Below, one piece after another: positions 1-64,000 of a DNA stretch of 64,000 nt (within the stretch, counting starts at the first letter, position 1; every line of letters begins with the position of its first letter). Made by a program: the position numbers and the translations under genes. Source of the stretch: Ignavibacteria bacterium (lineage in GTDB: Bacteria > Bacteroidota > Ignavibacteria > Ch128b); NCBI GenBank assembly GCA_013177855.1, contig JABLYA010000005.1, forward strand, positions 7,426-71,425. The letters run 5' to 3'. The notes below the pieces were generated by a model, which worked only from the letters and a program-made list of their open reading frames with translations, made no database searches and was not told the DNA's origin.

Positions 1-1
1 A

Positions 2-997
2 AATAGAAATAATATTGGGTTTGCAGGAAGATTATGGTTAAATACAAAAGTCATTTCATTTTGGATATATCCAAGTAAAAAAGAATTAAAAAATGTATTG
101 AACGATTTGGAAGTAGCATTTAATAAAAAATATCCAAAGTATACACCTAAATTAGATTTTAGTGATCCTGACTGGCTTATAGAAGTTATTGGTGATTTTG
201 AAGATCCAGGCGATAATGATTGGGATAGTGAAAAATTAGGAAATAAAAAACCAAGATTAATACCATTGTCAGAATATACTGGTTCTGAAGAAAGAGATAA
301 TGAAGAAATAAGAATACCACACTTAATGGATTGGAGAGAAAAGGAAATGATAAAAAAGAAAGGTGTTATATTTGGTAAAGGTTTTGGTTCTGATATGACT
401 GCATGGGATTCTAAAAATCCATTGCCTTGGAGACAAGCAAAATATCAAGAAAGTATGAAAGTAAAATTTAATGAATTTTTAAATGAAAATAAAACAGAAT
501 ATACAATTTATTGTGATATGGATGGTGTATTAACTGATTTTGATGGTGATTTTAAAAGAAAATATTTAGACGAATTTAATAAAAAAAAAACGGAACCGAT
601 TTTGAAACGGGTTGGGATTATGAAAAAGTTTATGGTCCAAAAGAATTTTGGAAAGAAATTAGAAAATTAGGATTACAATTTTGGTCAGATATGAATTGGA
701 TAAAAGATGGTAAAAAATTATGGAATTTTTTAAAAAAAATATGATCCTAAAATACTTACCAAACCTTCATTAGACGAATTATCAAAAAAAGGAAAAATTA
801 TCTGGTGTGAAAGAGAAATAGGTATAAAACCTATATTAACTTTTAGAAAAGAAACATATGTTAAAAATGATAAATGTATTTTAATAGATGATCTTAAAAA
901 GAATATAGATGATTGGATTAAGAAAGGTGGTATAGGAATATTGCACAAAAATGCTAACGATACCATTAAAAAACTTAAAGAAATATTAGGTGAATAA
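2..997 (+). pseudogene. Gene truncated at its 5' end by the window. A conserved N-terminal module (paralog of the 61252..63252 N-terminus) is fused to a HAD-type 5'(3')-deoxyribonucleotidase. The reading frame is broken twice.
   Basis: Frame 2 is open from nt 2. IPHLMDWREKE..GKGFGSDMTAWDSKNPLPWRQAKYQE matches the 61252 ORF. HAD motif I is IYCDMDGVLTDF, then ILTKPS, then KCILIDDL in shifted frames. Frame changes occur at A10 (581-590) and A8 (732-739), with TAA at 995-997. Confidence 0.6.
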
Positions 998-1250
998 TAA
1001 AAAAATTGAAAATTTTTAACGAGGGTAAATTTTGCAAAAATTGAATATATTGCAAAATAATCAAAAAGTTCAAAAAAGCATTGAAATTCAAAGATATTAT
1101 AAAACAATTTAAATTATGGACAATTCTTACTTTATCAAAAGTTATGTTGAATGAAGAAGATATGAAAACTTTTGTTCAAACAATTAAAAAAATATGAAAA
1201 TTAAATAAATATAAGAAGTCAAAACGATTTCTTTTTTTTTTATTTTCACA

Positions 1251-1302
1251 ATAATTTTTTTTTTCTGAATATTTTATTGTAATTTTGTATCTGAAACTAA
1301 AA
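1251..1302 (+). promoter_or_regulatory. Host-type (Bacteroidota-like) promoter block, copy 1, with TAATTTTG -7 element at 1280..1287
   Basis: A block of about 51 nt is repeated almost exactly at 1690..1740 and contains the TAnnTTTG consensus. Confidence 0.45.
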
Positions 1303-1364
1303 GGTGAAGTGGATATCTATTTATATAGTTATTACAGTTAAAATTGTGAATTTTTAATATTTAT

Positions 1365-1372
1365 TAACTTTG
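1365..1372 (+). promoter_or_regulatory. TAACTTTG -7-like element 15 nt upstream of ATG 1388
   Basis: Matches TAnnTTTG and sits just upstream of the CDS. Confidence 0.35.
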
Positions 1373-1387
1373 TAAAATTTATACAAT

Positions 1388-1630
1388 ATGAAAAAGATAA
1401 AAAAATTTATTTGTAAAATTGTAAAGAAATTAAATAAAAAAGAATATGAAAAGGTAGTAAATTATGTATATGATTTTTGTAATGGTGAGTGTACAAAAGA
1501 AAAAGTCAGAGATGCTTTAAAAGGTGTATTATTTAATTTAATTACAAAGAAAAAAATAAAAGAAAATGGAAAATTAATGAATTGTTTAATAGATGAAATC
1601 TACGAAGATATTAAGTCACAATACCAGTGA
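1388..1630 (+). CDS. Hypothetical 80-aa protein, copy 1 of a duplicated gene
   Basis: Near-identical paralog at 2226..2474. The duplication extends about 28 nt past the stop codon. Confidence 0.6.
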   Translation: MKKIKKFICKIVKKLNKKEYEKVVNYVYDFCNGECTKEKVRDALKGVLFNLITKKKIKENGKLMNCLIDEIYEDIKSQYQ

Positions 1631-1689
1631 ATGTAGATTTTTGGTTTTAAACTAAAAACATCTATCTTTTAAATTTATATAATCTTATC

Positions 1690-1740
1690 ATAATTTTTTT
1701 TTCTGAATATTTTATTGTAATTTTGTATCTGAAACTAAAA
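1690..1740 (+). promoter_or_regulatory. Host-type promoter block, copy 2, with TAATTTTG at 1718..1725, 26 nt upstream of ATG 1752
   Basis: Repeat of 1251..1302 with a TAnnTTTG match. Confidence 0.5.
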
Positions 1741-1751
1741 ATTTATAAAAA

Positions 1752-2222
1752 ATGAAAAATTTTATTTTTATCTTAATCCTATCCATTTCAATAGGATTAC
1801 AAGCCCAAGAAAACATGAATATCACTGGTGGTATTGCCACAGGAAGTAATGGTGAACTAACTTATTCGGTTGGTTGTTTTTATCAAACAAGTACTGGTTC
1901 TAATGGATCTATTGTTGATGGTATTCAGCAACCTTTTGAAATTTTAGTAATTACAGAAATTGAAAATTTAAAAGGTATTACTCTTTCAATGTCAGTTTAT
2001 CCAAATCCAACCACAGATTATCTAATACTTAATGTTGATAATTTTGAATTATCAAATTTAACTTATCAGTTATTTGATATTAATGGTTCGGTGATACAAA
2101 GTGGTTATGTGTCAAGTAAAACAAACATCGCAATGAGTAATTTTGCTTCATCTACCTATTTTATAAAAGTTTTACAAAATGGTAAGGAAATAAAATCTTT
2201 TAAAATAATCAAAAAATATTAA
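1752..2222 (+). CDS. Secreted protein with N-terminal signal peptide and T9SS (Por) C-terminal sorting domain
   Basis: N-terminus is MKNFIFILILSISIGLQAQ. C-terminus VYPNPTTDYLILNV...YQLFDINGSVIQSG...STYFIKVLQNGKEIKSFKIIKK is the typical T9SS CTD pattern. Confidence 0.75.
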   Translation: MKNFIFILILSISIGLQAQENMNITGGIATGSNGELTYSVGCFYQTSTGSNGSIVDGIQQPFEILVITEIENLKGITLSMSVYPNPTTDYLILNVDNFELSNLTYQLFDINGSVIQSGYVSSKTNIAMSNFASSTYFIKVLQNGKEIKSFKIIKKY

Positions 2223-2225
2223 AAT

Positions 2226-2474
2226 ATGAAAAAGATAGAAAAAATTATTTGTAAAATTGTAAAGAAATTAAACAAGAAAGAATATGAAAAGGCAGTAAAT
2301 TATGTATATGATTTTTGTAATGGTGAGTGTACAAAAGAAAAAGTCAGAGATGCTTTAAAAGATATGTTATTTAATTTAATTACAAAGAAAAAAATAAAAG
2401 AAAATGGAAAATTAATGAATTGTTTAATAGATGAAATCTACGAAGATGTTAAGGCACAATACCAGCAAATGTAG
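2226..2474 (+). CDS. Hypothetical 82-aa protein, copy 2 of the duplicated gene
   Basis: Differs from 1388..1630 at only a few residues. Confidence 0.6.
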   Translation: MKKIEKIICKIVKKLNKKEYEKAVNYVYDFCNGECTKEKVRDALKDMLFNLITKKKIKENGKLMNCLIDEIYEDVKAQYQQM

Positions 2475-2520
2475 ATTTTTGGTTTTAAACTAAAATATTT
2501 TTTAATTTAAATTTTTATTG

Positions 2521-2528
2521 TATCTTTG
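2521..2528 (+). promoter_or_regulatory. TATCTTTG -7-like element 28 nt upstream of ATG 2557
   Basis: Matches TAnnTTTG. The same octamer precedes the genes starting at 31816 and 32219 on the minus strand. Confidence 0.45.
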
Positions 2529-2556
2529 TATATGTTTAATCAATAAATGAAAAATT

Positions 2557-3630
2557 ATGAAAAAGTTATCAGTTCTTTTTGTTGTTTTTTTAATTTCGTT
2601 ATTCGTTTTTTCACAAACACCACAAAAAATTAGTTATCAAGCAATTGTTCGTGATGCCAATAATCATTTGATTAGTAATACTCAAATTGGTTTAGAAATA
2701 AATATTTTAAAAGGTTCTCCTACAGGTACAGTGGTTTATACCGAAACTCTTGCACCAACAACAAACTTAAATGGTTTATTTAGCATTCAATTTGGTGGTG
2801 GTACAGAATTTAATCTTATTGATTGGGGTTCAGATTCTTATTTTATTCAAACCAAAGTTGATATTACAGGTGGAACAAATTATACTATTGAGGGAGTAAG
2901 CCAAATTTTAAGTGTACCTTATGCTTTTCATGCTGAAACAGCAAAAAATGTTACAGATATAAGTAATATTACATCAGTAATTTCAGATTCGATAAATGTT
3001 ATTTGTGATAATGTTTATAATTCTATCGCTGATACAGCTAATGCACTTCGTACATATGTAGATAATGCAGTAAGTGGAAGTAGCTCTACATACTCAATTG
3101 GAGATTTTGCACACGGTGGTATCGTATTTTGGGTTGATGAAACAGGACAACACGGTCTGGTTTGTGCTAAAAATGATGTTGATGATCCTCTTACAGTTCC
3201 TACAGTAGAAACTATTAAATGGCATAACAATACAACTGTTGCAACTGCACCAATTACAAGAGCTAAATCTTCTGGTCCTTTGTCGGGTAAAATGAATACT
3301 TATCTTATTGTATCAAGGTCTACTGCAGCAGGTGTAACAGAAAATTATGCAGCAGTTCTTTGTAGTGAAACTCCTATAACTGAAGGTGGTGTTACTTATG
3401 GAGACTGGTATCTTCCTTCAAAAGATGAATTGTTACTTATGTATGCTAATAAATCTGCAATTAATGCAACTGCAGTGGCAAATGGTGGTTCAGCATTACA
3501 GAATAATACTTATTGGAGTTCTACAGAAGCTAGTCAAACAAATGCTATTAAGGTGAATATGTCTACTGGTTTTGTTGGTTCTGTAATCAAAACAGACTTT
3601 GCATATGTAAGAGCTGTTAGAGCATTTTAA
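2557..3630 (+). CDS. Signal-peptide protein with C-terminal DUF1566/Lcl-like domain
   Basis: N-terminus is MKKLSVLFVVFLISLFVFSQ. C-terminal GDWYLPSKDELLLMY...YWSSTE...VRAVRAF is the DUF1566 pattern. The N-terminal QAIVRD...SVPYAFHAE domain is common in Bacteroidota surface proteins. Confidence 0.7.
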   Translation: MKKLSVLFVVFLISLFVFSQTPQKISYQAIVRDANNHLISNTQIGLEINILKGSPTGTVVYTETLAPTTNLNGLFSIQFGGGTEFNLIDWGSDSYFIQTKVDITGGTNYTIEGVSQILSVPYAFHAETAKNVTDISNITSVISDSINVICDNVYNSIADTANALRTYVDNAVSGSSSTYSIGDFAHGGIVFWVDETGQHGLVCAKNDVDDPLTVPTVETIKWHNNTTVATAPITRAKSSGPLSGKMNTYLIVSRSTAAGVTENYAAVLCSETPITEGGVTYGDWYLPSKDELLLMYANKSAINATAVANGGSALQNNTYWSSTEASQTNAIKVNMSTGFVGSVIKTDFAYVRAVRAF

Positions 3631-3652
3631 TATCTAATATGACAAAATATAA

Positions 3653-3688
3653 AAAGAGAAAGATTAAGTTCTTTCTCTTTTTTTATTT
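3653..3688 (+). terminator. Rho-independent terminator
   Basis: Stem aaagagaaag/ctttctcttt followed by a T-run. Confidence 0.7.
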
Positions 3689-3799
3689 TAATAAATTTGA
3701 ATTAAACATTCCATCAAATATATGTCATTTTATGATATATAAAAATGATATTATAAATCAATACTTAAATTTAGGGTTTGATTATTTAGATTGAGTTCT

Positions 3800-4243
3800 T
3801 TATACAAGTCTGTTTAATTTCTTGATACGAACAAGTCTTTTTATTACTTCTTCATTTGTTTCACGACCATTTAAATAATATTTTTTATTTGTAATCTGAT
3901 CATTCTTATTATACTTTATATATGCTGGTCCATTTTCATTATGTATAAAACCATTTTTGAGGAAATATTCACTTGATACAGTTAATTTATTACAAAATAC
4001 TTGTTCTAATTTATAAAAGTTATCATAGACGAATAAATGAAATTCTATAAAATCTTTAAATACTGTAGTTGTTCCAGTAGATTCTACGTCAAATGCAGAA
4101 ATCATATAACAATGATTTGCTATTTTAACCCAGGAAATATCCTCTGATTTTATTATTATAGATTTGCCTTTTTTAACAATATTATATTCATAAGGTAATT
4201 TATTTATCTTCTCTCTTATTTTAGCATTTGTAAAAATGTTCAT
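3800..4243 (-). CDS. Hypothetical protein with MORN-variant-like C-terminal repeat
   Basis: NGPAYIKYNKNDQITNKKYYLNGRE. Paralogous C-terminal logic to 4221..4571. Confidence 0.5.
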   Translation of the reverse strand: MNIFTNAKIREKINKLPYEYNIVKKGKSIIIKSEDISWVKIANHCYMISAFDVESTGTTTVFKDFIEFHLFVYDNFYKLEQVFCNKLTVSSEYFLKNGFIHNENGPAYIKYNKNDQITNKKYYLNGRETNEEVIKRLVRIKKLNRLV

Positions 4244-4571
4244 TTAACTTGCATCTTTTTTCTATCATTCTTTTAAGTTTCTTTTCTCTAAGAATTTGAT
4301 TCGCTTTTGGTCGCCATTCTGTTTCATTCATCGTTTTACCAAACAAATAAAAAAATCCTCTATTACCATTATGAAATTCTATAGCTGGACCATTTAGTCG
4401 GTGATAGACACCATTTTCTTTATATTCCCATCTATCTTTAAAACGAATCTTTTGATATTTAGTATTATCAACAAGCCATTCATTTACTTTTATTTCATTT
4501 TCGTAAAACTCTTTTAATTTCTGTTCTTTTTCGTTCAAATCAGAAAGTTGCATTATTTCATCGTAAGTCAT
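4221..4571 (-). CDS. Hypothetical protein with MORN-variant-like repeat
   Basis: NGVYHRLNGPAIEFHNGNRGFFYLFGK. The start was moved to ATG 4571 (MTYDEIMQ), which removes the overlap with the upstream gene. Confidence 0.5.
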   Translation of the reverse strand: MTYDEIMQLSDLNEKEQKLKEFYENEIKVNEWLVDNTKYQKIRFKDRWEYKENGVYHRLNGPAIEFHNGNRGFFYLFGKTMNETEWRPKANQILREKKLKRMIEKRCKLNEHFYKC

Positions 4572-4573
4572 AA

Positions 4574-4786
4574 TTAAAATTTTGAATATTTTACTAAATT
4601 TCCAACAAAATCGTGAATCCATTGACCAATAGCTTGACCTGATTCACTTGGAAAAATAATAAGAATTGATAGAATAACAATAGATATGATCCACCATTTC
4701 TTTTTATTCCAAAAGGCAATCAACTTACCTTTTAGTTTTCTCTTATTTAGTTCTTTCTGTTTTTCCTTAACTCTTAAATCTTCCAT
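4574..4786 (-). CDS. Small membrane protein (single TM helix)
   Basis: Hydrophobic core WWIISIVILSILIIF after a basic N-terminus. Confidence 0.4.
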   Translation of the reverse strand: MEDLRVKEKQKELNKRKLKGKLIAFWNKKKWWIISIVILSILIIFPSESGQAIGQWIHDFVGNLVKYSKF

Positions 4787-4924
4787 AAACTATATTAAAT
4801 TTATATAATTAACAACACCTTATTGGTATAATATCTAATCTATATTTTGTATTAGATGTTGTTGTTGATTTGTATACAAATATTTCATAATATTTATATA
4901 ATTTACTTTGAAATAAGTTTGATA

Positions 4925-7456
4925 TTATCTATAATCACTTGACAAATTACCACCATAGAAATTACCTTTTATCCACATACCTGACAAATAATTTCCATTA
5001 TAAAAATCTCCATTATACCAAGTACCTTTATGCCATGTTCCATTTCTCCATATTGGAATATTTGATTCATTTGAATAAAATACTTTAACTTCAATATCAC
5101 TTATTCTTAATTGTTGAGTTACAACCAAATCTAAATCAAATGATAAAGAAACTCTTAATCTATTTTTAGCAGTTGATAATATTTTTGGGTTGTATAAATC
5201 TAAATTAAAAAATGTTTCTGTATCATCGTAATATATTTCTAATCCATTACCTTGATTATCAACTAGACCCCACATATCATCAACTCCACCAAAATACCAG
5301 TCATTATATGAATCTAAAGAAATTATTTTAGTTTTACCAATAGGTATATTTGGATAATTTATATTACCAGTTGAATATAAACTTGGTGTATAATAACAGG
5401 TATCGTTTATAATATCATACTCTTTATTATCACTATTATCAAAACCAGCAAATACCAAATCTTTAAGAGGTAACATAGCAGTTATATTTTTGTATGCTGT
5501 TCTGTAACTATTATCTTTTAAAACTTGTGTTTTAAATCTTATTGCATAACCATTTACTAAAGTATTTTGTATGTCAGTTACGAAATCATAATCAAAATCA
5601 AAATCTTGAAACGATAATATTGAACTCGTAACATTAATTCTATGTGACATAATACCAACATATTTAACTAATTTTCCAGAATTTGTTGGTGCATTAGTTT
5701 TGTATTTCTTTGCAACTGTAACAGATGTCGCACCAGTTGATAAAACATAAGATATTCCGTTGTAACTTGGATTTGTGTAACCTTGGTCTTGTTCAATATA
5801 AACATAGTCACCTGGTTTAAAATCATGAGTACCTATACCAGCAAATGTTACAACATTATATGTAGTTGATAAAGGTATTGCCATAAAACCACTTCCTCTT
5901 GTTATTGGTACACTTGGTTCAGTATATGTTCCAGCATATATATTTGTGTAATGCCAATATGAATATGGAGTTGTTCCATCAAATTTATCTAATTTAACAT
6001 TTCTTCTAACATAAACTTTTTGTGGACCCAAAGATATTGGTAAACCGTTTGTATATACAACTGCATTCCACATTCCTAAACCAATATTGGTTATGGATAC
6101 TGGCGAAAATTCATTACCACCTATATAGTAATTATACTGAAAATAGAAATCTATTTCACCAAAATCATAATAATTGGTTACAGATGTGTTATACATTGTA
6201 TTTAATTTATCAAATTGGAATGATACTATATTCGATTGTGTAAAAGTAAAGGCGCTAGTCGCTGCCGTAACACTTATAATATCAATATCAATTTCTTCTA
6301 TAAAATGTGATAATTCATAATAAGTATTTGATGAATTTAATGTATTAACATTAATAGAAGTTTTTGTTTGTATAGGTATTTCTGTATTTCCACTCCATTT
6401 ATAATCAAGTCTTAAATCTGTTTGTGAAACATAAATAGGTGAAGTCCAATCTGTTGCTTTTATATAACCAAAAATACCATTTTTCCACAAACCATTTTCC
6501 CAAGTACCCATCTTAAAATGTCCACCATACCAAATACCATTTTCCCAAGTACCATCATGCCATACGCTTAAATAGTTTTTAGAAGATTCAATAGGATTAC
6601 CACTATCATCTGTAACATAACCTGAAAACCATTCTCCACCTTTCCAAACACCATTATACCAATTACAAATAGCACTATTATTATCAGTGTCTAATGTTGT
6701 ATTTCCAAATCTACTAACAAGACTTCTATTCAATTGAGAAAATGTTCCATTCAACCAATCACCTTTTATGAAATTACCATTATACCAAAAGCCATTATAC
6801 CATGTATCACCGTTAAATGTACCGTTAAACCAATAACCATCTAACCATTTAGAATTAGTCATATTACCACTGGAATGACGACCATTTTTCCAAATACTGT
6901 TATAAAATTCACCATTTTGGAAGATACCATCAAGCCATACAGCAACATTTTTTTCTTCATATTGTATTGCACCGCCAATCGTACTTACAGCTTTTTTAAA
7001 ATTTGGATATTCATAACCTTCATAATTTGCATCATACAATATAAATTCTCTCCAATCTTCAGTAGTACCAGATAAACCAAATGTACCACTTCCAAAAATA
7101 CCTGTTACCCAAATACCATTATGAAATGTAGAATATTGATTTCCAACTTGTTTTATAGAGAATATTTCATTTAAAACGTCAAATTTATCTAATTGATAAG
7201 AATAAAATAGACCGTTTTTCCATATACCATTATAGAAATTGCCTGAATACCAAGTACCATCTTCCCATTCACCACAATACCAATCACCAAAATACCAAAC
7301 AATACCTCTATCATTTTCACCTATTACAGCATCTTTTACTTTAGCATTTAGCAACCAATTATATTTAATTTTAACCTTTTCTAATGACATTCCATTTACA
7401 AAAGTTACATTTGATTTTTCAAATTCTATTCCTTCTATATTTAATATTACTGACAT
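4925..7456 (-). CDS. Virion structural protein (tail fibre/baseplate-associated) with W/G-rich repeats at both ends
   Basis: 843 aa. Repeated G-x-W-x-N/D-G-x-F/W-Y motifs occur at the N- and C-termini (for example WYCGEWEDGTWYSGNFYNGIWKNGLFY). Directly abuts the upstream 1851-aa gene. Confidence 0.55.
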   Translation of the reverse strand: MSVILNIEGIEFEKSNVTFVNGMSLEKVKIKYNWLLNAKVKDAVIGENDRGIVWYFGDWYCGEWEDGTWYSGNFYNGIWKNGLFYSYQLDKFDVLNEIFSIKQVGNQYSTFHNGIWVTGIFGSGTFGLSGTTEDWREFILYDANYEGYEYPNFKKAVSTIGGAIQYEEKNVAVWLDGIFQNGEFYNSIWKNGRHSSGNMTNSKWLDGYWFNGTFNGDTWYNGFWYNGNFIKGDWLNGTFSQLNRSLVSRFGNTTLDTDNNSAICNWYNGVWKGGEWFSGYVTDDSGNPIESSKNYLSVWHDGTWENGIWYGGHFKMGTWENGLWKNGIFGYIKATDWTSPIYVSQTDLRLDYKWSGNTEIPIQTKTSINVNTLNSSNTYYELSHFIEEIDIDIISVTAATSAFTFTQSNIVSFQFDKLNTMYNTSVTNYYDFGEIDFYFQYNYYIGGNEFSPVSITNIGLGMWNAVVYTNGLPISLGPQKVYVRRNVKLDKFDGTTPYSYWHYTNIYAGTYTEPSVPITRGSGFMAIPLSTTYNVVTFAGIGTHDFKPGDYVYIEQDQGYTNPSYNGISYVLSTGATSVTVAKKYKTNAPTNSGKLVKYVGIMSHRINVTSSILSFQDFDFDYDFVTDIQNTLVNGYAIRFKTQVLKDNSYRTAYKNITAMLPLKDLVFAGFDNSDNKEYDIINDTCYYTPSLYSTGNINYPNIPIGKTKIISLDSYNDWYFGGVDDMWGLVDNQGNGLEIYYDDTETFFNLDLYNPKILSTAKNRLRVSLSFDLDLVVTQQLRISDIEVKVFYSNESNIPIWRNGTWHKGTWYNGDFYNGNYLSGMWIKGNFYGGNLSSDYR

Positions 7457-10400
7457 TTAAAATGAATTTATTTTTATTTCTTCTACGAAAACACTATATT
7501 TTGGTGTTGTTTTAAAATTGTCTGGATATCTATTACCACCAAAATAAGCACTACCTTTATAATAACCACTTATATAAACGCTGTCATTTACAATATTCAT
7601 TGAGTTAATATATATTTCTTCTGTACAGGTCTTATTCTTAATTCCTACAACAGAACCATTTAACATATTTAATTTAACCATATAAGAACCAGTATTTTGA
7701 CAATATAAAATATTATTATCTAATACAGTTGATTGATTATAATATCCACTTACTAATAAATATTTACCATACAAACCATCATATACTATCATATCAGTTG
7801 CATAATCTTGATTATTACCTCCTAATGTTTTTACCCAATTCAAATTTCCATCTTTTGTAAAACTAAATACAAATATATTCCAATTATTATTAAATACTTC
7901 AATAGAATATTGTGAAGCTAAATATGCAGCAGATGTAGTATGACCTGGTTGGGCTATTATAGCATTAGTATTTGCTAAACCACTACCAACAGATGTTGAT
8001 GTACCAACACTTAAATTAGTAACATTGCTCCAAGCATAACTTCCATTTAAATCATTTGGTGCTACTTCATAATAAGTGTAAGTACCGTTTAAATTATCAA
8101 CTTTATAGAATATCCAACCTGTTGATGGACCTATATCACCTATATTATAATTCAAATCACTTGTGAAATTTCTAATTGGTCTTATTAACATTTTTAAATT
8201 TGATGATTTAGATGTTATGCCACTATATCCTGATAAAAATTGTCTGCGAAGTGCAAAATTTGATGGAGATGCAGGATATTCAGAACTTGACCAATAAGAT
8301 GGTGTTGTTCCAGATAAAATATCATCATTAAAATATCCAATACCTGATAAATGTAAATTATTATACATTAATGTTAATTCATCCCAAGAAGGTAAATACC
8401 AATCATTATAAACAACGGAATTATTTACACCATATTCAACACCTTCATATAATAATCTACCTTGTGCTTTTATTAACATATAAACATTATCTTCATAATA
8501 TAACATTTTTTTAACAAAATGATTAGTATCTGTTGGTGAATTAAAATCCATTGTGTAAATTGCTTTACCCCAATTATATAAGCCATTAGTACTAATTTTC
8601 AATAATGAAATATAATTATAATTATTATTTGTTACAATACAAGTTGATATAGATCCATCATTTGATACAGATTTTAACATATTTGATGCAGGGATTCTAT
8701 TTGATACATACAAATATGAATTGGTATCATCTTTTATTATTTTTAATGATGTATCATTTGATGTATATGAATTTATAGTGTCTGTGTCTTGTATATTTGT
8801 TTGACTTGCAAAAAATTTCTTATACCATAAAATAGTTTTATAATCTTGTTCATATGCAATAATTGCACATGTTTTTTTATTATAATAAGTATCTAATAAT
8901 ATATTGTTTAATCCGTCATTATTATATTTTGTATAATAATTAATATCAGCACTAACAAAATCATAATGTTTATTTTGTACGGTTACATGATCTTGAATAA
9001 CACATGTTTCGGTAGCATTTGCTGATTTATATGTTATAGCAGTTATTATCTCGTTTTGTTCATTATACATTAAGACATGACTTTGATATATAGATGAAGG
9101 TATTGAATCACTATCTATTTTAGTAATTGCATCCGTGGTTGCTGAAGGATTTGCGAATAATAAATATGAACTGAAATTATCTCTACCAGTGTGATATATG
9201 TAATATTTATTATTGTAATCATCTATTTTTATGTCTTTTATATAAGAATAAACTGTTGCTGTCGGTGAAGCAATAAAATATGTATATAACAAATCTTTTT
9301 CTACTAATGTGTTAGCATCAAATACTAAAGTTGCGTCATTTCTCAAATATTCGTTACTATTATATAACACATTTGTTGTATTTCCTGCAAAATCATAAAT
9401 ACCTTGATATTTAATATTTACATATAACTCATTATTTACAAATGTTGTATTTAAATGATATGTTAATTCATCAAATACAATAGAATCATGTGAAATACCA
9501 GTATACCAAAGCAAATCAATATATTTGATATTTAAATCTTTAAGTTCTAAAGGATAAGGTAATTTTGTTTTTTTATCTATACCAACATCAATTAATTCAA
9601 TAGGTTTATATGTTAAATTGACATCATAAATATTGTTTAGATTTTCATCAATTTCTGTATTAAATATGTCAAAATTAAAGATACCATCTTCTTGATATAT
9701 AATACCAGTTGTTAAATTTCTAACAAATTCATTCTCTTTCAATATTAAAGCATATTGTGAACAAATTTTAGTATATATATTATCAGGATATTTATAGTAG
9801 TGAGAATGAGGGTAATTCAAATAAATATCATACAAAATGTCTGATATATCTTGAATTTTACTAACATTAATTAAATCAAAAGTATTTGCTGAAATTCCAA
9901 TATCAATTCTTGGTTTTTCAATTAACATATATTCATCTGTTACTTCGTAAATTAATGTTCTTGAACTATTTGTAGTAAAATAGTATGGTGTGTAAGGAAT
10001 TCCACCGACTTTATATAATAATCCAAAATCTATATACGTAAATGGTTTAAAATCTAATAATTTAGCTTTGTTGTTTGGAATAATTTTGTATAAACTTGAT
10101 TGAATAGGAAAATAACTATCAGTGAATGTATGTCCTTGGAATGCCCAATTAGTATCCATTTCTTCTATAACATATTGAGATGATAATAGGTATGATTCAT
10201 TATACATATTAACTGGAATTTGACCAAGATTTTCTAAGAAAGGTTTTAATTTATAACTTTGATAAGCATTTTTAGTATCAAATGTATATGCGGATACTCC
10301 TGAAACAGAAATATTTATTGTTGTAAAATCGAAATATCTAAAATAATCCGAATTTTCTATAACACTTGATCTTATCTTATCATCAAGTGATGAGAAATGT

Positions 10401-13012
10401 ATTAATTCACCAAATGGTGAAACATTTAAATAGTTTGCAAACTGATTATTTATTTCACTATAACTGACAGAAGAATTACAGAAATGTAAATTTCTAACAC
10501 GAAAAGTGTATTCATTCTCTGTAACTTCATTAAAAAACCAACCCGGTATTTCACCATTAATTGTTAAATAATTTGAGTCTAAATTCTTTATAGTTGTTAA
10601 ATAATTAAATATTGAACCTGTTGGAAATATTTCAGTATCAGTAAAATCTGTTGAATATTTTCTAAATGAAATTATAATGTGGTCACCTATCTGACTATAA
10701 CTATAAAATGTTGGATCTATTATAAAAACTGTATTACCAGACCAATTATACATTGTGTTTGAACTTGAACTTCCACTCATTGTGTAATATAACTCACCGT
10801 ATTGGTTTGTTATAACATATTGATAATCTAAATAATTAATAATTATGTTACTATTAGTTGATGAATTTGGATAAATATCATAGGGTATCCAATCATTTGT
10901 TTCTTTTTGTGTTCTAGCAACAGCATAATCGGTAAATAATATTTTGCAAGGATTGCTCAGTGTATTACCAGAAGAATCAACCACTAGTTCTTTACATGCT
11001 GTAATATCATAATCTATATTATGTTTTATAATCCAAGTGTGTCCTTCTACAAATGTTTTTTCTTCTCCTATAATAGGAAATTGTGTTCCTTCATTTTTTA
11101 GAAAAAATTCTTTTCCAGCATTTGAACCTAATTTAACATAAAATATTGCTCTCCAAGATGATTTTCTTGTTAATAATATATTAGTTAATTTTAAAGTATA
11201 ATTATTTGAAACTTCATAAATATCATTTTCTTGTGTTAATGTTTGGTTTAATAACAAAACTAAATGACCAGGTTTCAAGGCGACACCATCAATAATAAAA
11301 TGTGTTATTGTTAAATCAATATTATTTGTTGTAGCAACATCAACTTGATAAAGATTTGACATATACTTGTCAATAATATTATATTCGTTATACATATTAT
11401 TCAGAGATTTACCATCACCTGTCATTAATGAAATATTATAAATATCATTTGTGCTTTTAGCAAAAGAGTAACAAATACCATTAAAACATTTTTGAAATTT
11501 AAAATATGTGTCATATGTTCTTAATGTATTAGCACTTGTAAATATATCATCTCTATAAACCATATTATAAATTGGTTCTGGTTCTTTATAAAATGCTCTT
11601 ACTTTAATATCATATAACTTTGATATTTGATAACACATATTGTATGTATCATAACCATTTATATATCTAGTCGCAAACCAATTTCTTTTTTGTATAATAT
11701 TGAAAAAAGTTGGATTTTCTTCATATCCTTTAAATACATGTTGTGTTGCACCAAAAACAATACTAAAACCAGTACTATTTAAATCTTCAGCAGTTAATTT
11801 ATAAATATCACACCATAAATCTGTTTCGCCTCCATATATACTTGTCTCATTTGTCGAATTCCAAATACCAATAGCAGGAAATACATAATAACCATCTGGA
11901 CTAACTAAAAATGTTCCATTTTTTGATATTGTCTTGGAAATAATTTCTTGTGAATATGGTTTAGCATAATTTTTAAATTGTTGTGTTCTTGTACAACCAG
12001 AATTTAAATCAATAGTTACTAATCTATCATATGTATAATGTGTTATATTGTTATCAAAATACCATTGTTCATCAGCATTAAAGGTAATACCTGAATCACA
12101 CATGCCATAAGCAGATTTTGTAATTTTTAATTCAATACCACATATAGTAGCACCACTTGGTATATTAAAATTAAAATCGTATGCTACCAAATCAGGTGTA
12201 TCAACTTTTCTAATATAAGGATTACTATTAGGTGATAATATGTTGGCATACGTATTATCAAATGTTATTGCAGATGCCAAATTATTCCAAGCAGATTTTA
12301 ATTCTGCATCGTAAATATTTAAATATGAATTGTCTATTAAATATGTTTTATTCGTAGATGTCTTAGGTTCATTGTGCTCTGTAATTAATAGAGGATTATA
12401 ATTGTCATTAATATAATCAACACATTGTTGTGCTGCAGATGCAATATGTCCTATTTGATTTATAATATTTTGTGTATTTAAGTAACCTCTACCTATTGAT
12501 GTATAACCAACATTGGCACTAGAATAATATACATTAGACCATTCATATTGTGATGGTAAATCACTTGGTGCTGCTTCAAAATATCTATATAAACTACCAG
12601 AATTGTCTTTATAAAATATATAACCACCATATGGTCCAATATCTCTTAAATCATAAAGATCAACCTCTTTTGTAAAAACTCTAGCAGGTCTAACTTTATG
12701 TGCTAAATCAAGATCTTTTTGAACTCTGGACATAGAACCACTCGTAAAATTAATTCGCCATATACTTGTTGAATTATATTCTGATGATGTCCAGTAATAT
12801 GAATTTGAAAATCCACCTACACCAAATACTTTTAAATTATCATACATAGCTTTCATTTCATCCTTACTAGGAAGAAACCAATCATTTACTACTACATAAT
12901 CAGGAATACATTGTTTTATTTTATTTGGACTCATCCAATTTGTATGTCTTCTTATATTAGACATACCTGTATTTGTATCATATTCTATTTGTTGTTGCCA
13001 AAACCAACTCAT
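7457..13012 (-). CDS. Giant tail-fibre-like / receptor-binding protein with two DUF1566 domains and SBBP-like beta-propeller repeats
   Basis: 1851 aa. It contains DWFLPSKDEMKAMYDNL...YWTSSE...VRPARVF and NDWYLPSWDELTLMYNNL...YWSSSE...IRPIRNF. The C-terminal NWVKTLGGNNQDYATDMIVYD...VSGYY pattern is SBBP-like. Confidence 0.65.
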   Translation of the reverse strand: MSWFWQQQIEYDTNTGMSNIRRHTNWMSPNKIKQCIPDYVVVNDWFLPSKDEMKAMYDNLKVFGVGGFSNSYYWTSSEYNSTSIWRINFTSGSMSRVQKDLDLAHKVRPARVFTKEVDLYDLRDIGPYGGYIFYKDNSGSLYRYFEAAPSDLPSQYEWSNVYYSSANVGYTSIGRGYLNTQNIINQIGHIASAAQQCVDYINDNYNPLLITEHNEPKTSTNKTYLIDNSYLNIYDAELKSAWNNLASAITFDNTYANILSPNSNPYIRKVDTPDLVAYDFNFNIPSGATICGIELKITKSAYGMCDSGITFNADEQWYFDNNITHYTYDRLVTIDLNSGCTRTQQFKNYAKPYSQEIISKTISKNGTFLVSPDGYYVFPAIGIWNSTNETSIYGGETDLWCDIYKLTAEDLNSTGFSIVFGATQHVFKGYEENPTFFNIIQKRNWFATRYINGYDTYNMCYQISKLYDIKVRAFYKEPEPIYNMVYRDDIFTSANTLRTYDTYFKFQKCFNGICYSFAKSTNDIYNISLMTGDGKSLNNMYNEYNIIDKYMSNLYQVDVATTNNIDLTITHFIIDGVALKPGHLVLLLNQTLTQENDIYEVSNNYTLKLTNILLTRKSSWRAIFYVKLGSNAGKEFFLKNEGTQFPIIGEEKTFVEGHTWIIKHNIDYDITACKELVVDSSGNTLSNPCKILFTDYAVARTQKETNDWIPYDIYPNSSTNSNIIINYLDYQYVITNQYGELYYTMSGSSSSNTMYNWSGNTVFIIDPTFYSYSQIGDHIIISFRKYSTDFTDTEIFPTGSIFNYLTTIKNLDSNYLTINGEIPGWFFNEVTENEYTFRVRNLHFCNSSVSYSEINNQFANYLNVSPFGELIHFSSLDDKIRSSVIENSDYFRYFDFTTINISVSGVSAYTFDTKNAYQSYKLKPFLENLGQIPVNMYNESYLLSSQYVIEEMDTNWAFQGHTFTDSYFPIQSSLYKIIPNNKAKLLDFKPFTYIDFGLLYKVGGIPYTPYYFTTNSSRTLIYEVTDEYMLIEKPRIDIGISANTFDLINVSKIQDISDILYDIYLNYPHSHYYKYPDNIYTKICSQYALILKENEFVRNLTTGIIYQEDGIFNFDIFNTEIDENLNNIYDVNLTYKPIELIDVGIDKKTKLPYPLELKDLNIKYIDLLWYTGISHDSIVFDELTYHLNTTFVNNELYVNIKYQGIYDFAGNTTNVLYNSNEYLRNDATLVFDANTLVEKDLLYTYFIASPTATVYSYIKDIKIDDYNNKYYIYHTGRDNFSSYLLFANPSATTDAITKIDSDSIPSSIYQSHVLMYNEQNEIITAITYKSANATETCVIQDHVTVQNKHYDFVSADINYYTKYNNDGLNNILLDTYYNKKTCAIIAYEQDYKTILWYKKFFASQTNIQDTDTINSYTSNDTSLKIIKDDTNSYLYVSNRIPASNMLKSVSNDGSISTCIVTNNNYNYISLLKISTNGLYNWGKAIYTMDFNSPTDTNHFVKKMLYYEDNVYMLIKAQGRLLYEGVEYGVNNSVVYNDWYLPSWDELTLMYNNLHLSGIGYFNDDILSGTTPSYWSSSEYPASPSNFALRRQFLSGYSGITSKSSNLKMLIRPIRNFTSDLNYNIGDIGPSTGWIFYKVDNLNGTYTYYEVAPNDLNGSYAWSNVTNLSVGTSTSVGSGLANTNAIIAQPGHTTSAAYLASQYSIEVFNNNWNIFVFSFTKDGNLNWVKTLGGNNQDYATDMIVYDGLYGKYLLVSGYYNQSTVLDNNILYCQNTGSYMVKLNMLNGSVVGIKNKTCTEEIYINSMNIVNDSVYISGYYKGSAYFGGNRYPDNFKTTPKYSVFVEEIKINSF

Positions 13013-13036
13013 TTATAGTTTATTATTTTCTTTGGA

Positions 13037-13047
13037 TTATATATTAA
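13037..13047 (-). promoter_or_regulatory. Conserved 11-mer TTAATATATAA (minus strand), candidate late promoter, 24 nt upstream of ATG 13012
   Basis: The same 11-mer occurs at a similar distance upstream of six or more genes. Confidence 0.5.
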
Positions 13048-13130
13048 AATAGTAATGTTAAAAGAAAATAACTTTAATTAAAAAATAGATTTTCAACTTT
13101 TATATATACCATTATAAAAATATAAAAAAT

Positions 13131-13268
13131 AATAAGTTAACTTCATTAGAAGGTGCCCCAGAAAAGGTTGAAGGTGATTTTATTTGTTATGATAATAATT
13201 TAACTAAAAAAGATATAGAATGGTTAAAACAAAATTCTAAAATAAAAGGAAAAATTATATGGAAATAA
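13131..13268 (+). pseudogene. 3' remnant of an LRR-like repeat gene (no start codon)
   Basis: NKLTSLEGAPEKVEGDFICYDNNLTKKDIEWLKQNSKIKGKIIWK is nearly identical to the end of 13270..14703. Confidence 0.6.
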
Positions 13269-13269
13269 T

Positions 13270-14703
13270 ATGAAAAATTATAACAATTTCATAATAGAAA
13301 AAATCATTCGTAAAGAAAACATAGATGTAATTTATAATAAATATTATAAAAACATTGATTATGATATATTTAAGAAATTATTTCATCAGATCCAACATCT
13401 TGGATAGATGGAAATCTTTATTTCGGTAAATATTGTAAGTGGCTTTTAAACCTTTATAAATCAAATAAATTAAAATTAGAAGACCTTTATAAAGTAAAAG
13501 ATTACATAGAACTATTTAATAAACAATCTTTAGAAATAAATTACCCGTTAATAAAAGAGATATAAATTTATATGATTCACTAGGTGAATTAGCAAAAACT
13601 ATAGAACCTTTTAAAGAAAGTGAAGAAATTCTTTCTAAATCAGAAATAAAAGATAAAAATTTTGTAAAGGAGTTTAAAAAATTTAATTTATACATCCCTA
13701 GAACATATGAAGATTCATGCATTCTTGGTAAAGGAACTGAATGGTGTACAGCCACAGAAAAAACCTCTAAATGGTATAAAAAATATCATAAACCTGGAAG
13801 AGAATTACTTATATTCATTTCTAAAACAGATTCAAAAGAAAAATACCAACTTCATTTAAGATCAAAACAATTCATGGATAAATTCGATGAAAAGGTTGAT
13901 TTAAAAACATTTTTAAATGAAAATGAAGATATAAAATATTGGTTGTTAAATAATTATAATAAAGAATATGGAAAATATTTTAATGAAAATTCTATTAAAT
14001 GGAGAAAAAATACACTGATAGGTTCACCAAAAATAGTTGAAGGTGATTTTATTTGTTCTTATAATCAATTAATTTTATTAGAAGGTGCACCAGAAAAGGT
14101 TGAAGGTAATTTTAATTGTTCTTTTAATCAATTAACTTCATTGGAAGGTGCACCAAAAATAGTTGAAAGTAATTTTTATTGTGATAATAATAAATTAACT
14201 TCATTGGAAGGTGCCCCAGAAAAGGTTGAAGGTTATTTTAATTGTTCTTATAATCAATTAACTTCATTGGAAGGTGCTCCAGAAATGGTTGAAGGTAGTT
14301 TTAATTGTTCTTATAATCAATTAACTTCATTGGAAGGTGCTCCAAAAATAGTTGAAGGTGTTTTTTATTGTCTTATAATAAATTAACTTCATTAGAAGGT
14401 GCCCCAGAAAAGGTTGAAGGTGATTTTATTTGTTCTTATAATCAATTAACTTCATTGGAAGGTGCTCCAGAAAAGGTTGAAGGTGATTTTTATTGTTCTT
14501 ATAATAAATTAACTTCATTAGAAGGTGCACCAGAAATGGTTGAAGGTGATTTTTATTGTTCTTATAATCAATTAACTTCATTGGAAGGTGCTCCAGAAAA
14601 GGTTGAAGGTGATTTTTATTGTGATAATAATAATTTAACCGAAAAAGATATAGGATGGTTAAAACAAAATTGTAAAATAAAGGGAAAAATTATATGGAAA
14701 TAA
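13270..14703 (+). pseudogene. CTS-like leader, then a GTEWCTA (PcfJ-like) domain, then 10 x 22-aa LRR-like repeats. The frame is broken about 3 times.
   Basis: MKNYNNFIIEKI...; ILGKGTEWCTATEKTSKWY; NQLTSLEGAPEKVEGDFYCSY repeats. Frameshifts lie near 13383, in 13500-13545 and at 14365 (one t missing relative to sister repeats). Confidence 0.6.
14021..14640 (+). repeat. Coding tandem repeat, 66 bp x about 10
   Basis: Repeated ttaacttcattggaaggtgc(t/a)ccagaaa(a/t)ggttgaaggt... units are read directly in the sequence. Confidence 0.85.
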
Positions 14704-14727
14704 TATGAAAAATTATATGGAAATAGT

Positions 14728-14830
14728 GTGAAAAATTATAACAATTTCATAATAGAAAAAATCATTCGAAAAGAAAACATAGATGTAATTTATAATAAAT
14801 ATTTGATTATGATATATTTAAGAATTTCAT
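14728..14830 (+). pseudogene. 5' remnant of a third copy of the LRR-family gene (GTG in place of ATG)
   Basis: VKNYNNFIIEKIIRKENIDVIYNKY repeats 13270..13345. It is preceded by a 22-bp local duplication at 14704..14740. Confidence 0.5.
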
Positions 14831-15322
14831 CAGCTTGAGAATGTTCCTGATGAATTTGATTCGTTGGTAAAAGAAAAGGTTACTTATTTGAAAAAAAAAG
14901 CATTCGCTGAAACTAAGGCTGAAATTGAAAAAAGTTATACTGCTGTTATTGTAGATTTGCCTGTGACTAAAAAGTTGTTCGCTATGAAGATGTCTATAAA
15001 TAAAGATTAAATGTAGGAATAACAGAATCTGTTGAACATAAACAAAGTATCTAAGGATTGGTTAATATCATTGTTTACAAATTCATTACACTTTTCTTTA
15101 TCACAAAAGTAATAGATTGCATTATTTACTTAGTAATAAAAATTTAGAATAACGATAGAGGATAAATTTTAAGATGAAGAATATTTATGAATATGAATAT
15201 TTAATAGACTTATTATATCATATAGATACACAGGTGTTACCACCAAGAGAAGAAATATTTTTGACTTGATAAAAAATTAATTTATTCGTAAAGAAAATAT
15301 AGATTACACAAATTTGAAAGGT

Positions 15323-16066
15323 TTAAAATCCTATATTAATATGTTGTTCTTTTAATTCGTGCCTGTATTCGTATTTAATAATCTCTTTTAATAACCAAGC
15401 ATCATTAATATCTTCCAAGGGTTTTGGAAATGTTTTTAAAGATAAAATTTCTTCTACATTTTCATTATAGAATTTATCTAATATACATTTATTATGTGAT
15501 TTTAAAATCATTTTAAACATATCTTTCTTGTCAAAATCACCACCTTTCTTACCGTCTTCACTTGTATTAATTATTTTGACAATTTTTTCTTTCTTTTTAC
15601 CAATATTAATCATTTCATAACCATAAATCATTTCACATGCAATAAGTTTTAATGATTTTGGTGCAATAATCTTAATCTTTTTAATATTTGGAATATTTTC
15701 AAAAATCTTTGATCTTACAATAGAGCCAATACCAACCAAATCTATAATTTGTGATGAATCCTTTCCATATGAATAGCCTTCAATATAAATAATTGTTGGT
15801 TTAGTAGATACAATTGTATTAATTATATCTTCTATTAAATCATTTGAGATTTTTGAAAAATTTTTAAGCTTATCTATTTCAGAATCAGAATAATTATCTT
15901 TTGAATTATCATATTCATATGTTTTGATTTTGACAATATTTTCAATACATTTATTCCATTTGTAAGTAGGTTTATTTGTATTGTAAGAAAATATGTATTC
16001 TTTTTCATCAGTTTCAATTACCATAGAAGTTGAAACCTTTGATATATCTATTCCTATAAAATTCAT
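15323..16066 (-). CDS. RuvC-fold Holliday junction resolvase-like nuclease
   Basis: N-terminal FIGIDISK, IIYIEGYSYG and C-terminal EDINDAWLL match the D/E/D(D) arrangement of RuvC-like resolvases. Confidence 0.6.
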   Translation of the reverse strand: MNFIGIDISKVSTSMVIETDEKEYIFSYNTNKPTYKWNKCIENIVKIKTYEYDNSKDNYSDSEIDKLKNFSKISNDLIEDIINTIVSTKPTIIYIEGYSYGKDSSQIIDLVGIGSIVRSKIFENIPNIKKIKIIAPKSLKLIACEMIYGYEMINIGKKKEKIVKIINTSEDGKKGGDFDKKDMFKMILKSHNKCILDKFYNENVEEILSLKTFPKPLEDINDAWLLKEIIKYEYRHELKEQHINIGF

Positions 16067-16503
16067 AATATTCCAAGGAACTTACTGGATAATAATTTTT
16101 TAGCTTTTTCAATATCCACGAACCTTGCCTCATCTACTTCTTCTAATTGAAGTTTATCTTTAGGAATTACAAAAGAACCATTAAAATACTTTTGAAATTC
16201 ATCTTCATTTAATTGGTATCTAAAAAACCAATAATGTTTGATACCTTTACTTTTTATAACTGGTTCTAATTCTTCTTCTTTTGATTTATCCAAAAAATCA
16301 CTTGGTAAATAAACTTTTAACTCTTCTTTAATTTCTCTTATTGCAGTTTCTTTGTGATTCTCACCATTTTCAACATGACCTTTAGGATATGACCATTCAT
16401 TATATTTAAAATCTGTTGGATGTACTAATAAAATAGTGTTTTTATATCTAAACACAATTCCAACAGAACCATAGTCTTTTAAATTACTAAATTTTGTAAT
16501 CAT
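16063..16503 (-). CDS. Nudix hydrolase
   Basis: Nudix box GHVENGENHKETAIREIKEELKV (G-x5-E-x7-REUxEE). Confidence 0.8.
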   Translation of the reverse strand: MITKFSNLKDYGSVGIVFRYKNTILLVHPTDFKYNEWSYPKGHVENGENHKETAIREIKEELKVYLPSDFLDKSKEEELEPVIKSKGIKHYWFFRYQLNEDEFQKYFNGSFVIPKDKLQLEEVDEARFVDIEKAKKLLSSKFLGIL

Positions 16504-16799
16504 GATAATAATTTATATTTATTATTTAATGCTCTTTCAATAACACCACAAATAGGTTTATTGCCAATTATGTGAGCATTATTATTATAACATCTAAAGC
16601 CAATACCATAATGAAATGTCAATATTATATCAGCAGATATTTTTAATCCACCATTTTGTGCTAAATAAATTAATTGATCATCATCAAAATTCTCAACTAA
16701 ATGTTTGACAGTAGGTCTTAAAGTTACCTCATTGTAATTATTTTCTATTAAAATATTTAAACATTCTTTTATCATAATATTTATATAATTTTTAATCAT
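16500..16799 (-). CDS. Hypothetical protein
   Basis: The ORF overlaps its neighbours by 4 and 8 nt, which suggests translational coupling. Confidence 0.5.
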   Translation of the reverse strand: MIKNYINIMIKECLNILIENNYNEVTLRPTVKHLVENFDDDQLIYLAQNGGLKISADIILTFHYGIGFRCYNNNAHIIGNKPICGVIERALNNKYKLLS

Positions 16800-19700
16800 T
16801 CAAATAAATAAATCCTTGATTATCAAACCAGTAATATTTATTTCCGACATTTAAATAATTATAATCTGGTATATGGAAGTTATTATTAACAAGAACGTAA
16901 TTTTTGCTTGTTGAAGTATTAATCATTTTATTAAACTTCTGAGCAATTCCATAATCGTTATACGAGACTGTTTCAATGTATAAGTATTCGTCTATAAATT
17001 TATCAATATTAAATGAGAAATTACCTAAATCATTTTTCATCAACTTATAGTATTTCTGTGGTATCAATTTATTTGAACCATCGGTTGCTTTGCTGAAAGT
17101 TTGTATCTTACAAGTCCAACCACTTGGTGATATACCAGTTTTTGTATAGAATTCTATTTCAAATAAATAGTTATGGTCAAAATTTAAAGTTTCTGTATAA
17201 GTAAAATTGACTACTGTTGTTTCATTTTCATTAATAGCTGATATTACTTGATTTGAAACATCATAGTTTTGATAATTATTATTGATGGTTTCGGCAACAC
17301 CTGTAATATCTATAAGATTTGATGATAGTGGTAAAATATTTCTTTTTAACCATCTCTTCAATTTATTTAGTTTAGTCTGGACTTCATCAAGCGAATACAT
17401 CAAAATATTATTACCGTCCTCATCAGTAATTCTATAAGTTAGATTAAATAAATTTGTTTTCTTCCAAGAGCCAGTGTTATATTTACCACTAACATAATCT
17501 GTTTTAGTCCAACCTTTAACTGTATTATCAAAAATATCAGGAATTAATACTTTATGTAATTTCTGATACAATGGTGAACTAGGATTAACATTTTTATAAT
17601 ATTCATTTAATTGTAAATCATTCCAACCAAAGAAATTAATAGCATTAATAACAGATTTATATGAACCAATGTAATTATAAATTTCTGGATATTGAAGTAA
17701 CATTTCTTTTCTTTTACGATTTAATAATGTGTAATCAATACCATGTTCTTTAATATCTGATTCTATAAACATATGTTCATCATCTTCATTTATTTGAACA
17801 CCAAGATTGTTTAGAACAATTCTAAACCTTTCATCTTCAATTTCAGTTTCACCTAAAACATTTAATTTCAAAATAGGTTTAGGTTGAACTTTAATTTCAT
17901 AATAATATCCATTTGAATTACCACTTGTATTAAAAGATTTGAAATTATTTCCATTATTGAAACTAAAATCTCTATAATTTTCATATACTTTAAGAGTTTT
18001 ACCACCAACCCATTCAATTAAAAATGTACCATAGTTTTCAAATACGGTTGTACCAGTTGTTGATTGATCAATAAAATCTATTGTTATTGGTTGATATTTT
18101 TCAAAACCATAATCAATAAAATTAAAATTTAATTGGTCTATATCAATTATTAATGTACCAGCGCTTGTAAATGTAAAATTTACACCGTTTGGATCATTTA
18201 AAGAATTAGTATAACCAGAAAATATTATATTTTCAACTTTATCCATTTGAACAGTTGTTTTTGAAACACCTTCATTATTTGAGTTAAAACCTAAAAATAC
18301 TTGTAACGGTGTTGGTGTGTAATCATATTCAGTTGATGAATTATATCGGTCTAATAAAAAATTCAAACAATATGAACCATCTTTTCCTCTAAATACGGTT
18401 TGTTGTTTTGTTGGATCTGAAACATAATTAATATCTTTATTTGGTTCATCTCTTAAAATTATATTTGAATTTCTTTCAGAACAAACATTTTCTGTGTCCC
18501 ATAAAGGTAATGGTCCATTATATCTTAAATCTTCACGATTTTGAAAAGGTTTTAAATGTTCACCGCTTATGTCATAATAAAATATATCTTCGGAAAAAGG
18601 TTCTACAAATTTCCAAGAATAATAAATATCTTTTACAGCACTTTCTCTAGGTTTTCTTAAAAATCTATCAACATCTAAAGTTAGAATTCCAAAATCATTA
18701 TAGAATAATCCTTGATAAGATAATTCAATAATAGTTTCAGTTAAACCGATTATGTTATATTGAACATTATTTTGTGGATAATTAGAACCAGAAAGTCTTA
18801 TAATCATACCTGTTGAAAAACCAAGATCATAAAAACTTTGTGTAGAAGAAGATGGTGATATTTCAATTTCATTTCCAGAAATTGCTATAAATTTATTTTT
18901 TATTTCACTAACAATTTCATAATCGGAATAAACATTAACTTTAACACGCAATGTTCTAACTTCTACATTAGGATAAATAGCTGAAATTATTAATGTGTTT
19001 GCTGAATTACTTAAACTAAGACCATTTTTAATAAACAAACCAGCATATTTGTCTATGAAAAATTGTATTGTAGTTTCTGTATCACCTGTAAAATTAACAT
19101 AATAATCAAAATCATTTAATTCTATATTGAAACCAAAATTGGTTTCATTATTATTTAAATTAAATTTAATTTGAACAGAATAATTCTTATTAAAATTTGT
19201 ACTATCATTTGGATATACTATTTCATTAACTAATTTGTCATTAAACTCTATTAAACATTTATTAATTAAAGAATCAGTTATACCTGTTGTAGTAACCAAT
19301 ATATTATTTAAATAAAGATACGGTATAAATTGTTTATCAAATGTATAATTAAATGAATATAATGAATGTACATTAATAGTGCAAGATGATGTAGTAAGTC
19401 CTGATGAACAATATACCAATATTCCATAGTTTTCTAAATATTCACCATATCTTGTATTGAAAGCGTCTATTGTTTTATAATAGTCTGGTAAAGTATCAGA
19501 ACCTTTTAATATTTCTTGTTCAAAAGATATAATATTGGAAGTATCATAAGCCACAACATTTTTAGTAAAAATTTGTGGATATGGTGCTGGTATAGACATT
19601 GTACAAACTATCTTCTTAACCTCATCTATTGTTATCAATTTCTTTATATTATATGTGTTTATAACTGTTTCAGGAATAACATATTCTTTTACTTTTATTC

Positions 19701-21165
19701 TTTCATATCTTTGATTAACTGGAATGAATTCTGGATGTGATGAATTAATATCAACATTTTCATACATCCATATTGCATCTAGTTCTATTTGTTCTTGAAC
19801 TGTAATATTATTATTGACAGCTTTTTTAAAAACCATATTATACCAATTGGTATCAGCGTTAATTCTACCAATCCAATATTGTATTCTAATATCATAAAAT
19901 GATAAAATTTCTAAAACTGTAAATTTTCTTGAATCGTTTTTTGCTTTAGTTGTTCCTGTTGTTATTGTGTTTGCTGACAATTGTATAATATCTCCTTCTT
20001 TCAATTGATATGCAAAATTACTAGTTGAACCAGTGATTTGTATGTAATTATCATAAGTGAAAAATGTATTCGGATAGTTTGATTGAAAAGATGAAATATT
20101 TTCATCAAATTTTGTTGGATTTATATTTTTTACAAATTTTTGTGATGATAAACTTTTGTTGTTAAAATGAGAAATAAATGTCTTTATTGTATTTTGTTCC
20201 CTGATAAATTGAATATTTCCATTATAAATATCAAATTCTGTTGTACCATCTATAATTGTAAAAATTGCATTATTCATTATAGGATTATTATTATAATCTT
20301 CAAATATTATTTGTTGATTTTCTTCTAAACCTATTAATGAATTTAATTTTTTATTAAATTCTATATAAGCAGTATAACCAGATACTGTAAATGTAGCTGA
20401 ACCTTGATATAATTTAGGTCTTTCTGTTTTTAATTCAAAATTTAATTTAATAATATCACCACTATTACCACTTAATTGCCAATTTTGATAAATAGTTTTC
20501 ATTTGTGCATTATTAGCATATGTCTTTATACCATCGTTTGATTTTGTACCAATAATACTAAATTTTTTATTATTGTGTAAAGTCCAACTAGATACTTCTG
20601 GATAAATAGTATCATCATAATCATTGAATGAAATTATATTGTGTGAATTTATAGTACCTCCAGAAAATGTATATGTAGAACCACTCCACAAACTATTTAC
20701 AGTTTGTGTGTTTACTAATATGGCATCTGGTTTTGTATCAAGAACTGTATAATACTTATTGTTAAAATCTGTTACTGTTCCGCTAAAAGTAACACCTGAA
20801 AAAGATATTATTGTACCCTTTGGATATTTTTTATCAAAGTCATAACCATATATCCATTTTGAGTAAAAACTATTTGATGAATTAACTCTAGTGATGTTTA
20901 AAATAGTATCTCCTGAATTTGTTGCTGAATGAAAACTAATACCACTACTATTATATAGTTCCATTTTATTTAAAAGAAAATAATCTTCTACTGAAAATGG
21001 TTGAACTTCTTCAAAAGTGTAAATTGCTAAAGTTTTAAATAAGTCGTTTGAATTCTCGTCAAAAAGTACTGTTCCTTCATAAATTCCTTCTTCATTCATA
21101 TCAAAATTATATGGATAACCTTCTTTATTGAAAAACAATAACTTTTTCTCATTGTAAAATTGCAT
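16792..21165 (-). CDS. Large virion structural protein (baseplate/tail-fibre class); family not recognised
   Basis: Uninterrupted 1457-aa ORF, preceded by the conserved 11-mer, rich in N/T/S/Y like fibre proteins. Confidence 0.5.
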   Translation of the reverse strand: MQFYNEKKLLFFNKEGYPYNFDMNEEGIYEGTVLFDENSNDLFKTLAIYTFEEVQPFSVEDYFLLNKMELYNSSGISFHSATNSGDTILNITRVNSSNSFYSKWIYGYDFDKKYPKGTIISFSGVTFSGTVTDFNNKYYTVLDTKPDAILVNTQTVNSLWSGSTYTFSGGTINSHNIISFNDYDDTIYPEVSSWTLHNNKKFSIIGTKSNDGIKTYANNAQMKTIYQNWQLSGNSGDIIKLNFELKTERPKLYQGSATFTVSGYTAYIEFNKKLNSLIGLEENQQIIFEDYNNNPIMNNAIFTIIDGTTEFDIYNGNIQFIREQNTIKTFISHFNNKSLSSQKFVKNINPTKFDENISSFQSNYPNTFFTYDNYIQITGSTSNFAYQLKEGDIIQLSANTITTGTTKAKNDSRKFTVLEILSFYDIRIQYWIGRINADTNWYNMVFKKAVNNNITVQEQIELDAIWMYENVDINSSHPEFIPVNQRYERIKVKEYVIPETVINTYNIKKLITIDEVKKIVCTMSIPAPYPQIFTKNVVAYDTSNIISFEQEILKGSDTLPDYYKTIDAFNTRYGEYLENYGILVYCSSGLTTSSCTINVHSLYSFNYTFDKQFIPYLYLNNILVTTTGITDSLINKCLIEFNDKLVNEIVYPNDSTNFNKNYSVQIKFNLNNNETNFGFNIELNDFDYYVNFTGDTETTIQFFIDKYAGLFIKNGLSLSNSANTLIISAIYPNVEVRTLRVKVNVYSDYEIVSEIKNKFIAISGNEIEISPSSSTQSFYDLGFSTGMIIRLSGSNYPQNNVQYNIIGLTETIIELSYQGLFYNDFGILTLDVDRFLRKPRESAVKDIYYSWKFVEPFSEDIFYYDISGEHLKPFQNREDLRYNGPLPLWDTENVCSERNSNIILRDEPNKDINYVSDPTKQQTVFRGKDGSYCLNFLLDRYNSSTEYDYTPTPLQVFLGFNSNNEGVSKTTVQMDKVENIIFSGYTNSLNDPNGVNFTFTSAGTLIIDIDQLNFNFIDYGFEKYQPITIDFIDQSTTGTTVFENYGTFLIEWVGGKTLKVYENYRDFSFNNGNNFKSFNTSGNSNGYYYEIKVQPKPILKLNVLGETEIEDERFRIVLNNLGVQINEDDEHMFIESDIKEHGIDYTLLNRKRKEMLLQYPEIYNYIGSYKSVINAINFFGWNDLQLNEYYKNVNPSSPLYQKLHKVLIPDIFDNTVKGWTKTDYVSGKYNTGSWKKTNLFNLTYRITDEDGNNILMYSLDEVQTKLNKLKRWLKRNILPLSSNLIDITGVAETINNNYQNYDVSNQVISAINENETTVVNFTYTETLNFDHNYLFEIEFYTKTGISPSGWTCKIQTFSKATDGSNKLIPQKYYKLMKNDLGNFSFNIDKFIDEYLYIETVSYNDYGIAQKFNKMINTSTSKNYVLVNNNFHIPDYNYLNVGNKYYWFDNQGFIYLND

Positions 21166-21186
21166 ACCTAAATTATTATGTTTTCC

Positions 21187-21197
21187 TTATATATTAA
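21187..21197 (-). promoter_or_regulatory. TTAATATATAA (minus strand) 21 nt upstream of ATG 21165
   Basis: Exact 11-mer. Confidence 0.5.
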
Positions 21198-21285
21198 AAT
21201 AATGGTAATAAAACACAATAATTATTCTTTTGGTTTTATATATTCTTTGATTTCATTTATACATTTACTATCCTTAATTTCTTTA

Positions 21286-21495
21286 TTAAAAACTGTTTGG
21301 ATCATATTTATCAGAAATAAAGTCAAAAATTAATAATTTTTCTGATGTACATATATAAAGTAATTTAATGTCTTTTGAATTTTTCTTTGAATATTTTGAT
21401 ATATCACCTAAAATATCTTCATACGATGTTCTAGTAACTTTGAATATTGTTTGCGCATTTAAATTAAATGTTAGTTGATCCGTTAGACCAAACAA
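21286..21495 (-). CDS. Hypothetical small protein
   Basis: ORF only. Confidence 0.3.
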   Translation of the reverse strand: MFGLTDQLTFNLNAQTIFKVTRTSYEDILGDISKYSKKNSKDIKLLYICTSEKLLIFDFISDKYDPNSF

Positions 21496-21556
21496 TAAAA
21501 ATACTATAAATATTAAAAATTAACAATAATTTAACATAAAAATCATAAAAAAATAA

Positions 21557-21694
21557 TTTTCTTTAATATATAAGGAAATATATTTTATGTGGTTAAAATC
21601 TAAAGAAGGGAAGAACTTTCAAACAGAATTAACTCAAGATTTAATTTCAATTATTCATCATTTTTCTATGAAAATGTTTGCAACAAGAAAGTGA
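21557..21694 (+). pseudogene. tnpA: C-terminal remnant of an IS607-type serine-recombinase transposase (TnpA)
   Basis: ...KNFQTELTQDLISIIHHFSMKMFATRK resembles the conserved TnpA C-terminus (E-L-x-E-D-L-I-S-I-I-T-H-F-S...). The frame is closed by a stop at 21554-21556. Its stop overlaps the GTG of the TnpB-like gene. Confidence 0.5.
21563..21573 (+). promoter_or_regulatory. TTAATATATAA (plus strand) at the truncation point of the TnpA remnant
   Basis: Exact 11-mer. Confidence 0.4.
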
Positions 21695-22984
21695 AAACAA
21701 TTAAATTACCATATAAAACAACCGAAGATTTAACTTCTATATTCAAGCAATATTCCAATATTGTTAGGTATAGTTACAATCGTTTTCTTGAAAATAAGAC
21801 AGAAAAGGATATTAGAAAATTGTCTAAATCATTAAATTCAATTGATTTACTTAATTCTTGGTTAATTCAATGTGGTATAAAAGATGGTAAAGCAATACAA
21901 ACAAGATTTAAAACTGAAAAAGTAGTATTTGGTGGTAAACGCAATTTAATCAATAGATTAAAATCTAAAATAACTAAAGATGAATTTTCATTGAAAAGAT
22001 TATGTCCTATAAATATACAGGGTGAAGAACTTAAGCAGGGAAACAGAAATTTTAAGTTAGACATTATAGAAAACAATCAAATTATCTTTAAATTAAATAA
22101 AAATAAACACATTGAATTAAAATTACCTAAGTTACAATATAAAAAAAGAATTGTTTAAACTTCAACAATTAAATGAAATTAAACAAAATCAAAAAGGATA
22201 TACATATTCAATTAGATTTGATTTAAACAATATTTATATAAGTTTTGAAGAGTTTAAACAAGAACCGATTAAATTAAACGAGAATAGGTATTTAGGTATA
22301 GACTTGAACCCAGACACAATTGGTATTTCGGTTTTAGAAAACGATAGAGTGATTCATACTCAAGAATTTAGTTTAAAACCAATTTTTAGTAAAATTTTAA
22401 ATGAAAAATTAAGTTCTAATTCGGATAGGATGAAATATTTTCAAAACAAATTAAAATTTGAAACATTTGAAATATCAAAATCTATTTCATTAATTGCTAA
22501 ACAATTTAACTGTAAGTCAGTTTTCATTGAAGATTTACATTTTAAAGGTTCTTCAACGATAAAAATATCAAACAGGAAGAACAAAAATCTTTGGAAAAGA
22601 GAATTATTTATAAGCAATTTAACTAAAAGATTAAATATTTTAAACATAAAACTATATTTTGTTAATCCTGCTTACTCAAGTTTTATTGGAAACTTACAAC
22701 ACGATTATACTGATGCGGTCAATGCTAGTATTGAAATAGCAAGAAGAGGATTCGAATGTAGAATAAAGAAAAACAAGATGGGATTTTATCCAAAACTGTT
22801 GGTAAAACACCAATGGAAGGAAATGGCTACCAAACATACAGGTTGGAAGAAATTCTTTCTTGAAGTAAAAAACTCGAAATTGAAATATCGAGTTTCATTA
22901 GATGAATGTTTACATAAATTTAATGTTTTTAAGCAAAATTTAAGTCATAAAAGCATGGTTTTAAATTATGTTTTTTATGATTAA
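21691..22984 (+). CDS. tnpB: TnpB-like RuvC nuclease (IS200/IS605-IS607 accessory protein), split by a frameshift in an A7 run
   Basis: RuvC motifs YLGIDLN (D), VFIEDL (E) and DYTDAVNASIEIARRG (D). Removing one A from 22141-22147 joins the two ORFs as ...LQYKKELFKLQQL.... No CxxC zinc finger lies between the E and last D motifs. Confidence 0.75.
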
Positions 22985-23090
22985 TTATTTAGTTTATTGA
23001 ATTTTGTATTTTAAATATATGATTATAAACACTATTTTAAAACTTTTTTTTCAATAACCCACTACAAACCATAAAAAATATACATTTTCT

Positions 23091-23393
23091 ATGGATATTA
23101 AATTAAAAGAAAACGTAATTTTTACTCCCTATGATGATTCCAAATTATTGAAAGAAAAGATTTTAGAGTTTATTTTTGAATCTAAAACAGATAAAATCCT
23201 TTATAAAGGAAATCCTACTGGAATTAATTACAAATTGCTCAAAAAGATTTTACCTCTTGACCAAATTAAATTAGATAAAGATGCAAATTCATTAAATAAT
23301 TTTATTGAGATTAAATCTGATAACATTAGAGAGGTATATAATGACTTTATACAAAAAATGAATTGTAAATTATGTTTAATATACAAGATATAA
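23091..23393 (+). CDS. Hypothetical protein
   Basis: ORF followed by a terminator. Confidence 0.5.
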   Translation: MDIKLKENVIFTPYDDSKLLKEKILEFIFESKTDKILYKGNPTGINYKLLKKILPLDQIKLDKDANSLNNFIEIKSDNIREVYNDFIQKMNCKLCLIYKI

Positions 23394-23397
23394 ACAA

Positions 23398-23426
23398 AAG
23401 AGAACTAAAAAGTTCTCTTTTTTATT
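23398..23426 (+). terminator. Rho-independent terminator
   Basis: Stem aagagaact/agttctctt followed by a T-run. Confidence 0.7.
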
Positions 23427-23806
23427 TGTGTTTTTTTAATGATTTTATAGAATCATTAATTTTATTTTCATTAACTTTATTTTCATCATTAAGTTCTGTA
23501 ATTTCAAAGATATATAATATTAGATAATTTTACTATTTTAATAATATCATTATATGAGAATTGAGCCATTCACAGATCATGAAAAATAAATAATAATTTC
23601 TCAGTATATATGGTTTATTTATTATATCTTTTAAATGCGTTTTCTGTAATCATATTAAATTCTACTTGACCAATAAAATCTTTTAGTGAAGTTTTATTTG
23701 TATAACTCATTGCATTTGTTTTGATTTTATAAATAAGTTTTTTTTCATTTTATAATTTTATATATAAATATATTAAAATGTTTTGATTAAAAAAATAATA
23801 TGTGAT

Positions 23807-24610
23807 ATGAAAATATTAAAAGATTATAAACAGTATGTTAAAGAAAATGTAAATGACATGGCAAAATATAATAAAATGATAGATTATACTTTGTTAGATA
23901 ATGATGCAACAAAAGAAGATATTATACGACTTTGTGAAAAAGCAAGAATTATGAATGTTAAATCTGTATGTGTTATGCCTAAACATGTTATTATTGCTGC
24001 AGAAGAATTATCTGATTGTGATATTTTGGTTTGTACAGTCATTTCATTCCCAGAAGGAACAAACACATTAAAACAAAAAATAGCTGAAACAAATCAAGTT
24101 ATCCAAGATGGTGCTGATGAAATTGATGTGGTATTAGATTACCAATATTTAAAGAAAGAATGGAATGATACCGCATCAAACGGTGGTGATTTAGAAATTA
24201 GTAAATCTCAAAAATTAATTAAAGAAATTTCAGAATTGGTAAGAATATGTCATGCAAATGAAAATAAAGATGGTGATGAAATAACATTAAAAGTTATTGT
24301 TGAAAGTGGTTTGTTAACACCAAAACAAACAGAAGTTGCTACCATTATTTGTTTAGAAAGTGGTGCTGATTTTATTAAAACTTCAACAAGTAAAGTTGCA
24401 GTTGGTGATGAATTAGAAAAAGTTAAAGTGATGAAAGATACTATAGATAAATATATAGGTGAATATGATTATTACTATGAAGGTTTTAAAATGAAAATAA
24501 ATGTATCTGGTAATATCAGAACTATACAAGATATTAAAAAATTTAAACCTTATGTAGATAGATTTAGTATGGATTATGTTGATGTTGATAAACTTAATGG
24601 TTTAGAATAA
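23807..24610 (+). CDS. deoC: Deoxyribose-phosphate aldolase (DeoC-like)
   Basis: IDYTLL..., SVCV, TVISFPEG, GADEIDVV and GADFIKTSTSKVAVG match E. coli DeoC FIKTSTGKVAV. ATG 23807 is preferred over TTG 23783. Confidence 0.7.
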   Translation: MKILKDYKQYVKENVNDMAKYNKMIDYTLLDNDATKEDIIRLCEKARIMNVKSVCVMPKHVIIAAEELSDCDILVCTVISFPEGTNTLKQKIAETNQVIQDGADEIDVVLDYQYLKKEWNDTASNGGDLEISKSQKLIKEISELVRICHANENKDGDEITLKVIVESGLLTPKQTEVATIICLESGADFIKTSTSKVAVGDELEKVKVMKDTIDKYIGEYDYYYEGFKMKINVSGNIRTIQDIKKFKPYVDRFSMDYVDVDKLNGLE

Positions 24611-24683
24611 AGGTAATTAAAAGTATTTAAATTGTTTTAAATTACATGTTTTAATCGGTAAAGTACAAAAAAAATATAAAAAT

Positions 24684-27131
24684 ATGAAATACTTAAAATC
24701 ATATGAAAGCAAATTAATAGATGATATACTGGATAAAATTTCAAAAACTGGTATGAAATCATTAACACCTTCAGAAAGAAATTATTTAAATAATGTTTTT
24801 AAAGGAGATACCAAAGAATTGGAAGATATTGTAAAATATAAGAAAAATAAAATTTCTAGTATTTTTGAATATGACCCAAGAGAAGACCAAGACTTTTTTG
24901 ATGAACTCGGAGATGAAATTGGTATACCGTTTGATTTTAGAGACTATGATGATGAAGAGATTGAGCAAGGAAGATATGAAATTATATATAATGATATTGA
25001 TGAAGAAGATTTAGATCATTTTGTAGAATATTTTGACATTAAAGATTGTAAAAAAGAATACAAAGGTAAAGATGTATATAAACCTTGGCATGAATTAAGT
25101 CAAGAAACTCAAAATAAATTTAAAAAAATATATAAAAGAAATATATTAATGTTATATAGTTATAATTCATATTTAAAAATTCTTGAAAGTAAACAATCTG
25201 AAAAGAAAATTGAAAAGGTTATTGCAAAAATTAAAAAATTTGTCAATATACCTGAAATTTATAATTGGGCAATAGACAAATGTACTAACAACAGAAAAAC
25301 TACCGAAGGATTAAAATATGCAATATGGGTTGCTAATCAGATCAAAAATTATGTTGTAGATGATTTGATAAAAACCGTAAAAGTTAGAAATAAGGTAAAC
25401 GTGAATAAACAAGAAGTAGAATTATATTTAAAGGGTGAAAATAAGGAATTATCTAAAAAAATAAATGAATTAGATAATATATTAAAACAAATTATTGATA
25501 ATTTTCCTAAATTTTTAAATGAAAAAATTAATTATATTTTAGACTGGTTAAAATCACCAATAAGAACAGAAAAAATAAATTTATCAGAATTAAATTTAGA
25601 AAGTGCATATAAGAAATCAGAAGAATGGCATAATTCATTGACAGCGACAGGTAAAATAACCGATGAAACGGGCAAAGTTTTTATTGAATTTGATGATGGT
25701 TATTATTGGATAGATTTACAAACAACATATTCTGAAGATGAAGCTAAAGCAATGGGTCATTGTGGTAAAACTAATGAAGGAGATACCTTATTTTCATTAA
25801 GAGATAAAAACAAATCACCACATATTACAGTCGCATACGATACAAAAAATGGTGTTATCTATCAAATGAAAGGTAAAAATAATCGAAAACCTATTGATAA
25901 ATATCACCCATATATTTATAGACTATTGGTAGATCCTATATTAAAGCCAAAATATTTTGGATATGAATGGAATAAAGAAGAAGATTTTAATTTAAGTGAT
26001 TTTGATAAAGAAACATTTAATAAAGTATATAAATATAATCCCAATTTAATTTATAATTCAATAAATTATGATCATAAAATGTGTAAAGGTTTAATACAGA
26101 AAAATTATTTGGATAAAGAAGATATTAAAGATGTGTTAATTAATAGTAAAGATGTTAATATAAATATAATTATGGATATGTTAGATACTGATCTTTTTAC
26201 TAAAGATGAATTGAAAGAAATGTTAAAGATATCAAAATTTTCACCAAAAGATTGGAGTGATTTAACTAATATAAAATTATATAATGAAGGGTTAATATCA
26301 ATTGAACAATTAGCCAAAAAATTTAATGAGATTGAAATTATTGATGGTGTTGGTTATATTGATGGTGATGAAGATGATTTGAGCCATTTTATGGATGATA
26401 GTGTTAAATCGATATTATTTGATGATGTCCAACCGATATTATTTGATGATGTCCTTTTGAATGGGGTTATTATTGATATGGATAGTTCCGAACATGTCTG
26501 GGATTATTTAACAAAAGAAAATAAAGAAAAAGTTATCCAAAAAATATTAGAATATGGTAAATCATTGCAATACAAAAATTATAGAATAGATAAACAATTC
26601 TGGTTTTTTAATTTAAAACCAACAAAAGAAATGTTTCAATGGATTGAAGAAAAGAAAGATTATTTTTTTGTATATAATAATTACCATTATGAGATTAGTA
26701 TATTGATAGACAATAATAAAGACAATGATTTATACGAACTATATAAAGATATGAATAGATCATTGATTTCGGCACAAAGAACAGCTGATAAAAATGAGTA
26801 TTATAAAAAAGCAATAAAAGAAGTAATTTATTTGTTGGGTGAGTTCAAGAGAGAAAGTATAAAAAGTGAGATAAATGGTAAGACATATTATAAAGAAGTA
26901 TTTAGATTTAAAGCTGATGATTTGTGTGATTGGTCAAGAATGGTTGATTTTCTGGAATATGATTATAGTTATCAAGGTGAAATTGATTGGGAAGAAGAAA
27001 AATATGGTGATTTGTGGTCAATACTTAGAGAAATGATAGATGATAAAGCAGAAATAAATGATGATTATGGTATTTATGGTATAATAAGTTCAAAAGTATT
27101 GAATGATTATTTTTCAGAATATATAAAATGA
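24684..27131 (+). CDS. 815-aa protein with CTS-like leader and PcfJ-like core
   Basis: MKYLKSYESKLIDD...; EDEAKAMGHCGKTNEGDTLFSLRDKNKSPHITVAYDTKNGVIYQMKGKNN. There is an internal 24-bp duplication at 26409..26456. Confidence 0.5.
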   Translation: MKYLKSYESKLIDDILDKISKTGMKSLTPSERNYLNNVFKGDTKELEDIVKYKKNKISSIFEYDPREDQDFFDELGDEIGIPFDFRDYDDEEIEQGRYEIIYNDIDEEDLDHFVEYFDIKDCKKEYKGKDVYKPWHELSQETQNKFKKIYKRNILMLYSYNSYLKILESKQSEKKIEKVIAKIKKFVNIPEIYNWAIDKCTNNRKTTEGLKYAIWVANQIKNYVVDDLIKTVKVRNKVNVNKQEVELYLKGENKELSKKINELDNILKQIIDNFPKFLNEKINYILDWLKSPIRTEKINLSELNLESAYKKSEEWHNSLTATGKITDETGKVFIEFDDGYYWIDLQTTYSEDEAKAMGHCGKTNEGDTLFSLRDKNKSPHITVAYDTKNGVIYQMKGKNNRKPIDKYHPYIYRLLVDPILKPKYFGYEWNKEEDFNLSDFDKETFNKVYKYNPNLIYNSINYDHKMCKGLIQKNYLDKEDIKDVLINSKDVNINIIMDMLDTDLFTKDELKEMLKISKFSPKDWSDLTNIKLYNEGLISIEQLAKKFNEIEIIDGVGYIDGDEDDLSHFMDDSVKSILFDDVQPILFDDVLLNGVIIDMDSSEHVWDYLTKENKEKVIQKILEYGKSLQYKNYRIDKQFWFFNLKPTKEMFQWIEEKKDYFFVYNNYHYEISILIDNNKDNDLYELYKDMNRSLISAQRTADKNEYYKKAIKEVIYLLGEFKRESIKSEINGKTYYKEVFRFKADDLCDWSRMVDFLEYDYSYQGEIDWEEEKYGDLWSILREMIDDKAEINDDYGIYGIISSKVLNDYFSEYIK

Positions 27132-27141
27132 TATTTAAAAG

Positions 27142-27176
27142 AAAACCTCTCTTGTTAAGAGGTTTTTTATTTTTGT
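27142..27176. terminator. Bidirectional hairpin terminator between convergent genes
   Basis: Stem aacctct/agaggtt flanked by A- and T-runs. Confidence 0.6.
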
Positions 27177-27928
27177 GGTTCATCTGTTTTTTCAAACCAA
27201 TAATTAAAGAAAAAATAATTGTTTTTATCTATTTTATATGGTTCCCCCTTATAAATAAATTGTATAAATGGGTTATTTTTATCACTATTAGCAAATTTAA
27301 CTTGTATTTTAGAATTTTTTGGAATATTTACTATATTACCCATATTATTTTTACAAGAAACTTTATCAGCTAAACAAACATACCAACCTTTTGCTGGTTT
27401 AAACCATTTTTCCAATATCTTTCTTAAATGATTATCGAGTTTTAATCTGTACTCATTGTCAATATATCTATACCTATTGTCTGTAAATAAGTCTGTTTTA
27501 AGATAATCCTTATTTATCCAATTGAAATTTTTAAATACACCAAAGAATTCTTCTTCACCAAAGAAAAATGAAATATAAATATCTATATTTTGATTAGCAT
27601 TTACATTTATTCTCAAAATTTTAAGGTCAGTATATTTATCCACATCTTCTAAGAATTGGTCGTATTTAATATTACCATAATTGTTTGTTACATCTTTGTA
27701 TACTTGTTTTACAACACCTAATAAATTATTAACCATCATTGGTGTTCTGTAATATTGGTCATAATATGGACTATCAGTTTGACCGTATATACTTAAAGAA
27801 TTGTCAATAGCAAATCCATAACCAGGAAAACCAAGAGATGAAGGTGTTATACCTTGTTGAGCAAACTGATTCCAGTCGGAATATGCTTCTTTCAAAAAAC
27901 TGTATTTGTTAAATTTGAGTAATTTCAT
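27167..27928 (-). CDS. Hypothetical protein with CTS-like leader
   Basis: MKLLKFNKYSFLKEAY... Confidence 0.5.
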   Translation of the reverse strand: MKLLKFNKYSFLKEAYSDWNQFAQQGITPSSLGFPGYGFAIDNSLSIYGQTDSPYYDQYYRTPMMVNNLLGVVKQVYKDVTNNYGNIKYDQFLEDVDKYTDLKILRINVNANQNIDIYISFFFGEEEFFGVFKNFNWINKDYLKTDLFTDNRYRYIDNEYRLKLDNHLRKILEKWFKPAKGWYVCLADKVSCKNNMGNIVNIPKNSKIQVKFANSDKNNPFIQFIYKGEPYKIDKNNYFFFNYWFEKTDEPQK

Positions 27929-27966
27929 ATATATTATATATTAAATAAGTACATAACTTTTCATAC

Positions 27967-27977
27967 TTATATATTAA
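27967..27977 (-). promoter_or_regulatory. TTAATATATAA (minus strand) 38 nt upstream of ATG 27928, with a second copy at 27934..27944
   Basis: Exact 11-mers. Confidence 0.4.
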
Positions 27978-28052
27978 AAATTTTGTTTATGAAATTAATA
28001 TATATGATTGAGATATTATATATTTATATATACCTAAAAATAATAATTTATT

Positions 28053-28433
28053 ATGGCTATTAAAAAAGAACAAAAATCTGAAAAGTTAACCGAAAAATAT
28101 AAATATAAAGGTGAAGGTAAAATGATGTCTGATATATCTACTTCGGAACCTTTGAATAAAAACAATAAATCTACTAAAAATAAGAAAGATGAAAAGGTTG
28201 AGAAAAAGGTAGAAAAAATGGTCGAAACACCTAATCAAAAACTTCCATCCAAGAAAGAAATATATACATCTATGTTAAAAGAAAATAAACCATTTATACT
28301 TAAAATAAATGGCTCGATTGTATTTGATTCTGAAGTGAGTGATATTATGCTACTATGTTTTGAAGAAAACTATTTTAGAATTGGTGTTGAAAAACACACA
28401 TACGATGGTTTAAATTTCAAATTTAAAAAATAA
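28053..28433 (+). CDS. Hypothetical lysine-rich protein
   Basis: ORF with the variant motif ATTTATATATAC about 20 nt upstream. Confidence 0.5.
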   Translation: MAIKKEQKSEKLTEKYKYKGEGKMMSDISTSEPLNKNNKSTKNKKDEKVEKKVEKMVETPNQKLPSKKEIYTSMLKENKPFILKINGSIVFDSEVSDIMLLCFEENYFRIGVEKHTYDGLNFKFKK

Positions 28434-28444
28434 CATTAAATAAG

Positions 28445-30991
28445 ATGAAAAATATCTTAGGACAGAAAGAATTTAGACAATTAAAAGAATTAAAATCTAT
28501 GAATGAAAATATGGATTTTAGTAATAGAATAGGTTGGAGTGATTGTCTAGTAGGTCGTGCTGTTAATAAATTTTTTAGTTTTGTAACGAAAAATATTTAC
28601 ATAGGAATATTAAAGAAATTAAAAAGTGAATTAGATGACCAATATTTGAAAGGTATTATAATTGCAGTTGCTAAAAATGGTGTTGAGGTAAAATCAGATA
28701 AATCTCAATTAGCAGATATAAACATTATATTAATTAATAAAAATGATGATAATTATATTATAAATGTTTCTGAACTACCGTCATCAAACGGTGAAACAAT
28801 GACATATAAATTTGAAATTCCAAAAAATAGTATTGATGATTTTAAAGCAAAAATCACAACAGATGAAAATTCTACTTGGGTTTATGAAAATCAAAATAAT
28901 CCTGAATTTATAGAAGATTTAAAAGAAAATTTTGAAATAGATGTAACAGCCGAAAATGGTACAACAAAAATAAAAGCTAAAGTTGAAATATCAGAAGTAT
29001 TGGCTACATCACCACAAAAAGTTGAAGAACCTAAACCAGAAGAAAATAAAGAAATAGCTAAATATGAAGTGATGAAAGAATTGGATTACAATAAACAAAT
29101 TCAAATGATACAAAAATTTGTTGGTGAATTCAAAAAAGAATGTGCAAAAGAAAATGATTATGCTTTAATGATTCGTATAAGCAAAGCATTGCAAAAAGAA
29201 TCAGAACAAATTGGTAATATGTTGTCAATTGTATCTAACATTGCACAACCATCTGATAAAATTGCTATTTATAAGGAAAATCCAGAAAATTATAAAAAAT
29301 ATGCAGAATTATTAAAATCTTTATCAGAGGAATTGAAGAATAAAGCAGAAACCATTGATGAAGAAAAGAAAAAGAAAAAAGAACTAAATGACGAAGAGAT
29401 AGAACAAATTATAAATAAAGCTGGTAAAATTTCACTTGAAGAATCAGATAATTATTTTAAAGAAATATCATCAATATACAAAGAAACGTATAATAAGTTA
29501 AAAGATGATGAACGAAAAGAAAAATTAAAAAAATCGTACAAAAGAGCTTCTAAATCTTTACACCCAGACACAAGGAAAAATTATACAGATGAACAAAGAT
29601 TTAATGATTATACAGCCTTTAAAAATCTTGTATCAACAATAAATGAAGCCTTAAATAGTAATTATGATGAGTTGTTAATAGAAAATGCTTTTTATAATTT
29701 CGAAAAGGAATATGAAACAAATGAAAAGGTTGGTATGAATCAATCAAAACAATTTAGCCAAAGTAAAGTGAAAAATTTATTTACAGGTAAAGACAGGAAA
29801 AAATTAGAAAATTATAAAGAACAATTATCAAAATATTATGACATTGATATTAATAAGATAGATCCAAATGATTTGGCTAAAAAATTTGATGAAAATCCTG
29901 AATTGAGAAAATCTGCTATAGATAATGTTAATAAAGAAGCATTAAAAGAAATTGCTTTAAGAGCTGCTTGGATTTATGACCGTGAAAAATACAAAGATCA
30001 AAATAATAATCATTATTCAAGAGTTAATTTCACAACCACACATACAGATGCTGCCAAATTAAAAAATACTTGGTTAAAACTTATTTCAAAGTCGAAATCT
30101 GCATTTTCTCCATTTTTTAGTGAAACTAATAATTTCCCAGAATCTTTAGATCCTATCGCATTGATGAATTCTGATGAAAAATTCAGAACAACATGGTCAC
30201 AATATAGTGTTGCAGATAGTAACAAACATTCAAATCTTAGCAGTAATAGTAGATATTTAAATAAAAATCCAGAATTAGATAATAAAATGAAATTGGTAAG
30301 TCAGTCATTAAGTGACCAACAGTATGGACTAATATCATTTAAACCTAAAAAATCTGATAAAAATTATGTTTTAGTAGTTCAAAAATTAGAAAAATCAAAT
30401 CTGCATATATTTAAATATATTGGTATATATGATTTTAATAAAATACAAAGTGAAATTGCAAAAGAAACTGATCCAAAAAAAATAAAACAAATTATACAAA
30501 AATATAATTATAGTGGTTATGATTTGTATTCTAAGAAAATAACAGATAATGCAGAATTATCATTTTTTAAAGATTTATATGATGCATTTAGACCAACAAA
30601 ATATAATTTATTTGTTAAAAAAACAGGATATGTTAATGGTACTGATAAATTAGGAACATTTTTTATTTTTAAGGATAATCCACATTCTGGTCCAAAAAAA
30701 ATGTTCCAAATAAATGTTATCGGTGATGATAAATATATTACTAAATCAACTTGGATATGTAAAATTGACAGTAAAAATTGGAAAGTTGTAGATTATGAAG
30801 ATTATAAAAATTTGAATGACACTAATTATAGTCAATATCAATTTAATTTTTTATTTGAAGATACATTTAAAATTAATGATAAAGATTACTGGATAACAAG
30901 TAAAATGGATATATTAAGAGATGATAAGACAACTAAAATGTTAAAAGATGATGTCTTAAATCATATATATTCCACATTTAATAAAATATAA
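28445..30991 (+). CDS. 848-aa protein containing an internal J-domain (DnaJ-like)
   Basis: KLKKSYKRASKSLHPDTRKNYTDEQRFNDYTAFKNLVSTINEAL, with the HPD codons at 29561-29569. Confidence 0.6.
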   Translation: MKNILGQKEFRQLKELKSMNENMDFSNRIGWSDCLVGRAVNKFFSFVTKNIYIGILKKLKSELDDQYLKGIIIAVAKNGVEVKSDKSQLADINIILINKNDDNYIINVSELPSSNGETMTYKFEIPKNSIDDFKAKITTDENSTWVYENQNNPEFIEDLKENFEIDVTAENGTTKIKAKVEISEVLATSPQKVEEPKPEENKEIAKYEVMKELDYNKQIQMIQKFVGEFKKECAKENDYALMIRISKALQKESEQIGNMLSIVSNIAQPSDKIAIYKENPENYKKYAELLKSLSEELKNKAETIDEEKKKKKELNDEEIEQIINKAGKISLEESDNYFKEISSIYKETYNKLKDDERKEKLKKSYKRASKSLHPDTRKNYTDEQRFNDYTAFKNLVSTINEALNSNYDELLIENAFYNFEKEYETNEKVGMNQSKQFSQSKVKNLFTGKDRKKLENYKEQLSKYYDIDINKIDPNDLAKKFDENPELRKSAIDNVNKEALKEIALRAAWIYDREKYKDQNNNHYSRVNFTTTHTDAAKLKNTWLKLISKSKSAFSPFFSETNNFPESLDPIALMNSDEKFRTTWSQYSVADSNKHSNLSSNSRYLNKNPELDNKMKLVSQSLSDQQYGLISFKPKKSDKNYVLVVQKLEKSNLHIFKYIGIYDFNKIQSEIAKETDPKKIKQIIQKYNYSGYDLYSKKITDNAELSFFKDLYDAFRPTKYNLFVKKTGYVNGTDKLGTFFIFKDNPHSGPKKMFQINVIGDDKYITKSTWICKIDSKNWKVVDYEDYKNLNDTNYSQYQFNFLFEDTFKINDKDYWITSKMDILRDDKTTKMLKDDVLNHIYSTFNKI

Positions 30992-31001
30992 ATATTTAGT
31001 T

Positions 31002-31430
31002 ATGCAAAAATTTACAAAAATAAACGAATCGCAAGAAACACCTGTAAAATGTGTTGATATGACATCTATTTTAGCAATTATTGCTAAAAATACAAAATTT
31101 TGTATGTCAGAGGTTAATAAAAGAATAGAAATAGCTAATAGTGAGGCAAAATCTTTAAATGATAAAAAAGAACCAAAGGCGTTAGCATCTGGTAAAGAAG
31201 AGACAATATCAAATCAACAAACACAAACTCAACAAATACCAACACAAACACCTAAAAATCAACAAACACCTAAAAATCAACAAACACCTAAAAATCAACA
31301 AACACCTAAAAATCAACAAACACCTGAAAATCAACAAACACCTAAAAATCAACAAACACCAACACAACCAGCTCAACAAACAACACAACAAACTAAAACA
31401 CAAATACCAATACAAACTAAAACAACATAG
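31002..31430 (+). CDS. Hypothetical Q/T/P-rich protein with PKNQQT repeats
   Basis: ORF with an in-frame 18-bp repeat. Confidence 0.5.
   Translation: MQKFTKINESQETPVKCVDMTSILAIIAKNTKFCMSEVNKRIEIANSEAKSLNDKKEPKALASGKEETISNQQTQTQQIPTQTPKNQQTPKNQQTPKNQQTPKNQQTPENQQTPKNQQTPTQPAQQTTQQTKTQIPIQTKTT
31251..31358 (+). repeat. Near-perfect 18-bp tandem repeat x6 (cctaaaaatcaacaaaca)
   Basis: Read directly. One unit has a single a-to-g change (PENQQT). Confidence 0.9.
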
Positions 31431-31460
31431 AAATAAAAACAATATAAATAACATAGAATA

Positions 31461-31490
31461 AAAAAACCGCTCAATGAGCGGTTTTTATTT
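31461..31490. terminator. Bidirectional hairpin terminator
   Basis: Stem ccgctc/gagcgg flanked by an A-run and a T-run, between convergent genes. Confidence 0.7.
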
Positions 31491-31507
31491 CATTATATTG
31501 AAAGATA

Positions 31508-31816
31508 TTATTTTAAAAATTTTTTCATTTTAGCACACATTTCGTACTTTTCTGATTTTAAATAACCTTCAAAAATTTCAGTGACGTAACCATTATAATA
31601 TTTATCAAGTAATTCAATTATTTTTGAAATTTTTTCAGAATCATTAATTTCTATGAAATAATCTAAACATTCTGCAATTTCTTCTTTTTCAAAGATGAAA
31701 CCATCCATCAATTTATTGTAATATAAAGTATTACAAACTTTTAAAAATCTGTCATATGCAGTATTTATATCACCCTGTTCAAGTTTTCTTTTTATGTTGT
31801 TGAATATTTCTTTCAT
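31508..31816 (-). CDS. Hypothetical protein, paralog pair member 1
   Basis: Shares EGFI(F/Y)E.E, (L/I)DKYY.GY and EKYE.C..(M/I)K.F with 31908..32219. TATCTTTG lies 34 nt upstream. Confidence 0.55.
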   Translation of the reverse strand: MKEIFNNIKRKLEQGDINTAYDRFLKVCNTLYYNKLMDGFIFEKEEIAECLDYFIEINDSEKISKIIELLDKYYNGYVTEIFEGYLKSEKYEMCAKMKKFLK

Positions 31817-31907
31817 TTTTTCTTAGTTTTATATGTTTTTATTATTTATACAAAGATACAGCAAAATAATCAAAATAAAAAATAATTTATAAAAATTTTA
31901 ATGTATA

Positions 31908-32219
31908 TCAATATTTTATAAATCTTTTAATTCTGTTACATTCTTCATATTTTTCTTCTTTTATTAACTCATTCATTTTCTTTTGAATGTAACCTTCATA
32001 ATATTTGTCTATTATAGAAGCAAGAAAATCAGACTTTTTTGTTTCATTCACTCTTTCAAAGAATTCCATAGCATTATATAAATCTTCTGATTCATATATA
32101 AATCCTTCAACTACTTTTTGATAGAAAGGTTCATAACACATTCTTTCAAAAGCTAACAGTTGTTCATCTAGTGTTTTCTTTGAAAAAATATAATCTGATA
32201 ATGTTTTCTTTTCTTTCAT
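31908..32219 (-). CDS. Hypothetical protein, paralog pair member 2
   Basis: The first ATG is at 32219. TATCTTTG (32223..32230, minus strand) ends 3 nt before it, so the transcript may be leaderless. Confidence 0.5.
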   Translation of the reverse strand: MKEKKTLSDYIFSKKTLDEQLLAFERMCYEPFYQKVVEGFIYESEDLYNAMEFFERVNETKKSDFLASIIDKYYEGYIQKKMNELIKEEKYEECNRIKRFIKY

Positions 32220-32391
32220 ACACAAAGATACTATTTTTATTTAATTTAAAAAATGATATTGATTATCAATCTTTTAAAATATTAGTTTTTAATATATTAT
32301 ACGTTAAAATCTTAAAAAATGTTTTATATTAAAAATTAACATTTTTTCAAGTACCACATATTTTATATATAAATAAAATTCTGTTATAGTT

Positions 32392-32820
32392 ATGAAAAAT
32401 TATTTAAAATTTGTTCAGAAAATCAATGAAGAAGATTTAGAGCAGGTAAAACAAGACATTACTAATAAAGTCGCAGCACAACAAGCTAAAACACCAAAAG
32501 GTAAAGAAACACTTGATAAGATGAAATTTGAAGAAAAGCCAAATGACGCAATAATAGCTGATATCAAGAAGGAGATAGAAAATTATGAAAATCAAAAGAT
32601 TACAGTCAATAATAGAATTGAAGAAATAAATAAAAAAATTGAGTTATTTAGTAGTCAGGCAAAAGAAACTAGAGATGCAAAAATGCAAGCAGATTTAAAT
32701 AAAAAAGTACAATCACTACAAGATAGTTTAACTGATCTTGTGGAAGAATTGAAAAAATTTGATGATTTAATTTTAAAATCAACAGAAAGACAACAAAAAT
32801 TAGAAAATACTAATAAATAA
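32392..32820 (+). CDS. Coiled-coil protein with CTS-like leader
   Basis: MKNYLKFVQKINEEDLE... with heptad-rich K/E sequence. The stop overlaps the next start (TAATG). Confidence 0.5.
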   Translation: MKNYLKFVQKINEEDLEQVKQDITNKVAAQQAKTPKGKETLDKMKFEEKPNDAIIADIKKEIENYENQKITVNNRIEEINKKIELFSSQAKETRDAKMQADLNKKVQSLQDSLTDLVEELKKFDDLILKSTERQQKLENTNK

Positions 32821-35800
32821 TGGCAAAAGAACAAGATTTTATTGACAAACTTACTAATTTCACATCTGCTTTAGAAGATTTGGTTACACTTTTGAAGGAA
32901 CAACAAAAAATTGGTCCTACAGAAGTTGTTAATCAATTATTGGAAAATCTTGATGCTGAAGCAATTTCAAATTTGGCTAAAAATATTGAGGAAGTAAAAG
33001 AAAATACCGTCGAAATTAATAAGAATACAGAAAAAATATTAAAAGCTATTAAAGACCAAAAGAAACAGAAAGAAACAGGTATGTTTGGTGATGTTTCTGA
33101 TAAAAAGAATAAAGATAAAATTATAGATGGTGTTAAAACAATTATTCTCATTGCTTCTGGTGTACTTGCTATAGGTATGGCTTTCAAAATAGTTGGTGCG
33201 GTTGATTTTCTTTCTGTTGTGGCTCTTGGAATGGGTATAATGTTTGTAGCCATGGCTTTTGCCAAAGTTGCTGTATTAAAAGATGATAAAGGTAAACCGC
33301 TTGGATGGAAGCAGCTTGTGATGGGTGCTGCAGTATTGGTATTAATGTCTGGTGCAATATTAGTATCAGGTTTAATCTTAAAACAAATACCTATTCTTAA
33401 TATTAAAGAATTAATAACCATTGTTTTTGTTGGTGCTACAATGGGTTTAGCAACATTTTTAATAATGAAAGGTATTGATAAAGTCAGCTTTAAAGATATG
33501 GCAAAAGCCGCATTAGTACCATTGTTATTACCTGCTATTGCTTTAGGTATCGTAGGTGCTGGTTATGCACTACAATATATGCCAGAAGTTACTTTTAAAC
33601 AAGCATTAAGTGCTTTAATGGTTTCAGTTGCTATGTTACCTATTGTATTGGGTATAGGTTATATGATTAAAGGTTTGAAAAACGCATCTATGAAAGATGT
33701 TATGTTTGCAGGTTTAGCCATACCTATAATAGCCGCTGGAATCGTTGCCGCATCATATATTTTACAATTTGTTCAACCTGTTCCATTTTTTGATGTGTTG
33801 TTGGCTGGTATAGCAATTGGAATTGCTACATTGGCTATGGTTCCAACTATAATGTTGTTAAATGAGGTTGGTTTAACAAAACCAGAAAAGATAAAAGACT
33901 TAGCAATTGGTGTTTTAGCTATTACATTAATATCAATGGCTATTGTTGCCGCTTCTTGGATTTTATCTTTTGGTAATTATGGTGCTTATCCAGATGCTGG
34001 TTGGTCATTTGGTGTAGGTTTGTCTTTGATACTTTTTACAATGCCTGTTGCTTTTATAGGTATTTTAGTTTCAAGTGGAGTAGGTTATCTTGCATTAACC
34101 GCTGGTTTACTTGGTATTCCACTTATTGCAACCGCTATTGTTTTAACATCTTGGATTGTAGGTGCTGGTAATTATTCAACATATCCACCACCAGATTGGG
34201 CATTAGGTGTAGGTCTATCTATGCTTATATTTGGAACACCAATGATAGTTCTTGGCGCATTTATTTTTGGAACATTTGGATTTGGTTTAGCTATGTTATC
34301 TGCAGGTATAGCTGGTATTTTGTTAATTGCAGAAGCTATAGTTGAAGCCGATAAGATATTATCAAAAGGTAAGTGGGGTAATTATCCTAGTCCAGATTGG
34401 GCATTAGGTGTAGGTGAATCAATTAGAGCATTTTCTGAAGTATTAATAGAACTGACAAAACTTCAAATGTTATCATCTATGATAAGTTTCTTCTTTGGTG
34501 GTTCAGTAGAAATTGATTTACCTTCATTTATAATAGAAGTTTCAAATGCTTTATTAACTGCTGGAAAAATATTTAATTCTGCACCAAATGTTTTTGGTGG
34601 TAACTATCCAACAGAAGATTGGGCAAAAGGTGTTGGTCAATCAATAAAATCATTTTCAGAAGTATTGATAGAATTGACAAAGTTACAAATGCTTAGTGAT
34701 ATGATAAGTTTCTTCTCTTTAGGACTTGCAGGTGGTGGTGAAATAGATTTAAAAGCTTTTATAATTAGTACATCTGAAGCATTGATTGAATCAGGTAGAA
34801 TATTTAGTAATAATAAAAATGTTAGTTTTGATGGGAATTATCCTTCTGAAGACTGGGCAAAAGGTGTTGGTGGTTCTATTGCTTCATTTGCCCAAGCTAT
34901 TGCATCTTTAAAAGAATCTGGTGTTGATATAGATGCAAGTGATTTAAATGATGATGATGGTGCCATTGCTATTATGAAAGGTTTATCATATGGTTTAATT
35001 GAAGTTGGTAGAATTTTTACAGGTAATAATATAATTTTTGATGATTCAAAAGTTCCTAGTCCAGATTGGGCAGAAGGTGTTGGTGGTTCGTTAAAAGCCT
35101 TTGCTGAAGCTATTGCATCTTTAAAAGAAGCTGGTGTTGATATAGATGCAAGTGATTTAAATGATGATGATGGTGCCATTGCTATTATGAAAGGTTTGTC
35201 AGAGGGTTTAATTGAAGTTGGTAAAATTTTTACAGGTGATATAATTTTTGATGATTCAAAAGTTCCTAGTCCAGATTGGGCAGAAGGTATTGTTGCTGCT
35301 TTAAATGCTTTTGCTAGCGTTGATGGTGATTTTGATAGTATATTTAATGTTAAATCATTAATTGAAATAATGTTACAAACCGCAGAATTTTTTAATGAAA
35401 TGAATTCAATTAATTTACCAAATAAAGAATGGGTAAGTTCGTTTATTGATCTTATAAAGAATGGTGCTTATGAAATAACTAAAGTTGGTATAGTATTAGG
35501 CACAATTGATGATTTTTGGCTAGCGATGGATAGAATTATAAATGTTGCAAAAACAATGTATCACTTTACAGAATGGATGTCAGATACTTATGAAGAATTT
35601 GGTTCTGTTTTTGAAGGTGAAGGTATTGCTTCAAAAATATCAAAATCTTTACAAACATTGATAGAGGTTATTCCAACACAAGAAAAAATAGACCCGTTGT
35701 GGTCATTAATTGATGCACTTCAAGAATTGTCTGAAATTTCTTGGTTTGATTTGTCTGGTATAAGCGATGTAGCTAATGCTATTGATTATCTGGCAGATAA

Positions 35801-36203
35801 AATATCTGATATAGATGCAGGAAACATCGATGCTATAAATAGATTAAATGCTGGATTACATATAATGTCACTTGTAGATGAAACAAAATTAAAATCGGTT
35901 TTAAGTGCTATTGAAGACAAATCAGAAACATTAAGTGAAATTATGGATGATGGTGGTTTTGTTAGTCAATTGTTTAATGAATTATCTAATACTATTGGTG
36001 GCAAAACAAGTAGTTTTAGTGCAATGAATACTGAGTATGGTGGTGCAATTGTTAAAAAACCAGAAGAATCTGCAAAATCCTTTGAAGATGAACTATTAAA
36101 ATACATTAAGAATATCGATAATAATATTAGTAAGATGGCTGGATTTACCGAAGAAGAAAAACAAGAAAAATTAGAAAGTAAAAATGTAGAAGGAAATGAT
36201 TAG
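32820..36203 (+). CDS. Large multi-pass membrane protein with tape-measure-like repeated modules
   Basis: 1127 aa. An N-terminal coiled coil is followed by about a dozen or more hydrophobic helices (aa 100-510), then repeated YP(S/T)(P/E)DWA.GVG.S...F modules. Confidence 0.55.
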   Translation: MAKEQDFIDKLTNFTSALEDLVTLLKEQQKIGPTEVVNQLLENLDAEAISNLAKNIEEVKENTVEINKNTEKILKAIKDQKKQKETGMFGDVSDKKNKDKIIDGVKTIILIASGVLAIGMAFKIVGAVDFLSVVALGMGIMFVAMAFAKVAVLKDDKGKPLGWKQLVMGAAVLVLMSGAILVSGLILKQIPILNIKELITIVFVGATMGLATFLIMKGIDKVSFKDMAKAALVPLLLPAIALGIVGAGYALQYMPEVTFKQALSALMVSVAMLPIVLGIGYMIKGLKNASMKDVMFAGLAIPIIAAGIVAASYILQFVQPVPFFDVLLAGIAIGIATLAMVPTIMLLNEVGLTKPEKIKDLAIGVLAITLISMAIVAASWILSFGNYGAYPDAGWSFGVGLSLILFTMPVAFIGILVSSGVGYLALTAGLLGIPLIATAIVLTSWIVGAGNYSTYPPPDWALGVGLSMLIFGTPMIVLGAFIFGTFGFGLAMLSAGIAGILLIAEAIVEADKILSKGKWGNYPSPDWALGVGESIRAFSEVLIELTKLQMLSSMISFFFGGSVEIDLPSFIIEVSNALLTAGKIFNSAPNVFGGNYPTEDWAKGVGQSIKSFSEVLIELTKLQMLSDMISFFSLGLAGGGEIDLKAFIISTSEALIESGRIFSNNKNVSFDGNYPSEDWAKGVGGSIASFAQAIASLKESGVDIDASDLNDDDGAIAIMKGLSYGLIEVGRIFTGNNIIFDDSKVPSPDWAEGVGGSLKAFAEAIASLKEAGVDIDASDLNDDDGAIAIMKGLSEGLIEVGKIFTGDIIFDDSKVPSPDWAEGIVAALNAFASVDGDFDSIFNVKSLIEIMLQTAEFFNEMNSINLPNKEWVSSFIDLIKNGAYEITKVGIVLGTIDDFWLAMDRIINVAKTMYHFTEWMSDTYEEFGSVFEGEGIASKISKSLQTLIEVIPTQEKIDPLWSLIDALQELSEISWFDLSGISDVANAIDYLADKISDIDAGNIDAINRLNAGLHIMSLVDETKLKSVLSAIEDKSETLSEIMDDGGFVSQLFNELSNTIGGKTSSFSAMNTEYGGAIVKKPEESAKSFEDELLKYIKNIDNNISKMAGFTEEEKQEKLESKNVEGND
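34851..35290 (+). repeat. Coding tandem duplication, period 213/210 bp (2 full copies plus the start of a third)
   Basis: DWA(K/E)GVGGS...SLKE(S/A)GVDIDASDLNDDDGAIAIMKGLS.GLIEVG.IFTG is repeated almost identically at DNA level. Confidence 0.8.
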
Positions 36204-36244
36204 TAGTTGGTTCTAAAATTATTTTAAAACAAATTTAGTATTTT

Positions 36245-36255
36245 TAAATATATAA
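36245..36255 (+). promoter_or_regulatory. TAAATATATAA (1 mismatch to the 11-mer) 22 nt upstream of ATG 36278
   Basis: Motif match and spacing. Confidence 0.4.
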
Positions 36256-36277
36256 GGAAAATACCTTATATAAATGA

Positions 36278-36721
36278 ATGGAAACTATAGGATTTTTCAA
36301 AAAATGGAAATTATTGTTTCAATATATTAAAACAATAAAAAAACACACAAAAGATATAAAAAATTATTTTCTACAAAATTCATATCAAACAACATACAAA
36401 ATAAAAGATATGAATTATGACCGTGTATATAGATTTTACACTGTTATTAATCTTCTTCCTGAAATAGAAGAAAATGTTAAAAGATATGGTTATCAATATT
36501 TTGATAATGAAACAAAAAAATTTATTAAAGAATTAAATTTACAATTCAAAAAATATGGATTAATGGAACTTGTTGGTTTATCGAGAGCTGATCAAATTGG
36601 TCCAACTAATATACTTGTTGTTGTTGAATTTAAATTTCTTAAAACAGTTAAAATTGCAAGAAATTTAATTGCTTTAATATTATTATTAATTGCTGGTGCA
36701 ATTGTTTTATTTATTTTGTAA
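36278..36721 (+). CDS. Hypothetical protein with C-terminal TM helix
   Basis: C-terminus is LIALILLLIAGAIVLFIL. Confidence 0.5.
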   Translation: METIGFFKKWKLLFQYIKTIKKHTKDIKNYFLQNSYQTTYKIKDMNYDRVYRFYTVINLLPEIEENVKRYGYQYFDNETKKFIKELNLQFKKYGLMELVGLSRADQIGPTNILVVVEFKFLKTVKIARNLIALILLLIAGAIVLFIL

Positions 36722-36744
36722 TTTTTATAAACTTCATGAAACAA

Positions 36745-36755
36745 CTAATATATAA
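36745..36755 (+). promoter_or_regulatory. CTAATATATAA 27 nt upstream of ATG 36783
   Basis: Motif match. Confidence 0.4.
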
Positions 36756-36782
36756 AAAATAAAACTAAAAAATATTTAATTT

Positions 36783-37208
36783 ATGGCAAAAGAAAATTTT
36801 AAAGAATTAGAAAAAGACATTGTTGAATTTTTCATTGAAAGATTAAATACATTTAACATTCCCATTGATTTGAAATTTTATTTTCAATCAAATTGTAAAC
36901 AAAAACAATTAATAAAACTAACAAAAATACCAGATCAATATTCGGTTATTATGAATAAAGATATTCTTGTTCAAGTAAACGAAGAATATTTTGATGCATT
37001 TAGCACAGAAGATGAAGATATTAACAAAATCTTATTTGACCAATGTATTGATTTGATTGAATATGATTTGGATAAAGGTACATTCAAAATAGGTAAAGCT
37101 AATTTTTATGCAACAGAAGGTATAATTGAAAAATATACTTATGACAAAGTTCAAAGAGCTGTGGAAGTAGAAAGATTATACGAAGATCAGAAAAAAAACC
37201 AAGAATAA
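36783..37208 (+). CDS. Hypothetical protein
   Basis: ORF only. Confidence 0.5.
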   Translation: MAKENFKELEKDIVEFFIERLNTFNIPIDLKFYFQSNCKQKQLIKLTKIPDQYSVIMNKDILVQVNEEYFDAFSTEDEDINKILFDQCIDLIEYDLDKGTFKIGKANFYATEGIIEKYTYDKVQRAVEVERLYEDQKKNQE

Positions 37209-37290
37209 TGTATTGAAACCTATTTAAACCAATATATACTAAAAATAAGATAAATAAAAAATAATAAATAAAAAAATAATAAATAATAAT

Positions 37291-38130
37291 ATGCCAGAAG
37301 AATTAAAAAACAATGTACAAGAAATAACAAATACAAACGATTTCGTAATTGAGGATGAAAACAAAATTACTGCAGAAAATGTTATAGATCCACTTGATAA
37401 TTTGGTAAATCATGATTTTTCATCTGATAATGAAATTAATTTAGATGAAAGTTATGAAATGTTAAATCTTATCGAAAGAGAAAATAACATTGCTAAAACT
37501 TTTGAAGCTGAAAATGTAATCAAAGAATTAGAACACCTATACGTTGATGTTAAATATAAAGAAAAATTAACAAAATCTTTTAATAATGTTAAATCTTTTA
37601 TTAATAAATATAACATTGAAAAAGAAGAAGTTAAGAACATGACTGAAGATGAAAAGACAAAAATCTTTGCTATTGGTTCATTTCTTAATAAAAACATAAG
37701 TCATATATTAAACGAATTACAATTCAATATTACTTTTACCAGAGAAGAATACAAATTCATTGAATCTGCAATTAGAAAATTGACATATGATGGTAATGAA
37801 GTTTTTAATATCATTGAATTGAATGAAAAATATTTGAAACAATGGAAAGAACTTGATAAGTCTTTACCAAAAAATCTTAATTCAATGATTGTTACAATAG
37901 ACATTAAGAATGTTGTTATGTTGTATCATTTCCTAAGCAAACATACAGTAAAAGGTCTTGATAAAGAATTTTACACATTTGCAACAGTTTTACAAAAAAT
38001 TGCTGATATAAATAAATTATATAATGCTTACAATGTATTGAAAGAAAGATTGAATACAGATTTTAGAATCTGGACTGGCGCTATGGAGCCAGAACAACCC
38101 GTAAAAGGATTTGTACCTGAACAAGAATAA
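37291..38130 (+). CDS. Hypothetical protein
   Basis: ORF followed by a terminator. Confidence 0.5.
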   Translation: MPEELKNNVQEITNTNDFVIEDENKITAENVIDPLDNLVNHDFSSDNEINLDESYEMLNLIERENNIAKTFEAENVIKELEHLYVDVKYKEKLTKSFNNVKSFINKYNIEKEEVKNMTEDEKTKIFAIGSFLNKNISHILNELQFNITFTREEYKFIESAIRKLTYDGNEVFNIIELNEKYLKQWKELDKSLPKNLNSMIVTIDIKNVVMLYHFLSKHTVKGLDKEFYTFATVLQKIADINKLYNAYNVLKERLNTDFRIWTGAMEPEQPVKGFVPEQE

Positions 38131-38153
38131 TTTTTCTTTTTCATATCTGAATA

Positions 38154-38192
38154 AACCTCTTACCTCACCTAAAGTTAAGAGGTTTTTTTTTC
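38154..38192 (+). terminator. Rho-independent terminator
   Basis: Stem aacctctta/taagaggtt followed by a T9 run. Confidence 0.7.
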
Positions 38193-38212
38193 ATAAAAAG
38201 TAATAACTAATA

Positions 38213-39310
38213 ATGATTGATAAATTTAAAAATGAATATGATACATATATTTCTGATATAGAAGATTTCTTTGACCTACCAGAATATATTCAAGATAAAA
38301 TATTAAAAAATCCATATTTTGATTATGTAAAAGTCTGGGATAGATTAGATTCCGAACAAAAATTATACCTTCTTCAAAGTTTTAATATAAAATATGAAGA
38401 ATTATGGTCTAAATTAACAACAGTTGAAAAATATAGTGTAATACAATATGTTAATAATTTTGATTGGCGAAAATATACACCACAACCAAACGATGATGAA
38501 TTAAATATATTATTAGAAAGAGATGATTTTGATGTAGAAGAATTTTTTGATAGACTTTCTGAATTACAAAAATTAAGAGTATGTAGTAAAAAAGATTTTA
38601 AATATCAAAGTTTTTGGGATAAATTGACATATAGTATGAAAAGGGAGATAGTAAGACATAATATTATCTTTGATCCTGAGCCATATATAGAGGAATTAAA
38701 AATTAAAGATTTTAAAATAGAAGATGAAATTGAAACATTTTCTTTATTAGATGAATATTGTGAAAGAAAAGTCACAAATCCATTACATTATGAAAAGATT
38801 TGGAATCACCTAGATAAATTTCAAAAAATGAAAATTGCAATAAATAATGAACATTATATTGTTAATGATAAAGAAGAAATATTTCAATTATTTAAGTCTT
38901 ATCCAAATCAAATGATAGATTTTATAAAATACAAGATAATACCTCAACCAGATTTATTTAATAAAGGTGTTGAGGAAATTGAATTTGATAGGTTACCAAC
39001 AAATATAAAAGATTTAGCTCTTGATATTTTTAAAACATTTAATCTTATACACTACGAAGATATGGAAATGATAATTGAAGAAATGAAGCAAGGTAATATT
39101 GTAATAATAGCTGAAAAATATAAAAATTTACTTCCTTGTTGTATAGTTAAAGTTAAAGAATTTGAGAGCACCAATTGTGCCATACAGAAAATTAAACCAG
39201 GTTATTATTTTTGTGAAATAATACCAAGAAGATTTATACCTATAAAAGATTACAATTATGTATTAAGAGAATCAAAATTAGAAAGATTATTAAACAATTC
39301 AGATGATTAA
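38213..39310 (+). CDS. Hypothetical protein with internal W(D/S/N)(R/K/H)L...QK(L/M) repeats
   Basis: VWDRLDSEQKLYLL, LWSKLTTVEKYSV, FFDRLSELQKLRV, FWDKLTYSMKREI, IWNHLDKFQKMKI. Confidence 0.5.
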   Translation: MIDKFKNEYDTYISDIEDFFDLPEYIQDKILKNPYFDYVKVWDRLDSEQKLYLLQSFNIKYEELWSKLTTVEKYSVIQYVNNFDWRKYTPQPNDDELNILLERDDFDVEEFFDRLSELQKLRVCSKKDFKYQSFWDKLTYSMKREIVRHNIIFDPEPYIEELKIKDFKIEDEIETFSLLDEYCERKVTNPLHYEKIWNHLDKFQKMKIAINNEHYIVNDKEEIFQLFKSYPNQMIDFIKYKIIPQPDLFNKGVEEIEFDRLPTNIKDLALDIFKTFNLIHYEDMEMIIEEMKQGNIVIIAEKYKNLLPCCIVKVKEFESTNCAIQKIKPGYYFCEIIPRRFIPIKDYNYVLRESKLERLLNNSDD

Positions 39311-39335
39311 TAATATAAAAAAGAAAATGTTTTTT

Positions 39336-39585
39336 ATGAAAATTAGACAAGGTTTTGTAAGTAATTAAAGTTCAAGTAGTTTTATTATACTTGGTGTACC
39401 TTCAGACGAAAGCATTAAAAAAGATGGCATCTCTTTATGTAGAAGGAGAAAATTATGACCCATGTGAAGGCGATTTTGGCGAATTAGATATGAAGTTATT
39501 ATCAGAAAAATCAAAATTTATCGCTGAACAACTTGGTGTAGATGAAAGTGAAGTAAAATTAATTTATGGTGTTAGACATTCTTAA
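39336..39585 (+). pseudogene. Decayed small gene (in-frame TAA plus a frameshift)
   Basis: MKIRQGFVSN*SSSSFIILG..., with TAA at 39366-39368 inside what looks like a serine run. A frame change at A6 (39417-39422) leads into ...MASLYVEGENYDPCEGDFGELD.... Confidence 0.45.
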
Positions 39586-39595
39586 TCAAAATTTT

Positions 39596-39790
39596 ATGCG
39601 ATACAAAGAAATTGAAAGAAAGTTTTTAATAGATCCAGAGAAAATACCATTTGAGATAAAAAAGTTACCATACCTTGATATAGTTCAAGGTTATGTAACA
39701 TCAATAGAGAAAGATTTAACATTCAGGTTAACTTACAATTAGCAATTAACGGATTGCCAGAAAAATAAAATAATTATACATGGAAGAAAA
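39596..39790 (+). pseudogene. CYTH-domain protein remnant
   Basis: MRYKEIERKFLIDPEK... carries the EXEXK CYTH signature. There is an in-frame TAG after ...TFRLTYN, and a later segment ..HIRTEKEREEITQEI lies in another frame. Confidence 0.5.
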
Positions 39791-40316
39791 ACACATTAGA
39801 ACAGAAAAAGAAAGAGAAGAAATAACACAAGAAATACTTAATTTTCCACCACCTGTAAAGACTCGTGGTTTTGAAGAAGTAGAAGAAAAACACAAAAAAA
39901 AAAATACAAAATGTAGAAACGATACTACCGACAAGAGGTAGTCAATTATCTGCTGGTTATGATTTCTATTCAAAAGAAGAAACAGTTATATTACCAGGAA
40001 ATAAACATATTTTTTGGACAGATGTTAAAGCATATATGATGAAAGATGAAGTTCTTGAAATATATGTTAGAAGTTCTATTGGTATTAAGAAAGGTTTAGT
40101 GTTAGCAAATGGTACTGGTATAATCGATTCTGATTATCATAACAATCCTGACAATGATGGTAATATTGGCATTTGTTTGAGAAATGAAAGTGATGAAGCA
40201 CAATCTATTATGGTTGGTGAAAGAATTGCTCAAGGTATTTCAAAAATTATTTAGTAGCCGACAATGTTTCAGAAACTCAAAAAAGAACTGGTGGTATAGG
40301 CTCAACCGATAAATAA
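39780..40316 (+). pseudogene. dut: Trimeric dUTPase disrupted by two homopolymer frameshifts
   Basis: KTRGFEEV...LPTRGSQLSAGYDFYS...VRSSIGIKKG...GIIDSDYHNNPDNDGNIGI...GERIAQGI(F)...RTGGIGSTDK. Frame changes occur at A11 (39894-39904) and in a T-run near 40238. The N-terminus is derived from the CYTH remnant. Confidence 0.7.
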
Positions 40317-40317
40317 A

Positions 40318-41290
40318 ATGGTGACAGGATTTACATATGCAGATGATTACGAATCACCTGAGGAAAAACTTAGAAAAAAAAACGTGAAAAGAAACGTAAA
40401 CTTCGTGAAAAGAAAATAAAAAGAATTTTTAAAAATGAGTAATTTTATAGTAAGTGGTATTAGTTACTATCAACCATTTTATCAACCTACACAAATGGGT
40501 GTAACATCATATACATTTGCTTGATCTGGTACTTCTTCTTTAGAATCAGAAGAAGAAAGAGTTGTTAGAGTTTGCAAAAAGAGAAGAGGGACTTGCGAAA
40601 CAAAAAATTAGAACGAATTTATGGACGAGAATCAAAAGAAAAAGGTTCAAGACAAGTGGAGTGTGATATTGGACAAACTTAATGTTGATGAAGATAAAAA
40701 GGAATGGCTATCAGAATATGCTGAAATGCATCAAGCTCAAATATTTCAAGATACAGGAACAACAAATTCATTTCCATCATTATTACCTATTGCTAAAAGA
40801 ATCGCAGCCGGAACCATTGCTTTGGGATTTGATTATGAATCTGATGAAAGAATACAGCGAAGAAAAAGAATTCTGAAACTTAAAAGAATTTTAAGTGATA
40901 GTGAATTTCAAGATGTTGTATCAAAAGAAGAATATGAAGATATAATAGTTGAAAAGAAAGATTGTCATAACCCTGGTTTAGTTTCTGTGCAACCATTATC
41001 AGCACCAATTGGTATGTTATTTTATATGGATTTTATATATGAAAGTCCAGAAGAAAAATTAAGGAAACAACGAAACGAAAAACTCAAACGAATATTAGGT
41101 AATGATTCAGAAAGTGGAATATCAGGAGAAAATGAAGAAGATTTACAATGATGTTTGTTTTCATTCTTCGTTGCAACACACTATTTTAGAAAGCACATAG
41201 AAACGTGGATTGGTTGGATTACAGATAACAGAAAAAAGTTAAAAAATTATTAGGTAAAGACACTGTGTAAAGTGTTTTTTTTTTCATTTT
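40318..41290 (+). other. Array of about 5 diverged mini-modules, each an MCP-like hydrophobic strand followed by (Y/L)ES, an acidic patch and a basic helix ending (L/I)(K/E)(R/K)(I/L)(L/F/Y)G
   Basis: VTGFTYADDYESPEEKLRKK(fs)REKKRKLREKKIKRIF; GVTSYTFA*SGTSSLESEEERVV..LAKQKLERIYG; TIALGFDYESDERIQRRKRILKLKRIL; GMLFYMDFIYESPEEKLRKQRNEKLKRILG; ..ITEKKLKKLLGKD. Several frame breaks occur, including A9 at 40374-40382. Confidence 0.55.
40621..41151 (+). CDS. Paralog of the major capsid protein N-terminal region (about the first 150 aa) with basic-helix insertions
   Basis: DKWSVILDKLNVDEDKKEWLSEYAEMHQ compares with MCP KKWAPVLDHLQVSDIEKRTWMAEYAEMHQ. SLLPIAKRIAAGTIALGF compares with NLLPVSMKIAAQTIGLDL. 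GLVSVQPLSAPIGMLFYMDFIY compares with DLVAVKPASSPRLELLFVDFKY. Confidence 0.65.
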   Translation: MDENQKKKVQDKWSVILDKLNVDEDKKEWLSEYAEMHQAQIFQDTGTTNSFPSLLPIAKRIAAGTIALGFDYESDERIQRRKRILKLKRILSDSEFQDVVSKEEYEDIIVEKKDCHNPGLVSVQPLSAPIGMLFYMDFIYESPEEKLRKQRNEKLKRILGNDSESGISGENEEDLQ

Positions 41291-41296
41291 ATATAA

Positions 41297-41307
41297 TTAA
41301 TATATAT
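41297..41307 (+). promoter_or_regulatory. TTAATATATAT 22 nt upstream of ATG 41329
   Basis: Matches the 11-mer at 10 of 11 positions. Confidence 0.4.
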
Positions 41308-41328
41308 TCAAAAATGGTATATCCTATC

Positions 41329-41999
41329 ATGAAATATATTAAATCATTTGAGAACTTTATAGTTGAATCAAAAGAAAAAGATTCACGATTAAAAGCTGTT
41401 GGTGTTGAAGGTTATAATAAACCTAAGATAACCCATAAAAATAAATTAAAAATATGCCAATGTTAAGAAATTCCACTTTAAATCAATTAAAGAGGATAAA
41501 TGATGAAATAAAAAAACAAGGTGGTGTCACAGATAGAAGAAGTGATTCAGAAAAAGATTGTGCAAAAGTTTTATGGATTCACGATCCTATTGATGCTGAT
41601 AAAAGTGGTAAGAGAAAAATTGCTACCATTGATCAAATGATTAAGATTGACATACCAGATGCACCAACAAAGGTAAAAATGAAAAATGAGATGTTAATTA
41701 TGAATTTTGAAAAATTTAATGAAAAAGACGAATTTATAAAAATGTGTGAAAATTTTGAAAAATCGGTAAATGAGTATAATGAAGATGTTCTACAAGATTT
41801 AAGTAAAAATTTTCAAAAAATTGCATCAAAATTAGTAAAAAATAATAAGGAACATGAATACTTTAGAGAAACTCTAAATGATATTCAAATTGTATTAAAA
41901 AATCATGATATTATATTTAATGAAATCATAGATAGATTAGAAAAATTGGAAAACAATTTAGTAAATTTAGTTAAATTAAATAATTTAAAAACAAAATAA
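41329..41999 (+). CDS. Hypothetical protein with CTS-like leader, with a frame break at an A5 run
   Basis: MKYIKSFENFIVESKEKD.... Adding one A at 41448-41452 joins it to the 41454..41999 ORF (..KNKLKNMPMLRNST..). Confidence 0.5.
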
Positions 42000-42049
42000 A
42001 TAACTTATTTGGATTATTTCCAAAATATTAAAAAATAAATACAAATAAT

Positions 42050-42838
42050 ATGAAAAATATTTTAAGTTTTGACAAAATGTTCGAAAATGGTCCAAATGAC
42101 ACACCAGTAGAAATTAATAGAAATATGAAAACTATTAAAAATTGGTTTTCCGAACCAGAATACAACGCTAAAAAAGAAATGGTGGTAGGTTTGGTTGGAA
42201 ATTTTATTGATACAGGTAAAGTGAAAGGTTATATCAATAGAATTGAAGGCAATGATGTTATTGTTGATTCTATCGTTGAACCATATGGATTGGTAAAAAT
42301 AACAATGAAAGAAGCATTAAAAGGTTATAAACCAGAAAAAGAAACTAATAAAAAAGTTGATATTTCTATACAAGGACCTAATAACAAATCACTTGGCGGT
42401 GCTCCAAAAGAAGGTGGTGGATACTCTACAAAACTTGATGGTAAAGGAACAGATGTAAAAGACCAAAAAATTTCAGATAAGAATAATAAGGAAGTCAAAA
42501 TTAAAAAATTATCTGACTTAGCAGATGATTTTGATAGTACTTCAATCAAAACAAAGAGTGATACTATTGCACCAAAAATTGATGGAAAAGGTTCAGAAAC
42601 AAAAGATTCCAAACAAAATTCAAAAATTTATAAAGATAATAAAATTGATAAATTAGAAGATTTGTCACAAGAACCAAAAGGTGGAAAAATAAGTAAAAGT
42701 GAAAATACACCTGATAAAACAGTTGATGGTAAAGGTGATAAAACCAGTGATAATAAGATAACAAATAAAAATACAAGTGTTAAAACATTTTCACAAATGT
42801 TACAGTCTGATTTTGAAGGACCAAAAAGTAAGAAATAA
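42050..42838 (+). CDS. Hypothetical K/D-rich protein with three DGKG repeats and a CTS-like leader
   Basis: MKNILSFDKMFENG...; KLDGKGTDVKDQK / KIDGKGSETKDSK / TVDGKGDKTSDNK. Confidence 0.5.
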   Translation: MKNILSFDKMFENGPNDTPVEINRNMKTIKNWFSEPEYNAKKEMVVGLVGNFIDTGKVKGYINRIEGNDVIVDSIVEPYGLVKITMKEALKGYKPEKETNKKVDISIQGPNNKSLGGAPKEGGGYSTKLDGKGTDVKDQKISDKNNKEVKIKKLSDLADDFDSTSIKTKSDTIAPKIDGKGSETKDSKQNSKIYKDNKIDKLEDLSQEPKGGKISKSENTPDKTVDGKGDKTSDNKITNKNTSVKTFSQMLQSDFEGPKSKK

Positions 42839-42881
42839 TTAGTTAAAAAATTAATGAAGTACATTAAAAAATAGTAATTCT

Positions 42882-43679
42882 ATGGGTCTTATTAGGAAAC
42901 AATCATTATATCAGTTATTAATGATTCAAAATATGATGAATCAAGAAGTTGGAGACATCGGTGAAAAAACAACCAAGGACTATGAGAATCATTATGATAC
43001 TAAAAATGATACTGATATAACCGATGATGTTGCATATGATATGTCAAACAAAATACAATATTCTGGTAAAAACCCAGATTGGAATTATATAACAAGGTTT
43101 GGTCAAGGTAATTTTGGAGAATGTATTGGTGATTTAACAGACCAAAAATATGCAAATCATTATTGGACACAAAACCCATTAGATCAAGAAGTTCATAAAG
43201 AACTTGATACTTATGAAGATTTTGACCAAATGTTTAGTTTTGCTCCATCGTGGAGTAAAAGAGATAAGGATAAAGTACAGAAATTAGATTATCCTGACAA
43301 AGAACTATTTAAACCAGTAAAATATTTAAAACCTAAGAAAAATGAAAGTTATTCAATAATAAATGAAAGTAGAATATATAAATTCGATCAATTTGTTAAT
43401 GAGAATAAAGAATGGATACCAAAAATAGATGAAATATCAATTATACTAAATTATTTAAAGATTAATTACCCAATAAAAGAAAAAACATTACGTATTGATA
43501 AATCTAAATCAATTAAATACATTATGATAGATAATAAACCACAATATTTTGATGGATTTTTTGCAAATAAAACAAGAATAAGAAAAAAATTATATCAAAA
43601 AATCAAATATAAATTTGAAAATTTTCAATATTCATCAATAAATAAAGCTATTAAAATTTATATCAATGAAGAATTATAA
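42882..43679 (+). CDS. Hypothetical protein
   Basis: ORF only. Confidence 0.5.
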   Translation: MGLIRKQSLYQLLMIQNMMNQEVGDIGEKTTKDYENHYDTKNDTDITDDVAYDMSNKIQYSGKNPDWNYITRFGQGNFGECIGDLTDQKYANHYWTQNPLDQEVHKELDTYEDFDQMFSFAPSWSKRDKDKVQKLDYPDKELFKPVKYLKPKKNESYSIINESRIYKFDQFVNENKEWIPKIDEISIILNYLKINYPIKEKTLRIDKSKSIKYIMIDNKPQYFDGFFANKTRIRKKLYQKIKYKFENFQYSSINKAIKIYINEEL

Positions 43680-44285
43680 TAATTTCATAAAAGAGAATAA
43701 TGAAGATAATGAAATAAAGATAAGTTGAACTATCTTATTATGATTTTATTAATGTTTATAATGTTTATAAAGTAGTAGATTTTAAAGATGGTTACGGCAA
43801 CGATATATGTAAAATTGTAGAATTAGTTAAAGAAGATCCTGGTAAATGTAATTTCGCAAACAAATCAAATAAATATCACTTTCTTGCAGCAATTCAAAAT
43901 AAAACTTTAATAGGCGTTTTCTATAAACAACTAAGAGGTAATCCTGACTTATATGATGATGGTTATATTATCTCACAAGGCGCAGGTAAAGAATTGTTGA
44001 TGGGTATGAGAAAACTTGGAGCCTATACAACATTTTCAAAATTAAGTAACATACCAAGTTTAAAAACACAAATACAAATGGCTGCAGAGTTTATCTGCAT
44101 GACAGACTCATCACCAGAAAAACCTTCTGGTACATACAACAAAGAATCTTATTAGTGGTGATGAAAAATTCTTCCTTTTCGAGTTTTCAGAATTCTTAAC
44201 AAAGAATAAAAACATCATTGTTGCCGAACCAAAAGAAGGACTAGCAAGTAAAATTATATTTTATTTCGTTTTGGGGAAATTATAG
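43666..44285 (+). pseudogene. GNAT-like acetyltransferase with CTS-like leader, with two frameshifts
   Basis: MKNYNNFIKENNED..., then in another frame ..HFLAAIQNKTLIGVFYKQ...GYIISQGAGKELLMGMRKLG (GNAT motif A-like), then a third frame to TAG at 44283-44285. Confidence 0.45.
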
Positions 44286-44325
44286 AAAACTTTTTATATA
44301 AATTATTATATATTTTAAAAAATCT

Positions 44326-44751
44326 ATGAAATATTTATATTTAATCTTATCGTTACTTCTATTTAATTTTTATAGTTATTCTCAGAATAGGACTATTTCT
44401 GAATCGACAAAAAAAATCGTTTATGCAAGAGATATTGTTTGCCAATGTTGTGGTAGTTCTGAAAGTTTGGAATATGATCATATTACACCATATTCTTGTG
44501 GTGATAGTAACGATGCTTCAAATATTCAGTTACTTTGTCAAAAGTGTAATAGAAGTAAATCAAACAGTTGCTATTGTAAAATACATAATAGGAAAGTAGG
44601 TACTAATTGTTGTGATGGCAGTTCAACTAAAACTAATAGTAGTTCTTCCACATTAAGACAATGTACTGGAACAACAAAAAAAGGAACCAGATGTAAAAAT
44701 AAGACAACTAATTCTAATGGTCGTTGTTATTTGCATTGTGTGAAAAAATAA
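44326..44751 (+). CDS. HNH endonuclease with N-terminal signal peptide and C-terminal Cys-rich motif
   Basis: MKYLYLILSLLLFNFYSYSQ; CQCCGSSESLEYDHITPYSCGDSNDASNIQLLCQKCNRSK; CTGTTKKGTRCKNKTTNSNGRCYLHC. Confidence 0.7.
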   Translation: MKYLYLILSLLLFNFYSYSQNRTISESTKKIVYARDIVCQCCGSSESLEYDHITPYSCGDSNDASNIQLLCQKCNRSKSNSCYCKIHNRKVGTNCCDGSSTKTNSSSSTLRQCTGTTKKGTRCKNKTTNSNGRCYLHCVKK

Positions 44752-44760
44752 ATAAATTAT

Positions 44761-45078
44761 ATGAAAAAAATCATTTTTATCTTAATTGCAGCATTTGCAA
44801 TTAGTCTTACATCATGTAGTAAAGATACGACAGAACCTTCTCCAACATCCAATGGTTGTACAAGTGTAATTTAAAAAAGGAATAATTTAAATAATGTAAA
44901 ATTATCAATTGGATCAACAACAGATGAAAGAAAAATAAATTGGTATAGACATATTATAAAATATTCTTTTGATGGAATAAGAGAAACCGAAAAATTAGAC
45001 AATATAGGAAATAAAATATATTATTATGATATTGCAAACATAGAAATAAAAAATAGGGAAAATAATAAACTTATTTAA
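44761..45078 (+). pseudogene. Small lipoprotein gene interrupted by an in-frame TAA (37-aa product as written)
   Basis: MKKIIFILIAAFAISLTSC (lipobox). TAA is at 44872-44874, and the same frame then stays open for 67 more codons to 45078. Confidence 0.45.
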
Positions 45079-45246
45079 GTTGCAAATAATTATAAAAGAT
45101 TTTAAAATGGTATCAGAAAATTGTTATTTAAAAGTTCTTTCTATTCTGTTCTTTGAGCCTCATTATAAAGTCTGTTACCATTTATATCTTCTATAACTTC
45201 TTTAATGATATATTTAAATTTCTCCATATTAATTGATTAAAGTCTG

Positions 45247-45567
45247 ATGCAAAAAGAATCTTGGAATTATATAACAATGAATAATATCAACTGGAACATC
45301 AGTGATTTAAATTGGCAAATTAAAATATTACGCAAATATTATCCAATTGGCATGGAAGTAGAATTATGGGAAAATCCAAACTTAAATAATATTGATATTA
45401 ATAGAAGTCATAAATTTATAATAATAGAATATAAAAAAAGATCGCATTATACTTTAAATGTATATGATCCAATAGATACTTGTTGTTTGGAAATGCATCC
45501 AGGATTTTTCAGACCAACTAAAAGATATTTGAGAGATAAAAAATTAGAAAGAATATTACAAACTTAA
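45247..45567 (+). CDS. Hypothetical protein
   Basis: ORF only. Confidence 0.45.
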   Translation: MQKESWNYITMNNINWNISDLNWQIKILRKYYPIGMEVELWENPNLNNIDINRSHKFIIIEYKKRSHYTLNVYDPIDTCCLEMHPGFFRPTKRYLRDKKLERILQT

Positions 45568-45629
45568 ACCTTATATTCATATATAATATATGGAAAAATT
45601 TCCAAAAAAAAAAAACAATCAAAATATAA

Positions 45630-47081
45630 ATGCTTGTAGACTTTGAATATAAGAATCATAATTTAATATGTTCATACATTGATAAATCTGGTCAAATAAA
45701 ACTTAAATATTATCCTTGGACTCCAACAAAATTTATACCTACATCACAAGATGATCCCGATAGGTCTGGAAAATATGTTACTTGGGATGGACGTCCAGTA
45801 AAAGAAATTTACACAAAACATCCTAATAAATATTCCATATATGATTTTCTTGACACATTACCAGAAGAAGAACAAAGTATGTTATTTGATTATCACGAAC
45901 CAAATATATACTTTATAGATATTGAAAATGAAATTCTTGATAAGAAACCTCAACCTCATTTGGCTGAAAGTAAAATTCTTTCAATTTCAATTATTTGCAA
46001 AAATAAAGCACTTGTCATTGGAATAGACCCATTATCACAAAAAGATCAAAAATCAATCCAAAACGATATTAATAATGAATACGGACGTATTTTTGATAGA
46101 GAATGGGAGTTTAAATATGTTCAGTATAAAAATGAATATGAATTATTGTTAAATTTCTTTAAAGTATTTGTACCTAAGATGCCTGTTATGACAGGTTGGA
46201 ATTTCAAACACTATGACTGGGTATTTTTAGTAAATAGAGCAAGAAAATTAGGTATTGATCCATCAATGTCTTCATATACTGGTCTTCTTTATGAAGAAAA
46301 TCAAAATGATCCAAAAAACTACTGTGAATTGCCAGCACATAGAATTATTATTGACTATATGGAAATATTTTCTAAGTGGGACACATCTATTAAAGTAAAA
46401 GAATCATTAGGATTGGATTTTGTTTCAGACAAAGTTCTTAAAGTAAAGAAAGTTAATTATGAAGGTAACCTTAAAATATTATATGAACAAGATTTCAAAA
46501 AGTTCGTGTATTATAATGCAGTTGACTCAATTCTTGTTCAATTAATACACGAAAAATCAAAACTTGCTGATATTCTTTATGGTATTGCAACATTAAGTAG
46601 AACAACTGTAACAAAAGCATTATCAACTCTTTCTATCACTGAAGGTATTTTGAGAAAGAAATTAAGAGAACAAAAGAATATAGTTTTGGTTAAGAATGAA
46701 GAAAGTGTAGGTGGTTCTGCTGTAATTGGTGGTTGGGTAAAAGAGCCAATCAGAGGTATGGCAACTTGGACTGCTTGTTTTGACTTTGCTTCACTATATC
46801 CAACAACAATGCGACAATTTAATATATCTGCGGACTCATATAAGGGTCAGAAAATAAATGAAAATTATGCTTTATTTAACGGTCAACAAATAGAATTAGA
46901 TCCAACTGACATTATTACAAAAAATGGTGCTGTATTTAAGAATGAAATTGGAGTAGTAACACAAGTTATGGGTGAAATTTATGCTGATAGAAAAAAATAT
47001 AAAAATATGATGATTCAAAAAGCACATGAATTAGATGAATTGAAAAGAGAATTAAAAGAATTAGAAGATAGTCTAATGTAA
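45630..47081 (+). CDS. gp43: Family-B DNA polymerase, N-terminal part only (exonuclease domain through motif A)
   Basis: ExoI is YFIDIENE, ExoII is TGWNFKHYDW, ExoIII is YYNAVDSILV and motif A is CFDFASLYPT. The ORF stops about 85 aa after motif A, without motif B (KxxxNSxYG) or motif C (YGDTDS). Confidence 0.8.
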   Translation: MLVDFEYKNHNLICSYIDKSGQIKLKYYPWTPTKFIPTSQDDPDRSGKYVTWDGRPVKEIYTKHPNKYSIYDFLDTLPEEEQSMLFDYHEPNIYFIDIENEILDKKPQPHLAESKILSISIICKNKALVIGIDPLSQKDQKSIQNDINNEYGRIFDREWEFKYVQYKNEYELLLNFFKVFVPKMPVMTGWNFKHYDWVFLVNRARKLGIDPSMSSYTGLLYEENQNDPKNYCELPAHRIIIDYMEIFSKWDTSIKVKESLGLDFVSDKVLKVKKVNYEGNLKILYEQDFKKFVYYNAVDSILVQLIHEKSKLADILYGIATLSRTTVTKALSTLSITEGILRKKLREQKNIVLVKNEESVGGSAVIGGWVKEPIRGMATWTACFDFASLYPTTMRQFNISADSYKGQKINENYALFNGQQIELDPTDIITKNGAVFKNEIGVVTQVMGEIYADRKKYKNMMIQKAHELDELKRELKELEDSLM

Positions 47082-47101
47082 AAAAAAATAATAATAAATA
47101 T

Positions 47102-47326
47102 ATGCAACAACCTCATAGAGTTTCAATGGAAATGATGAAGAATGCAACTGAAATCAAGTGTGAATCTTGTGGTCATGATACATTTGAAGAAGTTATTAAA
47201 TTAAGAAAAATATCAAAACTTATTACAGGAAGTTCAAAGGATACGTTAATACCAATGCCTATGTTTGCTTGTAAGAAATGTGGTAATATTAACAAAGAAT
47301 TTGATATTACAGATTTAACTTTATAA
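47102..47326 (+). CDS. Small zinc-ribbon protein
   Basis: CESCGH...CKKCGN. Confidence 0.5.
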   Translation: MQQPHRVSMEMMKNATEIKCESCGHDTFEEVIKLRKISKLITGSSKDTLIPMPMFACKKCGNINKEFDITDLTL

Positions 47327-47355
47327 AAAAAGAACCAATTGGTTCTTTTTTTTAT
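47325..47355 (+). terminator. Rho-independent terminator
   Basis: Stem agaacca/tggttct followed by a T-run. Confidence 0.7.
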
Positions 47356-47511
47356 TTATAATAAAATATTTCTTTATTTAATTCATTAATTTAGTTTCCT
47401 TAATTCAATTATTTCATTAAATTTTTTAATGTAATTTTCATAATTTGTTTTTGTTGTGAATACAACTTCGTATTTTTCTCTTTTGTCTATATTTTATTAA
47501 ATTTCATAAAT

Positions 47512-49491
47512 TTATCTCTTGATATAATCGTATATTTTATTCTTTTCTAAAAATAATTTTCTTAATTTTTTAGTTTCTGTTTTATTTTTACCCAATATAT
47601 AAACATATTTATGTTTTTTTGATGTTTTCCTTACTAGACAATTATTTAATTCTCTTTTTGAATATTCTTTTAAAAAAGTTGATACCTCTTGTGGCATGTT
47701 CTCCCATAAAATTTTATATTTTTTACCCCAATTCTCCTTCCATTCTATGTTATTTAGTTTTGCTATTTTTTGCATATACTTGATTTTTGTATAATTTCTA
47801 TTATTAACCCAACCTATATCTGGATTATTTAAATTAAAATACAATTTATCACTACCAAATTTTTGACCCAAATAATAAAAATTACATGCTTGATAAATAG
47901 TACCAATTTCTTTTGCTTCTGTATCAGAATATGCTTCAAATATCCTGAAATTTGTATTTTTAACCATCCATCTTATTGACCACATTAACAATTTAGATGC
48001 TAAATTTTTTGGTGTCCAAGATGCGCAAGCACCTCTACTTATCAATTTTTCTATATCCTTTGTATCGTCACCTAAAAACTTTGAAAAAGAATTAGGTATA
48101 GACATAATTATAACACCACCTATTATTCCTTTATATGTTGCAATAAATCTATGAGTTGGTCTATTTGGCATTTTACCTAACCATTCATATTTTTTAATAA
48201 ATTTTGTTATTTCTTTTAATGTCACTTTATCATTATTATCAACATATTTTAATTCAAAATCATTAATATTTATATCATTAATATCTATGTTTTTTGTTTT
48301 CAAATATTCGATATCATCATTTAAGGTATTTAATCTTAAATCATATTGCCAACAATGATTCTTATTATAAATTTCATGTTTAATCAATTGATCAAAGACT
48401 GTATAATTTTTATCTATAATAAATATATAATTATACCCTTGTTCTCTACAAGCTTTTTCTTTAATGATGTTTTTTTCTAAATGTTCTTCATACCACTTTT
48501 TAGATTTTATTTCTATAATTAAATTTAATTTTTCATAATAAAAATCAGAATAATAATAATGTTCTATACCATTATACTCATATTTAATTGTAGGACCTCT
48601 TTTTATACTTATTATTGAATAATATTTATCTAAAAAATCTTTTTCATATGTTCCTTGATAATATAAATCTGAATTTTCGTATTTTTCTATTTTATAACCA
48701 TTTTTTATCATCTTTAAATAAAATTCTTCTAATTGCATAGGATAATAAACACCATATTTTTCATATATTATATTCATTAATTTTTGTTTAATAATTTCAT
48801 TTTTCATTGGATTTTCTACACCAAATCTTTCTACACAAGTATTTTTAAATTTTAACCTATTGTTATAATTTTCATAACCATATTTTTCTTTTTTGGTGTT
48901 TTTTATTTTATTTTTTATTTCATCAGATTGTAATACAAAATCACAACCATATTTTTTATTATTTGTCATTTTTAATTTTGATAAAATTATATCAGATTGT
49001 AAAGCATAATCAACTCCAAATTTATTGTTCATTGTTTCTAATGTTTTATTTTTAAATTCATCAGTTTGAATATAATAATCTTTACCATATTTTTTATTAT
49101 TGGTTTCCTTTTGCTTTTCTATATTTACAAAATTTTCATTACCATATCTTTTATTTTTTGTTTCTTTAGTTTTTAAAATATATTCGTCCGTTTTTGTATA
49201 TGAATCAACACCATATTTCTTAATACAAGTTTCTTTTTTCTTGTTATCGGAACATTTTTTACAAGTATAATAACCATAATTATTAATATTCCTTCTGTAA
49301 GAAAAAATGGAAATTTTTTGAGTTTTATTACAAATATCACAAGAAACTTCAATTATAGTTTTACTACTAAAAGGTAATTCATCAGGTATAATTTCTATAA
49401 TATCACCAGATTTTATTTCATAACCTAAATTTTTGTAATGTGTTATGTTTTTATTGGTTGTTTTTATTGTTAGTTTTTTAGTTAAAATCAT
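47512..49491 (-). CDS. Fusion protein: Zn-ribbon, KYG-repeat region, PD-(D/E)XK-like nuclease core, then a C-terminal GNAT-fold Mom-like domain
   Basis: Repeats K(K/R)YG(V/K)D.Y.QTDE x about 8. SDFYYEKLNLIIEIKSKKW gives a D..E.K pattern. C-terminal YEWLGKMP...GGVIIM...ISRGACASWTPKNLASKLL...FEAYSDTEAKEIGTIYQACNFYYLG. Confidence 0.45.
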   Translation of the reverse strand: MILTKKLTIKTTNKNITHYKNLGYEIKSGDIIEIIPDELPFSSKTIIEVSCDICNKTQKISIFSYRRNINNYGYYTCKKCSDNKKKETCIKKYGVDSYTKTDEYILKTKETKNKRYGNENFVNIEKQKETNNKKYGKDYYIQTDEFKNKTLETMNNKFGVDYALQSDIILSKLKMTNNKKYGCDFVLQSDEIKNKIKNTKKEKYGYENYNNRLKFKNTCVERFGVENPMKNEIIKQKLMNIIYEKYGVYYPMQLEEFYLKMIKNGYKIEKYENSDLYYQGTYEKDFLDKYYSIISIKRGPTIKYEYNGIEHYYYSDFYYEKLNLIIEIKSKKWYEEHLEKNIIKEKACREQGYNYIFIIDKNYTVFDQLIKHEIYNKNHCWQYDLRLNTLNDDIEYLKTKNIDINDININDFELKYVDNNDKVTLKEITKFIKKYEWLGKMPNRPTHRFIATYKGIIGGVIIMSIPNSFSKFLGDDTKDIEKLISRGACASWTPKNLASKLLMWSIRWMVKNTNFRIFEAYSDTEAKEIGTIYQACNFYYLGQKFGSDKLYFNLNNPDIGWVNNRNYTKIKYMQKIAKLNNIEWKENWGKKYKILWENMPQEVSTFLKEYSKRELNNCLVRKTSKKHKYVYILGKNKTETKKLRKLFLEKNKIYDYIKR

Positions 49492-49564
49492 TTAATATCT
49501 CAATACATTTCCTTTATATATAAAAAATAAAAAGTCAAAAGCTCAAAACATAACCTTATTAAAT

Positions 49565-49600
49565 AAAAAAAAAAAGAGAACCGAAGTTCTCTTTTTTTAT
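49565..49600 (-). terminator. Rho-independent terminator downstream of the capsid gene
   Basis: Stem agagaac/gttctct. On the minus strand it is followed by a long U-run. Confidence 0.7.
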
Positions 49601-49617
49601 TTTTATTAAAGTGTCTA

Positions 49618-51345
49618 TTAGATAAGAACACCATTGTTGTCTGTAACACGGATTTCCATAAATTGTTTCCAAGGGAAGAAACCAATGTCTGTGATAGCGT
49701 AACGGCTTCTGATAAGCATTCTTGGTGCCCAAGTTGCTTCGGAAATCAATGAAATTGATTGTGCCATTAAGTAAGGAATGAATACAAGACCTGGTTGATC
49801 AACTGAATTCTTTCTTCCTAAGAAGATTCTGTTATCATCCCATCTCATGTAAGGATCTACATAGATTGTGATGTTACCAATGTTACCCATTGGGTACAAC
49901 TGACCATTTGTATTCAATTTACCAACGTTAGTTGGAGCGATTGTGTATCCAGCAACATCTTGTAATACGGAAGCTAAGTTACCGTTTGTGATAAGATATT
50001 GAGCAGGACCTACTCTACCGTCAGTAGCAATAAAGTTAGAAGCGTTGTTGATTTTAGCAACAAGTTTTCTTTGGATTGAGTGGTAAGTTTCACCACCAGG
50101 TGCAGGACCAGCAACTGCTGTGTAATCATCAACGTTAAAGTCGAATTTAGAATTACCTGAAGCGTCTTTTGGAGTTGTGTGAGATGCTCTGTTTTCGCCT
50201 GCAAGAGTTCTAATCTTATCAACAATTTGTTTAGAAATTGTTTGAGTAAGTTCGTTAATAAGAACTGATTCAAGTTTTTGTACAATGTCCATACCAGTTG
50301 AAGCTTTAATATCTTCAATTTGTGTACGTTTTAATGCACTTGAAATTTCGATGTCACCTACTGCAACAGATTTGGTGAATACGTCTGGACCAATAACACC
50401 AGGATAAGTGTTTTCATCTTCAAGACGGCTCATAGCATGGTTAATGTACCAACCAGCTGAGAAACCAGGAAGGTGATCTTCCATTGTGCTTACTAACTCA
50501 ATAGTTGCACCAGTAATTTGAAGTAATGAACTACCACTTAAATGATAGAAATAAGCACCTTCTAATTGAGATACAACTGATGTAGCGTAACCGAATGTGT
50601 TTTTATTTTGGTCAAATCCCCAATTACCTGCAGCAGCGTTGTTGTTTTGTCTGTATGATCTAAACATAGGAAGACCATCAACTCTTGAAAAACCTAAAAA
50701 TTCTAAAACACCAAGTTTATTACCTGTTGGAGGAGTTGTTGTAGGTTCAAATACGTTAGTGAATGAACCACCAGTTAAAGTAACAAATACTCTTTTATCT
50801 AATCCACCAATAAGTTCTTTAGTTGTTAAAACACCAAGTGTATATGTTAATTGGTTTAAAAGAGTTGTTTTATCAGTAACATTTAACTTGAAAACAAGTG
50901 GTTGTTCATCACCATCTAAATTACCATGACCTTGTGGATTGTTATCGTATTTAAAATCTACGAATAACAATTCTAATCTTGGTGAAGAAGCTGGTTTTAC
51001 TGCAACAAGGTCAAGACCAATTGTTTGAGCAGCAATTTTCATTGATACTGGAAGTAAGTTTTGAGCTACATCACCTGAACCGATAGCACCTGTAGTTACA
51101 GGAGCACCTGTACCTGTGTAAGTGTTTGTGCCACCATAAAGACCAGCACCACCGATAACGGGAGCTTGAACATTACCCATACCATAAATGTTACCTAATG
51201 TGCTATAAGCAACATTTTCATTAAGCTGATGCATTTCAGCATATTCAGCCATCCAAGTTCTTTTTTCAATATCACTTACTTGTAAGTGGTCAAGAACAGG
51301 AGCCCATTTTTTCAAAGCTTTTGCTTTATCTACGATAAAATTCAT
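49618..51345 (-). CDS. gp23: Major capsid protein, T4 gp23-like
   Basis: The N-terminal propeptide-like region is followed by LLPVSMKIAAQTIGLDLVAVKPASSP, comparable with T4 MVRRAIPNLIAFDICGVQPMNSP. Gene order is portal-protease-scaffold-MCP. The start is set at MNFIVDK because the 11-mer lies inside the longer ORF extension. Confidence 0.85.
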   Translation of the reverse strand: MNFIVDKAKALKKWAPVLDHLQVSDIEKRTWMAEYAEMHQLNENVAYSTLGNIYGMGNVQAPVIGGAGLYGGTNTYTGTGAPVTTGAIGSGDVAQNLLPVSMKIAAQTIGLDLVAVKPASSPRLELLFVDFKYDNNPQGHGNLDGDEQPLVFKLNVTDKTTLLNQLTYTLGVLTTKELIGGLDKRVFVTLTGGSFTNVFEPTTTPPTGNKLGVLEFLGFSRVDGLPMFRSYRQNNNAAAGNWGFDQNKNTFGYATSVVSQLEGAYFYHLSGSSLLQITGATIELVSTMEDHLPGFSAGWYINHAMSRLEDENTYPGVIGPDVFTKSVAVGDIEISSALKRTQIEDIKASTGMDIVQKLESVLINELTQTISKQIVDKIRTLAGENRASHTTPKDASGNSKFDFNVDDYTAVAGPAPGGETYHSIQRKLVAKINNASNFIATDGRVGPAQYLITNGNLASVLQDVAGYTIAPTNVGKLNTNGQLYPMGNIGNITIYVDPYMRWDDNRIFLGRKNSVDQPGLVFIPYLMAQSISLISEATWAPRMLIRSRYAITDIGFFPWKQFMEIRVTDNNGVLI

Positions 51346-51367
51346 AATTTTAATTGTTTTTTTTTTA

Positions 51368-51378
51368 TTATATATTAA
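51368..51378 (-). promoter_or_regulatory. TTAATATATAA (minus strand) 22 nt upstream of MCP ATG 51345
   Basis: Exact 11-mer. Confidence 0.55.
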
Positions 51379-51451
51379 CTCAAAAATGTCATTTTTTTCC
51401 ATTTTTATTGGTAATTAGGGTTTTACACATAACTACCTATTATATAATGAG

Positions 51452-52648
51452 TTAATATCCTAAATTTTTAATTTTTGAGATGAATGCATCTATTTGTTCA
51501 TCTGATAGAGAAGTATTATCTACAACTCTGTTTTCGTTAAGAATCTGTTTACTTTCATTAATCTTAGTATAAGATTCTAGTCTTCTGCTCTCCCAGAATT
51601 TTTCCATTCTTGATGGAGTAGTTAAATCAGGGTAAAGTTTTGCAGAATTGATTATACTCTTTTTGTAATTTTCGTTCAACTTTTCCCATATAGGTTTTAA
51701 TTCTGAAGGCATATTTTCAATCAATACATCTTCAAATGTTTTTTGAACTGAAAGAGCATTTTTAATAGCATAAAGTACTTGATTTTCTGTGTAGATAGGT
51801 TCTTTACTTTCGTTTATTGTAAAGATAACTTTTTCTTTATCTTCACTTGTAAGTCCGTACCATGCTTTTTTGTTCTTTTCTGTTAGGAATTGAACAAAAT
51901 GTGGTTCTTGATTTTCAGAAGCTTTACGTTTTTTAGTTTCTGTAATTAAGTTACCAATGTATGATTTTAATGAATTTTCGGTTTCCATAATTCTATCACC
52001 AATAAGGTTAACTTTACTTTCATGTACTTCTACTAATTCATTATTGTCAGCCATTTTAACTACTAATATACCTGTTGAAGGATTTGAAGCAAGAATTTCA
52101 CCTGTTCTATCTTCAATAGATACTGTTGCACCAGGAACTAATTGTACTTGTGCACCAACTGGTTCGCCTTCAATTGAATCAGGCATTTCACTATCAATTT
52201 CATTTGGTTGTGATTGAACTTGATTTTTTGGTTGTGATTGAACTTGATTTTTTGGTTGTGATTGAATTTGATTTTTTGGTTGTGATTGAACTTGATCTTT
52301 TGGTTGTGATTGAACTTGATCTTTTGGTTGTGATTGAACCTGAACTTTTAGTTGTGCTTGAGTTTGTACAGGTTCATCATCAGTTTCATCTGGTTCTTGT
52401 ATTTGTGATTTTTGAATGAAATCATCGTCTTCATCATAATACTTGTCTATATCAGAAACTTGTCTCATGTTAGGAATTTGCATTTGATTTCCAGCTTCAA
52501 AAATTTTTGAACTTTTAATAGATTCAATTGTGTTGTCAAGACCTTCAGCAATATAATTCATATATGCCTGTGTATCTGAAACATTTTCAGCAATGTATTC
52601 TGAATAAGCAATGTTGTTATCAACATGCTCAGCAATGTATTCTGGCAT
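51452..52648 (-). CDS. gp22: Prohead scaffold protein (gp22-like by position and composition)
   Basis: Acidic, repeat-rich and lying between the protease and MCP. Starts at MPEYIAEHVDNN (ATG 52648) or at the upstream ATG 52696. Contains (V/I)QSQPK(D/N)Q x6. Confidence 0.55.
   Translation of the reverse strand: MPEYIAEHVDNNIAYSEYIAENVSDTQAYMNYIAEGLDNTIESIKSSKIFEAGNQMQIPNMRQVSDIDKYYDEDDDFIQKSQIQEPDETDDEPVQTQAQLKVQVQSQPKDQVQSQPKDQVQSQPKNQIQSQPKNQVQSQPKNQVQSQPNEIDSEMPDSIEGEPVGAQVQLVPGATVSIEDRTGEILASNPSTGILVVKMADNNELVEVHESKVNLIGDRIMETENSLKSYIGNLITETKKRKASENQEPHFVQFLTEKNKKAWYGLTSEDKEKVIFTINESKEPIYTENQVLYAIKNALSVQKTFEDVLIENMPSELKPIWEKLNENYKKSIINSAKLYPDLTTPSRMEKFWESRRLESYTKINESKQILNENRVVDNTSLSDEQIDAFISKIKNLGY
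52206..52349 (-). repeat. 24-bp coding tandem repeat x6
   Basis: ggttgtgattgaacttgatttttt units are read directly. Confidence 0.9.
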
Positions 52649-53070
52649 AAGCAATGTTGTTATCAACATGCTCAGCAATATATTCTGCATAAGCAATGTT
52701 GTTGTCTAAGTTCTCAGCAAGATATTCAGAATAAGCAATATTCTTATCGAGATTTTCAGCAAGATATTCAGAGTATGCTATATTGTTATCAAGATTTTCT
52801 GCAATATATTCACTATATGCAATATTTTTATCAAGATTTTCTGCAAGATATTCTGAATAATCAATAGATTTTTCAATATTTTCTGCTAAATAATCAGAAA
52901 ATTGAATATTTTTATTAACATGTTCTGCTATATATTCTGAAAAATCAATATTTTTATCTAATATTTCTGCAATATATTCAGAATAGTTAATGTTTTTATC
53001 AAGTTGTTCAGCAAGGTATTCTGAATACTTAATAGCTTTTTCCAAATTCTCAGCTAAATAATCATTATGC
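52530..53070 (-). repeat. 42-bp (14-aa) coding tandem repeat x about 13 that spans the protease/scaffold gene junction
   Basis: NIAYSEYLAENLDK-type units. One unit (52639-52648) has GG where all others have a single G. Confidence 0.85.
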
Positions 53071-53954
53071 TTAGTGAGTTTTTCGGTAATTTCTTTTATT
53101 GACTTGTTTTCATTTACAACAATTTGAATACTATCAGCCAAATAATCAAGATATTTAGCAACTTTGTTTTGTTGCTCTAATAAGGTTTCATAAGACTCAG
53201 ATAATTTTATAATTTGATCAGGTTCAACTTTTCCATTTTTTACACTTTCTGTAAGAAGATATTTTACTTTTTCTAATTCTTCTTTTAAATACTCTGAGTA
53301 TTCAACCATTTGTGCTTTTGTAACAAAATCATTTTGGTTCATGTTGAATAATTCATTAATTTTTGACTCATCAGATATGTCGTATATCCTAAAGTTAGTT
53401 TCTTTTGTTTTAAATCCTAAAGATTCGTTTAATGTCTTTACCTCCATTCTAGCTGAACCGAAACCTGGATCAGCAACAGCATCATAGGTAAATAATTTTT
53501 TAACAGTAACGGTTCCATCTGATTCAGTAATACCAGCAGCTCTACTTGAAACAAAAATAGGGCAACCATCTTCGACTAATGCTTTAGCCTCCTTGCCCCA
53601 ATGTGTGTTTAACAATCTAATTTCACCATCTACTCTATTCTTTTCTTTATTATAAAAAAGTTTTTCAATAGTATGTGAAATTCTTTGTAAACTTGTATCA
53701 AATACGTCTGGATGATCAAACTCACCATATACAGCACCTAATGTATTCTTACGTTCTATCAATTCATTAAGATGTGGTAAGAATTTTTCTGCAGTATAGA
53801 TTCTTTCATTACGATTCATAACATCAAATTCGGTGAAAATACCTGATAGTCGATATTCTTTATTACCTTTACTATCAATCTTTACACCTTCATTAAGTTT
53901 TAAACCATTTGTGTTATTCTCTACAATTAGAACATACTTGTTTGGTTTTACCAT
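52629..53954 (-). CDS. gp21: Prohead core protease (T4 gp21-like) with a C-terminal 14-aa repeat extension
   Basis: The N-terminal 175 aa (SGIFTEFDVMNRNERIY...GEFDHP...SHTIEKL...VSSRAAG...YDAVADPGF) fit the gp21/U9 protease family pattern. It lies directly downstream of the portal gene. Confidence 0.75.
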   Translation of the reverse strand: MVKPNKYVLIVENNTNGLKLNEGVKIDSKGNKEYRLSGIFTEFDVMNRNERIYTAEKFLPHLNELIERKNTLGAVYGEFDHPDVFDTSLQRISHTIEKLFYNKEKNRVDGEIRLLNTHWGKEAKALVEDGCPIFVSSRAAGITESDGTVTVKKLFTYDAVADPGFGSARMEVKTLNESLGFKTKETNFRIYDISDESKINELFNMNQNDFVTKAQMVEYSEYLKEELEKVKYLLTESVKNGKVEPDQIIKLSESYETLLEQQNKVAKYLDYLADSIQIVVNENKSIKEITEKLTKHNDYLAENLEKAIKYSEYLAEQLDKNINYSEYIAEILDKNIDFSEYIAEHVNKNIQFSDYLAENIEKSIDYSEYLAENLDKNIAYSEYIAENLDNNIAYSEYLAENLDKNIAYSEYLAENLDNNIAYAEYIAEHVDNNIAYARIHC

Positions 53955-53975
53955 AGTTTATTTATTATTTTTTTA

Positions 53976-53986
53976 TTATATATTAA
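53976..53986 (-). promoter_or_regulatory. TTAATATATAA (minus strand) 21 nt upstream of ATG 53954
   Basis: Exact 11-mer. Confidence 0.55.
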
Positions 53987-54021
53987 CCTAAAAAACAGTT
54001 ATTTTTCCATTTTATAAGAAA

Positions 54022-54052
54022 TCAAAAAAAAAAGACCCTCCGAAAGGGTCTT
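54022..54052 (-). terminator. Rho-independent terminator after the portal gene
   Basis: Stem aagaccct/agggtctt followed by a U10 run on the minus strand. Confidence 0.7.
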
Positions 54053-54065
54053 ATAATATATGTTA

Positions 54066-55739
54066 TTAGAATGAAAATTGTGATTGTCCACCACTTTCTT
54101 GTCCACCACCTTGTGGAGGTGATTGTCCGCCTTGTGCACCCATTTGGGTACTACCTTGCATTCCACCTTGCATTCCACTAACACCTTCACTAGCATTAGC
54201 ACTACTATCAACAAGTTTATATTTCTTGTTTTCGGTAATATCAGCGTCAGTAAATTTCATAATTTTGCGAATAATCCATTCAACATGTAGATATGGTTTA
54301 CCCTCAGCATCTTGTAAATTTGAACTTAATGTAGAAGCAATTTCGGCTCTTTTTTGTAAGTTGTTTAAAAATTTCCATTCTTCAAATAATTCGTTTTTAT
54401 TAAATATAACTTGTATTGAAGCGTGAAATAGATTATCATCTTTCAATTCAGGAAAATCCATAATCATCTGAATCTTCAAAGGTTTAACGATTATTTCTTT
54501 GAAAATAGTTCTTAATCTCTTAATATAATTTTGGAATTTAATTTCATGTCTTGTCATTTCAGCAGTATCATTAAATAAATTTCCACCACCAGCATCGTCA
54601 TCAAATCTACTGAAAGGAAGTTTTGAAGCTCTTTTTAAGTTTTTGAAAAACCAAGTAAGCATTGAATCTTCATTCAAATCTGTGCCTTGTGCTGTGACTA
54701 TTTCTACTGTTGGAGTACCTAAATCAGAACTTGGGAACCAAAAATCTTTTGAGTGAGGAATATTGGTTGAACCATTTATTGATACAGTACCCATTGTATC
54801 ATCCCATTGTACATCTTCGTGATACTCTGACATCAATTCATATATTTGTTGTTCTGCTTGTTGTTTTGTTAAACCATTTGTAGGAATAATAAATTTTTTA
54901 TAAATTGCTGCTTGATTAATATTGTAAAGTAATCTTGTTTGTTCCAACATTTTTAATTGATTATAAGGTCTAATCAAATTTTCAACGTAAGATGTTTCTG
55001 CAAATTCATTATTATTAGTATACGATATATATATAATCTGAGCATCTAATAAAACTCTTCTAATTTGTGGATTATCAGGATATTGTATCCAAACTATTGT
55101 ACCAGAACCAGGATCAGTTGCAACAATAAGCGTCATGGGATCTATTGGTTGAAGGTCTATAATATTTTTTTGTTTGTTATCATAAACTATTTCATAAGCA
55201 ATATAACCATCAATTAAAAAATTTTTAAAATAATTCCAAGCTGTTATACCATCACTAAAACCAAAATTTCTATAAATTTTATTGAAATTTTCTTGCCATC
55301 TTTGTTTTATAGAATTATCAAACTCATCTGGTAAATCTTTTAATTTGCAAAAATAATTATCATCATTGTATATAATTGTTTCATCAGCAATTTGAGTAAT
55401 AAAATCTTTTATTTCATCTTTAATTGCATATTGTCTTAATATTTTTCTTTTATCAACATAGGCTCTATCAAGGTATGCTATAGATTTTCTATCAAGCATT
55501 TTTGATATAATTTTCTTAGAAAATATATCATACATATTGGTTGATAATGTTGTTTGTCCTTTTGGATCTTCATGTAAACCAATAGAGTACGTATTTTTAA
55601 TAATCATATTTTCATAATCCATACCCCAATTGGATAAATTTCTAAGCATTCTGTTGAACATACCACGATTTTCAATAGTATTGCCTAAGTTGTTCATTGT
55701 GTTTTGGTTATTGTTAGTATACCTATTATATGATGGCAT
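54066..55739 (-). CDS. gp20: Portal protein, T4 gp20-like
   Basis: 557 aa. ...HSKDFWFPSSDLGTPTVEIVTAQGTDLNEDSMLTWFFKNLKRASKLPFSRF resembles the gp20 core. It has a G/Q-rich C-terminal tail. The variant motif TTTATATATAC lies 21 nt upstream. Confidence 0.75.
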   Translation of the reverse strand: MPSYNRYTNNNQNTMNNLGNTIENRGMFNRMLRNLSNWGMDYENMIIKNTYSIGLHEDPKGQTTLSTNMYDIFSKKIISKMLDRKSIAYLDRAYVDKRKILRQYAIKDEIKDFITQIADETIIYNDDNYFCKLKDLPDEFDNSIKQRWQENFNKIYRNFGFSDGITAWNYFKNFLIDGYIAYEIVYDNKQKNIIDLQPIDPMTLIVATDPGSGTIVWIQYPDNPQIRRVLLDAQIIYISYTNNNEFAETSYVENLIRPYNQLKMLEQTRLLYNINQAAIYKKFIIPTNGLTKQQAEQQIYELMSEYHEDVQWDDTMGTVSINGSTNIPHSKDFWFPSSDLGTPTVEIVTAQGTDLNEDSMLTWFFKNLKRASKLPFSRFDDDAGGGNLFNDTAEMTRHEIKFQNYIKRLRTIFKEIIVKPLKIQMIMDFPELKDDNLFHASIQVIFNKNELFEEWKFLNNLQKRAEIASTLSSNLQDAEGKPYLHVEWIIRKIMKFTDADITENKKYKLVDSSANASEGVSGMQGGMQGSTQMGAQGGQSPPQGGGQESGGQSQFSF

Positions 55740-55777
55740 CTTTTTTTAAATTAATTTTAAGTATATATAAAATTATG

Positions 55778-56512
55778 TTAGTCTTTAAATAATTTTAATT
55801 TTTCTTTAAATAAAGCAACTTTTTTATGATATTCTATTGAATCTTCTTGATAAGATTCTATAAGTTTTTGATAATCTTCTAATATTTTTGACATTTTAAT
55901 AGCATCTTCTCCAACCAATGATTTTTGTAACTCTATCATATTTTTTGAATTATGTCTTTTAAAATCAGCCATTATTATTTCTGGTGCAATTTTTACAGAA
56001 CATAGATAGGATTTTTTAATTTTATAATTATTAGAAAAATCTTTGATAGAATAAGAAGTAATAGCCCAATTCATTTTATATTCTTTTAAAAGTTTATACA
56101 TGAATTCAAAAGTCATAAAATTCATTGGTGGTTCTTCTCTTACGAATTCTTTTTGTGTTATTTTGTCAAGTTTTTCTTTTCCTGCTTTAAATATTTTATT
56201 GAATATAGCAATTTTGAATTTTGGGGGTAGGTATTCTAAATTAATAGCATATAATATATGATTATTTTTAATAACTTTATAATCTAATGCTAATATTGGA
56301 CACCAAATATAATTTCCATTATAATTATATTGTATTAAATAGAAACGACCAGGAATTAATTTATCTGGTTTAATTTCCATAATCTCTTTCATATTTGGTT
56401 GTTGTCTAAGTTTTATTAGTTTATCGGTCAAATTTTTTATCATGTTAGTTATAGATCCATTCATACCGATAAGACCGTACATGTAACTTTCAAAATCTCT
56501 AAACATTCCCAT
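55778..56512 (-). CDS. Hypothetical protein in the head/neck module
   Basis: The ORF is tightly coupled to the upstream gene by a 1-nt gap. Confidence 0.5.
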   Translation of the reverse strand: MGMFRDFESYMYGLIGMNGSITNMIKNLTDKLIKLRQQPNMKEIMEIKPDKLIPGRFYLIQYNYNGNYIWCPILALDYKVIKNNHILYAINLEYLPPKFKIAIFNKIFKAGKEKLDKITQKEFVREEPPMNFMTFEFMYKLLKEYKMNWAITSYSIKDFSNNYKIKKSYLCSVKIAPEIIMADFKRHNSKNMIELQKSLVGEDAIKMSKILEDYQKLIESYQEDSIEYHKKVALFKEKLKLFKD

Positions 56513-56513
56513 A

Positions 56514-57035
56514 TTACATTATGTTGTTTTGTTTTAAATGTATTTCGGTTAATATTATGAATTTAAATCCATTTTTTTCACACCAATATTTTGCTTTAGT
56601 CCATTTATATAAATTTTTTTGATATGTTTTTAATTGATATTCATACGATTCCCAGACTTTAGTAGATGAAGTTTTCATAGGCGTTATTGGTGTTTGTGTC
56701 TCTTTATGCGGTTTTATTTCAGCTACTATTTTGTCAAATTTCATTGGGTCTTTTTTATCAATTATTTCAATATAAAAATCTGGAAAATATCTATGATATT
56801 TACCATTTTCATCCTGATAAGGAATAGTTATAAATTCACAAGACCATCTTTTAATAGATGGGTTCATATCACACCAAACCATAAAATGAAATTCCCATTT
56901 TGACCTGAAAATACATTTTGTTGGATCGCCTATATACTTATCTACATTTTTTATTTGGTAAAAACCTTGATGCCAACGCTTTTTTCCGTTAGCTTTCATA
57001 TTTGTTTTACTATTTGGTAATTTATTATATCCCAT
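56514..57035 (-). CDS. gp4: Head completion protein, T4 gp4-like, with PD-(D/E)XK nuclease motif
   Basis: GDPTKCIFRSKWEFHFMVWCD...YFPDFYIEI...IVAEIKP gives a D...E.K arrangement. The gene context fits. Confidence 0.55.
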   Translation of the reverse strand: MGYNKLPNSKTNMKANGKKRWHQGFYQIKNVDKYIGDPTKCIFRSKWEFHFMVWCDMNPSIKRWSCEFITIPYQDENGKYHRYFPDFYIEIIDKKDPMKFDKIVAEIKPHKETQTPITPMKTSSTKVWESYEYQLKTYQKNLYKWTKAKYWCEKNGFKFIILTEIHLKQNNIM

Positions 57036-57180
57036 AATTTAAATTTATTATTTTTACCATAAAAATATTTGTAATATCTTGTTTCATAATTTTATATATT
57101 AAATTAATATTATCTATTAAAAATAAAAACACCACTTACTTTTATTGTAAGTGGTGCAAAAATTAAATATGTCTAATAAT

Positions 57181-57558
57181 TTAAATATGATGTAATCCTT
57201 TACCATCATTTGATGAATCTAAACTAATAAATTTAACAAGATTTTGTTGATGTGGTTTCCTACCATGAAGTTCGTTGTAACCTGCTGCAATTCCACGTTT
57301 GTAAATTTCTGTGAAATATGGTAAAGCATATTTGTATTTCTTTTCATCAAAATTATACCAATTCTCAAACATAATAAGTAGACCATTTTGCATACAGTCC
57401 AACATTTCATCTAAATCTTTATAATCTTTTTGTTTTTTACGAATTGTATTTTTTGCAATTAATTCAAAATACAATTCTGCTTTTTTAGTTAAATAACCTT
57501 TTCCTTTGGAAAGAACGATTTCATAGTATAAATCACTATCATCTAAGTAATTAGCCAT
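57181..57558 (-). CDS. gp55: Late-transcription sigma factor, T4 gp55-like
   Basis: DLYYEIVLSKGKGYLTKKAELYFELIA...WYNFDEKKYKYALPYFTEIYKRG parallels the gp55 pattern (..EI..SK..G.LT...; NFDE.KYKNP.AY.TQ). Confidence 0.65.
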   Translation of the reverse strand: MANYLDDSDLYYEIVLSKGKGYLTKKAELYFELIAKNTIRKKQKDYKDLDEMLDCMQNGLLIMFENWYNFDEKKYKYALPYFTEIYKRGIAAGYNELHGRKPHQQNLVKFISLDSSNDGKGLHHI

Positions 57559-57699
57559 AATTATTTTTAATTTATTTTTTTTTTGGTTTTAGTAAAATAA
57601 AGCTTTAAAAAAATCTATTCTGTTATGGCTTTTAAAAATTGTAAAAGGCGAAAACAATGTTCTCACGTTAATTTTTATACATGCATATTGAAAAAAAGT

Positions 57700-57740
57700 T
57701 TAAAAAACCTCAACATCAGAGTGTTGAGGTTTTTTATTTT
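57700..57740 (-). terminator. Rho-independent terminator
   Basis: Stem aacctcaaca/tgttgaggtt with flanking runs on both strands. Confidence 0.7.
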
Positions 57741-57759
57741 CGTGGTAATCAGTACATTA

Positions 57760-59046
57760 CTATTTTAATAAAGTTTTTCTTGCAGCTGATTTTTTAGCTT
57801 TGATTTCATTCATTTCGAGAGTCAATTTATGTTTGTAAACTAATAAATTATTGTAAGTAAGTTTTAATTCCTTATTTTCTTTTATTAATTCTTCGTTTTC
57901 TGCTAACATTTTAATTGATTCATTAACATCTTGAAGTTTAATATCAATTTGTCGTTCACGATCTTCTAAACCTCTTAAAATTTTTAATTCTTTTGAAAGT
58001 TTATTTTCATAGAAATGAGTTAGGTCATAATCCAATTCTTTTTGAACATCGTGAATAAGTTCGCTTGCATTATCATATGCGTAAAACTTCGAACCTGTTC
58101 TTGTATCTTTATTATAGATATACATTTTATCTTTATAGTTGAAACAAATCGATTCAGTAAAAGGATTTAAAAGGTTTGTAACTTTTAAAGCAATATCCAA
58201 TTCAACAAATTTGTTAATATTGTTTATTGTCGATTCAACTAAATTGTAATAATCTTTTTTAAGATAAGGAATAACAGGTGAATTAAAAAGAGTTTCTAAT
58301 GTTGTTTCTTTGTCAAGTTTTTTACCGTTTAAAAAAACATTATTATTTTTTGTTGAAATTCCTAATGTTAAGTTTTCATCAATTTTAAAATTGATCATAT
58401 TTTCTTCAATTTCTGCAATTTGAAGAACTTTTTCTAACATTCTAATGTTTCTAATTTTCTCTGGATCTTTTACATAATCATCAGCGATAACTTGTTTAAT
58501 TTCAGATTCGGTGATTAAAAACCATCTATCAGCAACAAATGTTAAATGACCTTCTTCAACTTTTTCAACTAATGTGAAAACTTTTGAAGCTTTACCAGAA
58601 TTTTTAAGATTTTGTCTTTCAACTGGTGATGTAGTCATCTTCATTAAGAAAAATTTAATTTCAGGAATCCAATCATAGATTGATAATTCGTTAAGAATTG
58701 ATTCCATTCTAGCATCATCATCTTGTTTGTTAATTGTTTCTAAAAGTTGAACTAAAGCTGGTCTATATAAAACACCATGATTTTTTCTTTCAATTTTTTT
58801 GTAAAGGTCTTTCAATTCATATACTAAAGGCATACTTTGAATTTCTTCTTGTACAGCTTCTAATAAAGACTTTACTTCAGGATAATATCTGAATTCTTGT
58901 AAAGAATGATTTAAAGATTCTTTCAATTCTATTTCAGATAAATTGTCATAATTTTCAAGATGTGTTTGTGCAATTCTTGCTACATCTAATTGTTCTAAAT
59001 TTAACTTATTTTTAAAGTTAAATAATTCTAATTTAATGTTTGCCAT
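57760..59046 (-). CDS. Hypothetical structural/neck-module protein with C-terminal coiled coil
   Basis: 428-aa ORF between the gp15-like and gp55-like genes. Confidence 0.45.
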   Translation of the reverse strand: MANIKLELFNFKNKLNLEQLDVARIAQTHLENYDNLSEIELKESLNHSLQEFRYYPEVKSLLEAVQEEIQSMPLVYELKDLYKKIERKNHGVLYRPALVQLLETINKQDDDARMESILNELSIYDWIPEIKFFLMKMTTSPVERQNLKNSGKASKVFTLVEKVEEGHLTFVADRWFLITESEIKQVIADDYVKDPEKIRNIRMLEKVLQIAEIEENMINFKIDENLTLGISTKNNNVFLNGKKLDKETTLETLFNSPVIPYLKKDYYNLVESTINNINKFVELDIALKVTNLLNPFTESICFNYKDKMYIYNKDTRTGSKFYAYDNASELIHDVQKELDYDLTHFYENKLSKELKILRGLEDRERQIDIKLQDVNESIKMLAENEELIKENKELKLTYNNLLVYKHKLTLEMNEIKAKKSAARKTLLK

Positions 59047-59149
59047 TTTTATTTATTTATTTTTTTAAATTATATCTTGCACCTTTTAAGATTTTTGGAT
59101 ACAATTTTATCTTATTTATATATTGAAAGAAAAAACTCATTTTTTTCTA

Positions 59150-59177
59150 AATAAAAAACCTCTCGGTTGAGAGGTTA
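59150..59177 (-). terminator. Rho-independent terminator overlapping the stop codon of the gp15-like gene
   Basis: Stem aacctctc/gagaggtt followed by a U-run on the minus strand. Confidence 0.6.
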
Positions 59178-60203
59178 TTCATCTAAATCATTATCATTTA
59201 GTTTTTTATCAGGTTTACTTTCACTATCATCTATAGGGTTAACATCAAAATCTTGTTTTCTCCAAGTTGTTGGATTTGGATTTTTATTTCTTTCTTCTCT
59301 AATTCTTTTTTGAGCTGGGTTTTCTTTAACATCATTTAAAATTTCTTGTTGATTAATTTCATGAAAATATGTATCCCAATATACTCTTTTTATTTCTGTC
59401 ATACCTTCTATTTCTGTAGAACCATTACCACTAAAAGCAGTTTGACCAAAGTTCTTATTGTAATTTTTTAAACTGTCTAAAAAGTTACTAGATGGTTTTG
59501 GTATTCCGATATAATCCCAATTTAATTGATCATCATTATCACAAGTAATTAAATCGTCAATACCAATTCTAAAAATAGGATAATATGTTTTTACTTCTAA
59601 TGAAAATTTTATCATCTTTTTTCTTTCAGATTCCATCGATATTTCTCTAACAATTTCAATTGTTTTATCATCAGGTAATGACAACAGAGCATCTATTTTT
59701 ATTCCAAAATAGTCTATGTTGAAATACATATAATTATAAAAAATATTCATTAATTTTTGTGAACATTTATCAACTTCATTTGATGTCGCTAATTGTATTT
59801 CAATATCATAATTAATTGAAATTGGGACAGCTTTAACTTTAGATATTATTCTTCTGAGTGTACCATTAATATCGGTTTTTTGTGATAAATATTGATTTGG
59901 GTTTGCAAATTCGTCTGAACGTGATGCAAACCCTGTCCAAGTTATAATACCTCTCTGATATTGATCTGTATTTAAATTTACTCTTTTATCAACAATGTCA
60001 TCAACAAAAGCATCTAAACAAAATCTTTCGTCACCTGTTAAACTTGTATAGAATGGAATTGTAACTCTTAATCTTCCAGTATCATTTTCATTTGTTGGTT
60101 CGAAATAATTGATCCACCTAATTTGTCTTGTCATAGTTTTAGCTAAAGCTACTGTAACCATCCTAAAAAATTGATTGTCAAAATCATATGTGTAATCTAT
60201 CAT
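59175..60203 (-). CDS. gp15: Tail sheath stabiliser / tail completion protein, T4 gp15-like
   Basis: N-terminal ..FFRMVTVALAKTM..RLRVTIPFYTS.. compares with T4 ..FRRYATLMGDLF..FIRVPITYAS... The later YDIEIQL...NIFYNYMYF and IKFSLEVKTYYP segments parallel gp15. Confidence 0.55.
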   Translation of the reverse strand: MIDYTYDFDNQFFRMVTVALAKTMTRQIRWINYFEPTNENDTGRLRVTIPFYTSLTGDERFCLDAFVDDIVDKRVNLNTDQYQRGIITWTGFASRSDEFANPNQYLSQKTDINGTLRRIISKVKAVPISINYDIEIQLATSNEVDKCSQKLMNIFYNYMYFNIDYFGIKIDALLSLPDDKTIEIVREISMESERKKMIKFSLEVKTYYPIFRIGIDDLITCDNDDQLNWDYIGIPKPSSNFLDSLKNYNKNFGQTAFSGNGSTEIEGMTEIKRVYWDTYFHEINQQEILNDVKENPAQKRIREERNKNPNPTTWRKQDFDVNPIDDSESKPDKKLNDNDLDE

Positions 60204-60232
60204 AAAATTTTTATACCAGAATATTATTTTTA

Positions 60233-60243
60233 TTATATATTAA
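60233..60243 (-). promoter_or_regulatory. TTAATATATAA (minus strand) 29 nt upstream of ATG 60203
   Basis: Exact 11-mer. Confidence 0.5.
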
Positions 60244-60277
60244 AAAAACCCTCACAATATTTTGTGAGGGTTTTTTA
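60242..60277. terminator. Bidirectional hairpin terminator
   Basis: Stem ccctcaca/tgtgaggg flanked by A7 and T6 runs. Confidence 0.7.
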
Positions 60278-60292
60278 ATATTTACTAACCAA

Positions 60293-60739
60293 TTACATAA
60301 TTTTTCTTTTCTTTGATTTTTGTTCTTCTTTTTGTTTTTTTGTTAAAACAATATTCAAAACACCATCTTTAATATCTGCTGTTATTTTTTCAGTATTCAC
60401 ATTTTCAGGAATTGAAAACGATCTTACAAAAGATTTTTTCACGAATTCCTTTCTAGTGTAACCTTCATTACTTTGGGAATTAGTATCTTCTACCTTTGCT
60501 GAAATTGTAAGCATATCATCTTCAATTTCTACATTAGTTTCATCTTTAGTAAATCCAGGTAAAAGGATTTCTAAATTGTAAGATTCATTTGTTTCTTTTA
60601 CATTCATAGCGCCTAAAATATTGGTTGTTCTTGTAAACAATGTTGGTGTATAACCAAAAAACTCATCAACCATTTCATCGAATGTTTTGTCAAATGATTT
60701 AAATAATTCATAAGGTTGTTTAAATTTTACTAGTGTCAT
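60293..60739 (-). CDS. Small heat-shock protein (Hsp20 / alpha-crystallin family)
   Basis: MNVKETNESYNLEILLPGFTKDETNVEIEDDMLTISA...FVRSFSIPENVNTEKITADIKDGVLNIVLTK. The start is set at MTLVKFK (60739). Confidence 0.8.
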   Translation of the reverse strand: MTLVKFKQPYELFKSFDKTFDEMVDEFFGYTPTLFTRTTNILGAMNVKETNESYNLEILLPGFTKDETNVEIEDDMLTISAKVEDTNSQSNEGYTRKEFVKKSFVRSFSIPENVNTEKITADIKDGVLNIVLTKKQKEEQKSKKRKIM

Positions 60740-60909
60740 AATTCTATTGATTATTTTTTTTAAGTTAAACTTATTTGATTTGTTATTTTCAATTTTTATA
60801 CCAATATAAAATTTCGGATTTTTATACATATTTTGACATTAAAATAAAAAAAATATGTCATTTTGTCAGTAGTAAATTTTGTCAAATATAAAAAAGTTAT
60901 TGCTAAAAG

Positions 60910-60920
60910 TTAATATATAA
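60910..60920 (+). promoter_or_regulatory. TTAATATATAA (plus strand) 20 nt upstream of ATG 60941
   Basis: Exact 11-mer. Confidence 0.5.
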
Positions 60921-60940
60921 TAAAAATGTATTAAGTAAAA

Positions 60941-61255
60941 ATGATTACAAAATTTAATAATTTCTCTGGTGTTGTGAGTGTTAAAATAGATGATAATATC
61001 TTATACTTTCATTTAAAATATGATGAAAATATTAAACCTTTTAAGGTTGAATTATGGCTTCATGATGGTAAATATGATGATTTAAGTATTAACATAACAG
61101 ATTCTAAAAATTTGGGTCATAAAGAATTTTATTTAAATCCATTTATCAATTTAGAAATTGTTGAAACACTTAAAAATGAAGGTTTTATAGAAGAAACAGG
61201 AAAAGAAAGTGTAGCTGGTGATAAAAAAACAAAATCTTATCTTTTATTAATATGA
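60941..61255 (+). CDS. Hypothetical protein
   Basis: The ORF overlaps the next gene by 4 nt (ATGA). Confidence 0.5.
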   Translation: MITKFNNFSGVVSVKIDDNILYFHLKYDENIKPFKVELWLHDGKYDDLSINITDSKNLGHKEFYLNPFINLEIVETLKNEGFIEETGKESVAGDKKTKSYLLLI

Positions 61256-63252
61256 AACGAGTAAAAAACTTTAAACTATTTGAAAATTTTGAATATGAAA
61301 AATATCATGATGGTATTTATAAAAATAAACTATACGAATCACCAAATACAGTAACAATTAATGGAAGATATATTACTAGTATGTGTGAAAGTCCTTTAGA
61401 AATGATTTTTTTATATTCTAAGGATAAAAATCCAAAATTTTATTATGAAATTGGTTGTGAATGTCATGATAACCTTGCCAATAAAAACGGTGTTCGTTAC
61501 AACAGAGATAAACAGATCAGTGGTAGAGTTTTTATAAAAAATAAAATAATAACATTCTGGGTTTATCCATCAACATATGAGCAATTATTAAAAATTATTG
61601 ATGATATTAATGGTGGTTTAGAAAAAATAGGATTTAAGGTTGATGAAACTTGGAAGGTGGAAATTCCAATAAATAGAAATAAAATTTCAAATGATATAAC
61701 ATATATAAATGAATACGAACTTGTACCTATACATGAATATAAAGGTGGTGCTAAAACAAGTGAAGAAGAAATGAAAATACCACATTTAATTAATTGGAAA
61801 GAAAAACAAGAGCTTAAAAAGAAAGGTTGGGGAAAAGGTTTCGGTTCCGATATGACTGCCTGGAATTCTAAGAACCCATTATATTGGAGACAAGCTAAAT
61901 ATCAGGAGAATATTAAAAATTTTGATACTTTTATATTAAATGAAGGCAGAAAAGAAGATATATTACAAAAATTTCAAGATGAATATGGTAAGGGTTTAGG
62001 TTTATCACTATGGGAATCAGATCCAACAGAAAATAAAGCCTATATTGAATGGTTATTATCATTTATCAAAAGAAATGAAAAAGAATTAGGTATAGATAAA
62101 TTGAGATTATATAAAGGTGATAAAAATGATATTGGTAAGTTTATAAAAGAAAGAAATAAAGTTCAATCACTTTTAACTTCAATAATAAAGAAATATGATA
62201 ATAATAAAAAAGATTTTTCAAAACCAATTAATCAAATAAAAACTATTGAAGATTTAAAAAAAATATTGGATGAAAAAGATAAATTTGAAAAAGTTGCCAA
62301 TATAAATGATGAAAAATTTTGTAAAGTTTGGTTTAATAATTTAGAATGGATTGTTTTTCAACCGTTTAAATATGAAATTGCACAATTTGCTTATAAAAAA
62401 GATAGAAAAAGAAATTGGTGCACTACATATCAAAAAAGTCAATTTGATAATCATAATGGTGAAAAAGGAGGAATAATTTATTGTATTAATAAATTAGATT
62501 CAACAAAAGATGTGGCATTTGAATTATTTCCAAATGAAATAGTTAAAAAATGGGATTATGAAGATAATGATACTAAAATAGACATTTTTCAAATGAAGAA
62601 CGAATTTGAAGAAGGTTCTGAAATATATGAAATTTTTGATAATGAAATAGAACATGAAATTGAATTACCTACATTTTCTAGAAATGAATTAGAAGAAAAA
62701 GCAAGAGAATATTTTAGTGATATGGGTATAGAAGAGTTAGGTCTTAATGCTGATTCAATTTTCGATTATCTTGATATTAACAATTTTACTGAAAGTTGGA
62801 TTGAAGGTGAAGCCAAATATTTTGCAGATTCATTAATTGATATGATGAAAAGCTATGCTGATTGGGATTCTATATACAAATATATTACTAGAAGATATTC
62901 CATGGACACTTTGTTAGATTTCTTCGGTTGTGATAATGAAGATGAATTTAAAGAAAAATTCTATAAGGGTGAGGGTCAATATTATGATCATGATGATATT
63001 GAACGTCTAGTTGTAAAATATAATGATGAGTATAATTTTGCAAAATATTTTATGAATAAAATATACAAAGGTTATTCATCAAGAGATATATATGAAGAAT
63101 TTTTTGGTAATGCTGATAAAGCCAATATAAAAAAAATTTTAAATTTTGCTCGCAATCATTTTGATGAAGATAATTGGATAGACTATAAAATACAAAGTAT
63201 AATTAACGATATGACTGATGAAGATATATTAGAAATGGTTTTTGATATTTAA
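61252..63252 (+). CDS. 666-aa protein with CTS-like leader, the conserved GFGSDMTAW module and a WCT (PcfJ-like) segment
   Basis: MKRVKNFKLFENFEYE...; IPHLINWKEKQELKKKGWGKGFGSDMTAWNSKNPLYWRQAKYQE (paralog of nt 2..480); RKRNWCTTYQKSQFDNHNGEKGGIIYCINKLD. Confidence 0.55.
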   Translation: MKRVKNFKLFENFEYEKYHDGIYKNKLYESPNTVTINGRYITSMCESPLEMIFLYSKDKNPKFYYEIGCECHDNLANKNGVRYNRDKQISGRVFIKNKIITFWVYPSTYEQLLKIIDDINGGLEKIGFKVDETWKVEIPINRNKISNDITYINEYELVPIHEYKGGAKTSEEEMKIPHLINWKEKQELKKKGWGKGFGSDMTAWNSKNPLYWRQAKYQENIKNFDTFILNEGRKEDILQKFQDEYGKGLGLSLWESDPTENKAYIEWLLSFIKRNEKELGIDKLRLYKGDKNDIGKFIKERNKVQSLLTSIIKKYDNNKKDFSKPINQIKTIEDLKKILDEKDKFEKVANINDEKFCKVWFNNLEWIVFQPFKYEIAQFAYKKDRKRNWCTTYQKSQFDNHNGEKGGIIYCINKLDSTKDVAFELFPNEIVKKWDYEDNDTKIDIFQMKNEFEEGSEIYEIFDNEIEHEIELPTFSRNELEEKAREYFSDMGIEELGLNADSIFDYLDINNFTESWIEGEAKYFADSLIDMMKSYADWDSIYKYITRRYSMDTLLDFFGCDNEDEFKEKFYKGEGQYYDHDDIERLVVKYNDEYNFAKYFMNKIYKGYSSRDIYEEFFGNADKANIKKILNFARNHFDEDNWIDYKIQSIINDMTDEDILEMVFDI

Positions 63253-63268
63253 AAAATAATATTAAATT

Positions 63269-63853
63269 ATGAAATACTTACACACATACGAAAAATACTT
63301 ATTAATATTAGAAGTTGGTGAATGTTCTGTAGAACCTTATAAAATAGATAATTATTTAGAAATACCTGGTCCATTTAACACAAAGACTTTCAATTATATA
63401 TTTAATACTGATTCTGGTTTGAGATATTCTATTAATATTATGAGATATCCGAATGAATTTCATTTTAGAAAAAGTGATGTAAAAAATTGTGAAGTTATAG
63501 ACGATACTGTACAAGATTTTTATGATAAAGTGATATTGGTTTCTTATTTTACTTTTTATGGTGAAGATGAAGAAATGTTTTATACTTATGATGATGTTAC
63601 AATTCAGAATAAAGGTGAATTATATAAAATAATGTCTACTTTAAAATGGTGTATTGAAGATTATTTAAATAAAAATAATGAAATTAAATATATATTTATA
63701 GGTGGTCAAAGAGGTAAAAAAGGTAAAGATAAAGAACAAAGAGACAATTTATATCTTTATTATTTTAAAAAGAATAAGCCAAATTGGCAAATTGGTAAAA
63801 TATACTGTGATTCTATGAGAGAATATTATTATATAATAAAAATAAAAGATTAA
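63269..63853 (+). CDS. Hypothetical protein with CTS-like leader
   Basis: MKYLHTYEKYLLILEVGE... Confidence 0.5.
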   Translation: MKYLHTYEKYLLILEVGECSVEPYKIDNYLEIPGPFNTKTFNYIFNTDSGLRYSINIMRYPNEFHFRKSDVKNCEVIDDTVQDFYDKVILVSYFTFYGEDEEMFYTYDDVTIQNKGELYKIMSTLKWCIEDYLNKNNEIKYIFIGGQRGKKGKDKEQRDNLYLYYFKKNKPNWQIGKIYCDSMREYYYIIKIKD

Positions 63854-63856
63854 AAT

Positions 63857-64000
63857 ATGTTACATAATTATAAATCATTCATAATACTTAATGAGAGTAA
63901 AAGTAGAGATAAAAAACTTGAAAAACAAAGAGAAAAAATTTATAAGTTTTTGAAATTTGATCCTATCATTGATTATGTATTTGATAAAGTTGTAGATAAA
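63857..64000 (+). CDS. Hypothetical protein, 3' end outside the window, with CTS-like leader
   Basis: MLHNYKSFIILNESKSRDKK... is open to the window end. Confidence 0.45.
   Translation, partial: MLHNYKSFIILNESKSRDKKLEKQREKIYKFLKFDPIIDYVFDKVVDK

Follow-up and report, generated by a model that had tools for sequence, protein, structure and literature searches.

A recurrent N-terminal leader in a Mahaphage-type huge phage resembles the T4 capsid targeting sequence

Introduction

In phage T4, the internal proteins IPI, IPII and IPIII begin with the capsid targeting sequence (CTS) MKTYQEFIAE, which is removed by the gp21 prohead protease. Experiments have identified residues 4 and 7 of this signal as needed for targeting, and residues 8 and 10 for processing. 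An initial annotation of the 64,000-nt stretch of DNA analysed here (the window) had quoted twelve predicted N-termini resembling the CTS, and proposed that they mark a large set of proteins packaged in the head and injected. The window derives from a huge phage of the Mahaphage type whose head module is T4-like. We found neither a cultured member of this phage clade nor, in a literature search, a paper tying capsid targeting sequences to huge phages. We asked whether these proteins really share an N-terminal signal, and whether it could direct them to the head.

Results

All twelve quoted N-terminal sequences were found in place, although those at 13270 (45 aa), 14728 (36 aa), 43666 (20 aa) and 41329 (45 aa) belong, as assembled, to short ORFs with frame changes after them rather than to whole proteins. 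A 1-nt insertion likewise splits the protease-scaffold gene of the window and is absent from 21 relatives. Judging by such single-base breaks, the assembly probably carries indel errors, and the joined readings of broken genes proposed earlier are reasonable. Seven leaders were graded as strong (13270, 14728 as a remnant, 43666, 41329, 23807, 61252 and 63857), four as moderate (63269, 24684, 27928 and 32392), and one, at 42050, was rejected. A further leader, at 60941, had not been listed before. The genes concerned are as follows.

13270..14703, plus strand: LRR gene; leader MKNYNNFIIE, an N-terminal domain as in 24684 and 63857, and LRR repeats
14728..14838, plus strand: 36-aa ORF starting with GTG; a truncated and decayed tandem copy of the 13270 leader
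23807..24610, plus strand: DeoC homologue; leader MKILKDYKQYVKE (residues 1-13) before the enzyme core
24684..27131, plus strand: 815-aa protein; MKYLKSYESKLIDD, leader-like with an Asp-Asp end, 8.6 bits by position weight matrix (PWM)
27167..27928, minus strand: 253-aa protein beginning MKLLKFNKYSFLKE; leader graded moderate, with promoter-like boxes immediately upstream
32392..32820, plus strand: 142-aa protein; MKNYLKFVQKINEE, moderate match with Y4, F7 and V8, Glu displaced
41329..41466, plus strand: 45-aa basic ORF; leader MKYIKSFENFIVE with the strict motif and MKxIKxFxxF, 11.5 bits
42050..42838, plus strand: 262-aa protein; MKNILSFDKMFE, rejected as a leader
43666..44155, plus strand: leader MKNYNNFIKE, then an out-of-frame body after a 1-nt indel
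60941..61255, plus strand: 104-aa protein; MITKFNNF..., a variant leader known from homologues in the 666-aa family
61252..63252, plus strand: 666-aa protein; MKRVKNFKLFE followed by NFEYE, class aromatic-x-[IL]-F-E, 13.2 bits
63269..63853, plus strand: 194-aa protein; MKYLHTYEKYLLILE, moderate to good match
63857..64000, plus strand: start of a 629-aa protein (P0170) running past the window end; MLHNYKSFIILNE

The 13270 gene contains about three single-base frame changes, its first ORF piece being 13270-13407, and matched LRR_4 at 34.5 bits once rebuilt. It is paralogous to 24684 and 63857, and N-termini in this family resemble MINYKNFIIEKK; the 815-aa member has a DUF6576-like segment at residues 8-36, and the leader class of 63857 is kept in more than 30 homologues (MLHNYKSFTLILES...). 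The copy at 14728 is near-identical in DNA, upstream LRR 3' end included, and is probably a pseudogene remnant. Behind the 43666 leader, which shares 26 of 30 nt with that of 13270, about 140 open codons follow out of frame, with no start codon in the first 90 or so. The ORF at 41329 overlaps gene 41454, whose family normally starts leaderless, and may be either a small protein or a frame-shifted fusion. Gene 60941 heads a cluster of leader genes (60941-64000) behind a promoter-like box, and within the 666-aa family all 11 of 11 homologues have a leader-type N-terminus. The supposed leader at 42050 aligns with an internal region of the paralogues 42882 and L021_18968. As for the cargo names given earlier, profiles confirmed DeoC and LRR but neither PcfJ (17.6 bits against a cut-off of 25, in the 815-aa protein only, with no match in the rebuilt 13270 gene) nor GNAT (no Pfam match for the 43724-44152 body).

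ORF 23807 is a TIM-barrel protein by its Pfam DeoC match (1e-12). Thirty-nine solved DERAs matched this ORF at E <= 1e-7, with alignments that begin only at residue 19-23, and in an AF2 model (pTM 0.87) residues 1-14 had pLDDT below 50 while the core exceeded 90. Orthologues of 50-77% identity keep the leader, with a variable linker. Alignments and model alike indicate that the leader is an appendage on DeoC, an extension absent from the solved cellular enzymes. The public gene call (P0001) began at an internal Met, and orthologues conserve the leader upstream of that start.

MKNYNNFIIE is identical to the T4 CTS at 6 of 10 positions, and MKNYNNFI[IK]E retains positions 4, 7, 8 and 10. Across the proteins compared, the same 10-14-residue leader opens many otherwise unrelated sequences at the extreme N-terminus (residues 1-10 to 1-16); its consensus is M-K-x-[IL]-K-x-[YF]-x-x-[FY]-([ILV]-x)-E, with M-K-N-Y-N-N-F-I-x-E as the T4-register form. 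Leaders are amphipathic and contain many Lys residues. Those of 13270, 14728, 43666 and 32392 have Y4 and F7 exactly as in T4, whereas in others the aromatic pair falls at 5/8 or 7/10; over 338 N-termini, aromatic frequency was maximal at positions 4 and 7. The hydrophobic-x-E ending noted in the initial annotation, (L/I)-x-E in T4, closes 10-11 of the 12 quoted leaders and most of those in relatives, but by itself it is uninformative, since 27-36% of 15-residue stretches of any kind contain such a tripeptide; P3 is polar in some relatives, and the 24684 leader ends D-D. What rises above chance is this ending when aromatics also occupy i and i+3.

Counting confirmed this. The strict motif [FYW]xx[FYW][ILVM]xE was found at five N-termini of the window (13270, 14728, 43666, 41329 and 23807) against about 0.2-0.4 expected, and the general form, an aromatic pair followed 0-3 residues later by hydrophobic-x-E, at eight against about 0.4. 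The expression MKxIKxFxxF matched 15 of 147 N-termini, compared with 0.1-0.75% in internal and shuffled controls, and enrichment at N-termini in this clade was 10-20 times. In the related 642-kb genome LR756502, observed and expected numbers were 16 and 1 for the strict motif, 51 and 1.8 for the regular expression, 30 and 0.7 for the class aromatic-x-[ILVM]-aromatic-E, and 117 and 2-4 for PWM scores of at least 8 bits, so that about 50-117 of its 424 ORFs (12-28%) carry the leader on bodies otherwise unrelated. The register is fixed, with I or L at residue 4 in 82 of the 117 PWM hits.

Such a pattern might arise as a by-product of AT-rich codons (AAA, AAT, TAT, TTT, GAA), of the translation starts that Bacteroidetes hosts prefer or of miscalled start codons, given that the window has a G+C content of 25%, that Lys at position 2 is common everywhere, that hydrophobic-x-E is frequent, and that the DeoC start had been called internally. 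Matches were, however, 10-50 times fewer when N-termini were shuffled or when segments were taken from inside the same proteins. In the comparison with unrelated AT-rich genomes that the initial annotation had asked for, the pattern was also absent from four control phages, namely c-st (0/84; 26% G+C), crAss001 (0/41), Lak-A1 (0/95) and pT24 (0/22), of which the last three infect Bacteroidetes. Moreover, Trp replaces Tyr or Phe at the aromatic positions in some leaders, and the DeoC orthologues keep theirs upstream of the alternative start. A compositional or start-call origin is thereby effectively refuted, and the leader is real.

Descent provides another way to account for a common N-terminus. 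On this view an ancient, hyper-diverged multigene family would have conserved the motif as its opening structural element or as a recombination handle, through descent and gene conversion rather than as a targeting or cleavage signal. The paralogy of 13270, 24684 and 63857 and the nucleotide likeness of the 43666 and 13270 leaders fit this, as do the small leader genes that stand in tandem arrays across the first 50 kb of LR756502, making up 19-20 of about 45 ORFs in each 25 kb. The motif also reappears in the 666-aa family where internal repeated domains begin, and may thus be part of the structure of that domain. Against this, for 109 of the 117 LR756502 carriers no paralogue could be detected beyond the leader, and carriers include folds of independent origin (the DERA TIM barrel, PPK2, ankyrin and LRR proteins), with the DeoC leader lying outside what solved cellular enzymes possess. 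Synonymous codons inside the leader vary freely, so conservation acts at the protein level and not via DNA homology. The leader is also conserved in orthologues of three cargo families (DeoC, 666-aa and 815/629-aa), and strong purifying selection on 10-12 residues in front of bodies diverged beyond recognition implies a function. We consider common descent an improbable explanation.

The head module of the window is made up as follows.

49618..51345, minus strand: major capsid protein, gp23 family; start probably Met at 51345
51452..52696, minus strand: scaffold-like C-terminal part; Q-rich repeats and a helical domain
52523..53057, minus strand: repeat array; about 12 tandem 14-residue units, each with Y-[SA]-E-Y-[IL]-A-E
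52629..53954, minus strand: prohead protease, T4 gp21 family (Peptidase_S77); C-terminal tail of 14-residue repeats
54066..55739, minus strand: portal protein, T4 gp20 family

The gp21-like protease reported earlier is indeed encoded here: it matched Peptidase_S77 at 32.5 bits (cut-off 27; residues 34-147 only) and phrog_207 at 8e-33, its direct match to the T4 gp21 structure 5jbl being weak (E = 0.1). GEFDHP and SSRAAG, which may hold the catalytic His and Ser, are conserved in the window protease and the close relatives examined, and the distant LR756500, Lak-A1 and pT24 proteases carry the variants GELDHP, GEVEHP and SSRGKG. The scaffold-like part is fused to the protease in 21 of 21 relatives; in the window the 1-nt insertion parts them, and the repeat array spans the resulting frame break. 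Units of the form Y-x-E-Y-[ILV]-A-E recur with a 14-residue period, about 12 times in the window and 10-15 times in the 21 relatives. Conserved [LMIV]-N-E, followed by N, ends the N-terminal propeptide of the capsid protein, and L-I-V-E, again followed by N, lies close to the protease N-terminus.

The core of the repeat unit is the leader core, [YF]-x-x-[FY]-[ILV]-x-E, which is also that of T4 YQEFIAE. Leader and scaffold unit agree at only four positions and at the residue after Glu, and differ upstream of the first aromatic; outside leaders and repeats the four-position core occurs at about 2-4e-4 per position in proteins. Leaders and Y-x-E-Y-[ILV]-A-E repeats are present together in the window clade, LR756501, LR756502 and LR756500, whereas Lak-A1 and pT24, which lack leaders, have a gp21-like protease-scaffold without repeats. 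As the phages having both may be one clade, this co-occurrence may represent a single evolutionary event.

A promoter-like box, TTAATATATAAT, offered a further connection.

60910..60921, plus strand: exact copy, one of six
13036-13047, 27933-27944, 51367-51378, 53975-53986 and 60232-60243, all minus strand: exact copies
21186 (minus strand), 41297-41308 (plus strand) and 63826-63837 (plus strand): one-mismatch copies

Every exact box faces a gene whose start is 5-30 nt downstream. Boxes precede the capsid, protease, 1851-aa, 1457-aa and 342-aa genes, and also the leader genes 60941, 41329, 63857 and 27928. In LR756502, 56% of leader genes have the box core AATATATA upstream, compared with 20% of the others; the exact 12-mer is not differential there (5% versus 5%), the core alone being so. 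The box is AT-rich, as is the genome. This distribution hints at co-regulation of leader genes with head genes. The repeats in the protease-scaffold, their co-occurrence with leaders and the box shared with head genes all go beyond the initial annotation. Its proposal of a T4-like packaged set is supported in part: the central idea, an N-terminal module like the CTS shared by many proteins and encoded beside a gp21-family protease, withstood every computational test applied, while one of the twelve cases (42050) was wrong, four were moderate, and two cargo labels went unconfirmed.

Discussion

Our results suggest that the leader is a transferable N-terminal propeptide acting like the T4 CTS, a reading to which we assign a probability of roughly 55%. 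With the same core in the scaffold repeats and in the T4 signal, a very large set of packaged and injected proteins is likely on these sequence grounds. In such a scheme, cargo proteins would be synthesised alongside head proteins, and the amphipathic leader would imitate one Y-S-E-Y-I-A-E unit and so join the prohead scaffold core. The gp21-family protease would then cleave after the Glu of hydrophobic-x-E, cutting the scaffold repeats into peptides of about 14 residues able to exit the shell, and would also cleave the capsid-protein propeptide and the leader-cargo junction. The mature cargo would be retained in the head and delivered with the DNA. We infer scaffold binding, cleavage, virion presence and injection of the leader proteins from these sequence relationships. 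The fuller version, in which on the order of a hundred mostly orphan proteins are loaded by mimicry of the scaffold unit and then injected, is put forward tentatively, at less than even odds.

Some features sit uneasily with capsid loading. DeoC and PPK2 are metabolic enzymes and not obvious capsid cargo, a share of 12-28% of the LR756502 ORFs far exceeds any precedent, and the commonest leader class often ends x-F-E, with a non-hydrophobic P3 in some cases (K-K-F-E, R-Q-F-E). Since up to about a quarter of the ORFs of relatives carry the leader, another destination or role is possible. It could be a genuine N-terminal signal for a phage-made compartment, for the membrane via an amphipathic helix, or for timing or degradation through an AAA+ protease of host or phage, its likeness to the scaffold repeats being coincidence or common helix-forming chemistry. 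The high number of carriers in LR756502 fits general sorting or turnover better than capsid cargo, and the cytoplasmic type of DeoC and PPK2 and the amphipathic, Lys-rich nature of the leader also speak for such a signal; ClpX recognises some N-terminal Met-basic-hydrophobic motifs. It leaves unexplained, however, why the leader has its four-position core in common with the protease-scaffold repeats and the experimentally defined T4 CTS, why the repeat-less Lak-A1 and pT24 lack leaders, and why head genes carry the promoter-like box too; nor was a compartment or dedicated receptor gene identified. We regard a different target as possible, at well under even odds.

The capsid-targeting reading can be compared with known systems. 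As in T4, the signal, read here from sequence alone, consists of 10-14 N-terminal residues on otherwise unrelated, fast-evolving proteins, with aromatics three apart and then I/L-x-E, and protease, capsid and portal genes of the gp21, gp23 and gp20 families are encoded alongside. Unlike the handful of T4 proteins, about ten leader proteins lie in the 64-kb window alone; in most of them the motif sits three residues further on (MKxIKxYxxF...), often with I/L-F-E as its ending, and the cargo would include large enzymes and repeat proteins. Repetition of the motif 10-15 times in a protease-scaffold fusion is a feature not known from T4.

Cleavage after Glu is common to gp21-family proteases of T4, phiKZ, 201phi2-1 and SPN3US. 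In phiKZ-like giant phages the gp21-related protease (phiKZ gp175, SPN3US gp245) cuts after the Glu of x-X-E, processing affects many proteins that lie inside the head or are ejected, and the protease undergoes C-terminal autocleavage, extra sites helping to clear propeptide fragments. Most of their propeptides, however, are long, some exceeding 100 residues, and have no short leader in common; cleavage there follows S/A/G-X-E or A-X-E rather than aromatic-x-x-aromatic-[ILV]-x-E, and in SPN3US only eight of about 50 head proteins are processed. Encapsulin cargo-loading peptides, like the leader in our scheme, direct unrelated cargo into an HK97-fold shell by a short terminal peptide; they differ in binding the shell protein and not a scaffold, in being usually C-terminal and not removed by a protease, and they have no sequence similarity to this leader. 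Tailed phages such as lambda (C/Nu3) have fused or nested protease-scaffold genes, in which protease and scaffold come from one gene and the protease destroys the scaffold. Unlike that arrangement, the linker here is a regular 14-residue array in which every unit contains a putative cleavage site and resembles the leaders.

If the fuller version of the capsid-targeting reading is true, Mahaphage-type megaphages would possess a proteome-scale arsenal of effectors including DERA, PPK2, ankyrin and LRR proteins, and the leader would be a sequence tag by which the injected set could be identified directly from genomes.

Results

The window has about 25% G+C and contains no tRNA genes, and its only nucleotide matches among deposited phages were to the 642-735-kb uncultured genomes LR756501-3, which belong to the Mahaphage clade with Bacteroidetes as predicted hosts. 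Its minus strand carries a T4-type head module, which comprises a head-closure protein together with the following genes.

49618-51402, minus strand, major capsid protein (Pfam Gp23)
51452-52696, minus strand, scaffold-like ORF
52629-53954, minus strand, prohead protease (Peptidase_S77, 32.5 bits against a cut-off of 27)
54066-55739, minus strand, portal (Portal_T4)

The 97,967-bp source contig is clearly phage DNA, although NCBI lists its proteins (P0127, P0170) under an 'Ignavibacteria bacterium' MAG with locus tag HPY57_13605; the filing may be a binning artefact or may hint at the host. The window also encodes a 176-aa protein (40621-41151, plus strand; DKWSVILDKLNV...WLSEYAEMHQ...LLPIAKRIAAGTIAL) to which the major capsid protein is paralogous in its N-terminal propeptide region; a role in the prohead core or as a decoy is possible. 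A 483-aa DNA-polymerase-like ORF (45630-47081, plus strand) matches only about the first 500 of the 856 positions of profile phrog_262 and adjoins a 659-aa protein with homing-endonuclease and Mom-like domains (47512-49491, minus strand); a split polymerase gene is possible. Lcl_C (Legionella collagen-like protein C-terminal) domains occur in two proteins (2557-3630, plus strand; 7457-13012, minus strand), one with a signal-peptide-like N-terminus and the other an 1851-aa protein with a promoter-like box in front. Two near-identical paralogues of 80-82 aa (1388-1630 and 2226-2474, plus strand; MKKI[KE]K[FI]ICKIVKKLNKKEYEK...) flank a lipoprotein-like gene.

The initial annotation had quoted 12 N-termini with a leader like the T4 capsid targeting sequence (CTS), and all were present as quoted. 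Named by ORF start, seven of these leaders are strong (13270; 14728, a remnant; 43666; 41329; 23807, DeoC; 61252, the 666-aa protein; 63857) and four moderate (63269; 24684, the 815-aa protein, ending D-D; 27928; 32392). The remaining case, 42050, was rejected, as its N-terminus aligns to an internal segment of paralogues, and one leader had been overlooked (60941, MITKFNNF). As to the proposed cargo, DeoC and the LRR protein were borne out, while the PcfJ label rested on a sub-threshold match in the 815-aa protein only and the GNAT label had no match. PHROGs and Pfam searches of the candidate cargo yielded almost nothing besides DeoC, LRR and a DUF6576-like stretch. The latter (DDILDKISKTGMKSLTPSERNYL, Pfam 29.5 bits) spans aa 8-36 of the 815-aa protein (24705-24791), right behind the leader, and its DDILDKISK stretch recurs in a second leader protein, of LR756502 (L024:20688).

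Four of the 12 leaders head short ORFs: 13270 (45 aa), 14728 (36 aa, GTG start), 43666 (20 aa) and 41329 (45 aa). Three-frame reading showed that 13270-14703 is a single gene, with leader, N-terminal domain and LRR repeats, broken by single-base frame changes, and that 14728 is a decayed tandem duplicate. Behind the 43666 leader, about 140 open codons follow out of frame, with no start codon in the first 90 or so. The essential protease-scaffold gene, a single ORF of 700-870 aa in 21/21 relatives, is likewise split by a one-base insertion (TATGCCAGAATAC versus TATGC[AT]GAATA[CT] in relatives) inside a repeat array at the junction of ORFs 52629-53954 and 51452-52696 (52640-52700, minus strand); the insertion may be an assembly error, or else a genuine variant that yields separate protease and scaffold proteins. 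Indels of 1 nt in short A-runs also interrupt leader genes at 13380-13400, 13590-13615, 14380-14400 and 43715-43730, for example with A6 where A7 would mend the frame. Such breaks hit at least five genes within the 64 kb and suggest that the deposited contig contains consensus errors. Indel errors in the assembly are the simplest reading of the broken ORFs, and the joining of ORF pieces in the initial annotation was therefore reasonable. Stop-codon reassignment was rejected as the cause, the breaks being frame changes by single-base indels.

We then compared leader frequency with chance. A hydrophobic-x-E ending has a base rate of 27-36% in any 15-residue stretch and is hence uninformative alone; what carries information is a pair of aromatic residues at a spacing of three, with hydrophobic-x-E behind it.

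N-terminal motif counts (motif; scope; observed; expected)
Strict [FYW]xx[FYW][ILVM]xE; window; 5; 0.2-0.4
General form; window; 8; about 0.4
MKxIKxFxxF regex; window and two relatives; 15/147; 0.1-0.75%
Strict motif; LR756502 (340 kb, 424 ORFs); 16; 1
MKxIKxFxxF regex; LR756502; 51; 1.8
Aromatic-x-[ILVM]-aromatic-E; LR756502; 30; 0.7
EM-derived PWM, at least 8 bits; LR756502; 117 (28%), upper bound; 2-4

The count of 117 is an upper bound because the PWM was trained on LR756502 itself, the genome on which it was scored; the counts of 51, 30 and 16 are conservative. Residue 4 is I/L in 82/117 PWM leaders of LR756502, and across 338 N-termini aromatic residues are most frequent at positions 4 and 7. 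When N-termini were scored by BLOSUM62 against the scaffold consensus YSEYIAE, only DeoC, ORF 38213, the MKNYNNFI leaders and 41329 stood out, and most other initially quoted cases were at background level. Equal frequency of the leader in unrelated AT-rich genomes would, as the initial annotation had pointed out, make it a codon-composition artefact. The pattern was absent from four control phages: Clostridium phage c-st (26% G+C, 0/84), crAss001 (Bacteroides host, 0/41), Lak-A1 (Prevotella host, 0/95) and Tenacibaculum phage pT24 (Bacteroidetes host, 0/22). Furthermore, synonymous codons are free to vary at leader positions and Trp may stand in for Tyr/Phe; selection therefore acts on the peptide, not on the DNA. 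We consider an artefact of composition or start-codon calling extremely improbable.

The leader behaves as a module on its cargo. In LR756502, 109/117 leader proteins have no detectable paralogue of the body, and recognisable folds among the carriers include PPK2 and ankyrin in that genome, and DeoC and LRR in the window. Nearly all DeoC orthologues (50-77% identity) begin M-K-x-[IL]-K-x-Y-x-x-F-[ILV]-x-E-[NAS], followed by a linker variable in length and sequence and then the conserved core MIDYTLL. Alignment of phage DeoC with solved cellular DERA structures starts only at residue 19-23, and its AlphaFold model has a confident barrel (pTM 0.87) with pLDDT below 50 at residues 1-14, the leader. 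The 666-aa protein has homologues with leader-type starts too, and so has the 815/629-aa family (MKYLKRFES..., MITKFQNF..., MLHNYKSFTLILES..., MINYKNFIIEKK...), to which the 629-aa protein P0170, starting at 63857, and the 13270 gene belong. The window's leader proteins are highly variable, and tblastn against 30+ loci found no orthologues of them. That the leader is simply a conserved element of a hyper-diverged multigene family seems to us improbable, set beside the diversity of folds and bodies. A crude search of the loci examined found no ribosomal protein S21 bearing a leader. Separately, P0125-P0132 (homologues of 61252-63252) form a repeated domain family ending GWGKGWGSDMTAWDSKNPLAWRQAKYQE, in whose multi-domain members a leader-like motif opens each new domain (e.g. 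NKFIKSFKLFESP); these could be polyproteins or fusions of tandem genes, and the window's first ORF (98-670) is a fragment of this family.

An array of about 12 repeat units of 14 residues, each holding Y-[SA]-E-Y-[IL]-A-E, extends from the protease's C-terminal tail into the beginning of the following ORF. In 21/21 relatives 10-15 units link the protease domain with a C-terminal domain that is scaffold-like. The core aromatic-x-x-aromatic-[ILV]-x-Glu is common to these units, the strict leaders and the T4 CTS (YQEFIAE). Targeting by the T4 CTS needs residues 4 and 7 and processing needs 8 and 10, all retained in MKNYNNFI[IK]E. Proteases of the gp21 family cleave behind Glu; they also shorten their own C-termini, and extra sites let them reduce propeptides to small fragments. 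Two further conserved sites fitting this specificity lie at the end of the capsid-protein propeptide ([LMIV]-N-E/N, putative cut at the slash) and near the protease N-terminus (L-I-V-E/N). The window clade, LR756501 and LR756502 have both leaders and repeats, as does the distant LR756500, with a protease at 34% identity and degenerate repeats. Lak-A1 and pT24 have neither; in their gp21-like protease-scaffold proteins an acidic linker takes the place of the repeats. This co-occurrence may represent one evolutionary event rather than several; as the repeat core does not vary within the clade, repeat and leader can be compared by presence or absence only, not by covariation.

A promoter-like 12-mer, TTAATATATAAT, has six exact copies in the window, all 5-30 nt upstream of a gene start and oriented towards the gene.

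13036-13047, minus strand
27933-27944, minus strand
51367-51378, minus strand
53975-53986, minus strand
60232-60243, minus strand
60910-60921, plus strand

They precede the genes for the capsid protein, the protease, the 1851-aa and a 342-aa protein, and leader genes 60941 and 27928. With one mismatch allowed, 29 matches were found in the window against 11.6 expected, including those before a 1457-aa gene and leader genes 41329 and 63857. The core AATATATA lies upstream of 56% of leader genes versus 20% of others in LR756502, where it also stands before the capsid, protease and portal genes; the exact 12-mer showed no enrichment upstream of leader genes there (5% versus 5%). For most leader genes of LR756502, no more than 12-17 nt separate the core from the ATG; their mRNAs would then have a very short 5' leader or none. 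Box placement hints that leader genes may be co-regulated with head genes.

Discussion

We propose, with a probability of roughly 0.55 and from sequence comparison, that the leader is a cleavable capsid-targeting propeptide imitating the scaffold repeat, and that the cargo is delivered with the DNA. By copying one repeat unit, the leader would bring its cargo into the prohead core. The protease would then cut after Glu within the repeats, the capsid-protein propeptide and the leader-cargo junction (predicted substrates of its domain, about aa 1-190: MKNYNNFIIEKII, MKILKDYKQYVKENV and NIAYSEYIAENLDK), and the mature cargo would remain in the head until delivered together with the DNA. Several points call for reserve: so large a set of carriers has no precedent, the cargo includes enzymes, P3 is imperfect in some leaders, and the motif recurs at internal domain starts in the 666-aa family. 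On scale, phage SPN3US is reported to pack more than 40 MDa of ejection proteins already. A signal for another destination or for turnover is a possible but distinctly less probable explanation of the leader than capsid targeting.

Among known systems, the T4 CTS with gp21 comes closest, and most of its sequence-level defining features recur in this phage. Unlike in T4, the scale here is larger, the leader forms are shifted and more varied, the cargo is of other kinds, and the motif also forms a tandem array in a protease-scaffold fusion. In the literature searched, no paper tied capsid targeting sequences to huge phages.

Function is known for only a minority of the genes of huge phages. If the leader tag marks packaged proteins, it would sort a large share of this dark matter into one functional class, that of proteins already at hand when infection begins, for example those for anti-defence or host takeover, and such sorting would be feasible from metagenomes alone. 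Our finding also suggests a simple mechanism for capsid targeting, in which the leader would imitate a scaffold repeat. It further raises the prospect of a portable tag with which foreign proteins could be packaged into very large capsids, and gives both a direct, cheap experimental prediction and a way to label many 'dark' genes of megaphages.

Follow-up and report, generated by a model that had tools for sequence, protein, structure and literature searches.

A probable recently inactivated, non-autonomous IS607-family element with a candidate omega RNA in the genome of an AT-rich tailed phage

Introduction

When a TnpB-like nuclease gene is found next to the remains of a transposase gene, and downstream of a motif that resembles the promoters of the phage that carries it, has the phage taken over the nuclease, or is the locus the debris of an insertion sequence? 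The question is raised by a short region of a 64,000-nt stretch of DNA (the window) from a contig of 97,967 bp. The G+C content of the window is 25%. Among its genes are those for a portal protein, a head-maturation protease and a major head protein, and the genome is therefore that of a tailed phage, AT-rich and about 98 kb long. The region of interest is intergenic, lying between two phage genes, and contains a 35-codon open reading frame (ORF; 21587-21694) followed by two overlapping frames (21691-22158 and 22151-22984). The original prediction, made from the sequence itself, took these for a decayed IS607-type element whose transposase-less TnpB could have been domesticated under a phage promoter. 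Elsewhere in the window, a 659-aa ORF on the reverse strand (47512-49491) resembles homing endonucleases in its N-terminal region (PHROG 12131, E=3e-15) and carries a Mom-like DNA-modification region at its C-terminal end (PHROG 1384, E=1e-15).

Results

Limits, termini and insertion site

To delimit the element, DNA was fetched around 82 related loci. A first MAFFT alignment of the left region was misleading and was replaced by pairwise BLAST. In the left sides of 16 independent copies, homology begins sharply at 21513 (TTAAAAATTAACAATAATTTAAC...), with unrelated sequence upstream, and on the right it ends at 23013 (...TTGAATTTTGTATTTTA). These limits define an element of 1,501 bp on the forward strand (21513..23013). 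Its boundaries, at which the flanks of more than 15 independent copies diverge, are accurate to about 3 nt (left) and 1 nt (right). The left end (21513..21586, +) comprises repeated CA(A)TAAA-like units, the native promoter-like and ribosome-binding region of tnpA and the 11-mer TTAATATATAA; it is 90-96% identical in all copies, and in the window copy it is some 7-13 bp shorter than in the others.

The termini read TTAAAA...ATTTTA. Long terminal inverted repeats are absent, the two ends having only TAAAA/TTTTA in common, and the flanks of independent copies contain no consistent direct repeat that would mark a target-site duplication. The 16 independent left flanks end in ATA (nine), TTA (three), ATG (two), TTG (one) or AGA (one), with a T at position -2 in 15 of them, and the ATA at 21510..21512 (+) is accordingly a candidate target or TAM, and crossover site, for the window copy. 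The GG ends and GG target typical of IS607 elements were not found, since the right end is ATTTTA and the left flanks are of AT type; judged on these sequences, we read the arrangement as an AT-type variant of the IS607 target and core.

The tnpA remnant

The 35-codon ORF (21587..21694, +) ends in ..ELTQDLISIIHHFSMKMFATRK, matches positions 154-183 of 187 in the NCBIfam IS607 equivalog NF033518 (E=1.4e-5) and also matches a PHROG transposase. Its origin becomes clear on pairwise BLAST alignment with a full-length relative, L003, in which window positions 21492-21607 correspond to L003 3549-3677 (the left end and the first 20 nt of tnpA) and positions 21600-21677 to L003 4111-4185 (the end of tnpA). 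On this alignment the ORF consists of the original ATG and seven codons, to which the last ~28 codons of tnpA are joined in frame. A common CTAAAGAA marks the junction, and the internal deletion amounts to about 434 bp when measured against the full-length copies L003 and L082; a second deletion, of about 33 bp, is found near the 3' end of the remnant. The full-length TnpA of L003 scores 170.8 bits against NF033518 (cut-off 110) and also matches Pfam Resolvase, which makes it a serine recombinase. The profile match, the alignment and the full-length score together bear out the reading of the locus as a decayed IS607-type element. The C-terminal TnpA stub that had been described is indeed there, but so are the start codon and the seven codons that follow it, so that the damage is an internal deletion. 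At 21691-21694 (GTGA), tnpB starts with a GTG that overlaps the TGA with which the remnant ends, and L003 and L082 have the same arrangement.

The lesion in tnpB

The 5' part of the tnpB pseudogene (21691..22134, +; frame 1, GTG start) is 88% identical at the amino acid level to residues 1-149 of an intact homologue, P0001, and carries the TIGR01765 N-terminal domain (E=3e-5); its frame continues to a stop at 22158. The 3' part (22135..22984, +; frame 2) is 90.5% identical to P0001 residues 148-432 and contains GIDLN, FIEDL and TDAVNAS with no zinc finger. DNA comparison with L001, L002, L003 and L082 places between them, at 22134..22135 (+), a 5-bp deletion (AGAAA in the relatives) that shifts the frame: relatives read CCTAATTTAAGAAA[C/T]AA[T/C]ATAAAGAAAGAATTG and the window CCTAAGTTACAATATAAAAAAAGAATTG. 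The split had been put down to the run of seven A's at 22141-22147. The run exists, and the removal of one A does yield a continuous frame of 430 aa, but the cause of the split is the deletion and not a slip. The run itself arose by a separate AAG>AAA substitution, so that in going from TTAAGAAACAATATAAAGAAAG in the relatives to TTACAATATAAAAAAAG in the window one passes through both a 5-bp deletion and the G>A change that makes A7. A "frameshift at A-run" in an annotation of the window should not be mended by removing one A.

Once a 5-nt gap is allowed, the window tnpB aligns codon for codon with L082, the closest intact copy, over 1,299 nt, with a dN/dS of 0.088 at a dS of 0.68. Among 142 columns that are invariant in 21 relatives, the window deviates at the lesion only, from which it follows that the inactivation is recent or, less likely, an artefact. 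An exact look-up of the split products, made to find the frameshift allele elsewhere, returned the source record only, and the single other contig from the same phage (Logan L079) stops inside the left end and does not reach the lesion.

The nuclease and its fold

More than 1,600 proteins, most of them 432 aa long, are homologous to the joined protein at E<=1e-3; the best 120 are 69-90% identical to it, and the TnpB family as a whole falls into 1,276 clusters at 50% identity. Profiles recognise the protein weakly (TIGR01765 at E=3e-5, TIGR01766 at E=1e-3). In Pfam, neither the joined protein nor P0001 matched a TnpB domain or OrfB_Zn_ribbon; the only Pfam label was PF27229 SSO2105_N, found precomputed in database tables. 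A profile search of the PDB by sequence gave nothing relevant, neither TnpB nor Cas12. An AlphaFold2 model of P0001 (the 90%-identical homologue), built on 86 diverse sequences, reached a pLDDT of 92.8 and a pTM of 0.85. Foldseek matched this model over its full length to Cas12f, to the IS607 TnpB of ISFba1 (8iaz) and to Cas12k in the PDB (probability 1.0, TM ~0.5), with RuvC resolvases ranking after them; among viral models the top match was a gut myovirus protein (TM 0.80), followed by Campylobacter phage proteins and, at a greater distance, by TnpB-like (Fanzor-type) proteins of giant viruses. The RuvC fold for which profile and structure searches had been proposed was in this way recovered.

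The three RuvC motifs reported for the locus are present, and their acidic residues, D206 of RuvC-I (GIDLN), E282 of RuvC-II (FIEDL) and D343 of RuvC-III (TDAVNAS) in P0001 numbering, are invariant in 86 homologues down to about 30% identity. The window keeps the codons of this triad in a broken frame. The absence of a CxxC...CxxC zinc finger holds not only for the window copy but for all 126 full-length representatives, none of which has paired CxxC motifs, and the stretch from the PxYSS strand to RuvC-III is only some 10 residues long (SSFIGNLxxDYT). RuvC-III is followed by a conserved C-terminal extension of about 90 aa. The second gene is confirmed as a true RuvC nuclease gene, of the TnpB/Cas12f fold by its predicted structure, and the zinc finger is missing from it as from the whole clade.

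A structured RNA at the right end

A candidate omega RNA (reRNA) scaffold of 147 nt (22867..23013, +) overlaps the 3' end of tnpB and finishes in a tail, AUUUUA, at the right end of the element. On the forward strand it can form helices H1 (22871-22894), H2 (22896-22925) and H3 (22949-22975), and a long-range closing helix (22933-22943 with 22997-23007) that ends 6 nt short of the right end. Each helix is kept with different bases in unaligned relatives of 30-60% protein identity; helix 1, for instance, is CUCGA/UCGAG in the window, CGGCGG/CCGCCG in L042 and UCUA/UAGA in L040. RNAalifold independently gives helix 1, with six of its seven pairs compensated, and MAFFT alignment of the distant 3' regions recovered this helix only, the others being reached through a hand-derived structure and a covariance model. 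Among 12 close sequences the paired share of cells is 91.8%, and it drops to 35-51% when the partners are slid. The covariance model recovers the structure from about 50 loci, at the 3' end of tnpB, and in 55 distinct sequences it yields 91.5% of cells paired (69.9% in shuffles, 33-49% in slid controls), with compensatory (double) changes at 40 of 41 pairs; as such an alignment is biased towards its model, we rely on the slid controls and the raw unaligned sequences, which agree with it. The four helices thus came through the covariance analysis suggested for this region, and the window copy scores 141 bits on the model, as high as the intact copies. A search of Rfam at E<=10 over 21300-23300 gave chance-level matches only, and no RAGATH-18.

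By its position, architecture and covariation, the RNA is likely to be the omega/reRNA scaffold of TnpB. An RNA overlapping both the end of tnpB and the spacer at 22985..23090 had been expected. The overlap with tnpB is found, but the element ends at 23013, and 23014-23090 is phage DNA outside it. From 23014 on, sequence is unrelated between copies, and by analogy with known TnpB systems the guide would be read from the phage DNA that begins at 23014, with a predicted guide segment at 23014..23033 (+), directly 3' of the right end, placed by position.

A promoter-like motif native to the left end

The 11-mer at 21563-21573 had been placed at the point where tnpA was truncated. It lies instead within the native left end, 14 nt upstream of the original tnpA ATG, and all copies have TTAATATATAT at this position. 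Its recurrence in the phage was correctly noted: the window contains 10 occurrences where 1.3 would be expected, and every occurrence is oriented towards an ATG and lies 10-45 nt upstream of it. The other sites are at 13037, 21187, 27934, 27967, 51368, 53976, 57092 and 60233 on the reverse strand and at 60910 on the forward strand, and most are followed by a T, giving TATAAT. The 11-mer is probably the main promoter element of the window phage. The idea that the left-end motif serves as a promoter common to all host phages was rejected, with 6 occurrences observed and about 9 expected in the flanks from other hosts. We also note a 16-nt identity, TTAATATATAAGGAAA, between the left end (21563-21578, +) and the promoter region of the neighbouring 1457-aa gene (21182-21197, -). 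It exists because the window copy is without about 7 bp that are present in all other copies, and may be due to chance, or to local conversion or selection.

The family and its distribution

Twelve distinct relatives are bounded by both ends: three are full-length (2,002-2,004 bp, with a tnpA of ~200 aa and a tnpB of 432 aa), seven have a deleted tnpA and an intact tnpB, and two are further degraded. The tnpA-less relatives display at least five different deletion junctions, and hence independent deletion events. Three copies of the element (L016, L018 and L020) share a single phage contig (IMGVR_UViG_3300005573_000060, 129,697 bp); all are without tnpA and have an intact tnpB, and between them they show two different tnpA deletion junctions. 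Reduction can go further, as in a mini-element of ~140 bp (L019:41-182, reverse strand) made up of 39 bp of left end and ~110 bp of right end, with no genes. Of the RNA scaffold this MITE-like element keeps the 3' portion, and a copy with an intact tnpB is found some 2.7 kb away.

Family copies occupy many different sites, with as many as three on one phage contig. They were found at 61 loci in IMG/VR, against 10 loci in 185,579 species (one genome each), all 10 of which are in metagenome-assembled genomes, and the window's own subfamily (70-90% identical copies) was found only in metagenomic phage contigs. No second copy was found in the 64-kb window by covariance-model scan and protein comparison. 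In a related phage, L080 (75-79% nucleotide identity), the homologues of the 1457-aa gene and of a 100-aa ORF adjoin with no element between them, window position 21231 directly joining 23040; this empty site is approximate, the intergenic region being diverged and about 280 bp shorter. The pattern is that of a mobile selfish element living in phages, and not of a gene fixed in a phage.

Several further loci are recorded here as observations in their own right. The ~280 bp between the promoter of the 1457-aa gene and the left end (21232-21512) have no counterpart in L080, and within them a 69-aa ORF (21286-21495, -) gives a weak match to Phage_Gene33 (E=0.005, below the cut-off). The same 1,559-bp element occurs at L012:2776-4334 and L017:654-2212 with the same right flank and unrelated left flanks, a pattern that would fit recombination at the element or one-sided co-conversion. 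L001:5962-7313 and L002:5980-7331 have an intact tnpB and right end and no left end, homology beginning ~20-40 bp upstream of tnpB. These two copies cannot transpose and come nearest to being "fixed"; a locus common to both was considered and rejected, there being no upstream homology. In Campylobacter phage F379 (MT932329.1, 139437-140737), the TnpB gene appears as two "putative endonuclease" pieces, which makes it another split or frameshifted copy, in a cultured phage.

Discussion

We propose that 21513-23013 is, in all likelihood, a recently inactivated, non-autonomous copy of an IS607-family element in an intergenic region of the phage. Intact relatives encode a TnpA serine recombinase, a 432-aa zinc-finger-less TnpB and a structured RNA of 147 nt. 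By analogy with the characterised IS605/IS607 OMEGA systems, TnpA would move the element by cut-and-paste into a T-purine site, TnpB with an omega RNA whose guide comes from flanking DNA would cut genomes that are without the insertion, and repair of the cut genome would copy the element back in; in phages, this would amount to homing between co-infecting genomes. The window copy has kept both ends and the RNA scaffold intact, with tnpA gutted by the internal deletion and tnpB frameshifted, and should therefore be inert unless the proteins are supplied in trans.

Should the 5-bp deletion stem from a mistake in assembly or consensus calling, or be a variant present in the minority, the actual phage would carry tnpB intact together with the omega RNA, would lack TnpA and would possess an active RNA-guided homing nuclease, and at 22120-22150 the intact allele would read TTAAGAAACAA instead of TTA|CAA. 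Such an element would be of the commonest kind in the family, the tnpA-less, tnpB-intact type accounting for 7 of the 12 end-bounded relatives, and the gene is pristine outside the lesion, as both its dN/dS and its agreement with the invariant columns attest; the split products, moreover, are known only from the one source record. Nevertheless, sequencing errors do not typically take the form of a 5-bp loss outside a homopolymer (TTA|CAA), and we regard an artefact as unlikely. A further possibility is that the two frames still yield a single protein, through programmed +1 frameshifting or through slippage of transcription at the A7 run, or that their products act together as a split enzyme. 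Runs such as A7 can favour slippage, and the F379 homologue is likewise annotated in two pieces. However, homologues are single ORFs of about 432 aa, the relatives compared at the DNA level have AAAGAAAG and not A7, the deletion upstream of the run explains the shift, and no start signal precedes the second frame, all of which leaves this expedient barely credible.

Domestication, in which a transposase-less nuclease under a phage promoter would be turned against competitors or the host, has a certain appeal, in that the remnant ORF is preceded by an 11-mer that recurs in the phage itself as a promoter-like motif and that a small deletion has made 16 nt of the left end identical to the promoter region of the 1457-aa gene. 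Whichever contig they lie in, however, all copies have the motif region as a native part of their left end, and the motif is not enriched in the flanks from other hosts. Both transposon ends are kept, tnpB is frameshifted, a related phage is without the locus and family copies sit at many sites; of the marks of a domesticated TnpB, namely lost ends, a locus fixed in related genomes and an intact ORF, none is seen here. This part of the original prediction has accordingly been abandoned as very improbable, and we return to the reading of these 1.5 kb as a dead insertion sequence and not functional DNA of the phage.

The family is another matter, and here we can offer a tentative suggestion, which we hold to be possible rather than probable. 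It may represent an IS607 lineage specialised on phages, an RNA-guided homing element that passes from one AT-rich phage to another during co-infection, endowed with a zinc-finger-less D-E-D TnpB with a novel C-terminal module, an undescribed class of four-helix omega RNA and an AT-type (T-purine) target or TAM in place of GG. If this were true, the tnpA-less, tnpB-intact majority would persist since TnpB and its omega RNA alone drive inheritance, in the manner of free-standing homing endonuclease genes. The family's mostly phage-contig distribution makes it a candidate system for the study of RNA-guided homing between phages. It is also an abundant family of compact 432-aa TnpBs that keep the catalytic triad without a zinc finger, and its 147-nt RNA scaffold, which lies outside Rfam, and its AT-rich apparent target motif could interest those who mine genomes for small RNA-guided nucleases. 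Neither the element nor the family overturns current understanding.

Comparison with known systems places the element within the IS607 family. It has in common with that family the serine-recombinase TnpA of its full-length relatives, which passes the NCBIfam IS607 equivalog, the tnpA-tnpB overlap (GTGA), the lack of target-site duplications and of long terminal inverted repeats, and a structured RNA that covers the 3' end of tnpB and abuts the right end; ISFba1, an IS607-family element with a RAGATH-18-derived RNA, supplies one of the structural matches to its TnpB (8iaz). IS607 elements have been described as GG-ended and as inserting at or downstream of GG (PMC13565253), whereas here the ends are TTAAAA...ATTTTA and the flank is [A/T]T[A/G], in place of GG ends and AGGAG/GAGGG TAMs (PMC13565253). 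The RNA also differs, matching neither RAGATH-18 nor any other Rfam model, as does the TnpB of the window's clade, which is without a zinc finger, has a C-terminal extension of ~90 aa and has no sequence match in the PDB. To this same clade belong phage-borne homologues from Lak megaphages and from Campylobacter phage CP220, where the gene is annotated as an IS200/IS605-family element, ISCaje4 (PMC2853527), although they are only 35-39% identical over 94-98% of the length. Cas12f (type V-F) is of similar size and is the best structural match over the full length (E ~6e-11, TM ~0.5); in contrast to it, the present system would take its guide from a transposon-end RNA, with no CRISPR array, and its nuclease is 12-16% identical and has no zinc finger. 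Loss of the C4 zinc finger has been reported in some large TnpB branches, among them clade RIIIr-4, which is represented in viruses and in which the RuvC-III aspartate is replaced by histidine (Altae-Tran et al., 2023, PMC10691335). Compared by description, the window family resembles RIIIr-4 in being viral and zinc-finger-less, and differs from it in its invariant RuvC-III aspartate. The novelties of this family are modest ones, namely its omega RNA and its AT-type ends.

Follow-up and report, generated by a model that had tools for sequence, protein, structure and literature searches.

A megaphage gene that copies the first quarter of the phage's own major capsid protein is one of a large family of small accessory proteins in phages

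Why should a phage carry, among a run of small and partly broken reading frames, a short gene that reads like the beginning of its own capsid protein? The question was raised by an earlier note on a 64,000-nucleotide stretch of DNA (the window, here meaning the whole stretch analysed), in which one ORF was described as a copy of the N-terminus of the major capsid protein (MCP), surrounded by at least four shorter copies of one MCP strand, each followed by a highly basic helix. The first part of this description was borne out. The window is DNA of a megaphage (giant bacteriophage) and contains an intact mini-MCP gene (ORF176; Table 1) that copies the first quarter of the phage's own capsid protein. 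The only BLASTP match between the two proteins joined ORF176 aa 6-38 to MCP aa 7-40 (53% identity, E 4e-9). When a profile of the mini-MCP family was compared by hhalign with one built from the N-termini of four MCPs in this clade, the match reached 99.6% probability (E 3e-24, 96 columns, 40% identity). The aligned stretches, ORF176 aa 4-142 and MCP aa 5-137, fall into three blocks, namely the propeptide helices, LLPIAKRIAAGTI and VSVQPLSAPIGMLFYMDFIYES. The propeptide region is the most similar of these, and the homology ended after the first beta-hairpin at MCP residue 137. The sequence of ORF176 was identical and intact in the window and in three other independent assemblies.

Table 1. Features of the mini-MCP locus and of the related regions of the window
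Feature	Position	Strand	Basis or remark
dUTPase gene, upstream neighbour	39780..40316	+	blastn to phage dUTPases
M1, small tail ORF, readable only with a -1 shift in A9	40318..40442	+	three-frame translation
A9 homopolymer interrupting M1	40374..40382	+	run length sample-dependent
M2, broken orthologue of the relatives' 76-80 aa tail gene	40435..40682	+	tblastn
ORF176, mini-MCP gene, intact	40621..41151	+	176 aa
ORF176 aa 4-38, propeptide (delta) helices, KW..ILD.L.V....K.WLSEYAEMHQ	40630..40734	+	BLASTP E 4e-9; hhalign block 1
ORF176 aa 50-68, copy of MCP N-arm helix (FPSLLPIAKRIAAGTIAL vs QNLLPVSMKIAAQTIGL)	40768..40824	+	hhalign block 2
ORF176 aa 69-120, insert not in MCP	40825..40980	+	hhalign gap
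ORF176 aa 121-142, copy of first MCP beta-hairpin (VSVQPLSAPIGMLFYMDFIYES vs VAVKPASSPRLELLFVDFKYDN)	40981..41046	+	strand HMM; hhalign block 3
ORF176 aa 143-163, C-terminal tail M4, SPEEKLRKQRNEKLKRILGND	41047..41109	+	full module HMM i-E 7.8e-21
Downstream 117-aa gene remnant	41102..41270	+	tblastn of L010 dn117
Weak hairpin, then T10 run	41256..41290	+	-8.4 kcal/mol, z -2.0
Separate 106-aa ORF ending ...RYLRDKKLERILQT and stop	45247..45567	+	tail-only HMM E 0.015; motif scan
MCP gene of the window	49618..51345	-	Pfam Gp23 E 5.9e-27; tblastn
MCP part copied by ORF176 (MCP aa 5-137)	50935..51333	-	hhalign

Judged by these alignments, ORF176 shares ancestry with the N-terminal region of the MCP, which does not make it a member of the capsid proteins. 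The MCP of the window was matched at Gp23 profile positions 160-351, which ORF176 lacks. With the Pfam profile PF07068 (Gp23), ORF176 scored 19.1 bits (E 9.5e-4, aa 120-169 only) and did not reach the cut-off of 24.4 bits, which was passed by its relatives P0136 (28.0) and P0111 (25.1). A complete HK97-type body (P and A domains, ~450-600 aa) was not found in the 176 residues, and a gp24-type vertex protein was ruled out by the length and by the coverage of the N-terminus only. ORF176 is acidic (net charge -8, pI 5.0) and has MHQAQIFQ in place of the HQLNE↓N of the MCP, so that the propeptide cleavage motif is lost. Its AF2 model was poor (pLDDT 66.9, pTM 0.30); helices were predicted at aa 3-19 and 24-38, and the insert was the best-predicted part (helices, pLDDT 86-92). 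A Foldseek search of the PDB with this model gave no match, and a sequence profile search of the PDB returned chance matches only (E about 0.02). At the DNA level, the two genes shared a single 20-nt identity (encoding EYAEMHQ), for which codon bias accounts; in other stretches, identical residues were encoded by identical codons at just 2/8, 2/9 and 5/10 positions. Recent gene conversion with the MCP gene was thus rejected, the synonymous sites having diverged outside the EYAEMHQ stretch, and the suggestion of repeated recombination with the capsid gene found no support on the same ground.

The intact ORF176 is one of many small accessory phage proteins that together make up a large family, so far undescribed. 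The family comprised 503 clusters (50% identity, E<=1e-3) of proteins of 100-190 aa; 133 of the 150 best-scoring clusters were no longer than 200 aa, and full-length MCPs aligned to positions 5-79 of the family profile only. On the evidence of these profiles, the family descends from the N-terminal ~135 residues of a T4-type MCP. It consists of the propeptide helices, the N-arm helix (P56, A63 and T65 of ORF176 are invariant) and the first beta-hairpin, with the glycine-rich loop trimmed and a mixed-charge helical tail added that ends in KL(K/E)RI(L/F). The ORF176 subfamily has in addition a helical insert of ~50 residues with a second copy of the tail. In ORF176 this internal copy, M3 (GFDYESDERIQRRKRILKLKRIL; i-E 0.089 with an HMM built from relatives), is followed by acidic helices, and the insert is kept in close homologues. 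The 13 homologues of ORF176 ranged from 96 to 235 aa, and simple forms of the family (103-125 aa) are without the insert. Pfam and PHROGs do not contain the family and gave weak major-head matches only, and a literature search found no account of truncated MCP paralogues in huge phages. The mini-MCPs of L006 and L010 differed with a dN/dS of 0.42, consistent with moderate purifying selection on ORF176. Of six complete genomes in the clade, four had no detectable mini-MCP gene, among them that of the 735-kb phage whose MCP is the closest; therefore, the mini-MCP is not a core assembly factor. Several members of the family (P0068, P0005 and L002) retained the (L/I)NE↓N site of the MCP. Lineage-specific states of the propeptide were seen in both proteins, a co-variation that was observed across three genomes only: GVTG occurs in the LR756502 MCP and in the LR756502 and LR745206 minis, the LR745206 MCP has GVVG, and the pair from the window reads V(S/D)(D/E)..K where those lineages have GVTG or GVVG.

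The head module is 8.5 kb away from the mini-MCP gene and on the opposite strand. The gene forms part of a + strand unit at 36-47 kb, and its neighbours, in the window as in other lineages, are dUTPase and DNA polymerase genes. The order in relatives is dUTPase, zero to two small tail ORFs, mini-MCP and a 117-aa gene, which form an overlapping chain. The genes of the chain end with one mixed-charge helix (...ERIRKER..KLERIL), and the following start codon falls in, or shortly past, the tail helix of the preceding gene. The next ATG was found in, or one to two codons past, RI(L/F/Y) at the junctions of M1 with M2, of M2 with ORF176 and of ORF176 with the downstream gene, and at three more junctions in L016. 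The ATG of ORF176 lies inside the M2 tail KKLERIYG, and that of the downstream gene (41102) within the N-D codons of the M4 tail. Turnover of the locus was fast, with fusions, tandem copies and breaks, and modules were fused or permuted across lineages.

Within the window, the mini-MCP gene is the only intact gene of this chain, and comparison with relatives identifies the nearby small ORFs as damaged orthologues. The flanking modules are interrupted by a TGA and by frameshifts at two homopolymers, and about 60 codons have been lost. The positions that the earlier note gave for the A9 run and for the TGA (40522-40524) were confirmed. The corrected reading of M1, MVTGFTYADDYESPEEKLRKKKREKKRKLREKKIKRIFKNE and stop, overlaps the ATG of M2 with its final codons and was 49% identical (E 5e-4) to an intact ORF of 53 aa that occupies the corresponding place in L016. 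The run that interrupts M1 had nine A in the window, L004 and L005 and eight in L003, and neither length restored the frame; runs of at least nine were rare within long ORFs (2/15). M2 contains the in-frame TGA and a -1 frame change near 40556-40572: the 80-aa protein of L010 matched it through the TGA at 40435-40587 and in another frame at 40572-40673 (tblastn, E 4.5e-13), and both lesions were also present in L003, L004 and L005. The remnant of the 117-aa gene keeps its first 24 codons intact (dn117 aa 1-24 at 41102-41173, E 1.7e-8), about 60 codons are missing, and its C-terminal part lies in two other frames (aa 85-98 at 41176-41217, E 0.002). This C-terminal remnant is also what had been listed as a fifth MCP-type copy (41155-41270; tail E 2.8), which was not upheld. 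Relatives do hold intact genes at these places, as had been considered earlier; however, these are the upstream 76-80 aa gene and the downstream 117-aa gene (the latter in L006, L010, L009 and L016) rather than a gp24-type gene. The dUTPase gene, which is intact (177 aa) in L003, L006 and L010, was frameshifted twice at homopolymers in the window (A11 vs A7 at 39894, T3 vs T4 at 40238), and an upstream 183-aa gene showed plain lesions in the same stretch. A truncated upstream gene was considered as CYTH-like, and Pfam gave no match. Sequencing error was rejected as the source of all breaks, since three independent assemblies have in common the TGA, the frameshift in M2 and the ~60 missing codons of the downstream gene; variation between samples was limited to the A9 run and the dUTPase runs. 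The flanking modules of the window represent ordinary gene decay, and the broken ORFs probably yield no product, or a trace of product through slippage on the A run.

The feature that is repeated at the locus is the tail, composed of an acidic junction, a basic helix and (K/E)RI(L/F/Y). Its motif occurred 10 times in the six frames of the window compared to 1.8 times in shuffles, and four of the 10 occurrences lay at 40410-41126. With an HMM built from relatives only, the best six-frame matches after ORF176 and the MCP were the tail frames of M1 and M2 (E 0.05 each), and the tail HMM also recognized independent small ORFs of relatives (E 1.9e-10, 2e-9, 5e-5 and 3e-5), the matches at E 1.9e-10, 2e-9 and 3e-5 being to intact ORFs. 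The second-best tail-only match in the window was the separate 106-aa ORF, which may carry the same tail. The flanking modules had been described as MCP strand plus tail, and only the tail was recovered: an HMM of the strand alone found ORF176 aa 122-143 (E 5e-14) and the MCP (E 9e-4) and detected nothing elsewhere in the window. Likewise, "highly basic" overstates the helices, which are basic in their cores but have acidic flanks, and ORF176 as a whole is acidic. The x-E-S junctions had been likened to leader cleavage sites, a likeness that disappeared in the family alignment, where no (L/I)xE is conserved. The peptide YESPEEKLRK of M1 recurs at ORF176 aa 140-149, and 9 of the 30 nucleotides differ, all of them synonymously. 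That the 10 residues are identical in M1 and M4 despite nine synonymous differences (e.g., TCA vs AGT for serine) indicates selection at the peptide level, and this comparison points to a constraint on the protein rather than to recent copying of DNA.

A sigma-70 promoter scan around the locus was at chance level (32 found, 30 expected), and Rfam and tRNA scans were empty. The hairpin followed by T10 at the end of the locus contains too few G-C pairs to have been called in the terminator scan; it is possibly the end of the transcription unit. A genetic code with TGA or TAG reassigned was rejected: ORFs of at least 90 aa already cover 88% of the window under the standard code, little is gained by reassigning a stop codon, and large genes such as that of the MCP are intact without it.

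What, then, could the mini-MCP do? Our best guess, to which we give a probability of roughly 30 to 35%, is a scaffold-binding accessory head protein. We make this guess by analogy, because the counterpart of the copied segment in T4 gp23 is reported to be turned towards the scaffold core within the prohead. The N-terminal part of gp23 has been suggested to lie inside the shell and probably to contact the scaffolding core, and this contact has been linked to head length (Fang et al.). On that basis, the mini-MCP would most likely bind the same partners as the capsid N-terminus, namely, the acidic scaffold or the protease core. It might be incorporated into the prohead, either as an accessory core protein or as an internal one, or it might tune the contact between capsid and scaffold; the shared tail would then serve as a common docking or oligomerization helix. 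The MCP segment copied by ORF176 aligned to gp23 4-139. Both the 414-aa scaffold-like protein (51452-52696) and the protease (52629-53954) are strongly acidic, with net charges of -25 and -29. An earlier proposal, that the modules are peptides of the scaffold core or internal peptides set free by the prohead protease, agrees with the T4 topology in its first half; its second half, release by the protease, is unsupported because the junctions have no cleavage consensus and ORF176 is without LNE↓N. Some observations run counter to a scaffold role. The gene lies far from the head module, on the opposite strand and among replication genes; it is accessory, and its product has no propeptide cleavage motif. 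The acidic ORF176 also fits an acidic scaffold poorly, except through the basic cores of its helices.

The same segment could instead be a capsid mimic in a conflict with the host, blunting a Lit-like or CapRel-like sensor of capsid protein or binding EF-Tu. Part of it aligns to gp23 at about 93-131, close to where the earlier note had placed it, which we take to cover the Gol region; this position is reasonable, but the alignment there is weak (domain i-E 22). The 29-residue Gol region binds EF-Tu, about 100 residues of the first quarter of gp23 bind it more stably, and the EF-Tu-binding region is the most conserved part of gp23 (PMC3014915). A Gol-type trigger is defined by its binding to domains II/III of EF-Tu and by its activation of Lit. 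The mimic gains a little from the accessory nature of the gene and from its location amid replication rather than head genes, and the fast turnover of the locus is of a kind typical of conflict genes. However, the part best conserved between the mini-MCP and the MCP is the propeptide, which is dispensable for Gol-type recognition, no defense gene or sensor is linked to the locus, and a Gol-like peptide made early would set off, rather than prevent, a Lit-type response, except where it bound without activating. We therefore regard a mimic as unlikely, and still less likely its fuller form, in which the protein would be expressed with the replication genes before the head genes, would neutralize sensors or capture EF-Tu and would share with its neighbors a tail marking co-acting effectors. 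A similarly low likelihood is assigned to the idea that the tail acts at the nucleic acid level, as a device for translational coupling or as recombination sites for cassettes, so that the peptides matter little. The A/U-rich tail codons and the position of the next ATG at every junction suit such a device, as do the changing number and order of the small ORFs, the short DNA repeats that join the tails (D1, 79% over 28 nt; D5, 89% over 18 nt) and the weak constraint on the upstream small ORF (dN/dS 0.68). Yet M3 has no start codon behind it, and its KLKRIL is nearly invariant in close homologues; the M1/M4 peptide identity, maintained through synonymous change, argues in the same direction.

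The broken modules might also still be expressed by recoding (slippage on A9 in M1, read-through plus a frameshift in M2) and thereby give functional peptides. The heptamer A AAA AAA, of the type X XXY YYZ, is a classical slippery site, and polymerase slippage is also known to occur on runs of nine A. The context AGA AAA AAA AAC in M1 holds this heptamer in the zero frame, and a -1 shift there yields the conserved tail. Indeed, the frames past each break still encode the tail, the M2 breaks are common to four samples, and L017, from another lineage, likewise has a frameshift between hairpin and tail. On the other side, the run is A8 or A9 depending on the sample, neither being in frame, no stimulatory fold was found 3′ of A9 (z -0.38), and the site is not conserved, as the L016 orthologue is in frame without a long run. 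M2 would require two independent recoding events, the dUTPase, 183-aa and 117-aa genes are plainly damaged in the same stretch, and the window fits the standard code. We consider recoding doubtful, to about the same degree as the nucleic acid device. Finally, the whole locus, including ORF176, could be nonfunctional debris of a capsid gene duplication. For the flanking modules, the earlier reading as debris stands, and damage to the neighboring genes agrees with it; for ORF176 it is very improbable, given an intact frame whose family numbers at least 500 clusters, similar in length, synteny kept across lineages, the dN/dS of the gene and the lack of recent DNA identity with the MCP gene.

To our knowledge, the small proteins of megaphages are almost entirely uncharacterized. 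The mini-MCP family (>500 clusters) retains only the N-terminal quarter of a capsid protein, the part that in T4 includes the peptide recognized by a host abortive-infection system. If the mini-MCP binds the scaffold, it would offer a handle on the sizing and nucleation of very large capsids; if it binds a host factor, it would represent a new anti-defense principle, and if a decoy, the first capsid-protein decoy. In both cases, the presence of one tail on neighboring small genes that are unrelated points to a common signal for addressing or docking in megaphages.

Among known systems, the N-terminal region of T4 gp23 is the closest, with its KW..(L/I)L propeptide helix, LLP..K.A..TI helix and V.P..(S/G)P.G.(L/I)F hairpin. 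ORF176 differs in that it ends after this hairpin, adds two elements absent from the MCP, the insert and the charged tail, and is a separate gene on the other strand; it would be unable to form capsomers because it has no P, A or insertion domains. The T4 vertex protein gp24 is likewise a second capsid-derived gene within one genome, but it is a complete HK97-fold builder of pentons, whereas ORF176 holds an N-terminal quarter only. All capsid gene paralogues that we know of are full-length shell proteins. T4-type hyperplastic regions contain small ORFs in changing number and order together with mobile regulatory cassettes (PeSL), and they resemble the mini-MCP locus in their variable runs of small ORFs with a short repeat at each gene boundary. 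The repeat of the mini-MCP locus, in contrast, is a coding tail that overlaps the next start codon, and no promoter or stem-loop cassette was found there. The internal proteins of T-even phages (IPI-III, from the polymorphic ip loci) are products of hypervariable small accessory genes with a common capsid targeting sequence. This signal is N-terminal, has 10 residues and is cut at (L/I)xE, whereas the peptide of the mini-MCP locus is C-terminal, helical and about 20-25 residues long; ORF176 showed no similarity to the T4 capsid targeting sequence and has neither an N-terminal targeting peptide nor an (L/I)xE site. Both groups suggest a route into the prohead by way of the scaffold core, putative for the mini-MCP, and both combine different protein bodies with one short conserved peptide in genes that lie away from the head gene cluster.

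BLASTP matched ORF176, the 176-aa mini-MCP gene product, to the major capsid protein (MCP) of the window over a limited stretch (aa 6-38 versus 7-40, 53% identity, E = 4e-9). The claim of an earlier note that ORF176 reproduces the MCP N-terminal segment was confirmed by a profile-profile comparison of 14 mini-MCP family members with four MCP N termini (99.6% probability, E = 3e-24, 96 aligned columns, 40% identity). Residues 4-142 of ORF176 corresponded to MCP residues 5-137 in three blocks, namely, the propeptide helices, a helix (FPSLLPIAKRIAAGTI in ORF176 versus QNLLPVSMKIAAQTI in the MCP), and a hairpin (VSVQPLSAPIGMLFYMDFIYES versus VAVKPASSPRLELLFVDFKYDN). The glycine-rich loop of the MCP (aa 45-92) is shortened in ORF176, and a 52-residue insert (aa 69-120) separates its helix from its hairpin. 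ORF176 scored below the Pfam Gp23 threshold; two other family members scored above it. Synonymous sites of the two genes have diverged except in one 20-nt stretch encoding EYAEMHQ, where codon bias can explain the identity. The similarity has therefore been kept by selection at the protein level rather than by recent recombination between the genes. The propeptide, in which mini-MCP and MCP resemble each other most, shows states that are lineage specific in both proteins: GVTG occurs in both proteins of phage LR756502 and in the LR745206 mini (the MCP of LR745206 has GVVG), whereas the pair in the window has V(S/D)(D/E)..K. FPSLLPIAK is a derived state common to the minis, and we argue from such shared states for one origin followed by coevolution with the MCP. 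The (L/I)NE|N site of the MCP is kept in several family members; ORF176 has lost this cleavage motif.

ORF176 represents a widespread, undescribed family of truncated capsid-protein paralogues with a shared tail module. A word-indexed search returned 13 homologues of 96 to 235 aa (30 to 58% identity), and tblastn added copies from the genomes LR756502 and LR745206, where the MCP gene lies about 90 kb away. An exhaustive profile search covering 1.84 billion representatives yielded 503 clusters at E ≤ 1e-3, of which 162 reached E ≤ 1e-10. Among the best 150 clusters, 133 were of at most 200 aa, and most matched end to end; full-length MCPs (557 to 596 aa) first appeared near E = 1e-12 and matched profile positions 5-79 only. 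Family members comprise a simple form (103 to 125 aa; propeptide, helix, hairpin, and tail, without the insert), an insert form like ORF176, and permuted or fused forms. No corresponding family was found in PHROGs and no description in the literature. ORF176 was identical in three further assemblies from separate sequencing runs, and a rough single-pair Nei-Gojobori estimate from two diverged relatives gave a dN/dS of 0.42 versus 0.27 for the dUTPase. We put the probability that the family exists, is homologous to the MCP N terminus, and is flanked here by decayed genes at about 0.9.

On its minus strand, the window (25.4% G+C) carries a T4-type head module. The MCP shares 63% identity with its counterpart in LR756501, a 735-kb uncultured phage, and 49 to 53% with those of three other phages (634 to 642 kb); Lak phages are more distant MCP relatives. 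These identities show the source of the window to be a megaphage of this clade. ORFs of at least 90 aa covered 88% of the window under the standard genetic code, which fits, as reading through TAG or TGA gained little coverage.

Features of the window, with matches and observations
Feature	Position	Strand	Match	Observation
365-aa gene	38213-39310			extra ~100 nt versus L003 (same phage) at 38950-39050
dUTPase	39780-40316			frameshifts at A11 (39894-39904; A7 elsewhere) and T3 (40238; T4 in two samples)
M1 (5' tail module)	40318-40442		-1-corrected reading 49% identical to 53-aa ORF of L016, E 5e-4	frame broken by A9
M2 (5' tail module)	40435-40682		80-aa gene of L010, tblastn through TGA then other frame, E 4.5e-13	in-frame TGA, -1 frame change
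ORF176	40621-41151	+		intact
Downstream region	41102-41270		relatives' 117-aa gene, residues 1-24 (E 1.7e-8) and 85-98 (E 0.002) kept	~60 codons gone, rest out of frame
265-aa gene	42882-43679			region 42849-43811 present in L004, absent from L003 (same phage): presence/absence polymorphism
HNH endonuclease	44326-44751			in replication strand; probably mobile nuclease gene
Small ORF	45247-45567		tail HMM, E 0.015	ends RDKKLERILQT, then stop
Family B DNA polymerase	45630-47081			N-terminal half only (exonuclease domain, polymerase-domain start)
Zinc-ribbon small ORF	47102-47326			after polymerase half
659-aa DUF7487 + Mom-family gene	47512-49491			opposite strand to polymerase half
MCP	49618-51345	-	Pfam Gp23, E 6e-27	
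Scaffold-like protein	51452-52696	-		strongly acidic (net charge -25), repeat-rich; tandem QVQSQPK(D/N) repeats
Prohead protease	52629-53954	-	Peptidase_S77	
Portal	54066-55739	-	Pfam Portal_T4, E 2e-67	
TnsA-like endonuclease	56514-57035			inside head module; probably mobile nuclease gene

Taken as a whole, the observation in the earlier note was confirmed in part, and its interpretation gained partial support. The positions claimed for the A9 run (40374-40382) and for the TGA (40522-40524) proved correct, and the suggestion that the locus is debris held for the flanks, where relatives have intact orthologues and the window has lesions, but failed for the intact and conserved ORF176. In the close relatives L006 and L010, a dUTPase gene (177 aa) is followed by a 76- to 80-aa gene, the mini-MCP, and a 117- to 118-aa gene, successive genes overlapping; neither contains a counterpart of M1. 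In L016, dUTPase and mini-MCP are separated by two small ORFs of 47 and 53 aa, both intact; L017 and the homologue P0015 have a small module fused to the mini-MCP N terminus, and L009 has none. Both the lesions of M2 and the deletion in the downstream gene recurred in every assembly spanning them. About 346 nt of an upstream 183-aa gene (L003 1601-2152) is missing from the window (junction at ~39731). The dUTPase frameshifts reflect either strain-level pseudogenization or run-length errors in assembly; the gene is intact in L003 and L005, both from the same phage. The number of lesions in 38.9 to 41.3 kb is unusual.

Tandem copies and frame breaks recur in the family: L015 1-126 is the end of a second mini-MCP copy just 5' of P0014, and tail and hairpin lie in different frames in L017 (851-972). 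In LR756502, the ORF directly 3' of the mini-MCP (L001 4483-4680; no Pfam match) begins MRFVSPGVYTKEVDISG, which resembles a tail-sheath N terminus, and later has a tail-like RRGKICRLLG; this ORF may be a second structural-protein mini copy. L015 has a C-terminal polymerase half directly 3' of the mini-MCP, and the polymerase appears to be a split gene. In L009 (1180-2982), a 292-aa endonuclease-like ORF interrupts the dUTPase gene, whose downstream piece has a weak intein-splicing match.

The flanking modules had been described as a capsid strand plus a tail with a highly basic helix; the tail was recovered, whereas the strand was not, and the helices proved to be of mixed charge (ORF176 has a net charge of -8 and a pI of 5.0). 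An HMM built from relatives only and run against the six-frame window scored ORF176 at 7.8e-21 and the MCP hairpin at 2.8e-5, followed by the tail frames of M1 (0.05) and M2 (0.053) and by M3, the internal tail copy of ORF176 (0.089). A strand-only HMM found no match in the six frames beyond ORF176 and the MCP; therefore, the flanking modules have the tail in common, not the capsid strand. A loose tail motif occurred 10 times in six frames versus 1.8 times in shuffles, with four occurrences at 40410-41126 and one at 45538. The tail HMM also matched independent small ORFs of relatives (1.9e-10, 2e-9, 5e-5, and 3e-5) and the C termini of 105- to 118-aa downstream genes (0.005 to 0.03 in three lineages and 0.088 in the fourth, L006). 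YESPEEKLRK of M1 equals ORF176 aa 140-149, with nine synonymous differences, including TCA versus AGT for serine. The 365-aa gene ends RESKLERLLNNSDD, a tail match that is not significant in the window; its orthologues in L006 and L009 end likewise (E = 0.06 to 0.2). The tail may mark further genes on the strand of ORF176.

At every junction, the next start codon lay in RI(L/F/Y) or 1 to 2 codons 3' of it. In the window, these junctions are M1-M2, M2-ORF176, and ORF176-downstream gene; in L016, all three junctions follow the same pattern. This suggests translational coupling, which may be why tail DNA persists at gene ends. That the tail is mainly a coupling or cassette device is nevertheless unlikely: coupling is not sufficient, because M3 has no start codon 3' of it and yet is nearly invariant among close homologues and because M1 and M4 (the C-terminal tail of ORF176) show peptide-level selection. 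Expression of the broken flanking ORFs by recoding is similarly improbable. A small amount of M1 product could still arise by slippage on the A run. One sample has A8 here and the others A9, in frame in none, and no fold was found 3' of the run. Homopolymers of at least 9 nt are strongly depleted from long ORFs of this genome (2 of 15 runs, with long ORFs making up 77% of the sequence). On the plainest reading, the genes around an intact mini-MCP have decayed; debris throughout, ORF176 included, is very hard to credit.

Fang et al. tie the probable N-terminal contact of gp23 with the scaffold core to head length and describe that region after expansion as the N-arm and N-fist. Over this region, the MCP of the window aligned, weakly, to gp23 residues 4-139, and ORF176 would thus represent the scaffold-facing module of the MCP as a stand-alone protein. 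Three observations given above fit this view: the closeness of the mini-MCP and MCP propeptides with their lineage-specific states, the derived states common to the minis, and the (L/I)NE|N site kept in several family members. This makes an accessory, core-docking protein our best guess. The mini-MCP would dock on the acidic core of scaffold or protease (net charges of -25 and -29, respectively), either becoming part of the prohead or modulating the contact between capsid and scaffold. We regard this mechanism as tentative because the gene was not detected in four of the six complete genomes of the clade, its neighbors are dUTPase or DNA polymerase genes rather than head genes, ORF176 lacks a cleavage motif, and its AF2 model was poor, with no structural neighbors found. 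Somewhat more doubtful still is a mini-MCP that serves as a capsid-mimic decoy or captures EF-Tu; the accessory nature of the gene and the fast turnover of the locus would suit such a role, but the tests run lent it no direct support. We regard the ORF176 family as related in kind to known capsid-gene paralogues and accessory head proteins.

Follow-up and report, generated by a model that had tools for sequence, protein, structure and literature searches.

The region 51452–53954 (minus strand) of the window, i.e., of the whole 64,000-nucleotide stretch of DNA analyzed here, was initially annotated as a prohead protease gene and a scaffold gene separated by a single extra base. Judging by its sequence, the region holds one protease–scaffold gene and not two. 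Since the relatives are fused and no sign of an evolved split or of a programmed frameshift was revealed, we infer that the native state in this megaphage lineage is a fused gene and that the split is a lesion peculiar to this contig. We take it to be neither an evolved gene boundary nor a programmed frameshift. The extra base itself is probably, though by no means certainly, an error made locally, during assembly or consensus calling, within a tandem repeat, which is the most likely of the explanations considered; a real recent mutation, either tolerated or defective, retains a smaller but substantial share of probability.

Organization of the Protease–Scaffold Gene

The protease ORF occupies positions 53954–52629 of the minus strand (441 aa, with a TGA stop at 52631–52629), and the downstream, scaffold ORF occupies positions 52648–51452 of the same strand (398 aa counted from its ATG; the ORF listing program starts it further up, at TTG 52696). 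Relative to the protease, the scaffold is read in the +1 frame. Deletion of one base at 52644/52645 converted the whole gene (51452–53954) into a single 833-aa ORF without a stop, in agreement with the fusion of about 830 aa anticipated in the initial annotation, and the two ORFs are thus best described as halves of one gene. The repaired translation is collinear, end to end, with five fused homologues. Its protease (200 aa) is followed by a helical segment, by 13 units of 14 aa and by an acidic stretch; after these come a Gln-rich 8-aa repeat, a small beta-barrel and the helical domain that forms the C-terminus.

The gene lies on the same strand between a portal gene (Portal_T4, 54066–55739, E 2e-67) and a gene for a gp23-type major capsid protein (Gp23, 49618–51402, E 6e-27). 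A terminator-like hairpin after the portal gene (54032–54052, minus strand) marks the start of the protease–scaffold transcription unit, and a promoter-like motif, TTAATATATAATAAAAAAA, is located upstream of the protease start (53968–53986, minus strand). The core of this motif occurs 10 times against 1.3 expected, and the element was also found upstream of the protease–scaffold gene in the nearest relative, L015.

The N-terminal part of the protein (approximately aa 1–200; 53355–53954, minus strand) is, by profile comparison, a serine protease of the T4 gp21 type. Pfam family PF03420 (Peptidase_S77) matched aa 34–147 of the protease ORF (E 7.7e-8; 32.5 bits at a gathering cutoff of 27), and PHROG 207 (“head maturation protease”) matched it with E 8e-33. 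The assignment to the family follows from a profile match above the curated threshold and from the position in the head module beside the portal and major capsid protein genes. His81 (in GEFDHP) and Ser136/137 (in VSSRAAG) are candidates for the catalytic residues, and all aligned relatives retain the two motifs. A sequence search of the PDB with the protease recovered no gp21 structure.

The 398-aa half showed no match to Pfam, PHROG or PDB sequences and is presumed to be the scaffold because of its position, its composition and its fusion to the protease: it lies between the protease and capsid genes, is helical and repetitive, and contains multiple candidate protease sites. It includes a second tandem array of 24 bp × 6.6 (QSQPKNQV; 52203–52361, minus strand; TRF score 262, 94% matches), which forms a Gln/Pro-rich linker; in several relatives this stretch corresponds to an N-gap or contains a frameshift. 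The C-terminal 237 aa (51455–52165, minus strand) are conserved, with a mean column identity of 62% in alignment A1, and presumably represent the end that binds the shell or the portal. The AF2 model of this domain (pLDDT 74.8) contains four strands, forming a small beta-barrel, followed by 11 helices, and a Foldseek search with the model gave only weak KOW/Tudor-like matches to the barrel (E ~6e-3).

The 14-aa Repeats and the Extra Base

The first array was detected by TRF as 10.6 copies of a 42-bp unit (52583–53027, 80% matches, score 380). Read in register, it comprises 13 units of 14 aa with the consensus NIAYSEYLAENLDK (52532–53078, minus strand). The protease ORF was expected to run into about 10 copies and the scaffold ORF to open with two to three more; we found 10 full units before the break, in the protease frame, then a broken one, followed by two further units in the scaffold frame (2.6 repeats on that side). 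There is one [IL]AE motif per unit, and the repaired protein as a whole contains 39 [IL]xE motifs against 14.9 ± 3.4 in shuffled sequences, 13 of them at an exact spacing of 14 residues.

Every repeat unit is 42 nt long except the one at 52658–52616, which has 43 nt: AACATTGCTTATGC[C]AGAATACATTGCTGAGCATGTTGATAAC. The extra base is seen as CC on the coding strand (GCC AGA) and as GG on the plus strand (52644–52645); at this place, ahead of GAA/GAG, every relative has just one base. It lies outside any homopolymer, and the two units that flank it differ from each other by one substitution. Past the insertion, the truncated protease ORF ends at TGA 52629–52631 (minus strand) after four out-of-frame codons (RIHC), and the shifted frame runs into TGA, TGA and TAA in close succession. 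The claim that one extra base separates the two ORFs and ends the first was thus borne out, with all its coordinates. The initial annotation also described the units as uniform but for this one; this is true of their length, but not all of them read tattctgcat/tgaat, as the codon choice varies.

The same base was thought to place an ATG in the scaffold frame. The insertion does bring the downstream codons into the frame of the ATG that heads the downstream ORF (52646–52648, minus strand), but it does not create this ATG, being located 3′ of it. A TATGC within Tyr-Ala codons yields this ATG by chance in the +1 frame, and the previous unit contains another one (52690).

Quality of the Assembly and Other Broken Genes

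We considered whether the window belongs to an error-prone assembly, but this found no support: 12 long ORFs (31 kb in total, up to 1851 aa) stay open across 20 homopolymers of at least 7 nt in DNA of 25% GC. A random sequencing indel would not be expected in an assembly that is clean elsewhere. Among approximately nine genes that could be compared with relatives, the protease–scaffold gene alone is frame-broken. An alternative genetic code was rejected as well: stops in the window comprise 40 TAA, nine TGA and six TAG, and the long ORFs are open under code 11. Code 25 is unlikely, given that the TGA of the related locus L011 is the sole in-frame TGA in a gene of 838 codons.

It should be mentioned that a TnpB-like gene at 21691–22984 is frame-broken relative to its intact homologues (a net difference of 5 nt). 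It belongs to a mobile element; we rejected its split as uninformative, since decay is common in such elements. The overlapping small ORFs at 3800–4786 look like separate paralogues.

A real but disabling insertion would imply that a non-viable or helper-dependent genome dominates the assembled consensus. The private and unadapted character of the lesion is consistent with this, as is the broken TnpB-like gene. However, a genotype without a working scaffold should not attain the abundance needed for a 98-kb contig, and the decayed TnpB-like gene is a poor guide to the genome as a whole. We regard a disabling insertion as improbable.

Comparison With Related Loci

The family comprises over 4,700 homologues (E ≤ 1e-10), most of them unannotated. 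Both the protease and the C-terminal domain are encoded without interruption by a single ORF (median span, 803 aa) in approximately 100 distinct loci of metagenomes and IMG/VR; the fused loci make up about 100 of the 103 resolved, and about three are interrupted. The 119 closest homologues of the protease ORF point the same way: all but three have the length of fused proteins (679–738 aa), the rest being 669, 588 and 456 aa long. The huge-phage records LR756500-504 and LR745206 each contain one ORF of 632–807 aa counted from the first Met (six records but five distinct sequences, the LR756501 and LR756503 matches being identical), and Lak-A1 megaphage has a fused ORF of 595 aa. A split conserved among relatives, for which the initial annotation had allowed, was not what the orthologous loci revealed.

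The nearest relative, L015, encodes a protein of 836 aa with 84.3% nucleotide and 84.4% amino acid identity. The window differs from it by indels of 6, 9, 3 and 3 nt and by exactly one indel of 1 nt, at 52643–52645, which is the sole one that is not a multiple of three. The repaired junction peptide, NIAYAEYIAEHVDNNIAYAEYIAEHVDNNIAYSEYIAENVSD, is the same as in L015. In the DNA alignment with five close relatives the extra base appears as a single-column gap, and the same gap was seen against L008, L009, L011, L012, L013, L017 and L019. Exact look-ups of both window proteins, aimed at a second assembly of the same phage, returned no record. Neither form of the junction pattern, that with the extra base or that lacking it, had a match in IMG/VR or JGI metagenome contigs.

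The first search with the scaffold ORF gave several short proteins on long contigs, which suggested recurrent fission in the close subclade. Most of these cases are due to gaps of 100 N within the repeats of the protease–scaffold gene (L008, L012 and L013) or to an assembly riddled with indels (L010), and real interruptions were found in L009 and L011 only. The impression of recurrent fission reflected sampling bias, as the wider sample is fused in about 100 of 103 loci. In L009 the frame shifts to +1 at a 1-nt insertion located in the Gln-rich repeat. The L011 gene is interrupted by an in-frame TGA, which aligns with a Gly of the relatives, and eight codons further on it has an ATG where the relatives have Leu.

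Because L009 and L011 carry other interruptions of the same gene, between the protease and the C-terminal domain, real and tolerated splits have to be taken into account; the TGA of L011 is a substitution that is hard to blame on assembly, and a new ATG follows it shortly. A tolerated recent fission would mean that the 441-aa protease with its 10 repeats and the 398-aa product with 2.6 repeats and the scaffold are made separately, the latter from ATG 52648 or by re-initiation after the TGA, which lies 17 nt downstream, and that the halves co-assemble via their common 14-aa repeats. The repeats left on both halves and a window otherwise free of frame breaks in long ORFs agree with this, and T4-like phages such as S-SKS1, with separate genes (gp21 of 217 aa and gp22 of 351 aa), indicate that a two-protein system is workable in principle. 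On the other hand, the insertion is private to one contig, whereas about 100 relatives are fused. The locus shows no adaptation: the ORF ends after the out-of-frame codons, and no start signals have arisen. Moreover, a rate of about three interruptions in 103 loci is compatible with errors or defective variants. Overall, we consider a tolerated fission unlikely, though worth keeping in mind.

About as doubtful, if not slightly more so, is a broader proposal in which natural fission inside an oligomerizing 14-aa array leaves the protease to be recruited non-covalently by repeat-to-repeat pairing; L009 and L011 would then indicate a lineage that tolerates, or moves toward, a T4-like two-gene state.

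Search for Signals of Initiation and Frameshifting at the Junction

The ATG at 52648 has a poor initiation context. Its start-context score (−7.45) is below those of all 50 gene starts in the window (7.1 ± 4.4, minimum −2.65) and equals that of the median internal ATG (−7.4 ± 6.1 for 1256 internal ATGs). No TTAATATATAA promoter motif was detected inside the protease–scaffold gene, including the stretch ahead of the scaffold ORF. Both the random-like context of the ATG and the lack of a promoter motif count against a tolerated fission. Nor is the arrangement that of a scaffold nested in frame within a protease gene: the two frames are offset by +1, no promoter motif was seen within the gene, and the internal ATGs have a poor context.

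The initial annotation had also raised a frameshift that sets the protease-to-scaffold ratio. In this case most ribosomes would stop at TGA 52629–52631, and a fraction would shift to +1 within 52709–52629, making the fusion. Shifts to +1 at stop codons are known from prfB and from the structural genes (capsid and tail) of Listeria phage PSA. The +1 frame is open for approximately 80 nt before the stop, so that any +1 shift there would yield the fusion. L009 also needs a +1 shift, and its site, ATT GGG CGA, would permit re-pairing from GGG to GGC before a presumably rare codon, CGA.

Nevertheless, reading through 52709–52629 we found no slippery sequence, no codon able to re-pair in +1 (GCC to CCA, TAT to ATG and TGC to GCT all mismatch) and no run of identical bases that could serve transcriptional slippage. 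AGA is the usual Arg codon in AT-rich genomes, and therefore a pause at it is not expected. The downstream fold, computed for 121 nt from the site, is unremarkable (z = −1.14; 26 of 200 shuffles fold as well). No Shine-Dalgarno-like stimulator is present at the junction, and Shine-Dalgarno sequences are not used in the phage. The two-frame arrangement is not conserved: about 100 relatives read one frame through the site, none of them has a frameshift there, and the site is absent from every relative, including L015 at 84% nucleotide identity. Finally, such recoding would be expected to give an excess of truncated protease and little C-terminal scaffold, which is the reverse of the T4 ratio. 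A ratio-setting frameshift is thus very improbable, the least probable of the alternatives considered.

Discussion

Two of the possibilities raised for the split, an error that hides a fused gene and a very recent fission, still stand. We favor the error because the insertion is private, because the start context of the downstream ORF is poor and because the base falls in a repeat of the kind that assemblers struggle with, as the N-gaps in three relatives illustrate. Arguments against an error are the cleanness of the assembly elsewhere, the position of the base outside any homopolymer and the different interruptions of the gene in L009 and L011. If the extra base is real, it would be a very recent mutation on which selection has yet to act.

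With the fused gene as the native state, the following scheme can be proposed. The fusion would carry the protease into the prohead as a part of the scaffold core. When the shell is complete, the protease would cut after Glu; the [IL]-A-E of each unit resembles the T4-type site, so that the rod of repeats would be cut into short peptides able to leave the head.

In annotations, the pair of ORFs should be entered as a single protease–scaffold gene with a suspected frameshift, and not as a novel gene pair or a recoding site. More generally, sequence comparison suggests that a large megaphage family joins a T4-type prohead protease to a scaffold of 14-residue units, each with a likely cleavage site, and such units fit a scaffold that is cut to short peptides at maturation. 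A 1:1 fusion raises the question of how these phages set the protease-to-scaffold ratio. If the split is true, it would offer a natural experiment on whether the protease must be linked covalently in order to enter the prohead.

In T4, the protease gp21 cleaves behind the Glu of ITE/LTE-type sites, and gp22 is thereby degraded to short fragments; there are 576 copies of gp22 to 100 of gp21 (PMC5694885). The gene studied here resembles the T4 gp21/gp22 system (gene order 20-21-22-23) in its Peptidase_S77 domain with candidate His and Ser motifs, in the position of the protease between the portal and a gp23-type major capsid protein, and in a scaffold part rich in [IL]xE, the T4-type cleavage motif. 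It differs in that T4 and T4-like cyanophages have the protease and the scaffold as two genes with their own starts, whereas the megaphage lineage has one ORF, and in that the scaffold half has no detectable similarity to any Pfam or PHROG family and contains two tandem-repeat arrays.

Fused or nested protease–scaffold genes are represented by lambda C/Nu3, Mu I/Z and P2 gpO. In these systems, as in herpesvirus UL26/UL26.5 and the actinophage protease–scaffold–capsid fusions, the protease is attached covalently to the N-terminus of the scaffold and is carried into the procapsid, as would be the case here. They make free scaffold in excess through an in-frame internal start or an internal promoter, while our gene has neither an internal promoter motif nor a credible internal start, and its second ORF is in the +1 frame and not nested in frame. 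Programmed +1 frameshifts of the prfB and Listeria phage PSA type are similar in that a +1 shift just before the stop would be needed to join the ORFs, but the junction lacks a re-pairing P-site codon, a stimulator and conservation.

Protease–scaffold fusions have been documented previously (PMC11565193; PMC7302621). The closest counterparts are the fused ORFs of huge phages (LR756500-504 and LR745206; Al-Shayeb et al., 2020, PMC7162821) and of Lak, which are direct homologues with the same architecture and 34–67% amino acid identity over the protease and repeat part. The 14-aa repeats are common to the huge-phage ORFs, whereas Lak is without them. All these ORFs are uninterrupted, and the extra base is present in the window alone.

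Organization of the head module and the extra base

On the minus strand, the head module comprises a gene for a T4-type portal (54066-55739; Portal_T4, E 2e-67), ORFs for a protease (441 aa, 53954-52629) and a presumed scaffold (398 aa, 52648-51452), and a gene for a gp23-type major capsid protein (ORF as listed, 49618-51402). The 441-aa ORF matched Peptidase_S77 (T4 gp21) above the Pfam threshold and PHROG 207 'head maturation protease' (E 8e-33); its putative active site comprises His81, within the motif GEFDHP, and Ser136/137, within VSSRAAG. The 398-aa ORF had no family match in Pfam and PHROG searches.

Tandem Repeats Finder revealed a 42-bp array of 10.6 copies (52583-53027) and a 24-bp array of 6.6 copies (52203-52361), both in minus-strand orientation. 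Read in register, the former consists of 13 units of 14 aa with the consensus NIAYSEYLAENLDK. All of its units are 42 nt long except one of 43 nt (52658-52616), where GCn-GAA is replaced by GCC-AGAA; the extra base appears on the plus strand as GG at 52644-52645. Downstream of this base the protease ORF ends after four codons (RIHC), and it is the +1 frame that carries the remaining repeats and the scaffold. Deletion of one base yields a stop-free ORF of 833 aa, which confirms the view of the initial annotation that a single odd-length unit separates two ORFs otherwise forming a fusion of about 830 aa. The ATG at 52648 does head the scaffold frame, as had been proposed, but the insertion is not its source: the triplet comes from Tyr-Ala codons read in +1, which yield an ATG in the preceding unit too. 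The 24-bp array, located in the scaffold half, encodes QSQPK(N/D)QV; the matching Gln-rich region is broken or replaced by an N-gap in several public assemblies of relatives.

Fused and interrupted genes in relatives

The window belongs to the lineage of the huge phages LR756500-504 and LR745206, the Lak megaphages being more distant. Each of these six records, which represent five distinct sequences since LR756501 and LR756503 gave identical matches, contains one ORF of 632-807 aa, and the repaired 833-aa window protein is collinear with these ORFs from first to last residue. The 119 database proteins most similar to the protease ORF are 679-738 aa long, i.e., of fused length, with three exceptions (669, 588 and 456 aa). 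A C-terminal-domain profile search of JGI metagenomes and IMG/VR, followed by classification, revealed about 100 distinct loci with the protease and C-terminal domains in a single uninterrupted ORF. Lak-A1 also has a fused ORF (595 aa), without the 14-aa repeats, whereas in the T4-like cyanophage S-SKS1 gp21 and gp22 are separate genes.

The nearest relative, metagenome locus L015 (Ga0172375_10014644; 84.3% nucleotide and 84.4% amino acid identity), has a fused gene for 836 aa. Alignment with the window shows length changes of 6, 9, 3 and 3 nt and a lone 1-nt indel, which falls at 52643-52645; its junction peptide is the same as the repaired window peptide. Therefore, as judged from these alignments, the lineage ancestrally had the fusion and has kept it almost throughout, and the insertion occurs in the window contig only.

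Several short proteins found on long contigs by a scaffold-ORF search suggested recurrent splits, most of which were accounted for on inspection. Three contigs (L008, L012, L013) have 100-N scaffold gaps inside the repeats, and L010 is an indel-riddled assembly with broken capsid and thymidylate synthase genes as well. At the site of the window's extra base, the reading frame is maintained in all the inspected contigs. Genuine interruptions, away from that position, were found at two loci. The first, L009 (JGI 3300033146, Ga0366841_1006230), carries a +1 break at 4995-5030, where one extra G (ATT GGG CGA) in a Gln/Glu/Val/Pro-rich repeat of the same gene results in ORFs of 588 and 283 aa with a 26-nt overlap; since the GGG precedes CGA, a GGG-to-GGC slip would be possible. 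The second, L011 (JGI 3300014204, Ga0172381_10042749), has an in-frame TGA at 2932-2961 (SVQ*QPVG versus SVQGQPVG, with Gly, in relatives) and, eight codons further, an ATG in place of Leu, giving ORFs of 609 and 229 aa.

Origin of the extra base

Programmed recoding, in which a +1 shift would join the two frames, appears very improbable. The 80-nt stretch with an open +1 frame lacks homopolymers as well as codons able to re-pair after a +1 shift, the RNA fold from the site onward is ordinary (z = -1.14), and none of the relatives compared has the two-frame arrangement at this site. Moreover, truncated protease would dominate the products of such a shift and complete scaffold would be scarce, the reverse of the 576 gp22 to 100 gp21 of T4 (PMC5694885).

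Signs of an evolved split were likewise absent from the start context, promoter motifs and hairpins within the window. Gene starts here have no Shine-Dalgarno sequence and are strongly A-rich from -20 to -1. With a position matrix built from 50 window gene starts, these scored 7.1 +/- 4.4 (minimum -2.65); the ATG at 52648 scored -7.45, equal to the median of 1256 internal ATGs, and candidate starts near it scored no better. A promoter-like core, TTAATATATAA, occurs 10 times versus 1.3 expected, mostly just 5' of ORF starts, including those of the protease, capsid and other genes; the motif scan detected none inside the protease-scaffold gene. Terminator-like hairpins flank this unit, with none inside it. 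At the protease and capsid genes, the core belongs to a longer element, conserved over about 45 nt, AAAATGGAAAAA..TTTTT.AGTTAATATATAATAAAAAAA (53968-54012 and 51360-51400, minus), which is placed 12-25 nt 5' of the start and is also present upstream of the homologous gene in L015. This element is likely a phage (late) promoter. Further core copies are at 13037, 21187, 27934, 27967, 57092 and 60233 (minus) and at 21563 and 60910 (plus).

We lean towards a local assembly or consensus error, because the insertion is private and shows no adaptation (the stop follows just four codons in the wrong frame, and start signals have not evolved), because the two repeat units flanking it are identical except for one substitution, and because other assemblies break or gap in the repeats of this gene. 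A random error is disfavoured by the otherwise clean window: twelve long ORFs (31 kb in total, up to 1851 aa) are open across 20 homopolymers of at least 7 nt at 25% GC, the protease-scaffold gene alone is frame-broken among about nine genes comparable with relatives, and the extra base is outside any homopolymer. The L011 lesion is a substitution, hence hard to ascribe to assembly and unlikely to be an artefact, so occasional real interruptions of the gene seem to exist. A real insertion with a tolerated split is unlikely, and a real but defective gene is a still poorer candidate. The one-base boundary, which the initial annotation framed as potentially meaningful, is probably not biological.

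Other features of the window

The capsid ORF listed from 51402 (minus) takes in the promoter-like element; its true start is probably the ATG at 51345 (minus; MNFIVDKAKALKKW...), in agreement with the N-termini of relatives. The capsid gene and its terminator are directly followed by a gene for a 659-aa protein (47512-49491, minus) with DUF7487 (E 2e-41) and Mom-like (E 5e-10) domains. A 176-aa ORF (40621-41151, plus) shares with the capsid protein an N-terminal 34-residue motif, KW..LD.L.V....K.W..EYAEMHQ (53% identity, E 4e-9), which, by analogy with T4 internal head proteins, may be a common prohead-targeting or propeptide sequence.

A TnpB-like gene (21587-22984, plus) is split between two frames (21691-22158 and 22151-22984). 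When the parts are joined, the resulting 430-aa protein aligns in a single piece to LR756500 (73% identity) and Lak phages, with a net 5-nt gap in the DNA alignment near 22124, and the gene is probably a decaying mobile element. The upstream 35-aa fragment (21587-21694) may be left over from a different gene. Two small paralogous ORFs (1388-1630 and 2226-2474, plus) have near-identical N-termini, MKKI(K/E)K(F/I)ICKIVKKLNKKEYEK(V/A)VNYVYDF, and a signal-peptide-like ORF sits between them.

Putative function of the fused protein

By analogy with T4, the protease domain, being fused to the scaffold, would become part of the prohead core. T4 gp21 cleaves after Glu at [IL]xE-type motifs, reducing gp22 to short fragments (PMC5694885). 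The 14-aa units, predicted to be helical, each contain one [IL]-A-E motif, and the whole protein has 39 [IL]xE motifs versus 14.9 +/- 3.4 in shuffles. Once the shell is complete, the repeat rod would be cut into peptides of about 14 residues able to exit the head. For the conserved 237 aa at the C terminus, a small KOW/Tudor-like barrel with helices is predicted (pLDDT 74.8); no solved scaffold protein resembled this model in a structure search, and by analogy the domain likely contacts the shell or portal. Well-known examples of protease-scaffold fusion come from herpesviruses and from small actinophages (PMC11565193, PMC7302621), and the window gene is a further case, within the gp21 family and with a suspect frameshift.
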